From contig OX597818.1 in assembly GCA_951406725.2 (NCBI GenBank), positions 39,184,001-39,248,000 on the forward strand: a DNA stretch of 64,000 bases, read 5' to 3'. The position numbers and the translations under genes are program-made. The notes beneath the pieces were generated by a model. That model ran no database searches and was not told the origin of the DNA. It saw nothing but the letters and a program-made list of their open reading frames with translations. The DNA comes from Octopus vulgaris. Taxonomy: Eukaryota. This document shows, piece by piece, positions 1 through 64,000 of the stretch (positions within the stretch are counted from its first letter, which is position 1; each line of letters begins with the position of its first letter).

Positions 1-255
1 TATAGTAAGTCTTGATGTCTAATTTATTTTCAAATGTCAGTATAAACACAAGCTTCTAAACACTTAGACAATACCATTGTCAAATTAAAAATGTTTTACA
101 TGTTTTTTATGTTCTTATCCTCTCTCAACTATATTTCTTTAGTATACAAATACAAAGTTGGAAACTTTAGAAATTCTCCACTTCTAATAATATAATTTCA
201 GGAGAAAAGGTGGCGAACAGGCAGAATTGTTAGCCCACCAAGTAAAATGATTAGT

Positions 256-569
256 TATTGTTGTTTGTTCCTTCTTGAGCCATGCCTGGCTCATAAGGGC
301 CGGTTTTCTGGTTTCCTTGGCGTATAGGTTCCCCACCCGGACGGGACGCCGGTCCGTCGCAGATGAGCTGCAAGATGCAGGAGGAAAGAGTGAGAGAAAG
401 TTGTGGCGAAAGAGTCAGCAGAAGTTCGCCATTACCTTCTGCCGGAGCCGTGTGGAGCTTAAGTGTTTCGCTCATAAACGCACACACATCACCCGGTCGG
501 AAATTCGAACCTGTGATCCCTCGACTGTGAGTCCACTGCTCTAACCACTAGGCCATGTGCCTCCACAAT
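256..569 (-). mobile_element. tRNA-derived SINE inserted into an older SINE (about 207-720)
   Basis: Minus strand has A-box TGGCCTAGTGG and B-box GGTTCGAAT, a (CAA)-rich tail and a flanking direct repeat ATGATTAGT (247-255, 570-578). Related heads at about 8309, 8890, 19065, 35195, 37090, 41153 and 44964. Confidence 0.8.
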
Positions 570-886
570 ATGATTAGTAGCATTTCATCTGTCTTTATGT
601 CCTGAGTTCAAATGCTGCCAGGGTTGACTATGCTTTTCATCCTTTCGGGGTTGATTAGTTGAATACTGGAGCCATTAAAATCAACTCATCCCTTCTCCTA
701 AAATTGCTGGCTTTGGGTCAACGTAATTTCAGAGGAAGTACTGGTTGCATCCAATTTAAGGGACATTGAATAATTCTGACTCCTTTCAGATAATGCTAAG
801 GTTAGTGCAGGAGGGAGAAGTGGATGTTGAGTCATGTGGTGTGTGAACCATAAAGGATTTTTTGAAATCCCAGATATAAATTGTCC

Positions 887-1285
887 TCATCATCATTTAA
901 CGTCCGCTTTCCATGCTAACATGGGTTGGACGATTTTGACTGAGGGCTGGCGAACCAGATGGCTGCACCAGGCTCCAATCTTGATCTGGCAGAGTTTCTA
1001 CAGCTGGATGCCCTTCCTAATACCAACCACTCTGAGAGTGTAGTGGGTGCTTTTTACATGCCACCAGCACGGGGGCCAGTCAGGCGGTACTGGCAATGAC
1101 CCCGCTCAAATTTTTTTACACATGCCACCGGTACAGGTGCCAGTAAGGCGATGCTGGTAACGATCACGCTCGAATGGTGCTTTTTACGTGCTACAAGCAC
1201 AGAAGCCAGTTAGCTGCTCTGGCAATGATCATTCTCGGATGGTGCTCTTTGCACCCCGCTAGCACGGATGCCAGTCATCAGCGAT
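887..1285 (-). mobile_element. RTE-tail retroposon copy ((GAT)n-tailed family)
   Basis: (CAT)n-TTAACGTCCGCTTTCCATGCTA...CAGCTGGATGCCCTTCCTAA core, shared with many copies in the window and with the 3' end of the LINE at 26371-28265. Confidence 0.8.
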
Positions 1286-1537
1286 AAACCATATCAGGGT
1301 ATATTTTAATAGCAATTTGTATGAATCAGTGAATTGGTTTCAAATCAATAAAATCATTAAGACTGCAATCATACTGTTATCTGAGATTAATTAAAACATT
1401 GATCACTATGTAAAAACTTATTCCATTTTGTGAACTCTGTTAATATCTTTTCATGAATATGATGCAGATTCTCAGTAGTTTCCTTGTATTCTAATTCTGT
1501 TCTTTTCTGTGTTTTAATTATGAAACTACAGCTAAAA

Positions 1538-1865
1538 TCATCATCATCATCATCATCATCGCTTAATGTCCGTTTTCCATGCTAGCATGGGTTAGACTGT
1601 TTGACCGGGGTCTGGGAAGCCAGGAGGCTGCACTAGGTTCCAGTCTGATCTGGCAGTGTTTCTACAGCTGGATGCCCTTCCTAACACCAACCACTCCATG
1701 AGTGTAGTGGGTGCTTTTTACGTGCCACCGGCACAGGTGCCAGGGGAGGCTGGCAATGGCCATGATTGGTTGGTGCTTTTTACATGCCACCGGCACGGAA
1801 GCCAGTCAAGGCAGCGCTGGCATCGGCCACATTCAGATGGTGCCTTTTACGTGCCACCAGCATGC
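1538..1865 (-). mobile_element. RTE-tail retroposon copy
   Basis: Same core and (CAT)n tract. Confidence 0.8.
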
Positions 1866-2264
1866 ACAAATATTCAATACATGTATTGCATATATATATC
1901 TATTTAAACCAACATTAATAGAAGGCCATGTATCATTTCCACATACAAGTTGTCTACAATGTAATGGATAATTTTTTTTCATTGCAAATAACCTTCCTAT
2001 CTCATTCTCTCCTGTTGTTCCTTCCTTTTATTCCTTTTTCTCTATATGTAACTTGAAAGCCGCAGATGCATGCATATATACATCCGACCTCAAACATTGT
2101 AGCGCTCACACATACACTGAGAATCAATAACAAATTATTAAAACTAGGAAAAAAAATTAAAAGTATGATATTCATGATTTCTAGATAAGTAAACAATGAA
2201 AATAACAATTTTTTGTCGTCATCTTTTTATTTATTAATTAATTTCTCTACTTTTTGTTTTTCAG

Positions 2265-2411
2265 AACAATTTCAATAAATTCAATAAAATCACTTATGAA
2301 GTAATAGGAGATGATAAGGCACCTGACTACCTCAGGATTGACTCTAACACTGGATCAGTATTTCTGAAACCTACAGCTGATTTAGTATCAACCAATATTA
2401 TTAAGTTTGTG
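2265..2411 (+). CDS. Cadherin gene exon 1 of window (short type, 49 codons)
   Basis: tttcag|[49 protein letters not shown]|gttagt. Confidence 0.85.
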
Positions 2412-5400
2412 GTTAGTATTTGATATTTCTTCATAGAATAATGTAATGGAACAAATATAGCAAAAAACTGCAAAAGGCCCAAATAACGACAAAGATTTTT
2501 ATTATATTAGACATGCTCTTAGTATATAGGAACTTTAACCTATTGTTCTATGCTTCAAGAATCATGGAAAATGTGTATCAGCTAAAAAAAGAAGGGTGAG
2601 AGAATATGGATTGTTGAACTGCAAGAATATCAGGCAACTAGAGGTTTATATTTTGTCACTACTGCTGTATTAATGAGTTGATGAAGCTAGAAATAGCACC
2701 CAACTCTTTTGTAAATGTAATGTCTTAAAAAGGGAAGATGTGTTGACTAGACACAATGTAGTTCAAGATACATGGCGTCTGCAAAGAAAATAAGAGAAAA
2801 ATGAAATGGCCATTGATTAACCATAGAAATGCTTAGTAGAACTGACTTGGAGCTAAACAACAGCAATCACTGTAATGTGTCTGCAGCCAAGACACACATG
2901 CTGCAATGCTTCTGCTCACCTAGCTCTAAGGAGGTATTATAGATCGGTATAATTCACAGCTGTAAGCAGTAGTGGATTGTAACATTTGTAACATTGATGT
3001 CTGCTATATTGTCTGACAATAGCAGAGTTTAATTCTTCATGCATGAAAAACCACCTGTGAGGGATTAACTAACATCTTATCATTTCTTATCTCTAACTTG
3101 TTTCAGTCATTGGACTGTGGCCATGCTGGAGTATTGCCATGAAGGGTTTTAGTCAAACAAATTGAAACCAGTACTTATTTTTTTTTTTAAAGTCTGGTGC
3201 TTATTATATTGGCCACTTTGCCAAACAGTAAAATTATAGGGTAGTAAACAAACCAACACCACTTGCAAGTGGTGAGTTGAGACAAACACAGACACAAACA
3301 CATAAACACATATATACAGACATATATCCACACACACACACACACACACATGCACGTATATGTATATATACACAGTAGGCTTCCACACAGTCTCCATCTA
3401 CCAAGTTCACTCACAAGACGTTGGTCAGCCCCAAGCTATAGCAGAAGACACTTGCTCAAGGTGATGCACAGTGAGACTGAACCTGAAACCGTGTGATTGC
3501 AAAGTAAACTTCATTATTGCACTTATTTATATATAATAACTGGAGACAGGTACCAGTCCAATAGAATGAAAATGTTTGCGAAAGGATTTCATTAAAAGAC
3601 AGTCAATGCTGATACTGCAACAAACATTAATAACTACAATTATTTCTCATGGCTTGAGAAATACATCAGGTATTATTTATCATAAAATGAAATCATATAC
3701 TGAAATATTTACATTTTATGGTTTAAGAAACTGCTCAGGGTTAGCAAAAATGTTTGGTAGAAAATACGCATAAAAAGTGTTCATGCTTAATTAAACTGTC
3801 CACATTTGACAAAATTATAATTAATTTTATAATGATAATCATTATGTTTATTACATCAGCCAAAATGTTTTGCGATATTTGTCCTGCTCCTTTACATTTC
3901 AAGTTCAATTCTTTTCAATTTTTAAGGTCAGCTTTGCCTTTCATCATTTTAGGTTCAACAGCAGTTAAGTACTGGGAGGGGGTTGGGGGTCGATGTAATC
4001 AACTTGCCCTCCCTCCCTCAAAATTTCAGGCCTCATACCTCTTGTAGAAAGGATTATTATGAAGAGGGTGATAGATGGGAAGAATCGTTACCCCTTCTGA
4101 GAAAATATCTTACTGTATTTTTCCCAGCTCTTTAGAACATTGCTTTCATCTTCCAAGGCTGAGAAAATAAAATACTAATCAAGTACTGAAATCAAATCAA
4201 CTGACCCTGTCCCTTCAAAATTGCTACCTTTAGGCCTAATTTACAAATTACTCTTATAATTATGAAGAAATGATTACTATAATTACTTCATTTATAAGTT
4301 GCTTGGCTTCTGGCTTCATACTGTTGCTTGATGGCATCGTCATGCATAGAGCCAACCAGATCCACCATTGTGGCTGTAGTCCTGTGTATGACCTTGTTGT
4401 GGCCAGGGGTTTCCATAGATCCAAAAGAGCATTACTGACTGGAGCTTTGCTCCCGGTAAGGTCAACCTAAGTGGGCTGGTCTCCTGGAGAGGTTCCAGAC
4501 TAATGGTGATCCACGGTACTTCAGCTTATTGCCAAAATGGCAGTCCCCTCATCCGACTAATCTGCAGAGGATGAACAACCTACCCAGAAAAAAACGATCA
4601 ACCTGTTACAACACTGACCTGAAGAAAATAGACTGCTCAACACATTTATAAGTATGAAAAATAAATGCTCTAATTTTGTCTAAATATCACAGTAACATAT
4701 ACTTATTTTTGCTGTAAGGCATCTTATGTTTTGTTGCTCAAGTCCTAAATATAATGAAATTTGTAACGTACATGAAGAAACATGATTTTTCCTTTGTTTT
4801 AATTTTCAGTTAAGAGTTGTGGCCAAAGACGACGGAACACCACCTAAAAGTGCTACTGCAACAGCTATTATTTCAATTAAACGGAATTTCTTTTCACCAG
4901 TATTCACACAAGATCCTATCATCAAGACGATACAAAATAATGTTCCTGTTGGAACAGTTATTGAAACTGTCAAAGCCACAGACAGGGATACTACAGTAAG
5001 AATATATTTACATATATCATCATCATCATCATCATCATCATCATCGTTTAACGTCCATTTTCCATGCTAGCATGGGTTGGGCGGTTTGACCGGGTTCTGG
5101 GAAGCCAGGAGGCTGCCCCAGGCTCCAGTCTGATCTGGCAGTGTTTCTACAGCTGGATGCCCTTCCTAACGCCAACCACTCTGTGAGAGTAGTGGGTGCT
5201 TTTTACGTGCCACCGGCACAGGGGCCAGAGGAGGCTGGCAAACGGCCACGATTAGTTGGCGCTTTTACGTGTCACCATCATAGATGCCAGTCAGGCGGCG
5301 CTGGCATCTGCCATGTTCGGACGGTGCTTTTTACGTGTCACTGGCACGGGTATCTTAACTACAATTTCCATTTGATTTTTATTTTGATGTGTGCTAAAAT

Positions 5401-6339
5401 CCTATTTTCTCTCTTTTTATTCTAATATTTAGCAGTAATGGTTAGATTATGCTTCATTGATGAGTTCTGGTAAAACTTAAATATGAGGTAGTATCAAAAA
5501 GTTCTGTAGGGTGCCAACAGATGGCAGCACAAAATTACATGTGTAGTGGGAGCTAACAATGATCTTCATGGAGCAGTGTGCCAATTGACATCACTGGGTA
5601 TACTTCCCAAGTTGTGAAATTTGTGTTTTTGTGATCACATGTATGTTGTAGTCCATGTTTTTTGTCATGGACTGGAAGTTGGAACAAAGAGCCAACGTGA
5701 AGTTTTGCATTATAAAGCCTTCCCCAGAGACATTGAGCTTGCTTTGGCAAGATTATGATGACAAGGCAATGGGCTGTATGCAATGTTTTTGAATGGCATG
5801 GGTGCTTCAAAAGTGGAAGAATGCCCCTGGAAGATCTTCCACAAGTGTCACCCTTGGAAATGCAGAGAAAATTCATCATCTCCAATGAGGATCATTGGAG
5901 GACAATCAACAATGTTTTGAAGTGTTTGGGAGAAAACAGAGAAAATGACTGAATTGGATTCTTCATGACAAAAGAGATTTAGCACCTGCAAACTTCCATA
6001 ATGAGGAAGAGGTCGAAGTCCGCAGGTGCTAAATCTAACAAATGGAGTGGGTGTGGAAGTGACACCATATTGTTTTTTGGTGAGAAACGACATCCAGACC
6101 AGATTCCAAAAGTGGCAGGAATGCTGGGACCAGTGTATTGCTGTGCAAGTTGACAATTTCAAAGGAGATGATGTTAAAACTTTGGTAAATAGGCAGTAAG
6201 AAGTTTGTTTTTTCAACCACATGGTTCCGGGTTCAGTCCCACTGTGTGGCATCTTAGGCAAGTGTCTTCTACTATATCCTCATGCTGACCAAAGCCTTGT
6301 GAGTGGATTTAGCAGACAGATACCGAAAGAAGTCCATCG

Positions 6340-6374
<35 letters not shown>

Positions 6375-6929
6375 ATATATTTGTGTGTGTGTGTCTGTAT
6401 TTGTCCCGCCACCATCGCTTGACAACCGATGTTGGTGTGTTCATGTCCTCGTGACTTAGCAGTTCAGCAAAAGAGACCGATAGAATAAGTATTAAGCTTA
6501 CAAAGAATAAGTCCTGGGATCGATTTATTCGACTAAAGGTGGTGCTCCAGTATGGCCGCAGTCAAATGACTGAAACAAGTAAAAGAGCAAAAGAGTAAAA
6601 AAGGTTATTTTTTATCAAACATAACCAGTCTGGGAACTTTTTGATACAACCTCATATATCTCATAATACCAATCATCTAATTCATGCCTTGCTACATTCA
6701 ATTTAATGACATACTATATTAAGTATCTTGGTACCTACATTACTATGTATATCTTAGTTTTCCTCACCAAGAATTTTTTCTCACAGTTTCACCTTCTCCA
6801 TCTCTGGCCGACTGTTTAAAGTCACAAAGCTGATGTTGCTAATGTTGTTATCTTCAACATCGTCATCTCCCCCATTCTTCTTCTTCTTCTTCCTCTTCTA
6901 CTTCCTCCTCCTCCTCTCCCTCCTCTTCC

Positions 6930-6960
<31 letters not shown>

Positions 6961-9900
6961 CTCCCTCCTCTTCTACTTCTTCTTCCTCCTCCTTCTCTCC
7001 CTCCTCTTTTAATTCCTATTCTTCCTCCTTCTCTCCCTCCTCTTCTACTTCTTCCTCCTTCTCTCCCTCCTCTTCTACTTCTTCCTCCTCCTCCACCTCT
7101 CCCTCCTCTTCTACTTCCTCCTCCTCCTCCTCCTCTTCTACTTCTTCCTCCTTTTCCTCCTCTTCTACTTCTTCCTCCTCCTCCTCCGCCTCCTCCTCCT
7201 CCTCTTCTACTTCCTCTTCTACTTCCACTTCCTTCCCCTCCTCCTCCTCCTCTTCTAATTCCTCTTCCACTTCCACTTCCTCCTCTTCTAATTCCTCTTC
7301 CACTTCCACTTCCTCCTCCTCCTCCTCCTCTTCTTCTTCTTCTTCTTCCTCCTCTTCTACTTCTTCCTCCTCCTCCTCTTCTTCTTCTTCTTCTTCTTCT
7401 TCTTTTTCTTCTTCTACATCCAGCTAAATATTTTGCATTAGAAAGCATCTCACAGTTCGAATCTGCTTACACATGGCGTCACTGGAGGATCTGCATAGCC
7501 CCCCCACACCCTGCCAAAAAATGCTTTCCTTATAATTTCTAGTGACTCTGGATTTAAGGGGAACTGATTCAGTTGACACTTTAGCCCCATCTCTATAAAT
7601 GTGTAGCCAATGCTAAAGTTAGAAATCAATATCATTGGCAGCTCACCTTACTAAGGTGTCAGGTGATGCCCATGGGGGTGCTTGGCTTTTCCAATGCCTT
7701 AGCCTCACCATCACTTGCAGTAATGCCACAGACGTGCTGACATGCTTCCGTAGGTTCCATTGAACCTTGTGGTATGCAACCAATTGAAGTACTTGGTGTT
7801 GTATTGATGTTTAATCTTTTTTTTCTTTTTCTTTCTCCCCCCTCCCTTTTTTTTGGTTTTTTCCTTTACTTTGCCTTTCTTTTGTAAAATATATTTCTGT
7901 TCATATTTTGAATAAAATTAAATATTTTGTTTAGCAAATTTTACACACACACACACACACAAATATATATGTTAAAAGTTAATCAGTTTGAATAAAATTA
8001 TATATTTTGTTTTGAAAATTTTACACACAGACACACACACACATATATATATATATATGTTAAAAGTGAATCAGTTGGTTATTTTAATTTTCTTAATATT
8101 ACACAGGCACCAAACAATGTTATCAGCTATGAAATATATGGAGAACAGTCTGCTTTACAGTATTTCTTCATCAATCCGAACACTGGAGCAGTTAGTCTAA
8201 TCAAGTCCTTGGTTAATGGTCCTAATCGATTTGATGTAAGTTAGTTTTTGTTTTGAGGTTTTGTTTTTGTCTATGTATGACTGTGTATGTACAAGTATGT
8301 ATGTGTGTAGAGGCACACAGCCTAGTGGTTAGAGCAGCGGATTCGCAGTCGAGGGATCACAGATTTGAATCTCAGACCGGGCGATGTGTGTGTTTATGAG
8401 CAAAACACCTAAGCTCCACGTGGTTACAGCAGAAGGTAATGGTGAAATTCTGCTGACTCTTTTGCCACAACTTTTCTCACTCTTTCCTCCTACATTTTGC
8501 AGCTCACCTGTGACGGACCGGCGTCCTGTCCAGGTGGGGAACCTACACACCAAGGAAACCAGGAAACCAGTCTGGGAATTGAAACCATGATCCTCCGACT
8601 GCGAGTCCACTGCCCTAATCACTGTGCCATTGCACCTCCACTAATGAATGTTCCTTCTCGAGCCATGCCAGGCTCATAAGAGCTGGTTTCCCAGTTTTGA
8701 TGATGTGTAAATTCCCCACCTGGATGGGACGCTGGTCCGTCACAGGATTACCTATTTTTGCCAGCTGAGTGGACTGGAGCAATGTGAAATGTAGTGTTTT
8801 GCTCAAGAACACAACACATCACCCAGTCCAGGAATCGAGACCACAATCATACGATCATGAGTTCAACACCCTAACCACTAAGCCACGTGCCACCACAAAT
8901 CCTAAATTAATGTTTTAAAATGTTTATAAATCTGTATATAAATAGTTTTCAAAATGAATAAGTATATGATTTATTCATATAAATATTTTTCTAGCTTTTA
9001 AAAGCTAGATCTTCATCATCCCTGCACTTGTGTTTACATGTGTGGTAAGCAGACATTATATTTCTCAAAGTCAGATGTCTTTTGTAGACCTTTTCCTTAT
9101 TTCAACTCCTCTTGCAATCTTTCAGGTAAAAATCAGGGCGAAAGATGCTGGCATGCCATCTTTGGCTGATACCATGACTCTACAAGTAACAGTTATTAAA
9201 AGTTCTGGACCAGCTGACTTTACCCAACGGAATTATAACATTACCATTGATGAAGCATTCCCTAAATCATCAATGGTCCTTAATGTACAAATAAACTCAC
9301 CAGTAAGTAATTGTTCTTCAATTGTTTTGTTTCTGTTTTCTTTTTATTTTGTTATTTTGTTGTTTATAAATATTGGTTGGTACTTGGTTGCAGAGACAGT
9401 TGAGTACAACCTGGCATTAATACTTGGGATACAAGGCTTTTCTGTGAAGTTTACAAGTCAATGGCAGAACCTCTTTCATGTTCATTAAACTTGCCAAAAA
9501 TTGTAATCAAATCTCAGTGTTGCCTTTAAAAAAAGAATGATGTATTGTATGAGATAAACTCTGCTTTTAAAGAAGGGGTGGCCATGGTGAGGATGCCTTT
9601 GGGTATATTTGACTAAGACTGACCAAGACTAAACAACAGCAAACAAAACTAACACTGAACTTCACTGAAATGAAAATGACCTTTACAAAGTATGTTCATT
9701 AGAGAAGGAAGAATATGTAATAAATGCTATGTGCTGAGTGAAAGAAGGCCAAAGCTGTTTGCCTCTTCCTTTATTAAACAAGCTATGATTTAAAGCATTC
9801 CAGCAATGCTCATATTGCCTTTTTAAATGTATTTTGCTGAGGCAAAGATGACTGTGGAAAAATTTGTAGTAAAAGTAAAAGGAAAATCCGGAAAAAAGTA

Positions 9901-11590
9901 AAGTTGTAATTTGGAATGTTGGATCTGTTCAATGATATGACACAGGATAAAACCAAATTTTGAAACCAAATTTTGAAACAACAACATAATAATAATGAGC
10001 TTATTGTATTCAGTACTACAATGCATTTTAATAGGTTAGAAGAGGGAGCAGAAAGCAACAATAAGTTAAGCAAAGGAAGATAACAATGATAGCCAAAAGT
10101 GCATATAAAAGAACCATAAAGGGGAAATTGTACATAGACACAGCAGTGTTGGGCAATTTTAGGAAACATGGAATTTTTAAAAGATAGTCTCCTTAGAGCT
10201 AACAACTGACACAATTTATTCCATGCTTTAACAATTCTGGACATGAAAAATGTTTTCAAAAGTCATGGTTGATGCACTGTTTTTTGGGTTTTTTTTCACT
10301 TTATAAAGGCATCTATAAGGAAGAGAACGAGAAACTGAATTCAAAATGCTGACCAAAGTTGTTGGAAATTCAGTAGATAATCTTGTCTGCTTCTATAATA
10401 CCAAGTTGATTGCAAGAGGAAGCAAGACATTCAAGCAAGACATTTAAGATATAGTAAATAACTGACAGAGAATAGTTGTCTAATTGTATGTTTTCTAATT
10501 GTATGTCTCTGGACAGCTTCCAGTAGATTGATATTCTGAACAAGATAGGGGTTCTAGACAGGAGATGCAAACGGAAACTGTGAGTGTATCATAACAAAAT
10601 ACAGCTATAGTTATATATGGTTATGGTATATCTATATGGTGATGGACACAATAAAAATAAGCCATTTAATACAACTCATGTGAGATGACCTCTTCATCAT
10701 CATCATCATCATTATTTAACGTCCGCTTTCCATGCTAGCTTGGGTTGGACGATTTGACTGAGGACAGGTGAACCAGATGGCTTCACCAGTCTCCAATCTG
10801 ATCTGGCAGAGTTTCTACAGCTTGATGCCTTTCCTAACGCCGACCACTCCAAGAGTGTAGTGGGTGTTTTTACGTGTCACAGGCAGCAGGGTCAGTCTAG
10901 TGGTACTGGCAACAGCCATGCTCAAATGGTGTTTTTTATGTGCCACCTGCACAGGAGTCAGTCCAGCGACACTGGCAACAACCACGCTCGAACGTTTTGT
11001 TCATGCGCCAGTAAGGCGATGCTGGTAATGATCACGCTGAAATGGTGCTTTTTACGTGCCACTGGCACAGAAGCCAGACAGCTGATCTGGCAGGGATCCC
11101 ACTCAGATGGTGCTGTTAGCGCTCCACTGGTACAGGTGCCAGTCATCGAATTTGAACTTCTATCATAATTTTATGTAAGAATCATTTGATAAGTTATATT
11201 TCAAATTTCAACTTAAAAGTTCAAATATTTTTGCAACTTTCATCCAGATAATTATTTTCAAAATCAACTGATTCATCAATAAAATTAAGCAGCTTTTTTT
11301 AATACAAGGACCAGGACACATTTTTTGTTATTGGGAAAGAATTGTAAATGTGTTAGAAGTCATGAAAGTGTATCCATATAACCAAAATATTTTAATTTTA
11401 TAAATTACTAATTTAATCTTAAGCCATAGGCACAGCAGTGGGTGTGTGGTTAAGAAGCTTGCTTCCCAATCACATGGTTTTTGGGTTCAGTTCCACTGCA
11501 TGGCACTGAGGGCAAGTGCCTTCTGCTATAGTCCAGGCCAATCAAAGCCTACTAAGTGGAATTGGTAGAAACTAAAAGAAGTCCATTGTG

Positions 11591-11673
<83 letters not shown>

Positions 11674-14600
11674 ATCTTTATATATATATATAGGTATGTT
11701 GATGCAAACAGGAAGGAAAAATGGAACTAAAAATATGAGTATATGTATATTTTTATCAATATTTAGCAGAAGTAACTGAGTGACTCAAGGTCTGAGAGTT
11801 TCGGGTATTGGCACTTACCAAAACTGGATACAGGTGGAACACCTGTGAGTTTATATAGCTGATGATAAATATATTTCGCTCTGGATCATTCCAGATCAAA
11901 TTTTAAAATCCTAATAATGTCATGTGGATAATTCAATAAGCAAATACATAGATAAATAAATAAAGAAATAAGAGAGAAGAAAAGAAAGAAACCTTGTGTG
12001 TATCATCACACATGCACACACACACACACACACTCACATGCACACGCATGCATGTGCACACACACATGTGCGCACACATACACACACAAAAAATCCCGCA
12101 TAAATTTTGCACATAAATATCTATCTTTATATATATGCCCCGTGTTTAAGCTGATGCAATTGAATTCTCTAAATTACATTTATAATGAATTATAGTAAAT
12201 TACATGATTTTGTTTTATTGTTTTAGATGCAATACACCTACAAATTAGTTGGTTATGTACCTGGTACAGAATATTTTGGAATTGCAGAAAATGCTGGTTC
12301 AATATTTGTTAGAAAGGACCTGAAATCTGATACTTTGAATTCACCCACTTACACAGTAAGAGAATTACAGCATTTGCTTTGCTTTGCATGTTTTGCTTAT
12401 CATACTATCATTACCTTCTTGGTCTCCTGTTTTTTTACTTTCTCAACTTTTTGTGGTTAACCCTATACATGTTTGTTTTCAGTGTCAGCAACAGTTGACA
12501 TTGAATATGATAAAATCTGTAGTGAATTTTCTATAACAAATTTAATTGAAATTCTAAGAAATATTTTAGCAATGCTTGCATTTACTCTGTTATAACTTAC
12601 TAGCTGACCATTGTGTCTTGCCCCAGTCCCAGTTTGATTGCTTTTCTGATTCTATGAAATGGATACATTCCATTGACCAGACAGTTCATTTGTTTATCAG
12701 CATCCTCTGGAATGCAGGCTCAGCATGCTTTGGCTGTTAATGTACAAATATACACTGAGGTAGTGCCGTCTGATTTTTCTGGACAGTAAGCATGTTTGGT
12801 CTCTGTTTGTAAGATATGTTTTCCTGCGGCTCATTTCCTTGGTGGATCAGCAGTCATGGGTCAAACTATGATCAAGATTGGATTGAATGCCTTACACTTG
12901 GAATGTTGTTAAATGTTCACTGCACTCTAACAGAGCTGGAAATTCGACTTTAGCAATAGATATGGAGAACTAGTAGCAGGTAAGTGTGATGAGTTCTTGG
13001 GAAAAATTTAGGCTGAGGATGAACTAGGTGACCTGTTTCAAAAGACTTTCTGAACAGATAGAACTTTGGATGATTTTCTAAATTTCTTGACCTGGTAATG
13101 CTACTGAGGGGTACTATCTGTTTAAGATAAACTCTACAGTCATGGACATTCCACCTGGTGGACTGTTCAAGATGTACACAGAGTGATGAAACCATACTTC
13201 ATGCACTCATGCAGTGTCCAAGCTTTGCTGACTTGTGGAGTAATGACAAACAGTTGTTGTCACATGCAGGGTGAATCCATCTATCAACTGAATCCATTGT
13301 GGGGATTACGTCACTACTCACCTTTAACAAAGAGAGGTTGGTGATTATTTTCTGTCTAGTGGCCTTGATGAAAGAATTTGTATTGACAACAAGTCTGAAA
13401 ACATTAAGAACAGACACCTTCTTTGGCTCATTTCAAAAAAATATACTGGTAACTTTCAATGCTAAACTTTTGAAATGCCACTGAAATTTTGGTGCCAGTT
13501 AATCTCTCAAAGAATTCTATCACAAATTTTACTTTGGCTGCTAAAATTATGCATGATAATTTGACTTCACTTGTTAATTTTAGCTATATCATTTGTGATT
13601 TCCTTTACTCATGATTCACTGCAATCACGTTCAACATAATGGTGTACAAAGGCATTTGCATGTTTCCAGTAATTTCCCATATCAGTATAAATCTGTTTTA
13701 TCCTCAAAAACTGGGATTTTAAATTTGACTTAATTATATGATGGTGGTGAAAGTAAATGTGGGATGACATGGGCTTGCAAAATAACTGTCACTATTCTGC
13801 CTCTTGAAAACAACATTTGCATCCCAAAACTCAATGTTAGATTTTGAAAAACTAGACATAAATTTTATGTTGGACTTAAAGCCATAGTTTTTTGTGTAAC
13901 AGTCACAGAAATGCAAGAAGTTAGCTAAACTGTCCTGTGATCCTTCCCTGACAAAAAAAGACCTTGTCAAAGAACTGTAACCAGAGTATTGGATCATGAC
14001 CATGCAGGGGTCTCAATTAATTGTGTTTTGAATTTCATCATGAAGACATTAGTGAAATTAACTGCCATGGGGGTGTCCATGGTTCAACCCCTCGGCTGGT
14101 GGTAAAAACTTTGTCCAGACTTCATTATGCTACTTTGTAACACAAAATTCAATAATTTACAGAGAAAATTAGATGGAATACTTTTGTTTGATCATTCCTG
14201 AAAGGCATTCATGCACGCTTCCATTCCCACATTGTGGTCAGTAATGGAGCATAGTGAAGAAACACTTATGGTTACCAAAAAACAGTTGTTAATTTTGGAT
14301 ACAAAATCAAAAGTATCCTGAATGTAGGAACTCGATTTTTTTGCTACAGGGAGTGGAAAGCCATCCAGCCATTCCAAAATTTTGGCTGTATAACATTCAT
14401 ATCTGCTGCAAACTGGGCACATTGGAAGAAATTTTTGAACCTTTTGTTTATTTTGGGGAGATCATAGAATACAATTTTCTTTGTTCTGATCTTAAATAGT
14501 CAAGCATATTTTAATCTTGAAACATTTCTATATTGTTGTTTTCATCATTGTCATCATCATCATCATCATTATGTTATGCCTATTTTCCCATGCTGGCATA

Positions 14601-17600
14601 GTTTATTTTTTAAAATCTTTCAGTTATTGGTTGAGGCTTCCCAAAACTCAACAAAGAAAAGTGCAACAGTTTTTATAACCGTGAGAAGAAATTTAAATGC
14701 ACCAATTTTCCAGTCACAAAATTATTTTAAGAGTGTGCAAGAGTCAGAAAACCTTGGTCAGATAATCCTTACAGTATCAGCCACAGATTTGGACAATGTA
14801 AGTTTTATTTTATTTTGAATTATGTTATTAAATATGATGGTTTAAAATTTCCTAACCATACACTTACATATCTATATGCATACACTCACACCAGCATAAG
14901 TAATATCATGAATTCTTGCATTAATTTTATCAAATGAATATTAATTTGTTTGATCAACTGGACAACCTACTCATTGAATTAGTGTTTAACTCCCTACCAC
15001 CACCACCACCACCACCATAATCATCATCATCATCATCTAACGTCAGTTTTCCATGCTGACATGGGTTGGACAGTTTGACAGGAGCCGGACTGCTGGAGAA
15101 CTAATCCAAGCTCCCTTCGTCTGCTTTGACATGGTTTCTATGGCTGGATGCCCTTTCTACTGCCAACCAGGATGCAGGGTGCTTTTATGTGGCAGTGGTA
15201 CAGACATTTTTAAATGCCACTGGCATGAGCATGATTACATGGTACCAATATAAGCACTTTTACATGGCACCATTCCACAAACAGATGTACTCATGTAGAG
15301 CCAGCATAACACAGAATAATAAAACTGGCTCTTCCGATTACAAGCACAATTCATCTATTGGGATTTTTCATAGTTTCCACTCAGTTTCACTCACAGGGTG
15401 GAGCCTAGGATGCCATACAGTAGGACTGGACCTGGGGTTTCATGTTTGTTAAGTGAACTTCTTAAACAGTTAACCATGCCAGCATGCAGATACACTCCCT
15501 CACACCTTCACACCCCTCTACCCCCACTGCCACCTGCACACCCGCCCACCCCCATACCCCATCCCCCACACTGATACTAAACCTCCTGAAATAACTACTT
15601 AATATAAATAGTCATTACGTTCTGGTTCAAGTTCCACCAAAGTAGACTTTGCCGTTTATCATTTCAGGGTCAATAAAATAAGTACCAGTTGAGCAATGGG
15701 GTCGATGTAATCGATTTATACCCTCCCCAGAAATTTCTAGCCTTGTGCCAAAATTTGAAATAAATATGTATAGCAATTGACAAATTGTCTGTCCAGTTAT
15801 TCCTCATAATTGCATAGTATAACTTAATTGACTTGTGTAGCAGATTTAATTCTTCATCTGATTTGACATCACCTCCAGGCTTTTAGGCACTTTTTGTGGG
15901 GCCCACTCTGTTGCAAGAAGTTGGGCCAGCTCTCTCGTTTTGGGTCACTTTCTTCCCTTCTTCCTGTAGCACAACATAGATTACCAGTAACCAAGGCAAA
16001 ACAAATATTGCTGTAAGGCAGGCTATTTTTTTTTCGTTATCACAACTTCTTTATTTTCTTTCTTTTGTAGTTTTGCTCTCCTAAGAATTTTGCCTGCAGG
16101 GCAACTGCCCCTAGGGTCCAATACACTCTACACCATTGTCTTCCTCTTTGGACTATGCATAAAAACTTATTAATGCCAGAGACAGATTACATATAGTAAT
16201 AATTAAACTAAAGAATAGCTTATTGTTTTATTTTACTTTCTACATCACACTACTGAATGTACCATCTATTTGTAATAAAGTTATTGCATTGATCTAATAG
16301 GAATGTTATATGAAAATTCATTAAATCTTGTATGATTTATAAAATATTTCCTTTGATTGTATTCTTTACAGGATGTCTTGAAATATAATCTCTCAAAAAC
16401 CGTCACTCCAAGTTTCAAAGCAGAGGAATTTTTCTTTGTTAATTTCATTACTGGTGAGATTAGCTTAATTAAAAGTCTTCGTGGTATTAGTGAGACTCAG
16501 ATTACGGTAAGAAGTTAACAATATACATTTATATTATGATTCTTAGAAATTAAAAATAAAGTGTATATGTTTATTTATTGATATTTCTTGCCTTTTAAGA
16601 AAAGTATGGGTTTTACTAATATGCTTTTATCATACACAAATTCTGCTTTAGTATGTTCATATTCAATGAAGATCATGAGTGGTCTTTAACTTGCACAATA
16701 CCATTCCACTTTTTGAAATATCCTTTCCAGATTTCTTATTAAGGTTTATTATAATCAGATTTTGACACTTTATATGTAGTTTTAAGTTTTACTTTTTAAT
16801 TAGCATCCAACAAATTTTATTGACCAATACAATTATAATAGACTTAAAATAATTACAAATTCAAAATTTATTTCACTGAAGTTATGTTGTAAAACGGTCT
16901 TTAAAAAGAAAACTATGATAAATCAATAGCTTTTTCAAAACCTTGCTAAATCTTTTAATGTCAAAGTATACAGTATACTAAAAACATATCAAAGTATAAC
17001 TACTAGGTATTCTTCTGTATAACCTTCATCTTAATTCTCTTATACTTAAAAGATCTAATTATCAATGGAATATCAATTTTTATCAGAGATAACTGAACCA
17101 TGATCATACAGCTGTTGTTTATTACACTCCAGGAAATTATTGAGGGCAAAATCATCAGCCCAACATCACGAAAGAACTTTGATTCTTTTTCTTTTATCAA
17201 AGAACAAGTTCATAAAAAATCTACTTGCCTATAACCCCAAAGCTAACATAAATATCCACCTATTGGATTTACAGCCACTACCTCCTTCTAACAGAGATCC
17301 ATTGTCAAACTATTAACATCCAGTATTTCCTGCTATTACTACAATGGCTTTGAATTCTGTAAAAATGTCAGCTCTATACCACTCTTAAATCTATTCAATA
17401 TATTTCATTTATTTTTTTCTTTTTCTCTTCATACAGTAGCTTTGTTTCCTATGCTAAACAGCAACAACTCAAATTAAACAGAAAACTTTTAACTTCATAC
17501 ACTTTTTCCAATTCCGTTGTTAACATCCAGTATTTCCTGCTATTACTACAATGACTTTGAATTCTGTAAAAATGTCAGCTCTATACCACTCTTAAATTTA

Positions 17601-20331
17601 TTCAATATATTTCATTTATTTTTTTCTTTTTCTCTTCATACAGTAGCTTTGTTTCCTATGCTAAACAGCAACAACTCAAATTAAACAGAAAACTTTTAAC
17701 TTCATTCACTTTTTCCAATTCCGTTGTTATAACCATGGACATTGCTTATACACATCACTACTCTCTTTTTTTAATCACTAGCTGCTTCTTCTAATGTGTC
17801 ATTTTAAGAGGCACTTATAAATATATACTCTTTACCAAACAACCACTCATATAAGCTACACCAGCATGAAATATTAAAAATACAAGATACTTTTACATTT
17901 TCATTACAAAAGCTAATTCTGTAAGGAAAAATTAAATACTTTTGAATTCTGTTTTATACATTTCAATTTGTTTTCATATAAATTTTAATTTCTATTATAA
18001 TTTGTTAATTATTTGTTACTTATTTGTTATAATTTGTAATTAAATTTTATTTATGCACACATTATTCAGTTTGAAGTGACTGCTAGTGACCAGAGAATTC
18101 CAGAAAAAACTGCTACAGCTACAGTGAGAATAGACATTATTAAAAGCGCCTTCTCTCCAGAATTCCTTAATACACCTTATTCTGCAGTTACTGACGAAAA
18201 TACTTCTCAGGGTAGCACTATTTTCACCGGAGTCACAGCACAGGATAGAGACCTGCGTGTGAGTTCCTTTCTCTCATTCTAATTAATGTTGCATTTCCTC
18301 CAGATATACATAAGTCCAGTTATCTTCCACTCATCAGAAAATTGTGTTCATATTTCTATTTTGATAAAGTATAACAATCTTGAGTCCTTAGCCAAATAAA
18401 GTCAATTTTTCATAATGACATAAAGGCAAATTAATTTAATAAAATTTTTAGTCATATAAACATTGGTTCCAGAGTTCTGTCTCCACCTATAAATGTATTC
18501 ATTTTAACTACTCATAATTACTATTAGGTATGTTAAATCACTGAGCAATATGCAAACAGTAGCAATACAGAATCATAACATATAATTGCCAACCAAGTGT
18601 GGCGTCCTATACAGGACAGTGCTATTGGCAATTATATGTTACAATTACTATTAGTTTTCAGCAGTTGACAGAGTTACCTAACTTTAAAACATTTGAACTA
18701 TAATTATGCGCAAAGAAATTATTGATTATTTTTATTAGCTTATTTAAGGGTAAAGGGTCTGTTTGATGGAAGACATTAAATTTTCTTATAAGTTCATGCA
18801 CTGCATGTAAAAAAATAAATGCGCCCTTTTAAAGCCTAGTCAGGTTCATGGGCCTGGTTTCCTGGTTTTTATGGTGTATGTGTACCCCAGCTGGATGAGA
18901 CGCCAGTCCATTACAGCATTACTCATTTTTGCTAGCTGAGTGGACTGGAGCAACGTGAAATGGAGTGTTTTGCTCAAGAACACAACGCATCGCCTGGTCC
19001 AGGAATCGAAACCACAATCTTACGATCATGGTGCTGACACCCTGACCACTAAGCCAAGTGCCTCCACATGCACTGCATATAGATTATATAAATTTCAATA
19101 ATTCTGTGACAGTGTTCAGGTATTAAAATTGCTTGCATACAATAATATTGCTTAGATGTAAATAATCCTTAAGGCTTTCCCAAGCTTTCAAGTTTGTTGC
19201 ATTCTTCCCATATTGAGAAGAATCATGATTTAATAACAACAGGCAATATAGGTACCCAATGTAATCTCATCTCTCATGGAGCCGTTAGTAGTATTAAAAA
19301 TTCAGCACATGCATTTCTCTGAATATTAGATTAGTTGAACTTCATTTTATATTTATTATTCTGTATTATTTCAATATAGTAAAAGAAAAAAGTTTTGTGA
19401 GAAGTAAGATGTAAAAAGTTGTGCAGTATTGATATGTAAAGAACAAATAATAATAAAAGTGTGCAACTGACATCACAAAAGCTATATATTACTTTCACTC
19501 CTGATTAAATATAGCTTGTGTGATATTTAGGGATGTTGTATTTTGAAATTCCTTGACTGATAAAGTATAAGGATCTCTTCTCAGTCTTGCTTGTACTGTC
19601 CAAAGGAATGTGACAGTATGGCATTTGATACTCGTTCATCATCATTGTTTAACGTCCGCTTTCCATGCTAGCATGGGTTGGACGATTCAACTGGGGTCTG
19701 GGAAGCCCGAAGACTGCACCAGGCCAGTCAGATCTGGCAGTGTTTCTACAGCTGGATGCCCTTCCTAACGCCAACCACTCCATGAGTGTAGTGGGTACTT
19801 TTTATGTGCCACCGACACAGGTGCCAGACGAGGCTGGTGAACGGCCACGCTCGGATGGTGTTTTTTATGTGACACCAACACAGGTGCCAGATGAGGCTGG
19901 CGAATGGCCACGCTCGGATGGTGTTTTTTATGTGCCACCAACACAGGTGCCAGACGAGGCTGTAAATTATTATTTAAGCATTCATGATAAATAAATAAAT
20001 AATAATGTATAGTTATACTAAATATAACAATCAAGATATTACTCCTATTAATATAACGTTCTCTGTTTCCACAGCAAAATTTGAAATTTGAAATTCAAGG
20101 CTATGGAGTGGCAACCTATATATTCTCTGTGAACACAAATGGTCATATAATTCTGAAAAATTCTAATTTACTACGTAATATACAACAAGATAAATATACA
20201 GTAAGTATTCCTGTTATCATCTGTTCATTTTGTCATTTTTTCTCACAGTTTTTGCTGTTGAATATTTTAAATTTTAACTGTTTATTTTTTATTTGAAGTA
20301 TGTGTATTACTACTGAGTATCTTAAGAATGA

Positions 20332-20366
<35 letters not shown>

Positions 20367-23300
20367 TACGCTTAAGAATTTGACATGCATTAGAATTTTT
20401 AGTCGATTGTATATACCTTCTTGATAGGCCATTCTATATGTCTGTATTTTTATTCACATATATATTTTTTACCTTCTGTGTTTTTTTATATATATATACT
20501 TTATATGTTTAAGGGCCATGGTAATATTTATGTATGATCAAATGTTTGGAGGCGTGGTGTTATATATAGCATCATTGACTCAAAATTGATGTTTGTTCTC
20601 TGATCAATGTGTTATATATATATATTACCATTTAACACAATATATACATGCAGCTGACTATATTCTGAATAGACAAGAAGTAAAAAGTGTTTGACACAAA
20701 AATAATTCCTTCTCCCCCCAAAAATAGACCCCGCCCCCGAAAATAAAAACACACATACAGCTGATCATATCCTGAATAGAAAGAGAAAAAGGATCCTCAC
20801 ATGTTGGCTGACACTTCTAAGAATGATTCTATGCTCATTTATTTGTTTGTTTATTAATTTTGGATTTCTCTTTGTTACCAGATACTTCTTGCTGTTTATG
20901 ATGAAGCATTCCCAGATGACAAAACTACAACAAATATGACTATCCGGGTGACGAAAAATTCAAGTGGACCTAAATTTACTCAAAGTATATACAGAAGAAA
21001 TATTACTATGTCTCATTCACTTGGTCAAGTGATAATTCAAGTTACTGCAATAGACAGTGATGGAGTAAGTTATTTTCTTAATTCCTGTTGTTACCAGTGA
21101 TGATGACATTTTATTTCGAAAACCAGCAACAAAAAATCCCTCATCTATGTATTTTCATTGATTAAAGCCACTAGTATTGTCGTATATATATTAATATACA
21201 AGGCTTTCACTCTATACATGCCAGCTCAACTTGATTCATCTTTATTAGTCGAAAGACACTTGCTGTTATTTTCTTGTTGTTTGTATTTGTAATTGTGTAG
21301 AATGTTTTCCATTTCTTTTGTCTTTGTTGTCGTACACATTCGCTTGCTTTCTCCTAAAAAATTTAATGCTCTTAGCTTAGTTTTTGGGGGCAGCCAGATT
21401 TCAACAGTCTCAAGTGTAACTGCCCAAAACTGTAAGGATAACTTGGTAAGTTGACTGATGAGAGGAACTTGCAAATGACCCATCCCTGTTTTTCCCTGTT
21501 CATCTTTTTATTGTTTTTCCTGTCCGTCTTTGCATTGTTCATCTGTCAGGATATTTTATTACTGTCTGTTGTGTTCTTGTTCCATTTTTTGGATATATAT
21601 GTAGTATATATATATATATATATATACATATATTTAATTTCCTTATTTTTATTTTTACTTAGGATCTACCATATTATAATATTTCTGGATTAGCAAATAA
21701 TGATTATTTCATCACCAGTGATGATGGAAAGATATATTTAAAGAAAGCATTGACATCTACTCAAGTTACAAATTCAGTGAGTATGACATATGAAATTTGA
21801 AATTTACTCATTTTACTCATTGGTTGTTTATCCATGTTTGCACAGGTCAGATAAACATATCCTGCTGCAATTAGCATGTAATATCAGCAGGATATCTTCA
21901 TTATGTTTTTATATCTATTTCTGCTTTGTATCTCTAAATTTTTATCAATCTACCATCATTGTGTATATATATATATATATTATACAATGAGAAATAAATT
22001 TCAGCTCAAATTGTAATTCGTTTTTATGAAAAGAATGGATTACTACACTGTTGGATAAAATACCTGGTAACAGCCCCTTTCATTCTGAGTTCAAATACTG
22101 TTGAGGGTGACTTTGGTTTCATTCTTCTGGATTTGATAAAATATGAGTCAAGAGCTAGGATCAGTATATTGGTTTTCTGAAAGCATCCTTACTCAGGATA
22201 AATTTCTATGAAAGTAAAATGCTCTCAGCATTCTTCCAAATAGCAATACATTATTTACATTTGGTAGAAAATTAACTCCAGGGGAAAATTACCAAATGTA
22301 AAAAATGAATTGTTATTTGGAAGAATGCTGAGAGCACTTTATTTTCATAGAAATTTATCCTGAGTAAGCATGCTTTCAGAAAACCAAACATTCCACAAAT
22401 GATAACTTTTTCAATCACATAATCAAACTACTAAGTCTTCAGGAGTTTTGCATTCATTTCTCTAGTTGATGAGGCTCTAACCCAGGCATGTTGAACCTCT
22501 AACCCACAGGTGAAATTTTTTCTGCATTTAAATTTGAAATTAATTACTGGCAATGTCATTACAATTCTATATTAACAAAAGTGGATAAATGAATTTGTAA
22601 AATGAAAGATACATTATTTTTCTCAGAACAGATGTCCCCCACAGGCACTTAAAAACCACCTCTAGTACTTAAAACGTTCCTATATCTCTGATCTAACCGT
22701 ATGCAATATAAGGTGTAACAAAGCTACAGACTTTGCCATGAATACAACAATAGCAGAAGACAACTGGCCAGTATTGAGTAGACATCTCTTATGTCATAGA
22801 CTATCCTTAAGGAAACAGTCAATGTATGTATGTATGTATGTATGTATGTATGTATGTATGTATGTGTGTGTGAGAATATGTGTGGGTGTGCACACATGTG
22901 TGCGTGTAAATGTAAACAAACAAATATTTGTTCTTTTATCAGTAGCGTCAAAAATGTGTGTTGTATGATACAAATAAAATGATATTTTTTCGAATGCAGA
23001 GTTGCCATTAGAACAGCAGAAATATGGGTAAATTACCCTTACAAAGTGTTCAAAAAAATATCATCTTATTTGTTTGTACAGTACACATTTTTGATGCTTC
23101 TAATAAAAGAACGAATATCTGTTTGTTTACATTTACACACACATGGTTGGTCCATAAAGCTAAAGTATTTAATGTCTAAATTTGGCAGAGACGTTATCAG
23201 TGGGCACTTTAGCTTAATGGTAAAGCATTTGTTGAAGTCTTTGAGTGTTGTGGGTTTGAGTCCTTTGGCTGGTTGTTTACAAATTTTTTTCGCTTGTAAG

Positions 23301-23369
23301 GATAATTTACTCAATATTCCTGCTATTCTAATGACAACTCCACATTAGAAAAAAAATTATCTTTTTATT

Positions 23370-23409
<40 letters not shown>

Positions 23410-25034
23410 GCCAACAGGTTTTGTAGTCTGATAGTAGGCCATAACGCCACACCCCTTATGGATGGGAAACCCAGGGTAATCCCATAAACTGGTCTCCCTC
23501 ATTAAAATATTAACTGCTCTACATCCAATGCTGGTTTAACGATTAAGCAAAATAAGCATGTGCTAAGGGCATAAAGGGAAGGAGGGGGCACCACAGAAAT
23601 GGTAAATGGTTTATGGCACAAAAGAAAGCACTTTACATTTGCTAAAATAATATTTGGGATGCCTTTATCTCTACTAAGTATAGATGCAAATCTGTTACCT
23701 AAGATTAATTTTGAGGATCTGATCAAAGACTTTGCAATTCAAAAAAGTAGGAGGAAACTTTTCAAATACAAATAAAGTGGAAGTATACAAAAACAAACAT
23801 TATTTTCCCTCTTACTGTTTTGTTTCATTTTGAAAAATAAAAATTTATTTTATGGTTTGTTATTGTTTATATTTTGAATTACATAATCTTTTATGGGGGT
23901 ACCAAAATCTTTTAACTGCTTAGGGCCTCGATAGGTCTTAATCCAACCCTGTTTGCATCTTGGAGTATACTCCTTCTCTGGATTTATGTTTTTACAAACG
24001 ATATATCATATATATATATATAAATATTGGGTTAAAAACCTTTTTGGAGAGAAAGAGTTGAAGGCTGCCTGTGGGACTCAAATTCTCATCTTACGTAGGC
24101 AAGACACATTCTCATTCATTTTATATGTAAACACACACACACACACAGAAAGAGAGAGTGTGTGTGATGCAGTTATATGCATACAAACACGAGAGAGGAG
24201 TACTTGCTACAAAGCTCAAACAGTACAAAAAGATGATAAATAAGTTATAGTGACTGCATAGTTATAGTAACAGAGAAATAACATCTGACACACTATAAAA
24301 AGAACAAACAAGAAAAAATTCCAGGTTGTTTTAGTAATGTTTCAGCATTGAACAGGTTCTCTGTTTTGCTTCCACTTATATATATACACATAAGTGTATA
24401 TCTTTGTGCATGTGTGTTTACATAAATTTGTTTGCATTTCTTTGTATGTGTTCCTCTGAAGATGTCTAAGGTTTATAATACTATTTAAATTGTATGCTTC
24501 AGTTCAGTGTAACTGCATGTGACAGGAGACAACCACCCAACTGCGACACGGCTTCAGTCAACATCTTTGTTTCTCAAGATAATGCACCAACATTTTTGAA
24601 CACACCTTATAACACCAACATTAACAAATACCATGCCTTCAATAAGCTGGTCTTCTCTGCACGTGGCAATGATGCTGACAACCCTGTAAGTTTTAATTGG
24701 AATTTTTTTTTCTTTTATTTCTGTATTTTTCGTTTTTTTTTGTTTTGCTTTTTTTTTTGGTTTTACTTTTTTCCATAGTTTCATTTGTGGTCAGTGTCCT
24801 TCATACCAAATAAATGCAAAAACTATGATATCTAAATGCTATATATTTATGTATGTATGTATGTATGTATGTATGTATGAATGTACATATATATATGTGT
24901 ATATGTTGTGTGGACGCCCCCAGACAAGGAAGTAGGCTAGCCCAATACGTTGATATAGAGGAAGAAGTCTAGATGTCGAAGAAGTAGAGAAGAATTGAGT
25001 TGAGTAGAAGGCATCCGAATGTGCGCCATAACAG

Positions 25035-25088
<54 letters not shown>

Positions 25089-25845
25089 CATGAGAGGTAT
25101 TAGTATCCAGAAGATCCAAGGTGGTAGGTAATGCTATGTAAGTGCTATGGAAGGTCCATAGTTAAACTCTCGGTTTAATAATGATATGAGTGAAGAGTCT
25201 AATACAGGTCTTGTACAAGCATGTATATGTTAAATAAAATGAGAAAACAAAGCCAAGACTAACTTTCTCTTAATAAATATCCTGAAAACTCCACACAGCC
25301 TTGGCTTTGCTGTCTCATTTTATTTAACATATATAAATGTGTATGTATGTATATATATATTTATATATATATCATCATCATCATCATTTAACGTCCGCTT
25401 TCCATGCTAGCATGGGTTGGACGGTTCAACTGGTGTCTGGGGAGCCCGAAGGCTGCACCAGGCCAGTCAGATCTGGCAGTGTTTCTACAGCTGGATGCCC
25501 TTCCTAACGCCAACCACTCCGAGAGTGTAGTGGGTGATTTTATGTGCCACCGACACAGGTGCCAGACGAGGCTGTCGAACGGCCACGCTCGGAAGGTGTT
25601 TTTATGTGCCACCGACACAGGTGCCAGACAAGGCTGGCAGACGACCACGCTCGGATGGTGTTTTTATGTGCCACCGACACAGGTGCCAGACGAGGCTAGC
25701 AGACGGCCACGCTCGGATGGTGTTTTTATGTGCCACCGACACAGGTGCCAGACGAGGCTAGCAGACGGCCACGCTCGGATGGTGTTTTTATGTGCCACCG
25801 ACACAGGTGCCAGACAAGGCTAGCAGACGACCACGCTCGGATATA

Positions 25846-25879
<34 letters not shown>

Positions 25880-28635
25880 GTGTATGTATATATATATATA
25901 TATGTTACATGGAAAAATGTGAGCAAGAGAAAAAATATTCTTATGATTATAAACCTGGAAAATTACAGGAGAAGTTATTACATTTGGAAAAGTTCAGGAC
26001 AACTTATTACATGTGGTAAAGTTCAGAACAAGAAAAATTTTACTTAAAATATATATTTTACACATATTTTACAATGGCAGTGCATCAGCATGGCCGCAGC
26101 TCTGAGCTGAAACTAAATTTAAAAAAAAATAAAAGATATATATATATATATATTTCCTTATTTCTTTGCAGGTTACATTGAATTATGAAATTATTGGATT
26201 TTATCCTGCAAGAGAGGTTTTTACAATTCTTCCAAGTGGTGATGTCTATCTAAAACAATCTTTAAATTCTACCACTTTGAAGTATCCTGTTTATTATGTA
26301 AGTAACCAGTATTAATATAAACCATATGTTCATCAGCTTAAAAACAAAACCTGTGATAATCAAGTAGCAAATCATCATCATCATCATCATTATCATCATT
26401 TAACATCTGTTGTCCATGTTGGCATGGGTTGGACGGTTTGACCAGGCTAGCATGCTGGAAGGCTGCACCAGACTCCAGCCGAATTTTGCATGATTTTCTA
26501 CATCTTGATGCCCTTCCTAACACCAACCACTCCAAGTGTAATGGGTGCTTTAATGTGCCACCGGCACAGGTGCCATTTGTGTGCACTGGGGTGCTTTTCC
26601 ATGCCACCAGCATGGGTACCAATTTGCATGACACTGGTATCTGCCACAACTATGATATTGCTTGGCTTCATGGGTCTTCTTCTCAAGCACGACATAATGC
26701 TAAAGGTCTTAGTCATTGCCTCTGTGAAGTCCAACTCTCAAAAGGAACTCAGCCACTTTGCCTCTATGAGACCTGACACTTGAAAGGAACTCGGTCACTT
26801 TGCCTCCATCAGGCCCAATGCTCAAAAGTGTTTTTTACATGCCACCAGCTTGAGTGCACTTGGCTTGACAGGTCCTCTCAAGCACAGTACACCACCAAAG
26901 GTTTCAGTCACCAGTCATTGCTTCTGTGAGGCTCAAAGTTTGAAGGTCATGCTTCACCACCTTGTTCCATGTCTTCCTGAATCTACCTCTTCCACAGTTA
27001 GAGATTGGCACTTCTTTACACAGCTGTCCTTGTCCATATACATCACATGACCATACCAGTATAGTTGTCTCTCTTACACAGCACATCTGATGCCTCTTAT
27101 GCTTAATTTTTCTCTCAAGATGCTTATACTCTGTCAAACATGCACACTGGCATTGCTCATGCAGCAAAACATACTGGCTTCATTTCTTTCAAGCTTACAC
27201 ATGTCCTTGGCTATCACAGCCCATGTTTCACTGCTATGCAGCATAGCTGTTTGCATACAGGTATCAAACAATCTGCCTTTCACTCTGAGAGAGAGGCCCT
27301 TTGTAGCCAGCAGGGGCAGGAACTCTCTGAAGTTTGCCCAGCCTAATCTTATTCTTACAGTTACACTCTAGGAGCATCCACCTCCACTACTGTCTTGGTC
27401 ATCTAGATAATAGAAGCTATCTACTACCTCTAGCTTGCACACCTGGCAGTTGATGGAGTCTATTTTCTGCCCATTTGCACCATTTATTGTATCTGTGCAT
27501 CTTCTGGATAGGAAAGCTATTTTCCCTGTTAACCTTCCCCTGATATTACTGCACCTTTAATGCATCCAAAGCTTACACTGGGTGCATCTTATAGAGTTTC
27601 TATCTATAACTTTTCTACAGATTGAACAGGGTCATCTACCTGAAGGGATTTGTGATTTGTCTGCCTTCCTACTTACTAAGACTTTGGTTTTTGCTAGGTT
27701 AACTCTAAAACCCTTTGATTCTAGACCTTGCTTCCATACCTGGAACTTCGCTAGTTCAGGTAGTGATTCAGCTATAGGAGCAAAGGCCATCAGCATAGAG
27801 GAGCTCCCAGGGGCTTCATGTCTTGAATTCCTCTGTTACTGCCTGGAGGTCTATGATGAACAAGAGGCTAAGCTCCATTCCTTGGTGAACCCCTACTTGT
27901 ACCCTGAATTCTTCACTGTACTCATTACCCACCCTCATTTTACTGGTAGCATCCTTGTACATAGCTTGTACAGCTCTCACCAACCACTCATCTATCCCAA
28001 GTTTTTGCATTGACTACCAGATAAGGGATCAAGGGACCCTGTCTAAGGCTTTCTCCAAGTCAACAGAGGCCAAATATAGAGGTTTATCTTAGGCTATGTA
28101 TTTCTTCTGCAGCTGTCTCATCAGAAATGTAGCATCAGTGGTGCTTCTCCCTAGCACAAAACCACACTGCAACTCATCTAGACTCTCTCCTTAATTAGCT
28201 GTAACTTTCATCACCTGATCCAGCAATTTGATATCTTTGTAAGGCATCACCATTACCCTTGTAGCAGCCAAAATGTATAGTATTAAATATCCATCACAGC
28301 TGACCTCATCAATCGGTTTCACATAAATAATACAATGGAGTGTTAGGTAACAAACTGATTATATACCTTTGCACTCATCAGAGTTAGCTGATATGGAAGG
28401 GAATATGGCAGCATCTCTCTATTGTCCTCTATTGTCCATTATATTCTTTATGCAAAACCGGTTGGTTAGACAACTCATGCACTTATGTGTGTGTGTGTGT
28501 GCATGTATTATATGTATATTATATATGCATATATATTGTATTTGTCAGCATGTGTGTATATTTGTTGTTACCTGCAAGAACTGGCTGACATTTAATATCA
28601 GTGGAAGCCTGGGGGTTTTAGTTTCTACACAGTTT

Positions 28636-28680
<45 letters not shown>

Positions 28681-31600
28681 CTTATCTGTCTGTCTGTCTA
28701 TCTATCTGTCAAATTCTTATTCCTCACTTTCTTGCTTGTTAACTTATACTAATTTTTCTATATCATCATGAATGTGATGAGAGTGGCTGTTGAATTAACT
28801 GAAATGTGAGAGCCTCAGAAAAAATACCTTACAGTATTTCTTTTTGGCTCTTTAGGTTATAAAATCAAAATCCTACCAAAATCAACTTTGTCTTTCATCA
28901 GTCTGGAGTTGATAAACAAAAGCATCAGTCCAATATTAGAATCAATGCAACCATATAGCCCCTGCCTCCTAAAATTGCTGGCTTCGTGGCTGAATTAGAA
29001 GCAATTATTATAGCCAGGTCTCTTTTAGACTGTAAACTATTAAGCTGTAAGTTAGTATCAGAATCTAATGTTGATCAAAACAACTAAAACAGTTTAACCT
29101 TTTTGTTACTGTATTTATTTTGAGATACTCTGTGTTTCTTTCAATTACTTTAAATATAACAAAGAATTTAGTAAAATAACCTAGTTATCATTCAGTTAGT
29201 GTTAGGAGCATAAATTGTGACTAAGGTTTGGTGCAAGATTTTAATTCAAAACTTGTGTAAACAAGACTTTTGTACACAGAGCCAGAGCCGGTTTCAGCCG
29301 GGTTGATAAGGAAAAGGTTAACATTGTCCAGAAATACAACACAAACTTTTCTTAGGTTTAAGCTCAGAAATGTACGTTGTGTAGTCCAAAGTTTTTAATA
29401 GAATGGACATTCTGCTTCATAATAATCTAATATTGCTATTCAAATTATAGCATAAACATTACCAGGGTTTGACTGTTTAGTTAAGAAGCTTGCTTTGCAA
29501 CCACAAGGTTTTGGATTCGGTTCCTCTGCAAGACACTTTGTGCAAGTGTCTTCTACTACAGCACTGAACTGACTGATCCTTGTGAGTGAATTCAGTTGAC
29601 AAAATCTGTGTGGAAGCTTGCTGTGTATGTGTGTTTGTGCCTGCATCTTTATGTTTGTGTTTTCCCCTTCCCTCAGTTTAGTAAAATAACTTAGTTATCA
29701 TTCAGCTAGTGTTAGGAGCATAAATTGTGACTAAGGTTTGGTGGGAGATTTAAATTCAAAACTTATGAAAACAAGACTTTTGCACTCAGAGCCAGAGCCG
29801 GTTTCAGCCGGGTTGATAATGAAAAGGTTAACATTGTCCAGAAATACAGCACAAACTTTTCTTAGGTTTAAGCTCAGAAATGTATGTTGTTTAGTCCAAC
29901 TGATGCTGGTTTGTTAATATCCCTGTAACTTAGTGGTTCAGCAAAAGTGACCAATAAAGTAAGTACTAGATTTTAAAAAAATAATAGATATTGGAGTTGA
30001 TTTGTTTGGTTAAACCCTTCAAGGTAGTGCACCAACATGGCCACAGTCCAATGACTGAAGTAAAAGATAAAATATAAGAGATAAATCTGCTAAAATCTGC
30101 AATCTGTTGTTAATTGTTTGCTTCAACTTTCTTATATTTTCAGCTTCGTTTAGCTGTATATGATCCAGTGAATCCAGATTTAAAAGGATATACCAATGCC
30201 ACAGTGAGAGTTGATCTGAATCCCAATGCACCCCAAGTTCAAAGTCTATTTGTTTTCAATATTTCAAGTTCTGCATCAGCCGGTACTATTGTTGGGAATA
30301 TTTTTGCTTCAGATCTTGATGGGGTACGATAATTTCATTATATTACTCATATTTTTATTGATTTATTTATTTTACTTAGACATGTCTTTTTTCATCCAAT
30401 TTTTTGTTAGGTTAATTTATTTGTTTATTTATAATTTGGAGTTTATTTCCACTTTTTAATTAGGAAGTCACATATGATCAAGTCACTCAATTGCATTTTT
30501 GCCAATTGTAATGAAATAGCCTTGGAACCTAATTTGATATGATGTGGTCTAAACAATCAGAGAGATGTAGCTTGTTCTAAGACTCAATGTAATGTTTAAG
30601 AGGAAATTTTCTCTTAGGGTCTAAATCATATACATTAATAAACACATCATTATTTGAACCAATGAAGTTCCTACATTTCCAATTCACCTACTTGAAGTAG
30701 CAGCTGAATTATCCTCACATTTCACCCTATCGTTTTAAAGTGAAAACGAGAAGGGCACAGCTGATAATGTAGTCCTAGATACCCCCACAAAAGACAGGAT
30801 GGTAATGACTAAAACTCCTTTGATCATAGGTCAGGGCCAATCCAGAGCTAAACAACATCAATACTACAACAGCAACTCCCAACGTTCGCTTGTCCCTTGC
30901 ATGGGAAGTAACTCTCATGTCAACTGTATGTCCAAATTCTGTGCTAGGTTGCTAAGTTATCACAGATAAATCTTGAACAATCATCATTTTTAGAACAACT
31001 GAGTTGACATTTTACACGCTTAAGCAGCATTTACTATCAAAGTCTAGATATACAGAAAAATAATAGAGTAGGAAATTGACTGCAATACTGTACACTTTTT
31101 CTATGATTCAATATCAGATGATAAGCAATCCAAGAGGGATCTACATGATTAGTCGAGCTGCTAGAAATAGGAGCTAAATCTTCCTCAAATCACATCCACT
31201 CCTCTCTCATTTTAAAAAAGAGGGAATGTTAGATAATGTAACCTTTATACTCCTGAAATGAGAGGATGGTCAAGGTTGGAAAGCCTTTGATCATAGGTCT
31301 ATTTGATCAAGACTGACATGCAGTTAAACAACTCTACGAACAAAAGTATGTAACAAATACTTCTTTTTATCTGTAGTGCTAGTATATTTGTTGTTTCTGC
31401 TCATGAGGAATTGCTGAAGCTGTTTAAATGATCCTTTTGAAGCTGCAGAAAACTGAAACATCGTCAGCTAAACTATTGATTCAGTATAATACCATACATA
31501 TATCATAAGCTTTAAGGCAGTGAGCTGTCAGAATTGTTAGCATGCTGTACAAAATGCTTAGCGGCATTTTGTCCATCTTTACGCTCTGTGGTCAAGTTCC

Positions 31601-34600
31601 AACAGGGTTGACTTTGCCTTTCACCCTTTTAGTGTTGGTAAAATAAGTACCAGTTGAGTACTAGGGGCGATGTAATTGACCTACCCACTTCCCCCAAATT
31701 TCAGGTGTTGTACCTATAGTAGAAAGTAATATATCAGAAGCTAATATACTCAGCTGTATGTGGGCTGTTCAATAAGTATCTAGACTGTTGCCATAGTAAC
31801 GAAGCTAAGGCACACAGATTGAAGCCACTTGCTACAAATTGACCTTGAACTTTGTTGTGCATGTGCACTAAATTTTAACATTCTAGCTTATTTCTACTGT
31901 TTATGACAGTGCTTGGAAAGAAGGTGAGTAGTGTGTGATCATTGTAATGATCATGACAGAGACAGTTGAGCAGAGAATCTGCATCAAATTTTGTCAAAAG
32001 TTTGTTGCTACCTGCTCAGAGGCCTACACAAAGTTTTCAAAAAGTTTTCATCATTCTCAACACAATCAAAGAGATCTTGTGCAACTGACACCTGGGTGTC
32101 TTTTTGGTCAGCTGAAAGCAGTTTTGGCTCATATCCAAATCCTCAGTGATAATAGACTGAACTGAACCGTAACTAATCTGCACATCCTCTGGTAACTCAT
32201 GGATGGTGGTTCAATGATTTCCCCTCACTGCTGCATGCACATCTCTCCATTCTGCTGGTTGTGGCTTTCTCAGAACATTCGTCAATATCAGCATTTTTTT
32301 GGCCATCTTGTTAACATCTGAACCACTTGTACACTTGTGTGCAGCTCATACACTCTTCTCCATACACTTTCTGCAACTTTGCATAGACCTCTGAGCAGGT
32401 ATCACCATGACAGCTTTCTCTGTCATGGTCAATGCGATGATCACACACTACACACCTTCCTTCCAAGCACTGCTGTAAATAGTAAAAGTGAACTAGAATG
32501 TAAAACTTAGTGTACATGTACAGCAGAGTTTAAGGTCAATCTGTGGCAAGTGGTTTCACTTTGCGTGCTTTAGCTTCGTTACTATGGCCACAGTCCAGAT
32601 ACTTATTGATCAGACCTCATATTCAGCAGTCATAACTATAAGCATGGGGTACTCATTGTGTTGCTATTGTTGCTATAAGAATGGGGTACTCAATATGTTG
32701 CTATTGTAGGGTGCAGAATTTTCTGGCATTGGCCTTGTTTACAGGTATTTCATCAGTCTTTACCTTATGAGTTCAAATTCCACCGAGGTTGACTTTGCCT
32801 TTCATCCTTTTTGGGGTCAATAAAATAAGTATCAATAAAGTAATGGGGTTGATGTGATGGACCTACCCCTCCTGCCAATTCTCAGACTTTGTGTCTATAT
32901 TAGAAAGGATTGTAATTTTTCTTTTTCAGTGTTATTTAATTTTTCAATTTATTGCTATTATTAAAAGAAACAATTATATATTTCAGGATCAACTGACATT
33001 CTCTATGGAAGGAGATCTTGATGACCGGCAAACTTTCTATGTGGCACCATATAATGGCGATATTCTCCTAAAGAAAAGCCTTCAAAAGAGCTTAGCACAA
33101 TATGTGGTGAGTATAATTTCCTTTAAAATCTCATCATCATCATCCTCCTCATCATCATCATTTAAAATCCATTGTCCATGCTGGCATGAGTTGGATGGTT
33201 TGACCGAGCTAGCACATTGGAAGGCTGCACCAAACTCCAATCTGATTTCACATGGTTTTCTATGGCTGGATACTCTTCCTAATGCCAACCACCCCGAGAG
33301 TGCAATGGGTGCTTTTACATGCCACTGGCACAGGTGCCATTTGCGTGAAATCTGGCTGCGTTTACATTCCACTGGCACGGGTGCCAATTTGCATGACACT
33401 GGTATCTGCCATGACTGTGATTTTACTTGGCTTGCTGGGTCTTCTTCTCATGCACGACATAATGACAAAGGTCTTGGTCATTGCCTCCATGAGATCCAAC
33501 ACTTGAAAGGAACTCAGCCACTTTGCTTCCATGAGGCCCAACACTCGAAAGGAACTAAGCCTTCGTGAGGCCCAACATTTAAAAGATGTTCTTTACATAC
33601 CACTGGCACAGGTGCACTTGACTTGATGGGTCCTCTCAACCACAGCACATTGCCAAAGGTTTCGGTCACCGGTCCATTGCCTCTGTGAGGCTTAAAGTTT
33701 GAAGATCATATTTCATCACCTCGTCCCATATCTTCCTGTGTCTACTTCTGCCACAGTTTCCCTCCACAGTTAGAGATTGGCACTTCTTTACACAGCTGTC
33801 CTCGTCCATATGTAAGATGTCCAAGTCTATTAAATATTATTTATTAGAAGTATTATTTATTCACTGACATTCCATTTTAATGATCTGAAATTAAAATAAA
33901 TGAACCAAAATTAACTAGAAAAAAACAAAAACAAAATAGATTCCAAAATGATTCAAAAATAGAATTCTTGAAAAAAATAGATTCCAAAATTTAAAAACAC
34001 AATAAATTCCAAAATTAAAAAAAATACGGCAGGAACTTAGTTGCCAACCCAGTACATGACATGAGCACAAGTGAGGTCAGTTTTGCCTTGGTTTTTACAG
34101 CTGGATACCCTTCCAAATGCCAACCACTTCACAATGTGGACTGGGCATTTTTTATGTGGTACCAGTACTGGCAGGGTCACCAAGAAGCTTGCAAAACAAG
34201 GAATCTTTGAGAGGGAGGGGGCACTGGAGGAGGTGATTTTGTGTCACATGATGAAAGATTAGTGGGTGACAGGGAGACAGGAAGATAGAAACAGAAGTCT
34301 TGCCATACAATAAGTACGTATGTGTAAATGATCATACATATACTTCTTCAAAATACGTGAATCATTCAGCTAACATCTGAATGATTAATCCATTGTGTAA
34401 ATAGTGTTGTAAACATCCATGACTTACATTCAACTAAATCATACATTTTTGGTGAAGCTAATCATGAATGGAAATATTGCTTGTAAGAGTAATAGCAGGC
34501 AGTAGCATACCTTGTAAATGCTCTTATAGGGTGGCATTTTGGATCTGTTGTATAAGCTTGTATAAACCCTATTTGTCTGAGGGTTTAGAAGGTGGTAAGC

Positions 34601-37600
34601 TTAAGGACTGCCCCAGGCAAACACATTCTAGTTTCACTGACAGGCCCTTCTTATTAATCCAAGAATTAAAAGTATCAAAAGAATGAACAGCTTTCGTTTT
34701 CTTTATTTATGTAGCCAAAATGGTTGACAGATCAAATAAAACCTTGTAAAAACGTAGGGAAACACTAAAAGGGATCATTGTATATGCATAAACGAATTCA
34801 GGAAAATGGATGGAAGCACTCCGTCGGTTACGACGATGAGGGTTCCAGTTGATCTGAATCAACGGAACAGCCTGCTCGTTAAATTAACGTGTAAGTGGCT
34901 GAGCACTCCACAGACACGTGCACCCTTAACGTAGTTCTCGGGGATATTCAGCATGACACAGAGAATGACAAGGCTGGGCCCTTGAAATACAGGTACAACA
35001 GAAACAGGAAGTAAGAGTGAGAGAAAGTTGTGGTGAAAGAGTACAGCAGGGATCACCACCATCCCCTGCCGGAACCTCGTGGAGCTTTTAGGTGTTTTCG
35101 CTCAATAAACACTCACAACGCCCGGTCTGAGAATCGAAACCGCGATCCTATGACCGCGAGTCCGCTGCCCTAACCACTGGGCCATTGCACCTCCACTCAG
35201 GAAAAATAACTATCAATACAATGTTTTATATGCATTCTGATATATAAAGGCATGAAAAAATATTGGTTTCTAATTTTGGCACAAGGCCAGCAATTTCATG
35301 AATGGAGTAAGTTGATTACATCAACCCCAGTGACCAACTGGTACTTATTTTATTGACCCTGAAAGGCAAAGCTGGTCGTGGTAGAATCTGAACGCAGAAT
35401 GCAAAGACAGACGAAATGTCATTAAGCATTGTGCTTTGACATGCTAATGATTCTGCCAGCTCATTGCCTTTAAAAAAGTGGCCAGGAGACTGCTATGAAG
35501 ACTCGACTTTGTACCTCTCAAGTTCCAGATGATTGCTTTATCCTTTGAGCTATATGGCCCCTGACAAGGTATGAAAAGATATTAATATCAAAAGAGTTTT
35601 TTGAATATATGTTTCTTTATTAGCCACACAGGGCTGAACACAGACGGGACAAATTACAAAGTAGAGCTTTTCTTTTTGAAGAGTAAAAAAAAAGTGGAGT
35701 AGGTTTTCAATCAAAAGGGATCGTAAAAAGGAAAGAAAAAAAAAACTGATCAATAGGGATCGTGTATCACAGAAATGTCATGATGTAAAGTGTAAAGGGG
35801 GAAGCAGATAAGGTTTATCCATGGAAAGAAAAGCCTACAGAAAAGACCATGGTAACCTCGGTCAATAATGTCACATGTTAATACATTTATTTGCAAGTAA
35901 GTAACTCTGTTTTAAATTTTTCCGGGTTCATAGGATTATGCTCAAGGTGGCTTCGTCATTCATACGTGCCATCCTTGCTACATTCACCCATCTTTTTTTT
36001 AAACATTTGCTAAACAAAACTTGTCCCCCTCTCTCTCTCTCTTTCTCTCTCTCACCACCTCTCTCTCTCTTTTTCTCATTTACTACTTTCTTTTTCACTT
36101 GTACAGTTTGATGTCAAAGTTTCTGATGGAAGCAAAACTGCCAAAACTATCGTTACCATTAATGTGATACCTACTCAGAAACCATTCTTTACCTCTCCAC
36201 CACCTAATGATGTGACCATCGATGATTCTTTCTCTGTGAATACACAACTGTTTGTTGCCAAAGCTACTCATAGAAACCTAAAGGTAAGACTGCATAAATT
36301 TTTCATGCCAAAATTTCTGTTACACATCATTCATATATTGCAAAACTAAGAAAATGGAATTTTAGTATCATTTCGCTACTATGTTATTGTTACTGTATGG
36401 TTAGCTGCTGTCATTATTTTATATCTTTGAAATGTTTAACAATCATTAAACAATATCACTTCAAATAAGAATGTCAACACTTAAGACAATTGAGTCAAAA
36501 TTCTAATATCTAAAAATGCCAAATCATATAAAAAGTTAACCTTAAAAAAAACAAAAAACTTTTGGTTTCTTTAGTATATCTTTTACTCTTTACTCTTTTA
36601 CTTGTTTCAATCATTTGACTGCGGCCATGCTGGAGCACCGCATTTAGTCGAGCAAATTGACTCCAGGACTTATTCTTTGGAAGCCTAGTACTTATTCTAT
36701 CGGTCTCTTTTGCCGAACCGCTAAGTTACTGGGACGTAAACACACCAGCATTGGTCGTCAAGCGATGTTGGGACAACAAACACAGACACACAAACACACA
36801 CACATATATATATATATACATATATATACGACGGGCTTCTTTTCAGTTTCTGTCTACCAAATCCACTCACAAGGTTTTGGTCGGCCCGAAGCTATAGTAG
36901 AAGACACTTACCCAAGGTGCCACACAGTGGGACTGAACCCGGAACCATGTGGTTGGTAAGCAAGCTACTTACCACACAGCCACTATTCATTTTATTTTTA
37001 TTAACATGTCTAGTATTTCATTATTTTCTTTTTCTAAACTAGAATTAATCAAGGAAAAAATAACGTGACTTATGGTTTTAAGTCTAGTGAAGGTGCATTG
37101 CTCAGTGGTTAGAGTGTTGGGCTCACAATCATGAAGTAGTGAGTTTGATTCTTAGACTGAGCTGTGTGTTGTGTTCTTGAGCAAGACACTTTATTTCACA
37201 CTGCTCCAGTTCACTCAGCTGTAGAAATGAGCTGCAATGTCACGGATGCCAAGCTGTATCGGCTTTTGTCTCACCTTGAATAACATTGGTGGCATAGAGT
37301 GGGGAGGCTGGTATTCATTGGCAACAGCTGGTCTTCCATAAAAGAACCTTGCCTAGACTTGTGCCTCAGGAGGTAGCTTTCTCGGTGCAATCCCATGGTC
37401 ATTCATGTCCAAAGAGGGTCTTTACCCTCACCTTTTATTAGTCTGGCATTCATCAAAGATATATGTAAATATTCAAATTATACTGTATATGTATGTTGAC
37501 AATAGGTATAAAAATGTGAAACAGTTGCATAAATCATAAATCTATATTTATGATTTATATATACATTTATTAGTTGTAGATCAAAATTTTTAATCCTTGA

Positions 37601-40600
37601 ATCTCTTATAAATTAGCAAATATCAAACAGAATTTAACTGAAAAATTTTATTTACTTGCCTAATTTACATGCAAATGAATTATTTGAACAATGTGTTAGA
37701 CTAATGCATTTGAAAGAAACTGTCTCATGGCTAATTGTTTTTTTTTTCTCCTTTTGTTTCTTTCTTTCAGCAACAAATTGTTTATGAACTGACTGGAGAT
37801 TCACATACTCTAAACTATTACCAAATAAATGCAAATACTGGAGATATCTCCCTGAAAACATCACTTCTAACTGATCGTGTAATTTCTTATAGGGTAAGCT
37901 ACAGAAATAATACATTTTATATTATGATTATATAATTGTAACTAGTTTGTTTACTAGATTCATTAGGACATTCTAAGATTAAAATTTTTTAAATAAAAAA
38001 GGAAAGAAAAAGTAGAGACTATAATTATGTTACTTGATAGAGATGTCTATAGCTAAGCTTTTTAGTTTTATCAATTTCCTTTTGGTTTCTATATTTATTC
38101 TTTTTTTATACATAATTTATTTCTTGATGCCCCAAATTCATAACCCAATGAATTCACTAGATATATTTCATAGAGATCATGCAGGCATTAAAATTTTCAA
38201 TTCTTCTCAAAATCCTAGCAATCATAAAATTTGTGCAATCATAAAATTTGTGCATGTTTCAGATTCATGGGAGTTTAGAAAATTAGAGCTAATTTTGCCC
38301 ATAGATAATAGTTCTGAACTATCACAGGTCAAATCCACAGATGTGATATTTATGTCAAAATGATGTGAAAATAGCAATATAGAAGTAAGTGACCTGGATA
38401 AATATTATGAAAGGCTTACACCAGATATGAAGTCATTGTTCTAATGTAACTAGACTTCTCCTTTTCACTCATTATTATAATTTTTGCCTAGGCCAGCAAT
38501 TTCGAAGGAGGGGTTAGAGCCCCAACCTCCCCCAAGTGATCAACTGGCACTTATTTTATTGACCCCGAAAGGATGAAAGGCAAAGATGATCTCAGTAGAA
38601 TTTGAACTCAGAACATAATGATGGGCAAAATACTGCTAAACATTTCGTTCAGTGTGCTAATGATTCTGTCAGCTCAAAACCTTAATAATAATAATAATAA
38701 TAATGATGATGATTAAAATAAATGCCCTGATGCAGTACCAGGCAGTTGTTCTCATGGCTGCTGATCTTAACTGATTGGAAGTGTTATCATGTACATCGTT
38801 TTGTCTTGGTATAAAAGATGGGCTACAGCAAATATTCTGCTCAATACCACAGACTTGCTTGTCAGTTACTTGACCTTAACCAGTTGAGCATGTTCCTTAG
38901 TGGCTGACGATATGTGCATCTCTGATCACGAGCAGAAGTAGTGGGGGAGCATCATAGTCATGTGTTGAGAGGAATTCTTTGTGGTTTGGATAATTCACCT
39001 CTGGAAACATGGATGTTTTGTTCAACATCCTTAAACAACCTTTACTCAGGGTCTTTTTGAGCAGGATGGGCTACTTGACCTGAAGAAAATTCTAACTAGG
39101 TCCCATCTGCAAGGTCATGTTCTGTTAATCTTGATATGAGATCACTATATCATGCACATATGGTTGTGATGCATGTGCTTGGTATACCTTTATCAGACAG
39201 GTAGTCATGATGGGTATACTGGGCTTCGTATATTTTATAATAATAATACTTTTTACTGGAGGCACAAGGCCTCAAATTTAGTGGAAGGGAACTAGTTGAT
39301 TACATCGATCCTAGTGTTTCACTGGTACATAATTCCTCAGTCTCGAAAGGCTGAAAGGCGAAGTTGACCTTGGCTGAATTTGAACTCAGAAAGTTGCGAC
39401 AGGTGAAATACTGCTAAACATTTTGTCCGGTGTGCTAACAATTTTGCCAGCTCACCACCTTACTAATACTAATACTAATACTACTACTACTAATAATAAT
39501 AATAATAATAGTAATAGTAATAGTAATAATAATAATAATAATCATAGTAGTAATAATAATAATAGGGTTTAGTTGATACCATTGCTTTTGATTCTTGATT
39601 TATCAATCCCAAATGTCAGATTGTTAATTACATTTAAAATTATTTGCTTTTGAAATGCAAATTTTAAAAATATGGTAAAAAGCTATTTTTTTCATTATAC
39701 ATTTTTTATTGAAATGAGCCAATGCATATCATTACAGCTTGAACTCAAAGCCTATGATTCAGCAGAACCAGACAATTTTGCAACAACTACCCTCATCGTT
39801 AATGTCAGGCGAAACCCAAATGCTCCAGTATTTTTATCAAGTAGTTATACCAAAGATATCAGAGAGTCTCTGAGTCCAGGTTCATCAGTGCTGAAGGTGT
39901 CAGCAATTGACAGTGATAGAGTAAGTCCCAGTTTTTCAGACTTTAACTTTACCACCTTCATCATTATTATTCTTATTGTTATCATCACTATAATAGTTAC
40001 CGTCAGCACCATCACCAACACCACCTGTATTTTTATTACCGTTGAATCTATTGAGCCTTTCAACACTTCTGTTTCGGAATCATCCACAGTTTTTGGCTCC
40101 TTTCAAATGGCAAATTTCTGAATTGCTACCCAAGAATGAACTCATTGATACAATACAATCTGCAGACCCAGACAATGATGTAGCTTCAAATTATGTACCC
40201 ATCTAGTTATTTAGTGGCCTAGTGGTTAGGGTGTTGCACTCATGATCGCAAGATTGTGGTTTCAATTCCTGGACCAGGTGTTGCATCGTGATCTTAAGCA
40301 AAACACTTCATTCCACTTTTTGCCTCACTCTACTCAACCGTAAAAGAATAACCCTGTGATGGAATGGCATCCTACCAACAGCTTCTCCATTTTTATTAGT
40401 GTTGAATTTGTTGAGCCTTTCAACACATCTCTTTCCAGTATACAAAGGAAAACATCTTTTGCTTGCTTTCTTTTTAAATATATTACAGTTTCTATTTCCT
40501 ATTCGGTTCTATCTTTTTCCCTCATTAGACTGCGGCCATGCTGGGGCACCACCTTCAAGAATTTTTTTAGTCAAATGAATCGATCCCAGTACTTATTTTC

Positions 40601-40761
40601 TTTTTAAAACCTGGTATCTATTCTATCGGTCTGTTTTGCCAAACCACTAAGTTACAGGAATGTAAACACACAGCACCAATTGTCAAGTTCTATTAAGGAC
40701 AAACACAGCCACAAAGACACACACACACATGCATACATACATACATACATACATACATACA

Positions 40762-40797
<36 letters not shown>

Positions 40798-40903
40798 TGT
40801 ATATATATATGTATATATTTATGTATATATGTATGTATATATTTATGTATATATGTATGCATATATATATGTATATATATGTATATATGTATATATATAT
40901 ATG

Positions 40904-40945
<42 letters not shown>

Positions 40946-41846
40946 ACAGGCTTCTTTCAGTTTCCATCTATCAAATCCACTCACAAGGCTTTGGTCGGCC
41001 TAAGGCTATAGTAAAAGACTCTTGCCCAAGGTAACATGCAGTGGAACTGAATCTAGAACTATGTGGTTAGGAGCCAAGCTTCTTACCACACATAAAAAAT
41101 ACAGTGAGTTAAATATAGGGAAAAAAAATATTTCACTACTATATAGGATAATAGAGGCAAATGGCCTAGTGGTTAGAGCAGAAGACTTATGGTCAAGGGA
41201 TTGTGAGTTCGAATCTCAGACTGGGCAATGTGTGTGTTTATGAGCAAAATACCTAAGCTCCATGGAGCTCCAGCAGAAGGTACTGACAAACTTCTGCTGA
41301 CTCTTTCGCCCCAATATTTCTCTCACTCTTTCCTCCTGCATCTAACAGTTCACCTGCAACTGACCAGTGTCCTGTCCAGGTGGGGAATCTCTATGCCAAT
41401 GAAACTGGGAAACTGGCCCTTAAGAGCCAGGCATGGCTCGAGAAGTAACAAACAACAACATATAGGATAATAAAGCTGAACATGACAGTAAAGTACAGAT
41501 TAAATAACATAGGTTATTCAGTAAAAGGATTCACTGTGTAAAATATACTGCCTGTATCAGCTTTGACTAGCATCTCTCTGAAAGAAGTTAATAATCAGCT
41601 TTCAATGTAGCACAATTTTTAAAAAAATGTTTATTTGAACATAAATCTAACCATGCGTTTTCAAATTGATCCAGTACTATCAAGGACAGATGTTGTTTCT
41701 AAAAGGATTCAACCTTGCTTCCTTTTTGGGGGTAGGGTAGGGGAGCACAAACATCAGTTAATTTATCACCTGTTAGTTTTTCTGAGAAGGCCTGTGGAAT
41801 TAAAAATAACAAGGTTTACAATTTGTAATCAATAATAATAGTGATG

Positions 41847-41893
<47 letters not shown>

Positions 41894-42024
41894 CGTTTAA
41901 TGTTCGCTGTCCATGCTAGCATGGGTTGGACGATTTGACTGAGGACTGGCGAACCAGATGACTGCACCAGGCTCCAATCTGATCTGGCAGAGTTCCTACA
42001 GCTGGACGCACTTCCTAATGCCAA

Positions 42025-42087
<63 letters not shown>

Positions 42088-43273
42088 TTATTGTATACAA
42101 TGCTCAGATGCACCACAGCCATCAGAAAAAGTAACTAAAACTGCATGAACAGTACATGAAATATCCTCAGGAAGTGAACAGTGAATAAATCCTTAAAAAA
42201 AATTGGGTTGAGGGCATTGGGCAAACTGCTGGTGAATATTTCAGGAAGCATGGAAGTTTTGAACTAACAATTAACAACTGATGCAGGAAGCTTATTCCAT
42301 GTTTCAGCAATTCTGAGCATGAAAAAAATGTTTCCATACTAGCTGAATATGACCTCAAATAGCCAACTAGATACCAAGTCTAATGTGAAACAAACAAGAG
42401 AAACTATTGAAGCAAGGAGAAATGGCTGGGTTGAGTTTGTTGCTATAAACTGAACTCAATTGTCAGGATCACTTTACAATGGGTTCCATAGGGTAAAGGA
42501 AGACATTAGCGACCAAAGGAAATATGGCAGAGAACAATAACAAAAGATCTTAAAAGCAGAGTGTCAACAATGGAACAAGGTGTCAAGGATGCTTTCAGTG
42601 TTAGGTGGAATGATCTTGCCGCTGCCTCAGGTTCCACAAGGCACAATGAAAACCAAATGTAATGTATGTAAATCAATATATTTTACTATGACAGTTGAAA
42701 ATTAAGTATTTCCCTATCTTTGATTACCAGCTTGTCATATTTTATCAAATTTTCTTAAACTTACTTAAGGAAAATGCCATCACAATATAATGTTATGAAT
42801 TATCTATGTACTATTTTCAGGATATTGTTGACTATGAAATGATAGATCCAGTGAGCAACAATGCTTATCAGAACTTCTTCATTTCAAGAAATGATGGCAC
42901 TATTTATGTAAGGCAACCTCTCGATCGGGATAACACCACCAACATGTTTACTGTAAGTATTAGATATTAATAAAGTGGAAGTATTTTTATTTTATTTTTT
43001 TAATTTTTCATCATTTAACCAATTTCATAATATATTTTGTCTTCAACTGTTTAGTTGTTCTAGTCATTGGACTGTGGTCGTGCTGGGGTACAGCTTTCAT
43101 GGGTTTAATCAAACAAATTGACCCCAGTACTTCTTCTACTTGTCAAACTACTAAGTTACTGGGATATAAACAAACCAAGACCGGTTATCAAGCAGCTAAG
43201 AATGGGGACAAGTACAAGTACAACGAAACACACACACACACACACACACTAACACTCACACACACACATACAC

Positions 43274-43320
<47 letters not shown>

Positions 43321-46300
43321 TATATGCAATCTTCCACACAGTTTCTGCCTACCAAATTCACTCACAAAGCATTGGTCAGGCCAGGGCTATGCATAGTAGA
43401 AAGTTCTTATCTAAGGTGCTACACTGTAGGACTGAACCTGAACCTACATAGCAGCAAAGCAAATTTCTTATCAACACAACCATACCTGTGTTTATAATAT
43501 GAAATATGAACAATAAATAAATAAATAAACAAACAAAATATAAATAAATAAATAAAAACAGAATTTTTTTGAAATACTTTAGATTGAGTTTTCATTCTGC
43601 AATACATTTTTGGTGGGTTTCATTAATAAGTAACTATATAATTTTACTTAAATTACTTCATTATTGAATTCACATTACTGTCGTTATTTTGAGAATATGG
43701 TCTTTACAAAAGAAAGACAAAGAAAAGAAGAAAAGTGAAAAAAAAAAAAAGAAAAAAGGAAGAGAAAAAGAGAAGAAATAGAAAAAAAAAGAAAAGCATC
43801 AATGCAGCACCAAGTGCTTCAGTTGGTTGCACACCACAAGGTTCAACAGAACCTGCTGAAGCAAGCCAGCACACTTGCAGCATTACCATGGGCTATAGTG
43901 AGGATTAGGCATTGGAAAGGCTAAGCACCCTCACAGGCATCACCTGATACCTTGGTGATGTGAGCTGCCAACGATGACAAGAACTCCATGGTCCGTGGCC
44001 CAGTCCCTCCAAACTTCTCAAATGCCACAGTTTGGGAGAGATATTTCACTGCAAGGACCCTGAATTATTTGATTGGTTAGTTTGCATTGATATCAAATTG
44101 CTTACTCCTTCCTTTACTTTAGGTAGACCCCTGACCCCAATAAGCTACATATAGTGTTTTCAATATGATGATTAAAAGAAATAGCAATTCAGATTTCTGA
44201 AAGGAAGATTTGTGTTTGATATTAAAACACAGATCAGAATTTTGTGAAATTTCTCATTTAAAGTGAGCATTCTCAACTAAAATTTGAGATTTCTTTTATT
44301 CTGAAAGGCAGAAGTTAATAACATTCATGAGACGTGCTCCTCACAGTTTGATAATTCAAATCATATACCTTTTTCTTTTGTTCTTGCTCTATCTAAAGAC
44401 TATTCTTAATAAGTTCTGAACAAAGTATAAAGTAAAGGAGACTAAATTAGCTGAGTATTATTCCTTGTACATTAAAGCCAGAGTTTTAATCTGAAATTAT
44501 GAATTAGAAGAGATATTTTAATAGAAGCACAAGCACAAAGCAATGTCAGACAAAACATATATGAAAAATAATTAAAGATTCTCTTTGCTAACTATTCTAA
44601 TAAAATGGTATAATGAATTTCTGTTCTTATTATTCAGTGCTGGATTTTACAAGTACCTTTGGATCAAAATATAAAAATAAAATGAGTTAAAGGAAAAGGA
44701 AAAACTAACATACTTATTTCATATTTAATTTTGTAACTCTCATTTCAGTTCCAAGTGATTGCCAGTGATCAACGATTTCCAGTCAAAACTGGTACAGCCA
44801 CTGTTACAATTAGAGTCTTACGAGATCAGAATCTTCCACAGTTTTTGGGCCCTTTCACATGGCAAATTTCTGAAATGCAACCCAAGAATGATCGCTTTGG
44901 TATAATACGAGCTACAGACCAAGACAACGAAGTAATTACAAATCACATACCCATCTAATCCTCTAGTGGCCTAGTGGTTAGGGTGTTGTACTCATGATCA
45001 CAAGATCGTGACTTCAATTCCTGGACCAGGCAGTGCATTGTGTTCTCGAGCTAAACACTTCATTTCACCTTTTGCCTTAGTCTACTCAGCTGTAGATGAG
45101 TGACCCTGAGATAGACTGACATCCTATTCAAGGGGAAAGTTGTAATTTCAGTCACTTACATGCCTTAAAAATTAGGTGATCAGCCCTATGAGTTCTAAGG
45201 CATGAAACTGTGATGTCCAGTCATCTTCTAAATAGAAAAATGTTTTGTTTCTTTTTAACTTCAAAAATAATTTTTAGTGTCTGCTACTATCCTTTCTCTA
45301 GCAATAGTTACATAGCTACAAGTTAAAATACTAATAATATTTAGGGAAAGATAAAACTTATTAGCTGATAAAATTTGTTGGAAGTGGCTACTGCTACCAT
45401 TTTTTGCAATAATACTATTTATTGCAATAATACTAATATATTATTCAGCTGTGTCTTAATAAACCATAAATATTTAAGCCCAAGTCCTTTTCAAGTTATT
45501 GCCAAAATAGCTTTACCAAAAGGTCAGTGCTGAAATCGTTATAACTAACCATTCCATTCCAACAATACACCATTGAAATGGCATGATGCATGCTTTCAAC
45601 CAAGCTAATTGCATCTCTTAGCTTAAAAAGTATTTAAAAATAAAAATCTCAATTTTTATATTAAATAAAACCTATGTGGCAGGAAAGCTTTTTCCACATT
45701 TTTTTTTTAATGCTTAGCTCTTAAAGAAAATAATGTTAAATCTTAGAATGAAGAATAAAACTGAATGTAACATTTCAGAAGACTAATATTTTGCTATTTC
45801 TTTTTGCAGGGGAGCATAAAATTACGTCTCCTCCCTAGTGGAGTGACAACTTACTATTTTAATTTTAATGAACAAACTGGAGAAGTGACTGTCAAAGAAA
45901 ACCTTAGAACTGATGAAAACACAAAATCCTATGATGTAAGAATTTTATAATTGTAAAGACAGAATTTGATTAATCGTTTGCTGCAATAAATAGTATTTTG
46001 ATTTGCTTATTTTTGACCAAATTTAAGCCATTTCTTTTTTTTTTTTTTTCCATCTCCTTTCATTTGGTAATTCATCATATTAAATACATTATATCTATTT
46101 TCACAAGTTCACCATCGTCATTATTTTATGTTTGCCTTCTATACACCTCTTGGACAGTGCCATTTCTTATTGAAAGATAGTTCCTAAAGACTGCTGCTCA
46201 TACATATCATTTGGCTAGGTTTCTATGGTTGGACACCCTTCTTAACAACAACTGTTTTACAGGATGTGCTGGGTGCATATTTTTATATCATAGACACTAG

Positions 46301-49300
46301 AGGGATTGAATTGACTTTGGTTATGAGCCTTCAGCCATCTGAGTTTGACCAATTGCCTATATTACTAAGTGCTTTATAGGAGGTGTGAAATCAATGGTCA
46401 CTCTATAACAGGCCCTAACCTTTAATTTCCTAATATATATATATATATGTTACATTTCTAAATACTACTCTATATTTTGCCATTAGTGGATGAGTTTTCT
46501 GCAGCACTGTGTCTGTGTACTGCCAATCAGTACAGTACTTTGTCATCGCTTTTGTGAAAGGTAGCATTTTCAGGTCACCCTTCAGCACTTCATACCAAGT
46601 CTTCTTTGACTCCCTCTTCTGCAGGTTCCCCTAACTTTAAATCTCTATGTGGCATTCATTCTCTATATCAGGAGTTCTCAGCCAAGGTCCATATGATCCT
46701 TGGGGGGTCCATACAAGATTATTTTGTTAAAATTTATGTGCAATAAATTGCTAATACTTCTATAGTAAACAAAATATTTTAACAAGTTTTTTAATGCAAT
46801 TCCTAATAATATTTAATCATAAAAATATAAAAGGATTTTTTAAAGATCAAATGGACATAGGGTCTGCCTGAATAAAATAAGTATCAACGGGATCCATAGG
46901 TAAAAAATGGTTGATAAACCACTGCTCTTCATGCATCATATACCCATACCAGTACAGTTACTTATCGCCCATGTCACTGAATATTTTTGAAGTGTGGAAT
47001 ATTTGAAATATGCTTACAATAATTATGTTCTTTTGGTTGCTCTCACAGAAATTTAGTTTTAATATTCCTAATTCTATAAAAAATGTATTTATAAATAAAA
47101 AGATCTCTTATACATATTTTTCAGCTCAACGTTGAAGCTTACAATACATTGTATCCACAAAACACAGTCCAGGGCAAATATGTCATAAATGTGATAAGGA
47201 ATGCCAATCCACCAGTATTTTCAACAAGTGACTATCGAGTAACAATTCCAGACACAAAACCTCTTGGAGATGTTATCCTTACCATTAAAGCAACAGATCA
47301 AGATATGGTAATGAACATAGATTATATTTGATTTCTGATGTTTTTATAATATTATTTGTTCAATAATCTATTTTACATCCATACTTCTATGCTGGTATAG
47401 GTTGAATAGGTATCATTTAAGTAGTATCTTTAATGCTACATGTAAAGATACTATGTTGGCAATTGAATGCACATCCAGTTGCCAACAGTTTCTTGTTTTA
47501 CAAATAAGTGAATTTTAATTCCATTGCTTCAGAGGCATAAATTTATGGTACATAATGTTCACCAGGAATATAGAGAGGAAAATACCATTTTTTGTCATTT
47601 CTACTCAGAAAATCTTGTGCATTGAAGCAGAAAGGACAAACACACTCACACACACAGACACACACACACACATTGCAATAAATTGAGAAGCAGTGATGAG
47701 TGACAATTCTGTAAATAACAATATTTATAAGCTTAAAGCTTATAATTGATCACCATGCGTTGACTAAAGAAAATAGTCTAGCGTTGGGGTATATAAATAA
47801 GCCCTCAATGGAAAAAAGTTGGTCCCATGCATATATATATGGAAAACCCACTGTTTTCTGTTGACAGCTTATGTGCCCCAATACTAACCTATTTTCTTTA
47901 GTCAATACAGCTTATAAATATTATTATTATTTACAGAATATATATATTATATTGTATCATATGTATATATATGTATATATATATATATATATATATACAC
48001 ACAAATATATGTGCATACATGCATACATATGTACATACATGCATACATACATACATACATACATACATACATACATACATACATACATACATAAATAAAA
48101 CTAGCAATTTTATAATAACTCCTGAGTGTTGTAACACACTTTACAGTACCAGTTTCTTTCCTCATACCTCTGAACTTTGGAATTCCTTTCCACAGTCTTG
48201 TTTTCCTCTTCAGCATAACCTCCAGTCTTTTAAGTCTAATGTATATCGTCAGCTATTGACTTCTGTCTAGAGTTCATTTTATTCTAGTAGCTCAGTGGTC
48301 TAAGGACCTTGTAATGAGCGAATGCTTTAAAAAAAAAACAACAAAAAAACTCCATTGTATTACACATTTCCTGACCACCTATTCATTCTGTGTAGATTAA
48401 TAATTTTCTCCAAGTTTGATTGATACTTGCTTGCATTTCAGAAATTGGTGAAGATTAAAATACTAGAGATTCATTGAAAATATTTATTTCCTCTTTTGAA
48501 ATTTTTACCCACCTATAGTCAGCTGTTATATTTTCATACATATTGAGCTTTTATTTTTAGCAGAGAGTTTCAGTAGATTTATCAACTCAGTTATTCCTCT
48601 GCAGATCAAATGTGAGCTGTTCTTGTAGGTCAATAACCTGCCTGGAAATGAAAACTCTGGTCACCTGTAATTAGGGGAAAGTGAAGTTCTTAATCAGATA
48701 CTTCAGTGCCTTGGCACCTCTAGATAAAATATAAGGGATATGAGAAAATTTTTTTGATTGCTTTTCTTTTAAAAATTGATATTTTATTCATTCTTTTTTT
48801 CATTACATGCAGGACACCATTGTGTATTCAGCAACTGGAGCTTCAAACACTCTTCAGTACTTTTATCTAATGCAAGACAGTGGTGAAATTTTGGTTAAAA
48901 ATTCACTGACTTCTGATTCTCTAAGCCCAACTTCGTATAGGGTAAGTAGATGGCATCTTTTATCTTTGCTTCTTTTGCTTGCTTCACTCAACAGTTTGCG
49001 GCCATGTTGGGGCACTGCCTTGAAGTGTTTAATCAAACAATGCAACCCCAGTGCTTATTTTTTAAGTCTGGCACTTATTCTCTGGGTTTCTTTTGATGAA
49101 CACACTAAGTCATGGGATGTAAACAAACCAACACCGGTTGTCATGTAGAGGAGTGAGGAGACAAACACAAAAATACATGCACACACATACATGCACACAC
49201 ACATACACACATGTGCACACACACATGCACACACACATACACACATGTGCACACACACACATGGACATACACATATGCACATACATGCATACACATGCAT

Positions 49301-52300
49301 GTGCACACATATATGTGCATGACTGGATGCACTCAGAACATGGCAATTACTTCATTCAAATTTCAGCTCTTATTGTAAATCACATGATACTTCCACTGTT
49401 GTGTTATCACACAGGATCCTGTGCAATCTGAAGTGGGTTATAACATGATATAGAGAATTATATATATATATATAAATACATATATATATATATATATATA
49501 TATATCATCATCATCGTTTAACGTCCATTTTCTATGCTGGCATGGGTTGGACGGCTTGACTGAAGTCTGGAAAGCCAGGAGCTGCACCAGGCTCCAATCT
49601 GATATGGCAATGTTTTTACAGCTGGATGCTCTTCTTAACGCCAACCACTCCGAGAGTGTAGTGTGCCACCAGCATGGAGGCCAGTCAGGCAGTCCTGGCA
49701 TCGATCATATTTGGATATGATTTATGTGCCACTGGCATGGGAGCCAGTCAGAGGGTACTATCCACACACACACATACATATATATATATACATACATATA
49801 TACATACACCGGCCTGTGCCGATGGCACGTAAAAAGCACCCACTACACTTACAGAGTGGTTGGCATTAAGAAGGGCATCCAGCTGTAGAAACACTGCCAG
49901 ATCAGATTGGGCCTGGTGCAGCCTTCTGGCTTCCCAGACCCCAGTTGAACCGTCCAACTCATGCTAGCATGGAAAGCAGACATTAAAGGATGATGATATT
50001 AGGTTTCCACACAGTTTGTCTACCAAATTCACTCACAAGGCACTAGTGAGCCCTAGATCTATAGTAGAAGACAATAAATTATAAATAAGTTAAGAGGCAA
50101 TTTTTTTTAATATCATATGCAAGACAGTCATAACTATTTGAAATTTGGCTCTCAGTTGGAAAAAGAACACAAAAACCTAGCATCACTGATCAAATAAAAG
50201 GGGAAATAATTTTAACAAGTTAGTATTAATCTCTCGAAAGTTAATTTACATACTTAGGAGAATAAAAGCCTTTTTCTCTACATGCAGGCAAAGGACAGCT
50301 ATGGACATAATTCTGTCTGTTAGACCACATCAGTATAACATAGTCTACTCAACCATTCTTGAACAATTGAAAAGATTTTACGGACAGAAATGACTTTTGG
50401 TCATTATAATTCATCATCATCATCATCATTGTTTAACGTCCGTTTTCCGCGCTAGCACGGGTTGGACGGTTTGACCAGGGTCTGGGAAGCCAGGAGGCTG
50501 CACCAAGCTCTAGTCTGATCTGGCAGTGTTTCTACAGCTGGATGCCCTTCCTAATGCCAACCACTCGGCGAGTGTAGTGGATGCTTTTTACATGCCAGGG
50601 GAGTCTGGCAGCGGCCACGATTGGTTGGTGCTTTTAACGTGCCAATGGCATCGGCCACGTTCGGATGGTGCTTTTTATGTGCCCCCGGCACAGGTATCAC
50701 AACTACTATTTCCATTGATATTTATTTCGATGTTCATGTACTTGACTCAATAGGTCTCCTCAAGCACAGCGGGATGTTCTGAAATCCAAGGTACTTTGAA
50801 TGGGCAGGGGCTATGCGGAACTGGTGCAGGAAGCAGCCCGGGTCTTTGCATAATCAAAATTCAGAGCATCATCATCATTTTACTTCCGTTCTCCATACTG
50901 GCATGAATTGGACAGCTGGACAGGATCTAACATATTGGAGGACTGCATTACATTTCGCTGTCTGTTTTGGCATGGTTTCAGTGACTAAATGCCATTCCTA
51001 GCATCAACCACTTTGCAGACAGTACTGGATGCTTATTTTTGAGTCATCAGCACTAATGAGATTGCCTTGCAACTTGCAAGATTAAAAGACATAAAGCGGT
51101 TCTTATAAGTGAAGGAGAATAGGGCAGAGTGCATTGATGTTAGGCAAAGTGATGGGGTGGGGTGAAGTATGATGAGAGAAGAAGATTTATAGTAAGGAGG
51201 TAGTGGAGAAAGTAACATAGTAAGTCACCATTAGGGGAGAGACTATGGAAGAAACAAGAGGGAAAAAAAGAGATTAGTGTTAGAGCTTAGTGAAAAGGAT
51301 AAAAACAGAGTGATAAGCAGGATGAAGGGAGTTGTGTAGAGGGGTAACTTATTTGTCCAAACTCATGCCCATTTTATTTTATTTTATTTATTTTATTTAT
51401 TTCATTTTATGTTTAAATTGCAAAATTGTGATATCCTCATTTTTAATTTTTCTTCTTATCTTTTCTTCAAGATGACCGTCACTGCTCGCGACCAACGTGC
51501 ATCAGAAAATACTGCAACTGCAACTGTCATTATAACTGTTACTCGAAGCCAACCCCGAATACAGTTTCAAAATCTTCCAAGTACATTAACTTTTAATGAT
51601 ACTAAATCTCCGGGTGACATATATATTGTAAGAACATCTTGGGTACAAGTTGGATCTAATGTGGTGAGCATCTGGAAAATTATATTTAAATTTTGTTTTT
51701 GTCTTTACTACTACAAACATGTATGGAAGAAATAATTACATTTTTTTGATATTTTGAATGAAAATTTCAAAATTTAAGACTAATGAGATAGTTTTAGAAT
51801 ATTTCCTCTTAAAATGTAAAATAAAAAAAGAATATAATTCTTGTGGTTAGACTAGTGATCGAGACCTTTGGATATATGCTGTGCTTGAGAAGACTCGGCA
51901 AGCCAAATGAGACCATAACCTCATGGCCTATGCCAGTGGTGTAACCAGCCCACTTATGCGTACCTTTTCTTTCCTTGGACACTAAACTCTGCTTGTGATG
52001 ACCTGTTGAGGCAAGTGAAATCAAAATCAAAATCAAATTCGATGACTGGCATCCATGCTAGTGGGGTGCAAAGAGCACCATACGAATGTGATTGTTGACA
52101 GAGCGGCTAACCGGCTTCCATGCCAGTGGCACATTAAAGGCACCACTCAATGCCTTACTGGCACTTGAGCCCCATGCTAGTAGGGTACTAAGAGCACCAT
52201 CAAAGCGTGATCGTTGCCAGAGCAGCTAACTAGCCTCTATGTCGGTGGCATGTAAGAGGCACCATTCAAGTGTGATTGTTACCAGCATCGCCTTACTGTC

Positions 52301-55300
52301 ACCTGTGCTGGTGGCATGTGTAAAAAGATTCAAGCAAGGTCATTGCCAGCACTGCCTGGCTGCTGGTGGCATGTAAAAGCACCCACTACACTCTCGGAGT
52401 GGTTGGCGTTAGGAAGGGCATCCAGCTGTAGAAACTCTGCCAGATTGAGATTGAAGCCTGGTGCAGCCATCTGGTTTGCCAGCCCTCAGTCAAATCGTCC
52501 AACCCATGCTAGCATGGAAAGCGGACGTTAAACGATGATGATGATGATGATGATGATGAATATATATTATGCTGGACAGACCAGAATTTCACATCATTCA
52601 TGCTATAAACAGTTTTGATCTAGATTTTAATTTAAATATTACCCCTTTGGTACAGTTAGTCCTGGGCAGGGTAGTGCTAAAGCAGCTACTTATTACAAAT
52701 GAATAGGTTAACAATAAAATTACCTTCAATCTTTCCTAAACATATATAGAAAAATTTATTTTAACCTATACATCATCATCATCGCTTAACGTCCGTTTTC
52801 CATGCTAGCACGGGTTGGACGGTTCGACCAGGGTCTGGGAAGCCAGGAGGCTGCACCAGGCTCCAGTCTGATCTGGCAGTGTTTCTACAGCTGGATGCCC
52901 TTCCTAACGCCAACTACTCCGTGAGTGTAGTGGGTGCTTTTTACGTGCCACCAGCACAGGGGTCAGAGGAGGCTTGCAAACAGCCATGATCAGTTGGTGC
53001 TTTTACGTGTCACCGACATAGATGCCAGTCAAGCAGTGCTGGCATCTGCTCCGTTCAGACAGTGCTTTTTACGTGTCACCAGCATGGGTCTCTTAATTAC
53101 AATTTCCATTTGATTTTCATTTTGATGTTGGTGTTGACGTACTTGACTCAATAGGTCTCCTCAAGAACAGTGGGTCACTCTATGATCCAAGGCTAGCACA
53201 GCAGGCCATGCTGTGAGCCATGAACTCACTTCATTTGTCGGGTCTTCAATCATGTTATGTGAATGATTTAAGTCCTTCATATTTCTCATGCTCTTTAACA
53301 TAAAACATAGTTTATTCTTAAAACTACAGAATAATTTTTACTTAATAAGTAATGTTGTGTCATCAGAAATATTTTTGCATTCACTAAATTTAACCTTTCC
53401 CTCTGTATTTTTGTATTATTTTATCTTTTTGCAGGGTAAATCCATACACTATAAACTAACTGGAAAATATCCAGCTTTGTCATTCTTTCAAATAGACAAA
53501 TTGACAGGCGTAGTTTCACTTACTGATACCTTGAAGAAACCAAATATGTTTCTAACTACATTTACCGTAAGTTGTTTTTGTTTAACACACACACAAAACA
53601 AAATATTACTATTCTTTATATTTATTTGTTTTATATAGCTATTTGATAACCATCCAAATATCCAGGTATGGAAAAATAGCTGTTAAAATTTGCATAAAAG
53701 AAGGCATGTGTGTATATGTATATGTGTGTGTGCATGTATGCATTATGTGCATATGTGTACTTGTGTGTGTATATATATATATAAGATAAGAAAATAGAAA
53801 ACGGAGAAGTACTGATGAACAACAATTGACTTACATCAATTATTATTAATTAATTCAAGGCAAATAGACTGCCTCCCATCTAACAGCTGTTTCTGCTTCC
53901 AGTGTTGCCATTGATATGCACAAATATGTAAAATATTAATCATATTTCGTAATAAAACCGATCTGAAACAAGGAGCTTCATCAAAGTGAAAAATAAATAA
54001 AGAGGAAGAGCGTAGAGAGAAAAAAAGGGAAAAGTTGAATATGGTTACAATCATACCATTTTGCTTGTGTCTCTTTGGGCCATTAAGTAAAAGACTAAAC
54101 CAAAATAGCAATTGGTGGGTTAATCCTTTGTACAGGGGTGGGGGGATAGGATGGATAAATAAAAAAAAATTAAAAAAAATATAGTGGGATACAGCAATAG
54201 GTTTTAGTCAGGGAAGGGGTTTTGATACAGTAAGGTTTTATATTAATCATAATAATTTATAATAGTTGTTTGTAGCACTAATTAATAGTATTACTCATAA
54301 TAAAGTGCTAATAGGTTAAATGCAATTTGATTTGCAAGTAGGTGGTTAAGCCTTTCCACCTGTTGTCCGAAGTGAGATAGGCCAAGGTCCAGCGTTTGAT
54401 GTAAATGGTCAGTTGAAATTTAAAAACTAAAGACCAGCTATTGAGACCGTTATACAAGGTAAGATAAATAAATAAATGAATAGGAAGATGGTGTGTTTTG
54501 TAAGGGGCCCTAAAACGCTTCGGATATTAAACATTAGATTTTAAAAAATAATATTATGGGATCTTTTTGGTTTGAACGGCAGGTTTTTAACATAATTTCT
54601 AGGTAACTAAAAAATTTTAAACTTCGTATACTGGTAGAATGTGTTTATAAAACATCTTTTTCTCTTGGCTTTATTGAGAAAATTCTATAGTTTGTAAGAT
54701 ATTTGTTGGTTTTTTTCTTCAATTTCTGCAATTTCAACCAATCAATGGCATCTATTGAGGTAAAAAAAACATTCTGTGCCATCTGAATATGTCCCTCATT
54801 TAAGAAACTGATTGGGTTTATTTACATTTGTGAAGAAAAAAAGATACCCTTCCCCCCCACCCCTAACCCTAATCCTAAAAGAGATTGAAATGCAATAGAT
54901 CGATTCTAGGGTCATAATTATGGGTGACAATTTCATATGACACCACTAGAAAAAAACTGCCATTCAAACCAAAAAGATCCATATTATGGAATAAATATTA
55001 AGAGATGAACAAGCAAAATGGTATGATTACAACCATACTCAACCTTTCCCTTTTTCCTCTCTATACTCTTCTTCTTTATTTATTCTTCACTCTGATGAAG
55101 CTCCTTGTTTCAGATCAGTTTTATTACAAAATATGATTAATATTTTATGTATTTGTGCATATCAATGGCAATACCATACAGAAACAGCTGTTAGATGGGA
55201 TGCAGTCTATTTGTATTGAATAAATGAATGATAATTGATGTAAGTCAATTGTTGTTCATCAGTACTTCTCCATTTTGTGTTTTCTTTAAATTTTGATTCG

Positions 55301-55461
55301 TGATAAGCCCATGTTTATCCTTGTCTTTACCTATAACTTATGAACATAATTTGTTTGCATATGTATGCCCATGGTTAAATATAGGTAATATACTGGTAGT
55401 GTAATGGATACTTCTATCCCTTAGACGTTTATTTTAACCTCTAACTCAGCTAAACTTACAA

Positions 55462-55507
<46 letters not shown>

Positions 55508-55853
55508 TATATATATATTAGACGCCATGATAGATCATTAGCTACTACACACATTTTTTTCTCTCCTTGTTTTTTTCTGTGTATCTTTTTGTAGAAGAGC
55601 GTAGGCTCGAAATGTAAAAGACTTCTTCTATTCCTGAGTGCTATACTAATACATCTGTTTGTTTGTACACTACCTGCCTTCGTCTTATGTTTATTTTCAT
55701 AAACTTTCCCTTTATACTGTTGTGTCTGGGGAGAGTCATTCTCTTTTAGTGCCTTATTATTTAACACACTCACCAGTAAAATTTCCACTTATTTCATCTT
55801 TTTATTTTCCTAAAATTTTCATTGCATCTTGCAACTTTTTCAATAGTCTTTCC

Positions 55854-55904
<51 letters not shown>

Positions 55905-56099
55905 TATACATATATCTTTGTATGTGTGTTGTTGTCGTCATTATTTGTATAGCATTATAGTCTCATAACAGCCAATTAATGTCACTGAACAGTTTCATGC
56001 CACTGTGTGGCACCTTGGGCAAGTGTCTTCTACTATAGCCTCGGGCCGACCAAAGCCTTGTGAGTGGATTTGGTAGATGGAAACTGGAAGAAGCCCATC

Positions 56100-56167
<68 letters not shown>

Positions 56168-57089
56168 GTATGTGTGTGTATGTTTGTGTGTCTGTGTTTG
56201 TCCTCCCAGCATCGCTTGACAACCGATGCTGGTGTGTTTACGTCCCCGTAACATAGCGGTTCGGCAAAAGAGACCGATAGAATAAGTACTAGGCTTACAA
56301 AGAATAAAAGACTATAAAGGCGGTGCTCCAGCATGGCCACAGTCAAATGACTGAAACAAGTAAAAGAAAAGAAAAGAAAAGAAAGAAAGTGTTTCAGAGG
56401 GAAAATTACCAACCATTGGATGTGGCTGAATAGAAAAGTATGGCTTGGGCTCTTCGCTATTTGAGGTTTGAAAACAACAGATTTGGTTTATGGATCTCAG
56501 AGTTGCTGTAAAATATCGGGATTAAATTCACAGTTGATAGAATACACCTATAGAAAACATATTGCAAGAATAAAAAAGTATAAAGCTGGCTTTTAAGCCT
56601 GTTAGAGTTACGTTTCTTGGATTGGCCTCTTTTAGCTCGTGAAACTTTAAAAAATTTTATATCTGAGGAAATGCAAATCACTTTCTCTCTTGTGGTGAAA
56701 ATTAGGATATCAATTTCAATTGACTTATTATCAAATTTAAATGTTAATCAACTGAACTGTTAGTCTTTGTTAAATTGTTTCTTGCAATGACCAGCCTTTT
56801 TAAAAATATCTTTTATTTCTTGAACTGCTTCGGTGAATTAAAAATCTCAGTCAAACTTGATTTATAAAAATCAATATGATATATATTAAAAGGAATTATT
56901 AATATAACAAAAGAAAAACAATCAGGCGCAGGAGTTGCTGTGTGGTAAGTAGCTTGCTAACTAACCACATGGTTCTGGGTTCAGTCCCACTGCATGGCAT
57001 CTTGGGCAAGTGTCTTCTGCTATAGCCCCAGGCCGACCAATGCCTTGTGAGTGGATTTGGTAGACGGAAACTGAAAGAAGCCTGTCGTA

Positions 57090-57134
<45 letters not shown>

Positions 57135-60100
57135 TTGTGTGTCTGTGTTTGTTCTCCTAGCATTGCTTGACAACTGATGCTGGTGTGTTTACGTCCCCGT
57201 CACTTAGCGGTTCGGCAAAAAGAGACCGATAGAATAAGTACTGGGCTTACGAAAAAGAATAAGTCCCGGGGTCGAGTTGCTCGACTAAAGGCGGTGCTCC
57301 AGCATAGCTGCAGTCAAATGACTGAAACAAGTAAAAGAGTAAAAGAAAAAGAGAGAGTATTTCTCCTTCATGAACAAAGACTAATCATCTCAGCACTTTC
57401 TAATCTTACTTGGCCCTTGAGCACTCTGTTTTATGCAATGTATATTCATTAACATCGTTTTGAATTAATCATGCATTATCTCATAGCTTTGAGATTTCAA
57501 TGATATAATTGCTTATTTTTAAAATGGCATCGTAGGGAAGACTGAGAAGCCACGTCTGGCTGATTTAAACTTAAAACAGGTAGAATATTTGAGCCTGATA
57601 TGGTCAGTTTACCAACCATATGATTCTTGGGTGCTTTTGCAGAGTTTGCTGTGTTGCAAGAATTTGGACCTATTTTCTAATTTGAGGATTGTTGTTTCTT
57701 CCCCTTTTTCCTCCACCAATCTTAAAGGCCCTATAAAAGACTAGCTTTCTAATATTAATTAAGCCATAAAAAAGATATTTTTTTTTGTATTTTATATACG
57801 TATCCTTTTATTTCTTCTATTTTTAGTTGGATGTGGTTGCATATCAAGAAAATAACACAAAAGTTTCTACAACGGCTCAGTTAGTGATTAATGTAATCCG
57901 AAACCCTAATGCTCCAATCTGGGACAGTAGATTGTATAATAAATCTATTAGTGAAAACCATCATATCGGTTCATCTGTCTTACAACTGACTGCTGATGAC
58001 AAGGATCAACAGGTTAGTAGCTTCCAGATGTTTCTTTAATGTTTGTTCTACCTTAAGTGATGCTTTTTCATCATCATCATCATCATCCTTTAACGTCCGC
58101 TTTCCATGCTAGTATGGGTTGAATGGTTCAACTGGGGTCTGGGAAGCCAGAAGGCTTTACCAGGCCCAGTCTGATCTAGCGGTGTTTCTACAGCTGGATT
58201 CCCTTCTAGCTGTAGAAACACTGCCAGATCAGACTGGGCCTGGTGCAGCCTTCTGGCTTTTTGTTTCTATAAATTAGGTTTAAACTTGAAAATTTAAACT
58301 TGATAATTTATATTGAATACATTTGAAGAATATGTAATATAAACAAAGAGAAAATAGCTTTTAATTCATACCCTGCTTATTCACCAAAAAAATCATTTAT
58401 TTCTTATTTCTTTGATTTGGCTTTATGACATGAGATCAAATCTTATAGAAGCCTCATATTAAATCACTGTAAACGCTCTAATTGCTAGTATATGAATATA
58501 ACATATAGCCAAATATTGATCAGTTTCATTACTCTTAAATCTAATATAGAGTATCTTTTATTGGAATATAACATGTATGTATATGATACATATATAATAC
58601 AAAATCACATCAAAAATACAAATTCAAAATCAGGAGAAAAAAATGGAAAAAGAAGAACAAAGAATGATAAAAAAAGAAAAGAGTAAGAAAAACAAAAAAG
58701 AAAGAAAAAGCATTAAATCAACACCAAGTGCTTCAATTGGTTGTACACCACAATGTTCAATGGATCCTGCTGAAACAAACCAATACACTTGTGACATTAC
58801 CACAGGTGATGGCGAGGCTAAGCCATTGGTACAGCCAAGCTCCCTTAAAGGCATCATCTGACACCTTGGTAAGGTGAGCCACCAATGATTACAAGAACTT
58901 CACCATTAGTGGCCCTGTTTACAGAATTTGTTTTGCTTCTGTAAACTAGAAACACTGATTTTTTTTTTTTACTTTTTAAAGAACCAGTCAAAGAAAATAT
59001 TTTCTCAAATCCAGAATTTCTGAGTGCATGTTGATACTTTACTCAGTTCCATGGTATTAAGCAGCTAAAAGACAAATCTCCTTCTGGGTAGCATGCCACT
59101 CTATCCCATTCCCAACTGGCAGTAGGCTTAATTCTTTGGTTTAACACCCCATCTGTCCCTCATGTGCCTTTAGCAGAGTTCATTCTGTTGCCAGCATCTG
59201 GTAAGGTCATAGGTCTTTGGATAACTTCCTTCTATCCAGTCATTATGCTCTTCTTCTTGTAACTAAGCCATAAAAAATGTTTTTAAAGGAACTTGCCCTT
59301 CTGCCTGACATCTTTGTGAACTGAAGAGACAATGCAGAATTAAGCATTTTACTCAGAAACTATGAAATGATTGCAACCAACATGGACTTACAACATATGA
59401 ATTTGTAGTCCAGACCCTTCTATACTTTGTGGTTATTTTTTTTCCTTACAATAAATAATTATCCCTGTTTGAATTTTTAAGTCCTACAATTATCTGCAAG
59501 TCATTGATTTGGCAAAGACATATATTTATTTAAACACCTTTTTTGTTCCATAATTATTCCATAATACACACAATCTTATTATTGTGTCAAGATTTGCAGG
59601 TGATTGTTGTTTAGACACAGGTCAGCCCTAGGTGAGCAGACCTGTAATGAATGGTATTCTAACCATAAACATTCCAGCATTCCCTTGGGAATTATGCATC
59701 TAGAAGTACATTATTCAATGGATCCCTTTTCTTGGTGGTGGAGTATAATTTAAAGGATAATTGACTACTACTTCTAGCAGGTCGAGTGACCAGAGTGTGA
59801 GCTATTTGAATTTAAATTGGAAGTCAGTTAACTGATATTTATAGTAAAAAATATCATTTAAAATATATCAAAAGCAAGCCAATAAGATGTTGTTCCAAGA
59901 CTAAAGACAATTCTATTTTGCTAAACATAAGTGTTACAAAAGACTAGAGCTAAGTCTATTTAGCTGAATTAAATAGAATCAATAGCTAAATAGAATTAAC
60001 TCTAATATTTGCTACTAAATCTATGGTACCAAAGGCTAGAGTTAACTCAATTTAGTCAAAGACTAGAGTTAATTCTCTTAAGCAAAATATAAATATATGT

Positions 60101-62593
60101 CTTTGCCAAATCAACAAACCTCTCAATGCACCACATAATCATTCTCTCTCTCTCTCTCTCTCTGCATATGGGTGCCAACAGTCATGGACCTCCATGCCAA
60201 AATGTGAAGATTAATTATTTTTCTTAAGAGGCTCCAATTGCTATCTCCTGGCTCATTTATAGTTTACCTTGCAAATCCTTCTGCTCTCTTGACCTTACCC
60301 TTGGGGCAGAGTCCATTAACTCTGAGACAGAGGAACTGGTTCACTTGCCATAAGGGCATATCCATAAGCCAGGACACTTGTGACAACATGTCACAAGTGT
60401 CAAACCTTCAAATCCTGTATGCCTTCACTGTAGCATATTCTTGTTATTTGGCCCTTGATGGGGACTTTGACAAGTACTATCATTCCAGGTCAGAACAGAC
60501 CTGGTGCAGGGGTGACTGAGGAATAACTATATGAGGGGGTGCTGAAAAGTTCCTGGCTTTAAGGATATCACAAAAGGCCTGGCTGGAGACCCAACCTTCC
60601 AAGTTTTTTCACAGGGCTTGAAAATACTGAAGGACCACTGCAATAAGTGTGTGAATATGAGAGGGGAATATGTTGAATAAAATCATAAGTAATTGATCTG
60701 TCTGTATTTTCTTTTACTCAAAGCCTGGAATTTTTCAGCAGCCCCTCGTATATGCTCCAAACTCTTGAACTCTGACCTCACCACCAGACACAGTTCAATG
60801 CTTTACCTAGGACAATAATCATTTCACTTCGTTTTTCTCAGCTTGGATTAGTTTTCTTTAGCTCAGAGTCTCACAAATTGCAATGACTCTTTGTCATCAA
60901 AAACAAAAAGATTGAGGAACATGCAGAGAAAAAACAAAGAATACATCATTTAAATCTTACACCATAGCTCCTTTTAGTATTCCATGTTTAGAATGAGGGT
61001 GCCTCTTTTCCTTTTAAATATTTTTTTGTTAATTATATTCTGTGCAACATTTGAATAATTTTTTATTAACAAAATGTTATCCTCTATTAATTTATATAAT
61101 CTCTTCTGTTGTCTTTTACAAGTTTCATATTTAAATAATCATTTTTTTATTCTACTATTAGGACAAGTTAACCTACACTTTGGTGTCGCAGAATACCGGA
61201 AGCACAAACTATTTCTTTTTAGAAGAAGACACAGGTATACTTTATCTGCTGAGATCCTTGAAAAATAGCTCTTTCAATGTATTTAATGTAAGTATATGTT
61301 ACTTTTACTTTAACAATTAAAAGTTTAATTTTCCTATAATAATTTCTAGATTTTCAAATTCAAATTCCACAAATGTATGTGTACGTGCACATGCACACAC
61401 GCATACACACACACACACACACACGCATGTACAAAGACAAAAATTTGACTAGATGCAGCATATTTTACAAATCTAGCTGAGGCTTATAAAGATACAGTGT
61501 TATGCATTGGAATCTACTTCTACACAATGATGTACACAAACATAGATTCTGTTTGTAGGGTTTACCAAAAGAGCTTACTTAAATAGCCACTGTCAAAAGC
61601 ACAAGCACAATTCTTTTAATAGTCAGCAGTAGTCTACCCTAGACAAAGGTGAACTGCTAACACACACACACACACACACATACACACACATATTAGATAA
61701 AGATAGTTATAGTCAGTCTATGGGGTTACCCAGGGTTTCACATCCATAAGGTGCTTAGGTTTATGTCGTCTCTTCAAACCCAAATGACTGTTGGTTATTA
61801 GAGGTTATAGACTGTAGACCAGTTATAACTATCTTTATCTAATTACTCAACTGCTCTAATACTTAGATTGTGCTTCACTTTCTGATTTATGATTCACTGA
61901 TGATATACATACATACATACATACATGCATCCTCACTATAGTTAAGGGTGGATGTAAACAAATGCGAATGAATGACAAAATGCAAAAAAAAATATAAAAA
62001 GATATATAACGAAATCTACGGAGAAAAATTTACAAATGATAAAATATAATAATCATATTTTACAAAGTAAAAATTAGAGAGTATATTAACGTAAAAATGA
62101 CATGAAAAATATTGTAAAACAAATGTAAAAATATCGTAAAAAATATGTATGTTCAATCTACCATTGTATAACATGGTCATACTATGTGTTAAGTTCAGCT
62201 TAACGTCGAAAGGTTCGACGAAAATATCTACATTGTCTGTTAATTACATTCGTAACTGTTAAAATATTAAAATATAGAAATTGTAATTGAATTATAATAA
62301 AGTTATCAAGAGTCCTGACGATTGGGGTTGCAGTTAAGACATGTTTCTGTAAAAAAACTGAGTGTCTAGGGAACGTTAAACGCACCTCATGAAACATGTG
62401 TAGAAGAGAAATTTAGAACTGATTAATAAGTATTAAAATAAAATTTTATGATATGGCGTGATGTACATTAGGATTTGATTAATTGCATGGGGATTTCTAT
62501 CTCTAAATAACATATATTTCCTTATCAGGAATAATTCATTTTATTTGAATCCCTGTGACATCAGAATCTTTTATTCCCTAATAAATAAAATAA

Positions 62594-62637
<44 letters not shown>

Positions 62638-62727
62638 GGAGTAAACACATAAATGTGAAACAAGGTGGAAAAAAGGAGTACTCAAATACCAGTGGTAGAA
62701 TAATATGCTTTTGCTGCTTTAAATAAA

Positions 62728-62768
<41 letters not shown>

Positions 62769-63035
62769 AGTGAGGGAGTAAGACAGAGAGAGAAGTAATG
62801 AACTAAAAATAAGTATATAATAAAATATTCTGTATTTTTATATTTTTTGTAGTTGGATGCTAAAGCTTGTGATAATGGAATCCCTGAAAAATGTACAGCA
62901 ATGAGAATCTATATCTATGTACGAAAAAGTACACCTCCCCAGTTCACCACATCTGCATATTACGCTGTTATCAATGATACTTTATCACCACAAGCAACTG
63001 TTCTTTCTGTTACTGCCAGTGATCAAGATTTACAA
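2265..63035 (+). CDS. Internal part (28 exons, 1451 codons, about 14 EC repeats) of a giant non-canonical cadherin-repeat protein (Fat/CDH23-like architecture); both gene ends lie outside the window
   Basis: 28 segments with polypyrimidine-AG acceptors and GT donors. All lengths are multiples of 3 and they join without stops. Recurrent cadherin motifs: AxD, (N)xPxF, GxxV/IxxVxAxDxD, YxI/L, FxIxxxTGxIxL. Many NxS/T sequons. Confidence 0.93.
2670..2865 (+). mobile_element. Old retroposon 3' fragment with (CAA)n-like tail; relatives at about 9460-9645, 30690-30860, 31140-31335 and 59603-59790 (-)
   Basis: Shared degenerate motifs GCTAGAAATAGCA, ATAATGTAGTCCTAGATA, TTTGATCATAGGTC and GCTAAACAACA. 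Confidence 0.55.
3085..3510 (-). mobile_element. SINE of the family with an internal (TA)n/(TG)n microsatellite
   Basis: Diverged reverse-complement match to the intact copy at 56924-57350. Confidence 0.75.
4810..4995 (+). CDS. Exon 2 (long type, 62 codons)
   Basis: ttcag|[34 protein letters not shown]...[16 protein letters not shown]|gtaaga. Confidence 0.92.
5016..5390 (-). mobile_element. RTE-tail retroposon copy, about 20 nt after the exon 2 donor
   Basis: (CAT)n followed by the family core. Confidence 0.8.
5484..6654 (+). mobile_element. Internally deleted mariner element with a nested SINE (about 6200-6600)
   Basis: TA-flanked TIRs TGAGGTAGTATCAAAAAGTTC / GAACTTTTTGATACAACCTCA. Transposase remnants [15 protein letters not shown] and [22 protein letters not shown]. 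Confidence 0.8.
6876..7415. repeat. About 540-bp (CTT/CCT)n polypyrimidine/polypurine compound microsatellite
   Basis: Directly visible. It produces the spurious RG-rich and E-rich minus-strand ORFs. Confidence 0.95.
7630..7860 (-). repeat. Unclassified dispersed repeat (about 190 bp plus A/T-rich end); other copies at 43705-43985 and 58630-58900 in the opposite orientation
   Basis: Shared CACCAAGTGCTTCAATTGGTTG, GGTTCAATGGAACCT, GGCATCACCTGACACCTT and GTGAGCTGCCAATGAT. Confidence 0.75.
7908..8076. repeat. About 80-90 bp tandem duplication containing (AC)n, just upstream of exon 3
   Basis: TTGAATAAAATTA...TTTTACACA(CA)n...GTTAAAAGT.AATCAGTT occurs twice. Confidence 0.8.
8107..8235 (+). CDS. 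Exon 3 (short, 43 codons)
   Basis: acag|[43 protein letters not shown]|gtaagt. Confidence 0.92.
8309..8895. mobile_element. Cluster of tRNA-derived SINE copies (one plus, two minus partial)
   Basis: A/B-box-like heads. The body matches 256-569 and 18820-19067. Confidence 0.7.
9126..9302 (+). CDS. Exon 4 (long, 59 codons; lacks DxD)
   Basis: ttcag|[59 protein letters not shown]|gtaagt. Confidence 0.9.
10140..10265 (-). mobile_element. CR1/L2-type LINE 3' fragment
   Basis: [13 protein letters not shown]...FKNSMFPKI resembles the FFxxRVVxxWNxLP C-terminus of CR1-clade ORF2. Similar fragment at 42085-42335. Confidence 0.55.
10694..11150 (-). mobile_element. RTE-tail retroposon copy
   Basis: (CAT)n, family core and degenerate internal tandem units. 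Confidence 0.8.
12227..12355 (+). CDS. Exon 5 (short, 43 codons)
   Basis: tttag|[43 protein letters not shown]|gtaaga. Confidence 0.9.
13000..14480 (-). mobile_element. Decayed Penelope-like retroelement, reverse transcriptase region
   Basis: Minus-strand motifs in the expected order: [74 protein letters not shown]. Stops and frameshifts present; left boundary uncertain. Confidence 0.8.
14624..14797 (+). CDS. Exon 6 (long, 58 codons)
   Basis: ttcag|[58 protein letters not shown]|gtaagt. Confidence 0.92.
15610..15762 (+). mobile_element. Old SINE family fragment (core GACTTTGCCTTTCATCCTTTCGGGGTCGATAAAATAAGTACCAG); relatives at about 580-720, 3860-4050, 31515-31725, 32750-32900, 35270-35470 (-), 38490-38680 (-) and 39260-39460 (-)
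   Basis: Recurrent degenerate core with B-box-like GAGTTCAAAT. Confidence 0.7.
16372..16506 (+). CDS. Exon 7 (short, 45 codons)
   Basis: tacag|[45 protein letters not shown]|gtaaga. Confidence 0.9.
17313..17726. repeat. Recent 207-bp head-to-tail tandem duplication
   Basis: 17313-17519 and 17520-17726 differ at only a few positions; TTA microhomology at the junction. Confidence 0.9.
18070..18258 (+). CDS. Exon 8 (long, 63 codons)
   Basis: ttcag|[37 protein letters not shown]...[16 protein letters not shown]|gtgagt. Confidence 0.92.
18820..19067 (-). mobile_element. tRNA-derived SINE
   Basis: Minus-strand head GGAGGCACTTGGCTTAGTGGTCAGGG...GGTTTCGATTCC; matches 8660-8895. Confidence 0.75.
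19636..19961 (-). mobile_element. RTE-tail retroposon copy with about 2.5 internal 63-bp tandem units
   Basis: Family core, then repeated TTTTATGTGCCACCGACACAGGTGCCAGACGAGGCTG. Confidence 0.85.
20075..20200 (+). CDS. Exon 9 (short, 42 codons)
   Basis: cacag|[42 protein letters not shown]|gtaagt. Confidence 0.9.
20882..21064 (+). CDS. Exon 10 (long, 61 codons)
   Basis: accag|[61 protein letters not shown]|gtaagt. Confidence 0.92.
21663..21776 (+). CDS. Exon 11 (short, 38 codons)
   Basis: cttag|[38 protein letters not shown]|gtgagt. Confidence 0.87.
22169..22387. repeat. Near-perfect inverted repeat, about 98-bp arms with a 23-nt loop
   Basis: 22169-22266 is the reverse complement of 22290-22387 with a few mismatches. 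Confidence 0.9.
23526..23951 (+). mobile_element. Internally deleted hAT (Tip100-like) element
   Basis: Degenerate TIRs CAATGCTGGTTTAA / TTAATCCAACCCTG; 8-bp flanks TCTACATC / TTTGCATC; remnant [31 protein letters not shown] resembles the end of the hAT dimerisation domain. Confidence 0.7.
24503..24685 (+). CDS. Exon 12 (long, 61 codons; Cys pair)
   Basis: ttcag|[36 protein letters not shown]...[13 protein letters not shown]|gtaagt. Confidence 0.92.
25372..25841 (-). mobile_element. Young RTE-tail retroposon copy with five 62-bp tandem units
   Basis: ACAGGTGCC recurs at 25555, 25617, 25679, 25741 and 25803 (period 62). Confidence 0.9.
26172..26297 (+). CDS. Exon 13 (short, 42 codons)
   Basis: tgcag|[42 protein letters not shown]|gtaagt. 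Confidence 0.9.
26371..28265 (-). mobile_element. 5'-truncated, decayed RTE-clade LINE (RT, C-terminus, 3' UTR and (GAT)n tail)
   Basis: [49 protein letters not shown], and C-terminal [17 protein letters not shown]. Ends in the family core plus (GAT)n. Confidence 0.88.
29098..29317. mobile_element. piggyBac-type MITE
   Basis: TTAA on both sides (29094-97, 29318-21); termini CCTTTT...AAAAGG. Confidence 0.65.
29470..30070 (+). mobile_element. SINE (microsatellite-core family) interrupted by a 223-bp local duplication at 29677-29899
   Basis: The 5' half (29470-29675) and 3' half (29900-30070) are collinear with the intact copy at 56924-57350. Confidence 0.75.
30144..30323 (+). CDS. Exon 14 (long, 60 codons)
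   Basis: ttcag|[60 protein letters not shown]|gtacga (weaker donor). Confidence 0.88.
31759..32619. mobile_element. Mariner derivative built from two inverted 5' halves
   Basis: TA-flanked TIRs. The plus arm encodes [16 protein letters not shown]...TCSEAYTK and the minus arm encodes [27 protein letters not shown]. Confidence 0.85.
32987..33106 (+). CDS. Exon 15 (short, 40 codons)
   Basis: ttcag|[40 protein letters not shown]|gtgagt. Confidence 0.9.
33131..33815 (-). mobile_element. Heavily 5'-truncated copy of the RTE LINE (ORF end plus 3' UTR)
   Basis: Collinear with 26371-27045. Confidence 0.85.
34808..35196 (-). mobile_element. tRNA-derived SINE (CpG-rich, young)
   Basis: Minus-strand head GGAGGTGCAATGGCCCAGTGGTTAGGGCAGCGGACTCGCGGTC...GGTTTCGATTC. 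Confidence 0.8.
36107..36283 (+). CDS. Exon 16 (long, 59 codons; DxD replaced by HRN)
   Basis: tacag|[59 protein letters not shown]|gtaaga. Confidence 0.9.
36580..36985 (-). mobile_element. SINE, microsatellite-core family
   Basis: Reverse complement of 56924-57350; (AGTAAAAG)n tail. Confidence 0.85.
37771..37893 (+). CDS. Exon 17 (short, 41 codons)
   Basis: ttcag|[41 protein letters not shown]|gtaagc. Confidence 0.92.
38722..39236. mobile_element. Unclassified insertion bracketed by (TAA)n tracts, possibly the end of a microsatellite-targeting non-LTR element
   Basis: Block of higher GC between (TAA)n at about 38683-38720 and about 39237-39248; no coding motif recognised. Confidence 0.35.
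39738..39920 (+). CDS. Exon 18 (long, 61 codons)
   Basis: tacag|[61 protein letters not shown]|gtaagt. Confidence 0.93.
40075..40373 (+). pseudogene. Pseudo-exon fragment: copy of the 3' half of exon 20 plus its downstream intron and SINE head
   Basis: [35 protein letters not shown] versus exon 20 [38 protein letters not shown] collinear with about 44827-45126. Confidence 0.88.
40520..41090 (-). mobile_element. SINE, microsatellite-core family with expanded (TACA)n/(TA)n
   Basis: Flanks match the family; internal repeat about 230 bp. Confidence 0.8.
41153..41460 (+). mobile_element. tRNA-derived SINE
   Basis: TGGCCTAGTGG...GAGTTCGAATC head and (CAA)n tail; matches 256-569. Confidence 0.8.
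41830..42024 (-). mobile_element. Short RTE-tail copy embedded in (TAA)n
   Basis: Family core at 41893-42024 with (TAA)n on both sides. Confidence 0.75.
42085..42335 (-). mobile_element. CR1/L2-type LINE 3' fragment
   Basis: Minus strand reads [28 protein letters not shown], then a UTR running into (ATT)n. Confidence 0.6.
42821..42952 (+). CDS. Exon 19 (short, 44 codons; only LDRE-like motif, PLDRD)
   Basis: ttcag|[44 protein letters not shown]|gtaagt. An internal in-frame GTAAGG is also present at 42908. Confidence 0.9.
43050..43480 (-). mobile_element. Diverged SINE, microsatellite-core family
   Basis: CCAAATTCACTCACAAAGCATTGGTC and CATTGGACTGTGG..GCTGGGG motifs. Confidence 0.7.
44749..44931 (+). 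CDS. Exon 20 (long, 61 codons)
   Basis: ttcag|[61 protein letters not shown]|gtaatt. Confidence 0.9.
45810..45935 (+). CDS. Exon 21 (short, 42 codons)
   Basis: tgcag|[42 protein letters not shown]|gtaaga. Confidence 0.9.
46669..46924. mobile_element. hAT (Charlie-like) MITE
   Basis: Termini CAGGAGTTCTCAGCC / GGTTGATAAACCACTG; 8-bp flanks CTCTATAT / CTCTTCAT. Confidence 0.65.
47125..47307 (+). CDS. Exon 22 (long, 61 codons)
   Basis: ttcag|[61 protein letters not shown]|gtaatg. Confidence 0.92.
48110..48349 (+). mobile_element. Non-LTR retrotransposon 3' fragment with A-rich tail
   Basis: [38 protein letters not shown]-stop, a short UTR, and a poly(A)-like tail at about 48329-48349. Confidence 0.65.
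48813..48941 (+). CDS. Exon 23 (short, 43 codons)
   Basis: tgcag|[43 protein letters not shown]|gtaagt. Confidence 0.92.
49505..49997. mobile_element. Two RTE-tail copies in inverted orientation (49505-49750 minus, 49808-49997 plus)
   Basis: The family core appears forward and then as its reverse complement, separated by a short microsatellite. Confidence 0.85.
50412..50830 (-). mobile_element. RTE-tail retroposon copy
   Basis: (CAT)n plus family core. Confidence 0.8.
51472..51663 (+). CDS. Exon 24 (long, 64 codons; AAG acceptor, lacks DxD, 3' end ambiguous)
   Basis: ttcaag|[64 protein letters not shown]|gtgagc. Alternative in-frame donor GTAAGA at 51628. Confidence 0.8.
51850..52558 (+). 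mobile_element. Long plus-strand RTE-tail copy with internal degenerate tandem units
   Basis: Ends GGTTGGCGTTAGGAAGGGCATCCAGCTG...GCATGGAAAGCGGACGTTAAAC(GAT)n. Confidence 0.85.
52771..53250 (-). mobile_element. RTE-tail retroposon copy, close relative of 5016-5390
   Basis: (CAT)n plus core; internal sequence collinear with 5016-5390. Confidence 0.8.
53435..53566 (+). CDS. Exon 25 (short, 44 codons)
   Basis: tgcag|[44 protein letters not shown]|gtaagt. Confidence 0.9.
53788..55286. repeat. About 285-bp inverted repeat pair (53788-54075 and 55000-55286), probably Penelope-type pseudo-LTRs
   Basis: The arms are reverse complements throughout. Each carries (C/T)TGATGAAGCTCC...GAAACAGCTGTT. Confidence 0.8.
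54559..54980. mobile_element. MITE with about 24-bp TIRs and a perfect 8-bp TSD (Merlin-like by its GG termini)
   Basis: ATATTATG|GGATCTTTTTGGTTTGAACGGCAG...CTGCCATTCAAACCAAAAAGATCC|ATATTATG. The superfamily call is inference. Confidence 0.85.
55995..56385 (+). mobile_element. 5'-truncated SINE, microsatellite-core family
   Basis: Collinear with 56985-57350. Confidence 0.85.
56924..57350 (+). mobile_element. Full-length tRNA-like SINE with internal (TA)n(TG)n and (AGTAAAAG)n tail
   Basis: Head GGCGCAGGAGTTGCTGTGTGGTAAG...GGGTTCAGTCCC; about 10 relatives in the window. Confidence 0.85.
57827..58012 (+). CDS. Exon 26 (long, 62 codons)
   Basis: tttag|[62 protein letters not shown]|gttagt. Confidence 0.92.
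58068..58259 (-). mobile_element. Truncated RTE-tail copy ending in a fold-back inversion
   Basis: 58144-58195 is the reverse complement of 58208-58259 (4 mismatches in 52). Confidence 0.85.
59504..60114. mobile_element. Candidate MITE with perfect 25-bp terminal inverted repeats
   Basis: TTGATTTGGCAAAGACATATATTTA / TAAATATATGTCTTTGCCAAATCAA; internal AAAGACTAGAG subrepeats; no TSD seen. Confidence 0.55.
60532..60748 (+). mobile_element. Mariner-derived MITE
   Basis: TA-flanked TIRs TGAGGGGGTGCTGAAAAGTTCC / GGAATTTTTCAGCAGCCCCTCG; transposase C-terminal remnant [14 protein letters not shown]-stop. Confidence 0.85.
61162..61287 (+). CDS. Exon 27 (short, 42 codons)
   Basis: attag|[42 protein letters not shown]|gtaagt. 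Confidence 0.9.
61692..61843. repeat. Small inverted-repeat element with perfect 20-bp arms
   Basis: ATTAGATAAAGATAGTTATA / TATAACTATCTTTATCTAAT. The interior resembles the reverse complement of about 23453-23487. Confidence 0.7.
62853..63035 (+). CDS. Exon 28 (long, 61 codons; Cys pair)
   Basis: tgtag|[61 protein letters not shown]|gtaaga. Confidence 0.92.
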
Positions 63036-63091
63036 GTAAGACTCATTTTTGTATATATCTGAATCAAATCTATCTATATCTATCTATCTAA

Positions 63092-63092
63092 C

Positions 63093-63157
<65 letters not shown>

Positions 63158-63219
63158 GCCTGCCTGCCAGCCTGTCTCTCTGTCTGTATGTATGTCTGCC
63201 TGTCTGTCTGTCTGTCTGT

Positions 63220-63252
<33 letters not shown>

Positions 63253-63292
63253 TGTCTGTCTGTATGTATGTCTGCCTGTCTGTCTGGCTGTC
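63092..63292. repeat. (CTGT)n/(CTGC)n tetranucleotide microsatellite
   Basis: Directly visible. Confidence 0.95.
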
Positions 63293-63394
63293 TAACTGCC
63301 CATCCTCAGAAACTGAGTGAGAGAGATTAAGCAACCAGCTTGTGGAAGGGAAAGTTCTCCCTTGACCACTTAATGTTAGATAAACTATAGTCAA

Positions 63395-64000
63395 TTTGAG
63401 GACTTATGAATACCCAATGTTTGGTGAAGAAGCTTTCATCCTCTTCGTCAAAAAACGTCATCAACAGCAAATATGACATCATCATTCCTGAAATACCAGT
63501 TCTCACTCAAGTGTTTTTTTTCATGTTGGGGAACAAATGATAATCATATGGGGCCTAATCAGGAGAATAGAGAGTGGGATCAACCAGTTCAAAGCTACCA
63601 AAAGAACTTGTGTGCTGGACCATTATCCTGAGGAAACAAGATCTCTTTCATAAGTTTTCCTTGGCATTTGGTCTTAATAACTTTCCATAACTGTCTCAAC
63701 ATGTTGGCATAGTATTCCCTATTGATGGTGTAACCCTTTTGAAGATAGTCAATAAATGTTATCTCTTTTCATCATCATCATCATCATCGTTTAACGTCCG
63801 CTTTCCATGCTAGCATGGGTTGGACGGTTCAACTGGGGTCTGGCAAGCCCGAAGGCTGCACCAGGCCAGTCAGATCTGGCAGTGTTTCTACAGCTGGATG
63901 CCCTTCCTAACGCCAACCACTCCGAGAATTGAGGCCATCACCTTCCCTGCAGGTGAAACAACCTTGGCCTTCTTTGGAGGTGTTTCCTCCTCATGGATTG
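63395..64000 (-). mobile_element. Decayed mariner transposase running off the window, interrupted by an RTE-tail copy (63768-63927)
   Basis: Minus strand reads PPKKAKVVSPAGKVMA, FIDYLQKGYTINREYYANML, QDNGPAH and YSPD*APYDYHLFPNMK (mariner YSPDLAPSD motif). Confidence 0.85.

Follow-up and report, generated by a model that had tools for sequence, protein, structure and literature searches.

In the reading that we favour and consider probable, the window analysed here, a stretch of 64,000 nucleotides of Octopus vulgaris DNA (G000:C5:39,184,001-39,248,000), accounts for 14 out of the 75 core repeats in a single-pass cadherin with about 84 EC domains. This cadherin is likely CDHX, is likely spliced constitutively, and is predicted to act as a tether of ~0.4 µm of the PCDH15/CDH23/CDHR2 type.

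Exon organization of the window

The coding sequence at positions 2265-63035 was rebuilt de novo using profile searches and splice-site listing on the sequence. It comprises 28 exons on the plus strand (4,353 nt encoding 1,451 aa, free of stops), and every exon is flanked by AG/GT, has a length divisible by 3 and is open only in frame 0 (28 of 28). The 27 introns are all phase 0. This independent rebuild reproduces exactly the exon number, the divisibility of the exon lengths by 3 and the intron phases of the first-pass annotation. Short exons (114-147 nt), which encode strands C-E, alternate strictly with long exons (174-192 nt), which encode strands F-G and strands A-B of the next domain. 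If about half of introns are assumed to be phase 0, the chance of 27 out of 27 is ~7e-9; since the window introns are duplicated copies, this uniformity represents inheritance and not 27 independent events.

The window corresponds to repeats 36-49 of the gene, and its first four bases (1..4, plus strand) close the repeat-35 long exon. The short exon of repeat 36 is located at 2265..2411 (147 nt) and the long exon at 4810..4995 (186 nt). The short and long exons follow at 8107..8235 and 9126..9302 (129 and 177 nt) for repeat 37; at 12227..12355 and 14624..14797 (129 and 174 nt) for repeat 38; at 16372..16506 and 18070..18258 (135 and 189 nt) for repeat 39; and at 20075..20200 and 20882..21064 (126 and 183 nt) for repeat 40. 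Repeat 41 is encoded at 21663..21776 and 24503..24685 (114 and 183 nt), repeat 42 at 26172..26297 and 30144..30323 (126 and 180 nt), repeat 43 at 32987..33106 and 36107..36283 (120 and 177 nt), and repeat 44 at 37771..37893 and 39738..39920 (123 and 183 nt). The long exon of repeat 44 has the weakest acceptor of the 148 core exons, with 2.1 bits against a median of 10.9. The remaining pairs are at 42821..42952 and 44749..44931 (132 and 183 nt; repeat 45), 45810..45935 and 47125..47307 (126 and 183 nt; repeat 46), 48813..48941 and 51472..51663 (129 and 192 nt; repeat 47), 53435..53566 and 57827..58012 (132 and 186 nt; repeat 48), and 61162..61287 and 62853..63035 (126 and 183 nt; repeat 49).

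The only intronic copy of an exon found among the 148 core exons is at 40074..40374 (plus strand). It partially duplicates, at 84% identity, the long exon of repeat 45 (44749-44931), of which it contains the 3' half together with ~195 nt of the downstream intron, and it sits 4.7 kb upstream of that exon, bracketed by an imperfect direct repeat of ~45 nt (about 40031-40075 and 40391-40435). Use of an AG further upstream would yield a 183-nt phase-0 exon with two weak splice sites. This segment was rejected as a mutually exclusive exon, being half an exon with an acceptor of 2.3 bits, a donor of 1.5 bits and an unrelated upstream part; it is likely a dead fragment. Elsewhere in the introns, a 207-bp tandem duplication with 98% identity was observed at 17313-17729, and minisatellites of 62-66 bp are present in several of them.

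Complete gene and domain order

The full gene model was built from 300 kb upstream and 200 kb downstream of the window, with splice sites corrected by hand. It contains 177 exons over 418 kb (G000:C5:38,980,279-39,398,762) in a single open frame of 9,017 aa, from a start exon at G000:C5:38980279, which encodes a signal peptide, to a stop at G000:C5:39398762. The extension into the flanks, suggested in the first-pass annotation as the way to the signal peptide, TM and tail, recovered all three in this model.

In the 204 kb of the gene upstream of the window, the start exon is followed by 16 exons that encode about 7 canonical EC domains and then by 69 core exons in phase 0 (repeats 1-35). Downstream, 151 kb include 51 phase-0 core exons (repeats 50-75) and then 12 C-terminal exons, which encode two EC domains, a membrane-adjacent domain (MAD, ~110 aa), a TM helix and a tail ending in TTIL. 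The domain order is thus signal peptide, about 7 EC domains, the core (75 repeats, 148 exons), 2 EC domains, the ~110-aa domain, one TM and the tail, and the EC domains total about 84 (7 + 75 + 2). One EC1 exon was probably lost in a 100-N assembly gap.

Phase 0 is found in all 147 core introns and is lacking in 15 of the 28 terminal ones (phase 1 or 2 being found in 7 of the 17 N-terminal and 8 of the 11 C-terminal introns), and the earlier description of a gene built entirely from phase-0 exons is thereby restricted to the core. Two further corrections concern the intron sites described for every repeat. DxD precedes the long-to-short intron in 55 of 74 long exons and not in all, and one core intron is absent. 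There, about 104.5 kb upstream of the window, lies the sole fused long and short core exon (315 nt, L030:5329-5643), where the intron between repeats 10 and 11 has been lost precisely. The accessible text of PMC5473995 describes intron positions as conserved among classical cadherins and makes no mention of phase.

The gene occupies a single locus in G000, a genome of 2.8 Gb. The TM exon has one real match and the long-exon matches of this layout are at this locus, these counts being lower bounds, and no second comparable locus was found among the at least 80 matches listed. The other Pfam cadherin matches in G000 (150 scored) lie within open frames of 118-1,782 aa, with the best-scoring domains whole in large frames, so that the half-domain layout looks particular to this gene.

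Cadherin class and membrane end

PF00028 matched P0001 in 8 stretches (E 1e-75) and P0011 in 28 stretches (E 5e-253), and the structural model contains EC sandwiches. Tandem EC domains with a beta-sandwich fold place the protein in the cadherin superfamily, and the initial designation as a giant cadherin is upheld.

The canonical calcium linker motifs are given as XEX-DXD-D(R/Y)(D/E)-XDX-DXNDN in the accessible text of PMC8691648. In the core, none of the 74 long exons contains DxNDN, and D(R/Y)E occurs in two of the 75 short exons; in a canonical motif scan of the coding strand of the window, neither DxNDN nor LDRE was found. In place of DxNDN, [RK]N-x-P occurs in 49 of 74 long exons, and DxD is kept in 55 of 74. 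The same pattern of loss is seen in six orthologues, and the terminal EC domains keep several canonical calcium motifs. The loss of DxNDN and D(R/Y)E suggests that the core linkers likely bind little calcium.

The C-terminus was modelled by AlphaFold on a 737-aa fragment of the Argonauta orthologue (7 sequences, mean pLDDT of 68). The model presents EC sandwiches, then a strand-helix-strand-strand-helix arrangement at residues 496-578, and a TM helix from residue 608. Of the 978 chains aligned to it, the top five are PCDH15/CDH23 fragments reaching into the MAD (Z 18.1, 16.6, 16.4, 15.5 and 15.2), including PCDH15 EC9-MAD12 and CDH23 EC25-MAD28; entry 6c10 has Z 15.5 and an rmsd of 4.3 over 199 residues. 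A ferredoxin-like MAD is thus predicted before the single TM, as in Cr-2 cadherins. By sequence the MAD was not significant: PF23206 matched in one of nine cases, at E 0.029, its search of G000 returned no candidates, and a MAD profile compared with PDB sequences gave four unrelated matches (E 0.3-1.8) and no PDB cadherin. The Atlas returned, as leads only, the PCDH15 MAD (0.85) and a FAT3 fragment (0.90).

According to the accessible text of bioRxiv 10.1101/460097, the MAD is located directly before the TM in PCDH15, CDH23 and PCDH24, and before EGF or LamG domains in FAT and CELSR. Pfam scans of P0001, P0002, P0011, P0025 and P0038 detected no EGF, LamG or seven-pass part, and the model shows one TM peak. 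When single N-terminal exons were used as queries, one had no Pfam match and the best natural PDB match of the other was PCDH15, a weak one (E 0.019). The C-termini are TTIL, TTML or LTQL in four of the six orthologues listed, with TTIL in the full octopus model, and we take this T-x-L tail to be of the PDZ type.

With the Cr-2 cadherins PCDH15, CDH23 and CDHR2 (PCDH24), which form tip links and intermicrovillar links, the gene shares the succession of EC array, MAD and single TM. It differs from them in having about 84 EC domains against 11 and 27, in its strict A/B periodicity (described below), and in core repeats without DxNDN and nearly without D(R/Y)E. The likeness to Fat, Dachsous, CELSR and the clustered protocadherins lies in the long EC array recognized by PF00028, and the names of the orthologues in databases are borrowed from these families; the octopus gene differs in having no EGF, LamG or seven-pass part. 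Databases fragment the gene and mislabel it as Fat or CELSR. Its membrane end belongs to the PCDH15/CDH23 type.

Growth of the repeat array

The core repeats have a mean identity of 26% and a maximum of 46%, and such a maximum excludes recent duplication. Identity is 27.3-28.8% at even lags and 24.7-25.9% when the lag is odd, an alternation seen alike in the two halves of the array and the two exon types. This parity difference, of 1.9 points, was matched in none of 5,000 shuffles, and 63 of the 74 repeats share their parity with their best match. In a quickly built repeat tree (56 of its 71 branches unresolved), used for label clustering alone, the odd and even labels change 6 times, compared with 24.8 times when labels are shuffled. 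The alternation indicates that the amplified unit consisted of two domains, A and B, encoded by four exons.

The first-pass annotation had proposed growth by exon-pair duplication. Its duplication origin is retained, with the unit corrected from a single exon pair to four exons and two domains. Continuing change of array length, also implied there, finds no support, the closest repeats being only 46% identical and the register being common to cephalopods, bivalves and gastropods. We suppose that an ancestral pair of EC domains, with four introns that by chance were phase 0, would have been amplified about 37-fold through unequal crossing-over. The amplification would precede the split of cephalopods, bivalves and gastropods, which dates to the Cambrian, and the array would have been frozen afterwards. 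Phase 0 is best read as a permissive condition and a fossil of this old tandem expansion, and not as a splicing code.

Conservation of the register across molluscs

The closest proteins are from Octopus; with a model of 5,454 aa from the O. bimaculoides cluster, identity amounts to 83.5% and collinearity holds from repeat 27 onwards. When the 305 C-terminal residues were searched against proteins of 3,000-9,500 aa, 10 orthologues were obtained among 1,007 candidates, namely one cuttlefish-like contig product, five bivalve models and four gastropod models. These are labelled as Fat-like or hypothetical, and the RefSeq names are 'protocadherin Fat 3/4-like' or 'CELSR-like'. Most of the non-cephalopod orthologues are fragmentary gene models, and repeats 1-5 are covered by none. 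A homologue search that used one long exon as query yielded 0 of 22 candidates.

Among the 74 octopus repeats, the best match of a cuttlefish repeat is its positional partner in 45 of 45 cases. For bivalves and gastropods this is so for only 8-20 of 23-64 repeats (about a third), and the in-register identity is 30-35%, compared with 26-30% for a shift of 2 or 4 repeats and 24-27% for a shift of 1. An alignment-free register test on five-repeat segments found one constant offset in 129 of 156 segments over 10 orthologues, a sum from which Pinctada, an eleventh protein, was left out. The offset recovers the same value after each missed segment, and in Elysia it holds over repeats 6-74. The 27 segments that were off lie in many cases around repeats 28-40. 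Two gaps of ~100 aa in the alignment of S. echinata were rejected as real differences; they are likely end artefacts, because the alignment-free test needs none. In the Pinctada model the offset drifts from 12 to 15 (by 3), with exon-sized gaps.

From these sequences, the gene is considered pan-mollusc, present in cephalopods, bivalves and gastropods, and not specific to cephalopods. Intron sites also appear to be common to octopus and to bivalves and gastropods. The models of Batillaria and Pinctada miss blocks of 40, 41 and 61 aa within one residue of octopus junctions, a fit this close being seen for 3 of their 10 large indels, and the two indels between oyster isoforms lie 1 and 3 residues from octopus long-to-short junctions. 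In the oyster protein K1QB61 (P0033), a short-exon unit is present twice at residues about 70-160, with the boundaries of the octopus short exon; the doubling is probably an assembly or model artefact, yet it shows shared intron sites.

A separate observation concerns repeats about 28-40, which extend from 31 kb upstream of the window to position 21000 within it, where the register signal is lost in several bivalves and gastropods with an equal offset on either side. This is a putatively faster-evolving or homogenised segment.

The length of the array could be incidental, that is, the gene could be a cadherin, Fat-like or other, whose expansion was neutral and whose core repeats are under no selection for number or order. 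The RefSeq names agree with such an origin, as do the identity of only 30-35% between core repeats of different mollusc classes and the MADs predicted in FAT and CELSR too (bioRxiv 10.1101/460097, accessible text). We find this scarcely credible, since the MAD of the octopus protein is followed directly by a single TM and EGF, LamG and seven-pass parts are absent, and the 150 scored cadherin matches of G000, in open frames of 118-1,782 aa, represent a different layout. Moreover, symmetric cassettes could easily be lost, but three mollusc classes have retained the register; that an array of 75 repeats, built from cassettes that can be removed in frame, has stayed in register points to selection on length.

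Probable constitutive splicing

Four cuttlefish Logan contigs of 16.6-22.7 kb encode 5,104-5,252 aa, which indicates that they are intron-free and likely represent transcripts. Each of them joins the 27 junctions of the window consecutively (108 of 108 in total), and all 89-91 core junctions per contig are consecutive. Six shorter contig products from cuttlefish and oyster, with 1-30 junctions each, are consecutive too. The oyster RefSeq isoforms X1-X3 differ only by 3 aa. No multiple ectodomain isoforms were found in the 10 contig-derived proteins, which come from two 90% clusters and from assembled contigs, where rare variants are dropped, or in oyster X1-X3. Tandem mutually exclusive exons were likewise not found, the 148 core exons alternating strictly.

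Skipping of exon pairs, or of longer exon runs, was envisaged in the first-pass annotation as a source of many length and chimera isoforms for recognition, as in Dscam. The structural premise is correct. The exons are symmetric half-domain cassettes and, with all 147 core introns in phase 0, the frame survives any skip, while skipping of a pair brings the strand count back to seven. In the window, the repeat-44 long exon offers a weak acceptor, and the arthropod N-cadherin demonstrates that cadherin exons can splice alternatively (PMC2655722, accessible text). On the other hand, single-exon skips are equally in frame and break the fold, so that phase 0 does not select pairs, and skipping of a pair would unite half-domains of the A and B types and thereby invert the conserved A/B register downstream. 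The core splice sites are strong (medians of 10.9 bits for acceptors and 9.6 bits for donors, with GTAAGT in 82 of 148 donors), short and long exons alternate strictly with no duplicated alternative exons, and the contig-derived proteins show the consecutive junctions, and the oyster isoforms the 3-aa differences, given above. We regard combinatorial splicing as very unlikely, and the proposed isoforms were not borne out.

The octopus gene resembles the arthropod N-cadherin and Drosophila Dscam1 in having small exons in a repeat-domain adhesion protein. N-cadherin, however, has three pairs of alternative exons and up to 8 isoforms, according to the accessible text of PMC2655722, whereas the octopus gene is a linear chain of single exons; and the duplicated alternative exons of Dscam1 have no counterpart in it.

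An intermediate situation, in which splicing is mostly constitutive and a few regulated isoforms, made by four-exon A/B skips or an internal start, tune the length by tissue, is unlikely. Four-exon skips preserve both the frame and the A/B register. Three cuttlefish contigs, P0008, P0022 and P0026 (17.6, 22.7 and 20.5 kb), encode an identical product of 5,252 aa with the same start Met in repeat 29, and this shared start could mark a transcript boundary or a splice bubble. It is a first Met that lacks a signal peptide, and gene calling at the contig ends may explain it; in addition, no such length isoform is present among the compared sequences. Where comparable, repeat order and count are kept in cuttlefish, snails and clams, so that one tether of fixed length is likely, and not many splice variants.

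Relationship to CDHX

A cadherin with 77 EC domains and high expression in suckers has been reported for O. bimaculoides (Wang and Ragsdale 2017, as cited in PMC6339937), and CDHX has been described as a unique, sucker-enriched octopus cadherin (Wang and Ragsdale 2017, as cited in PMC6110919). The gene of the window is very probably this CDHX, an identification based on size and uniqueness and not on sequence. Both are octopus cadherins of comparable size, and the present locus is the sole one of its kind among the G000 matches listed. They differ in that 77 EC domains were published, as known here through the citing papers, and about 84 were counted in this work. Furthermore, the citing texts present CDHX as 'unique' and sucker-enriched, whereas the window gene has bivalve and gastropod orthologues.

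The view of the gene as an under-described adhesion or recognition system is accordingly kept for its architecture, and given up for the gene itself, which has likely been reported already. No account of the exon layout, the A/B periodicity, the frozen register, the mollusc-wide range or the MAD turned up in full-text literature searches, and the primary octopus papers or their supplements may state some of them. As the gene is likely in print as CDHX and combinatorial splicing is unsupported, it does not represent a new recognition code.

Proposed function

For the constitutive tether of fixed length that we favour, a division of labour may be proposed by analogy. The canonical EC domains of the N-terminus would bind a partner in trans, and the calcium-poor core would serve as a spacer of set length. 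An EC domain is 4.5 nm long, and the spacer would measure about 84 x 4.5 nm = 0.38 µm. The MAD would drive cis dimers, and the TTIL tail would bind a PDZ scaffold, presumably of the harmonin type, at an apical membrane, such as that of the sucker epithelium.

A broader proposal, which we advance only tentatively and regard as rather doubtful, is that CDHX is a pan-mollusc molecular ruler of the tip-link class, ~3x the length of CDH23. Its 75 calcium-poor A/B repeats would have stayed fixed in number and order since the Cambrian, despite every exon being removable in frame, because the rod of ~0.4 µm would set a physical distance, between microvilli or from the epithelium to the cuticle or shell matrix, and would pair in register; four-exon skips could retune its length in suckers.

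Neighbouring and related loci

Two further observations were made outside the cadherin gene. About 12 kb past its stop, a gene is arranged tail-to-tail with it on the minus strand (L051:211-8534), which we take to be 2-oxoglutarate dehydrogenase E1 (OGDH)-like from its translated C-terminus. The 3' exons and a 3' UTR of ~4 kb are present, spliced contigs were found in three of four runs, and the gene is a possible synteny marker. In addition, three similar cadherin-like matches, with open frames of 240-248 aa and 240-320 kb apart, are located on the minus strand at G000:C2:127120439, 127363546 and 127680298, and these possibly represent a separate, tandem-duplicated cadherin.

Follow-up and report, generated by a model that had tools for sequence, protein, structure and literature searches.

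A two-domain super-repeat in a giant cadherin gene of Octopus vulgaris

A 64-kb stretch of Octopus vulgaris DNA, referred to as the window throughout, was analyzed and found to encode cadherin domains of two classes, a and b, which alternate along the array as a two-domain super-repeat. The window probably represents the mid-section of a giant cadherin gene whose a and b domains are shared with gastropods, bivalves, a brachiopod and a nemertean and were duplicated as pairs before these lineages split. Its product would be a filament with at most one calcium ion per junction, in which one-calcium joints alternate with looser ones.

Gene model and two-domain alternation in the window

Six-frame reading and enumeration of splice sites revealed 28 exons on the + strand of the window, all of phase 0 and short and long by turns. 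AG/GT ends, an open frame and a length divisible by three were found for all 28. The short exons (38-49 aa) encode the middle of a cadherin domain. Each long exon (58-64 aa) covers the two final strands of a domain and the linker behind it, together with the strands that open the following domain. The coding content amounts to 13 whole cadherin domains of 97-108 aa each, and the gene runs beyond both window ends. The exon numbering of a preliminary description of this DNA was recovered, with exon 4 from 9126 and exon 28 to 63035; the alternating array also includes exon 2, upstream of the start given there (9126). The features are listed below in window coordinates; all exons are based on the splice model, and further evidence is given in brackets.

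2265..2411, +, exon 1, short, mid-domain, upstream-zone type with long loop (78% identical to P0002)
4810..4995, +, exon 2, long, class a (class axis)
8107..8235, +, exon 3, short
9126..9302, +, exon 4, long, class b, without DxD; conserved landmark junction, predicted calcium-free (relatives)
12227..12355, +, exon 5, short, GxxP type (motif scan)
14624..14797, +, exon 6, long, class a, without FG-loop Asp (ligand count)
16372..16506, +, exon 7, short, Asp-start
18070..18258, +, exon 8, long, class b
20075..20200, +, exon 9, short
20882..21064, +, exon 10, long, class a
21663..21776, +, exon 11, short, Asp-start
24503..24685, +, exon 12, long, class b; sole b junction with complete site-3 ligands (ligand count)
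26172..26297, +, exon 13, short, GxxP type (motif scan)
30144..30323, +, exon 14, long, class a
32987..33106, +, exon 15, short, Asp-start
36107..36283, +, exon 16, long, class b, no DxD (ligand count)
37771..37893, +, exon 17, short
39738..39920, +, exon 18, long, class a
40074..40374, +, decayed copy of the exon 20 3' half and the following intron, in intron 18 (82% over 301 bp with 44826-45126)
42821..42952, +, exon 19, short, Asp-start
44749..44931, +, exon 20, long, class b
45810..45935, +, exon 21, short
47125..47307, +, exon 22, long, class a
48813..48941, +, exon 23, short, Asp-start
51472..51663, +, exon 24, long, class b, no DxD (ligand count)
53435..53566, +, exon 25, short, GxxP type (motif scan)
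57827..58012, +, exon 26, long, class a
61162..61287, +, exon 27, short, Asp-start
62853..63035, +, exon 28, long, class b (relatives)

A six-frame search with a profile partly seeded on the window itself returned the 28 exons and one extra piece only, none of them on the - strand. P0002, the closest database protein, matched 17 of the 28 exons, in order, at 72-91%. The gap of 11 exons in P0002 is likely a gene-model error; these exons thus rest on splice signals and on collinearity with more distant relatives. A single exon used as query among proteins of at most 2000 residues gave no match. In 16 sequencing runs, considered RNA only by guess, 26-42% of the words of a stretch consisting of 30% exon were present; these values carry no weight in the gene model.

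The window protein belongs to the cadherin superfamily, having consecutive EC domains with the cadherin fold. Of 18 single exons, 7 were matched by PF00028 at E ≤ 0.1, and on P0002 this profile hit 17 stretches. Furthermore, a three-domain stretch of P0002 was folded with eight relatives, giving a model with a pLDDT of 89.7 and a pTM of 0.55. Every structure match listed for this model was a cadherin (best Z 18.8); a single domain fitted within 1.8 A over 106 residues and three domains at 8.5 A or more, and the best superposition on the listed cadherin chains reached a TM of 0.47, with no control fold. The cadherin fold was confirmed for all three domains of the model, which at a pTM of 0.55 cannot fix the angles between them.

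The two-domain super-repeat in the window gene was confirmed. Among the 14 long exons, no balanced split did better than the odd/even one (2 of 3432 labellings, equal to 1 of 1716 splits); the odd/even split was also the best for whole domains (1 of 1716 balanced splits), and for the short exons this labelling ranked 14 of 3432. The parity signal was carried by both halves of the long exons. An exon was closer to the next but one of its kind than to its direct neighbor for 11 of 12 long and 8 of 12 short exons; thus, the lack of such a preference, which would speak against a pair repeat, was not observed. A tree of the 13 domains separated odd from even domains into the two clades that had been predicted, with weak support (78/79). 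An expected autocorrelation peak near 205-210 aa was found at 207, but the top peaks of this ungapped analysis were 103, 104, 420 and 105; the two-domain spacing is 201-213 aa. Identity was 31% inside one class, 25% inside the other and 23.5% between classes, the 25% class being scarcely more alike internally than across classes, and the signal in plain identity is weak. An axis learned from non-cephalopod relatives only, as described below, sorted all 14 long exons of the window alternately.

The motifs by which the preliminary description had told the exons apart were upheld to different degrees. An initial Asp occurred in all six short exons named for it and in none of the other eight. The Tyr motif was present in 5/6 exons of its class, absent from the sixth, and found in 0/6 of the other class; NxN(A/P)P separated the two long-exon classes equally well (5/6 vs 0/6), with the full NxNAPxF in 2/6 only. 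DQR (3/6) and TATATV (2/6) had been overstated as consensus. The GxxP type applied to two of the five short exons named (13 and 25), not to the other three, and also to exon 5, which had not been named.

Several observations concern the non-coding sequence. The copy in intron 18 (window 40014-40435) spans 301 bp at 82% without gaps, has its source about 4.75 kb downstream and is flanked by a 62-bp direct repeat (82%). Amino-acid identity is 54% over 35 codons and the copy is likely outside the protein; since about half of its codons carry a changed amino acid, it looks neutral. A 207-bp tandem duplication (98%) is located at window 17313-17729, and dispersed repeat families make up 28% of the window, one of them with up to ~20 copies. 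A Mariner-type transposase fragment (PF01359, E = 1.4e-05) lies on the - strand at window 63598-63768; pieces of similar appearance near 5650-6160 were without a Pfam match.

Family-wide alternation and age of the array

A profile of the long exons was used for a search from which the top 150 proteins were taken, and a second search added named relatives. The nearest relatives were found in gastropods and bivalves (Haliotis, Patella, Elysia, Aplysia, Biomphalaria, Pomacea, Gigantopelta, Plakobranchus, Solemya, Tegillarca, Crassostrea, Mya, Sinanodonta, Potamilus) and also include giant cadherins of the brachiopod Lingula and the nemertean Tubulanus. The family was defined here as lophotrochozoan giant cadherins with shortened Arg-Asn linkers. 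The window gene shares its non-canonical linkers, its a/b alternation and a collinear landmark junction.

To obtain a class axis, 226 aligned units of nine non-cephalopod proteins were decomposed into principal axes without labels; the first of these, used here, accounts for only 4.2% of the variance, and the underlying alignment profile was seeded with units of the window, P0001 and P0004. Alternation on this axis was found in all 25 family proteins, comprising gastropods, bivalves, Lingula and Tubulanus (p ≤ 0.006), 20 of which were outside the training set. Of 18 giant cadherins from outside the family (Fat, Dachsous, sponge), 17 were without alternation on this axis. Nematostella P0003 alternated weakly (p = 0.006) but was rejected as a family member, having canonical linkers and recent four-domain copies. 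Profiles built on the window had detected alternation in 9 of the 150 relatives at p ≤ 0.005; this partly circular result was superseded by the unsupervised axis. In several family proteins the register was held for runs of at least 20 units. An upstream zone (exons 1-3, window 2265-8235; P0001 residues 1-2180) has longer loops after DxD, and in the relatives alternation is present there too, though weaker.

The preliminary description had suggested that the array grew by duplication of an A-B domain pair. This is supported by a tree in which 59 units, taken from five proteins, required one class change as compared to about 20 in shuffles, though at a branch support of only 60. Alternatively, the array may have grown by single domains, with a two-fold geometry or a periodic partner selecting the alternation afterwards. 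Such a course would fit the concentration of diagnostic columns at junction loops, and also the separate two-domain periodicity, with different motifs, of sponge and amphioxus cadherins, according to which a two-domain period is able to arise more than once. However, the parity signal extends to the short exons and to either half of the long ones, and the units of five proteins split by class with a single change; growth by single domains is therefore considered quite improbable.

The proteins P0031 (Sycon), P0065, P0157 (Dysidea) and P0261 (Branchiostoma) are unrelated giant cadherins alternating canonical and non-canonical linkers. Among these, a canonical linker was followed by another two domains on in 7/14, 6/13 and 12/14 cases and one domain on in 1/15, 1/14 and 5/15; in Dysidea, four domains are favored. 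Periods observed in other giant cadherins were three (P0143), four (P0003, P0006, P0100), five (P0135, P0139), six (P0066) and eight (P0020) domains.

Comparison of the window with the abalone protein XP_046564129.1 revealed a single best register with a mean score of 150; scores were 105-110 when shifted by two or four units and 80-89 at odd shifts. In this best register (18), the positional partner ranked first within its class for 11 of 14 units. This domain-for-domain match indicates that the expansion is ancient. Furthermore, the layout is common to two paralog groups that both include gastropods and bivalves; thus, the array is older than both the gene duplication and the gastropod/bivalve split. 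The paralog tree placed the window in neither group, as a long branch. These comparisons support a pair expansion that is ancient and family-wide, not peculiar to the octopus genome.

The repeat could also be explained by a recent tandem expansion of four-exon blocks confined to this lineage, or by conversion that is still going on between like exons. The decayed partial exon copy in intron 18 indicates that local copying occurs. Yet the introns of the window showed no block-scale homology, their self-matches being dispersed repeats, and the exon-to-exon DNA matches reached 58 and 29 bases only. The domain-for-domain collinearity with gastropods and bivalves effectively refutes a recent origin, which we regard as highly improbable.

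The landmark junction (exons 4-6, window 9126-14797) lacks DxD in the window and in all seven collinear relatives covering it, and the FG-loop Asp after it is replaced in five of the six relatives with a residue at this position. In P0177, P0178 and P0182 the landmark was found twice, 17-18 units apart, which suggests that a block of ~18 domains was duplicated, as a level above the two-domain repeat. P0178 and P0184 (Haliotis rubra, equally long contigs) abut in register and look like one split gene.

The history of pair duplication is well supported by these sequence comparisons and may be outlined as follows. An early lophotrochozoan cadherin with two diverged neighboring domains would have grown by duplicating this pair, that is, four exons, and phase-0 introns throughout would have helped. 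Such introns allow in-frame duplication of any number of exons; the kept register thus points to selection and history, and selection would have kept the class-specific junction residues. Growth of cadherins by blocks of repeats was reportedly discussed by Hulpiau and van Roy in 2011.

Junction chemistry

The roles of calcium ligands in cadherins were taken from known structures. The canonical junction motifs DxNDN and LDxE were both absent from the window (0/14 each). Among non-cephalopod family units they occurred in 2/156 and 6/156, respectively; in six control proteins, whose arrays are canonical or mixed, between about a quarter and nine tenths of the units had them. Since both motifs are missing throughout, calcium sites 1 and 2 are predicted to be lost at every junction. 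Site 3 was scored as complete when the linker Asn/Asp, DxD and the FG-loop Asp were present. In the window, this applied to 7/7 type-a but only 1/6 type-b junctions (Fisher p = 0.005). An alternating junction chemistry, as had been proposed, was thus found at site 3; the ligands of sites 1 and 2 are gone in both types, and the site-3 contrast is much weaker at the matching positions in other molluscs.

Among non-cephalopod alternating pairs, site 3 was complete in 72/85 type-a and 38/84 type-b units. At positions collinear with the window in other molluscs, landmark excluded, it was complete in 46/53 type-a and 32/37 type-b units; P0004 and P0188, whose register is uncertain, were excluded from this count, and their inclusion changes type b to 37/47. 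For type b without the landmark, the window has 1/5 as compared to 32/37 in other molluscs (p = 0.005); this value is optimistic, as the homolog rows are related and their p-values overstate independence. Type-b junctions mostly keep site 3 at the matching mollusc positions, so the alternating chemistry in the window is probably in part lineage-specific erosion. As both types mostly keep it there, an alternation of firm and loose joints is not family-wide at these positions. The erosion of type b may be a by-product of fast evolution, the window being a long branch.

The class-diagnostic columns are mostly found in the linker and in what we take, from general cadherin topology, to be domain-end loops. 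They are 60-96% conserved in one class, though the domains are only ~30% alike. Ancestral class differences concern mainly linker Asn vs Asp, the loop after DxD, and motifs of the FG and CD loops. In 11 of the 14 long exons of the window, Arg or Lys precedes the linker residue, a feature near-absent in the controls; the conserved Arg/Lys before the linker Asn may be a stand-in for the lost ions.

The alternation could also be a historical relic of ancient growth by pairs, with both junction types behaving alike and the type-b site-3 loss in the window being drift. This agrees with the retention of site 3 at both junction types at collinear positions in other molluscs and with the long branch of the window; moreover, the two-domain unit is the commonest duplication unit according to passages of a survey of repeat proteins, in which multi-domain duplication is common and cadherins peak at five (PMC1553488). 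However, class-specific residues are still kept at 60-96% in one class among domains ~30% alike, the ligand losses in the window all fall on one junction type (0/7 vs 5/6, Fisher p = 0.005), and the register persists over at least 20 units in several proteins. A mere relic thus appears unlikely.

We favor pair duplication followed by selection on the junctions. In the octopus lineage, type-b joints would then have lost more ligands, giving a sharper alternation and further calcium loss. The product may be a long, compliant, low-calcium adhesive tether with alternating joints, anchored by one transmembrane helix of the kind seen in relatives; its mechanics, calcium number and joint stiffness are inferred from the residues at the junctions. 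A bolder version, which we consider doubtful, assumes a lophotrochozoan filament of at least 70 domains with low-calcium joints throughout, in which the pair would be a fixed module (a zigzag spring or two-domain zipper) and Arg would replace the ions. In octopus every second joint would be calcium-stripped, giving a softer tether, possibly in the suckers; sponges and amphioxus would have acquired their alternation separately. If this were true, a two-domain period would be a recurring design for giant cadherins.

Relation to known cadherins

A 77-domain octopus cadherin enriched in suckers is cited from Wang and Ragsdale 2017 in a passage of PMC6339937; 'over 70' domains are given in a passage of PMC6062618, and the name CDHX in one of PMC6110919. 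Like the window family, CDHX is a giant EC array in a mollusc. Tiling of relatives gave ~74 units, 34 upstream of the window (P0178) and 40 to the membrane (P0179), the upstream part being possibly inflated by the 18-domain block duplicated in some paralogs. The similar numbers (~74 vs 77 domains) are suggestive of the window gene being an ortholog or paralog of Octopus bimaculoides CDHX; molluscs have at least two collinear paralogs, the window was placed in neither, and CDHX was compared by description, not by sequence. The passages on CDHX in PMC6339937, PMC6110919 and PMC6062618 mention no super-repeat or linker chemistry. A full-text literature search, with key octopus-cadherin papers outside its coverage, found no two-domain super-repeat or linker chemistry for this family.

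Databases mostly label the family members 'protocadherin Fat 4-like', which is a misnomer. Fat, Fat4 and Dachsous have long EC arrays, as does the window family, but their linkers are mostly canonical and they do not alternate on the class axis. Fat and Fat4 carry EGF and laminin-G domains before the membrane, whereas no Pfam hits to EGF or laminin-G were obtained in the relatives P0004, P0009, P0010, P0014, P0054 and P0128. Those relatives that reach the membrane, outside the window, have one hydrophobic helix and a shared tail of their own; the membrane-proximal region of P0004 used as query matched itself only, which is uninformative on the range of this tail.

According to a passage of PMC7547225, with which the ligand roles used above agree, the EC5-6 junction of PCDH15 is without DRE and DXNDN; it is flexible, and a single calcium is bound there, at site 3. 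By sequence, the type-a junctions described here match its site-3-only ligand set (7/7 a, 1/6 b). However, PCDH15 has one such junction among mostly canonical ones and the window no canonical junction at all; in addition, the window linker is one residue shorter, with Arg/Lys before Asn (11/14). A passage of PMC8325961 describes DN-cadherin, Fat and Dachsous as bending where their linkers are free of calcium. A likeness to titin and nebulin, also proposed in the preliminary description, was found in sequence periodicity only: position within the unit predicts similarity in all of these arrays, but the unit here consists of two domains, and no periodic partner is known.

In tip-link cadherins, bending is controlled by single low-calcium junctions; in the family described here, all junctions examined are predicted to be low in calcium, and two junction types alternate along dozens of domains in three phyla. 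The two-domain register may be used to repair fragmentary gene models of giant molluscan cadherins. Furthermore, a protein of at least 70 domains would be reduced to two junction types, solvable as domain pairs, which would make its mechanics and function testable.
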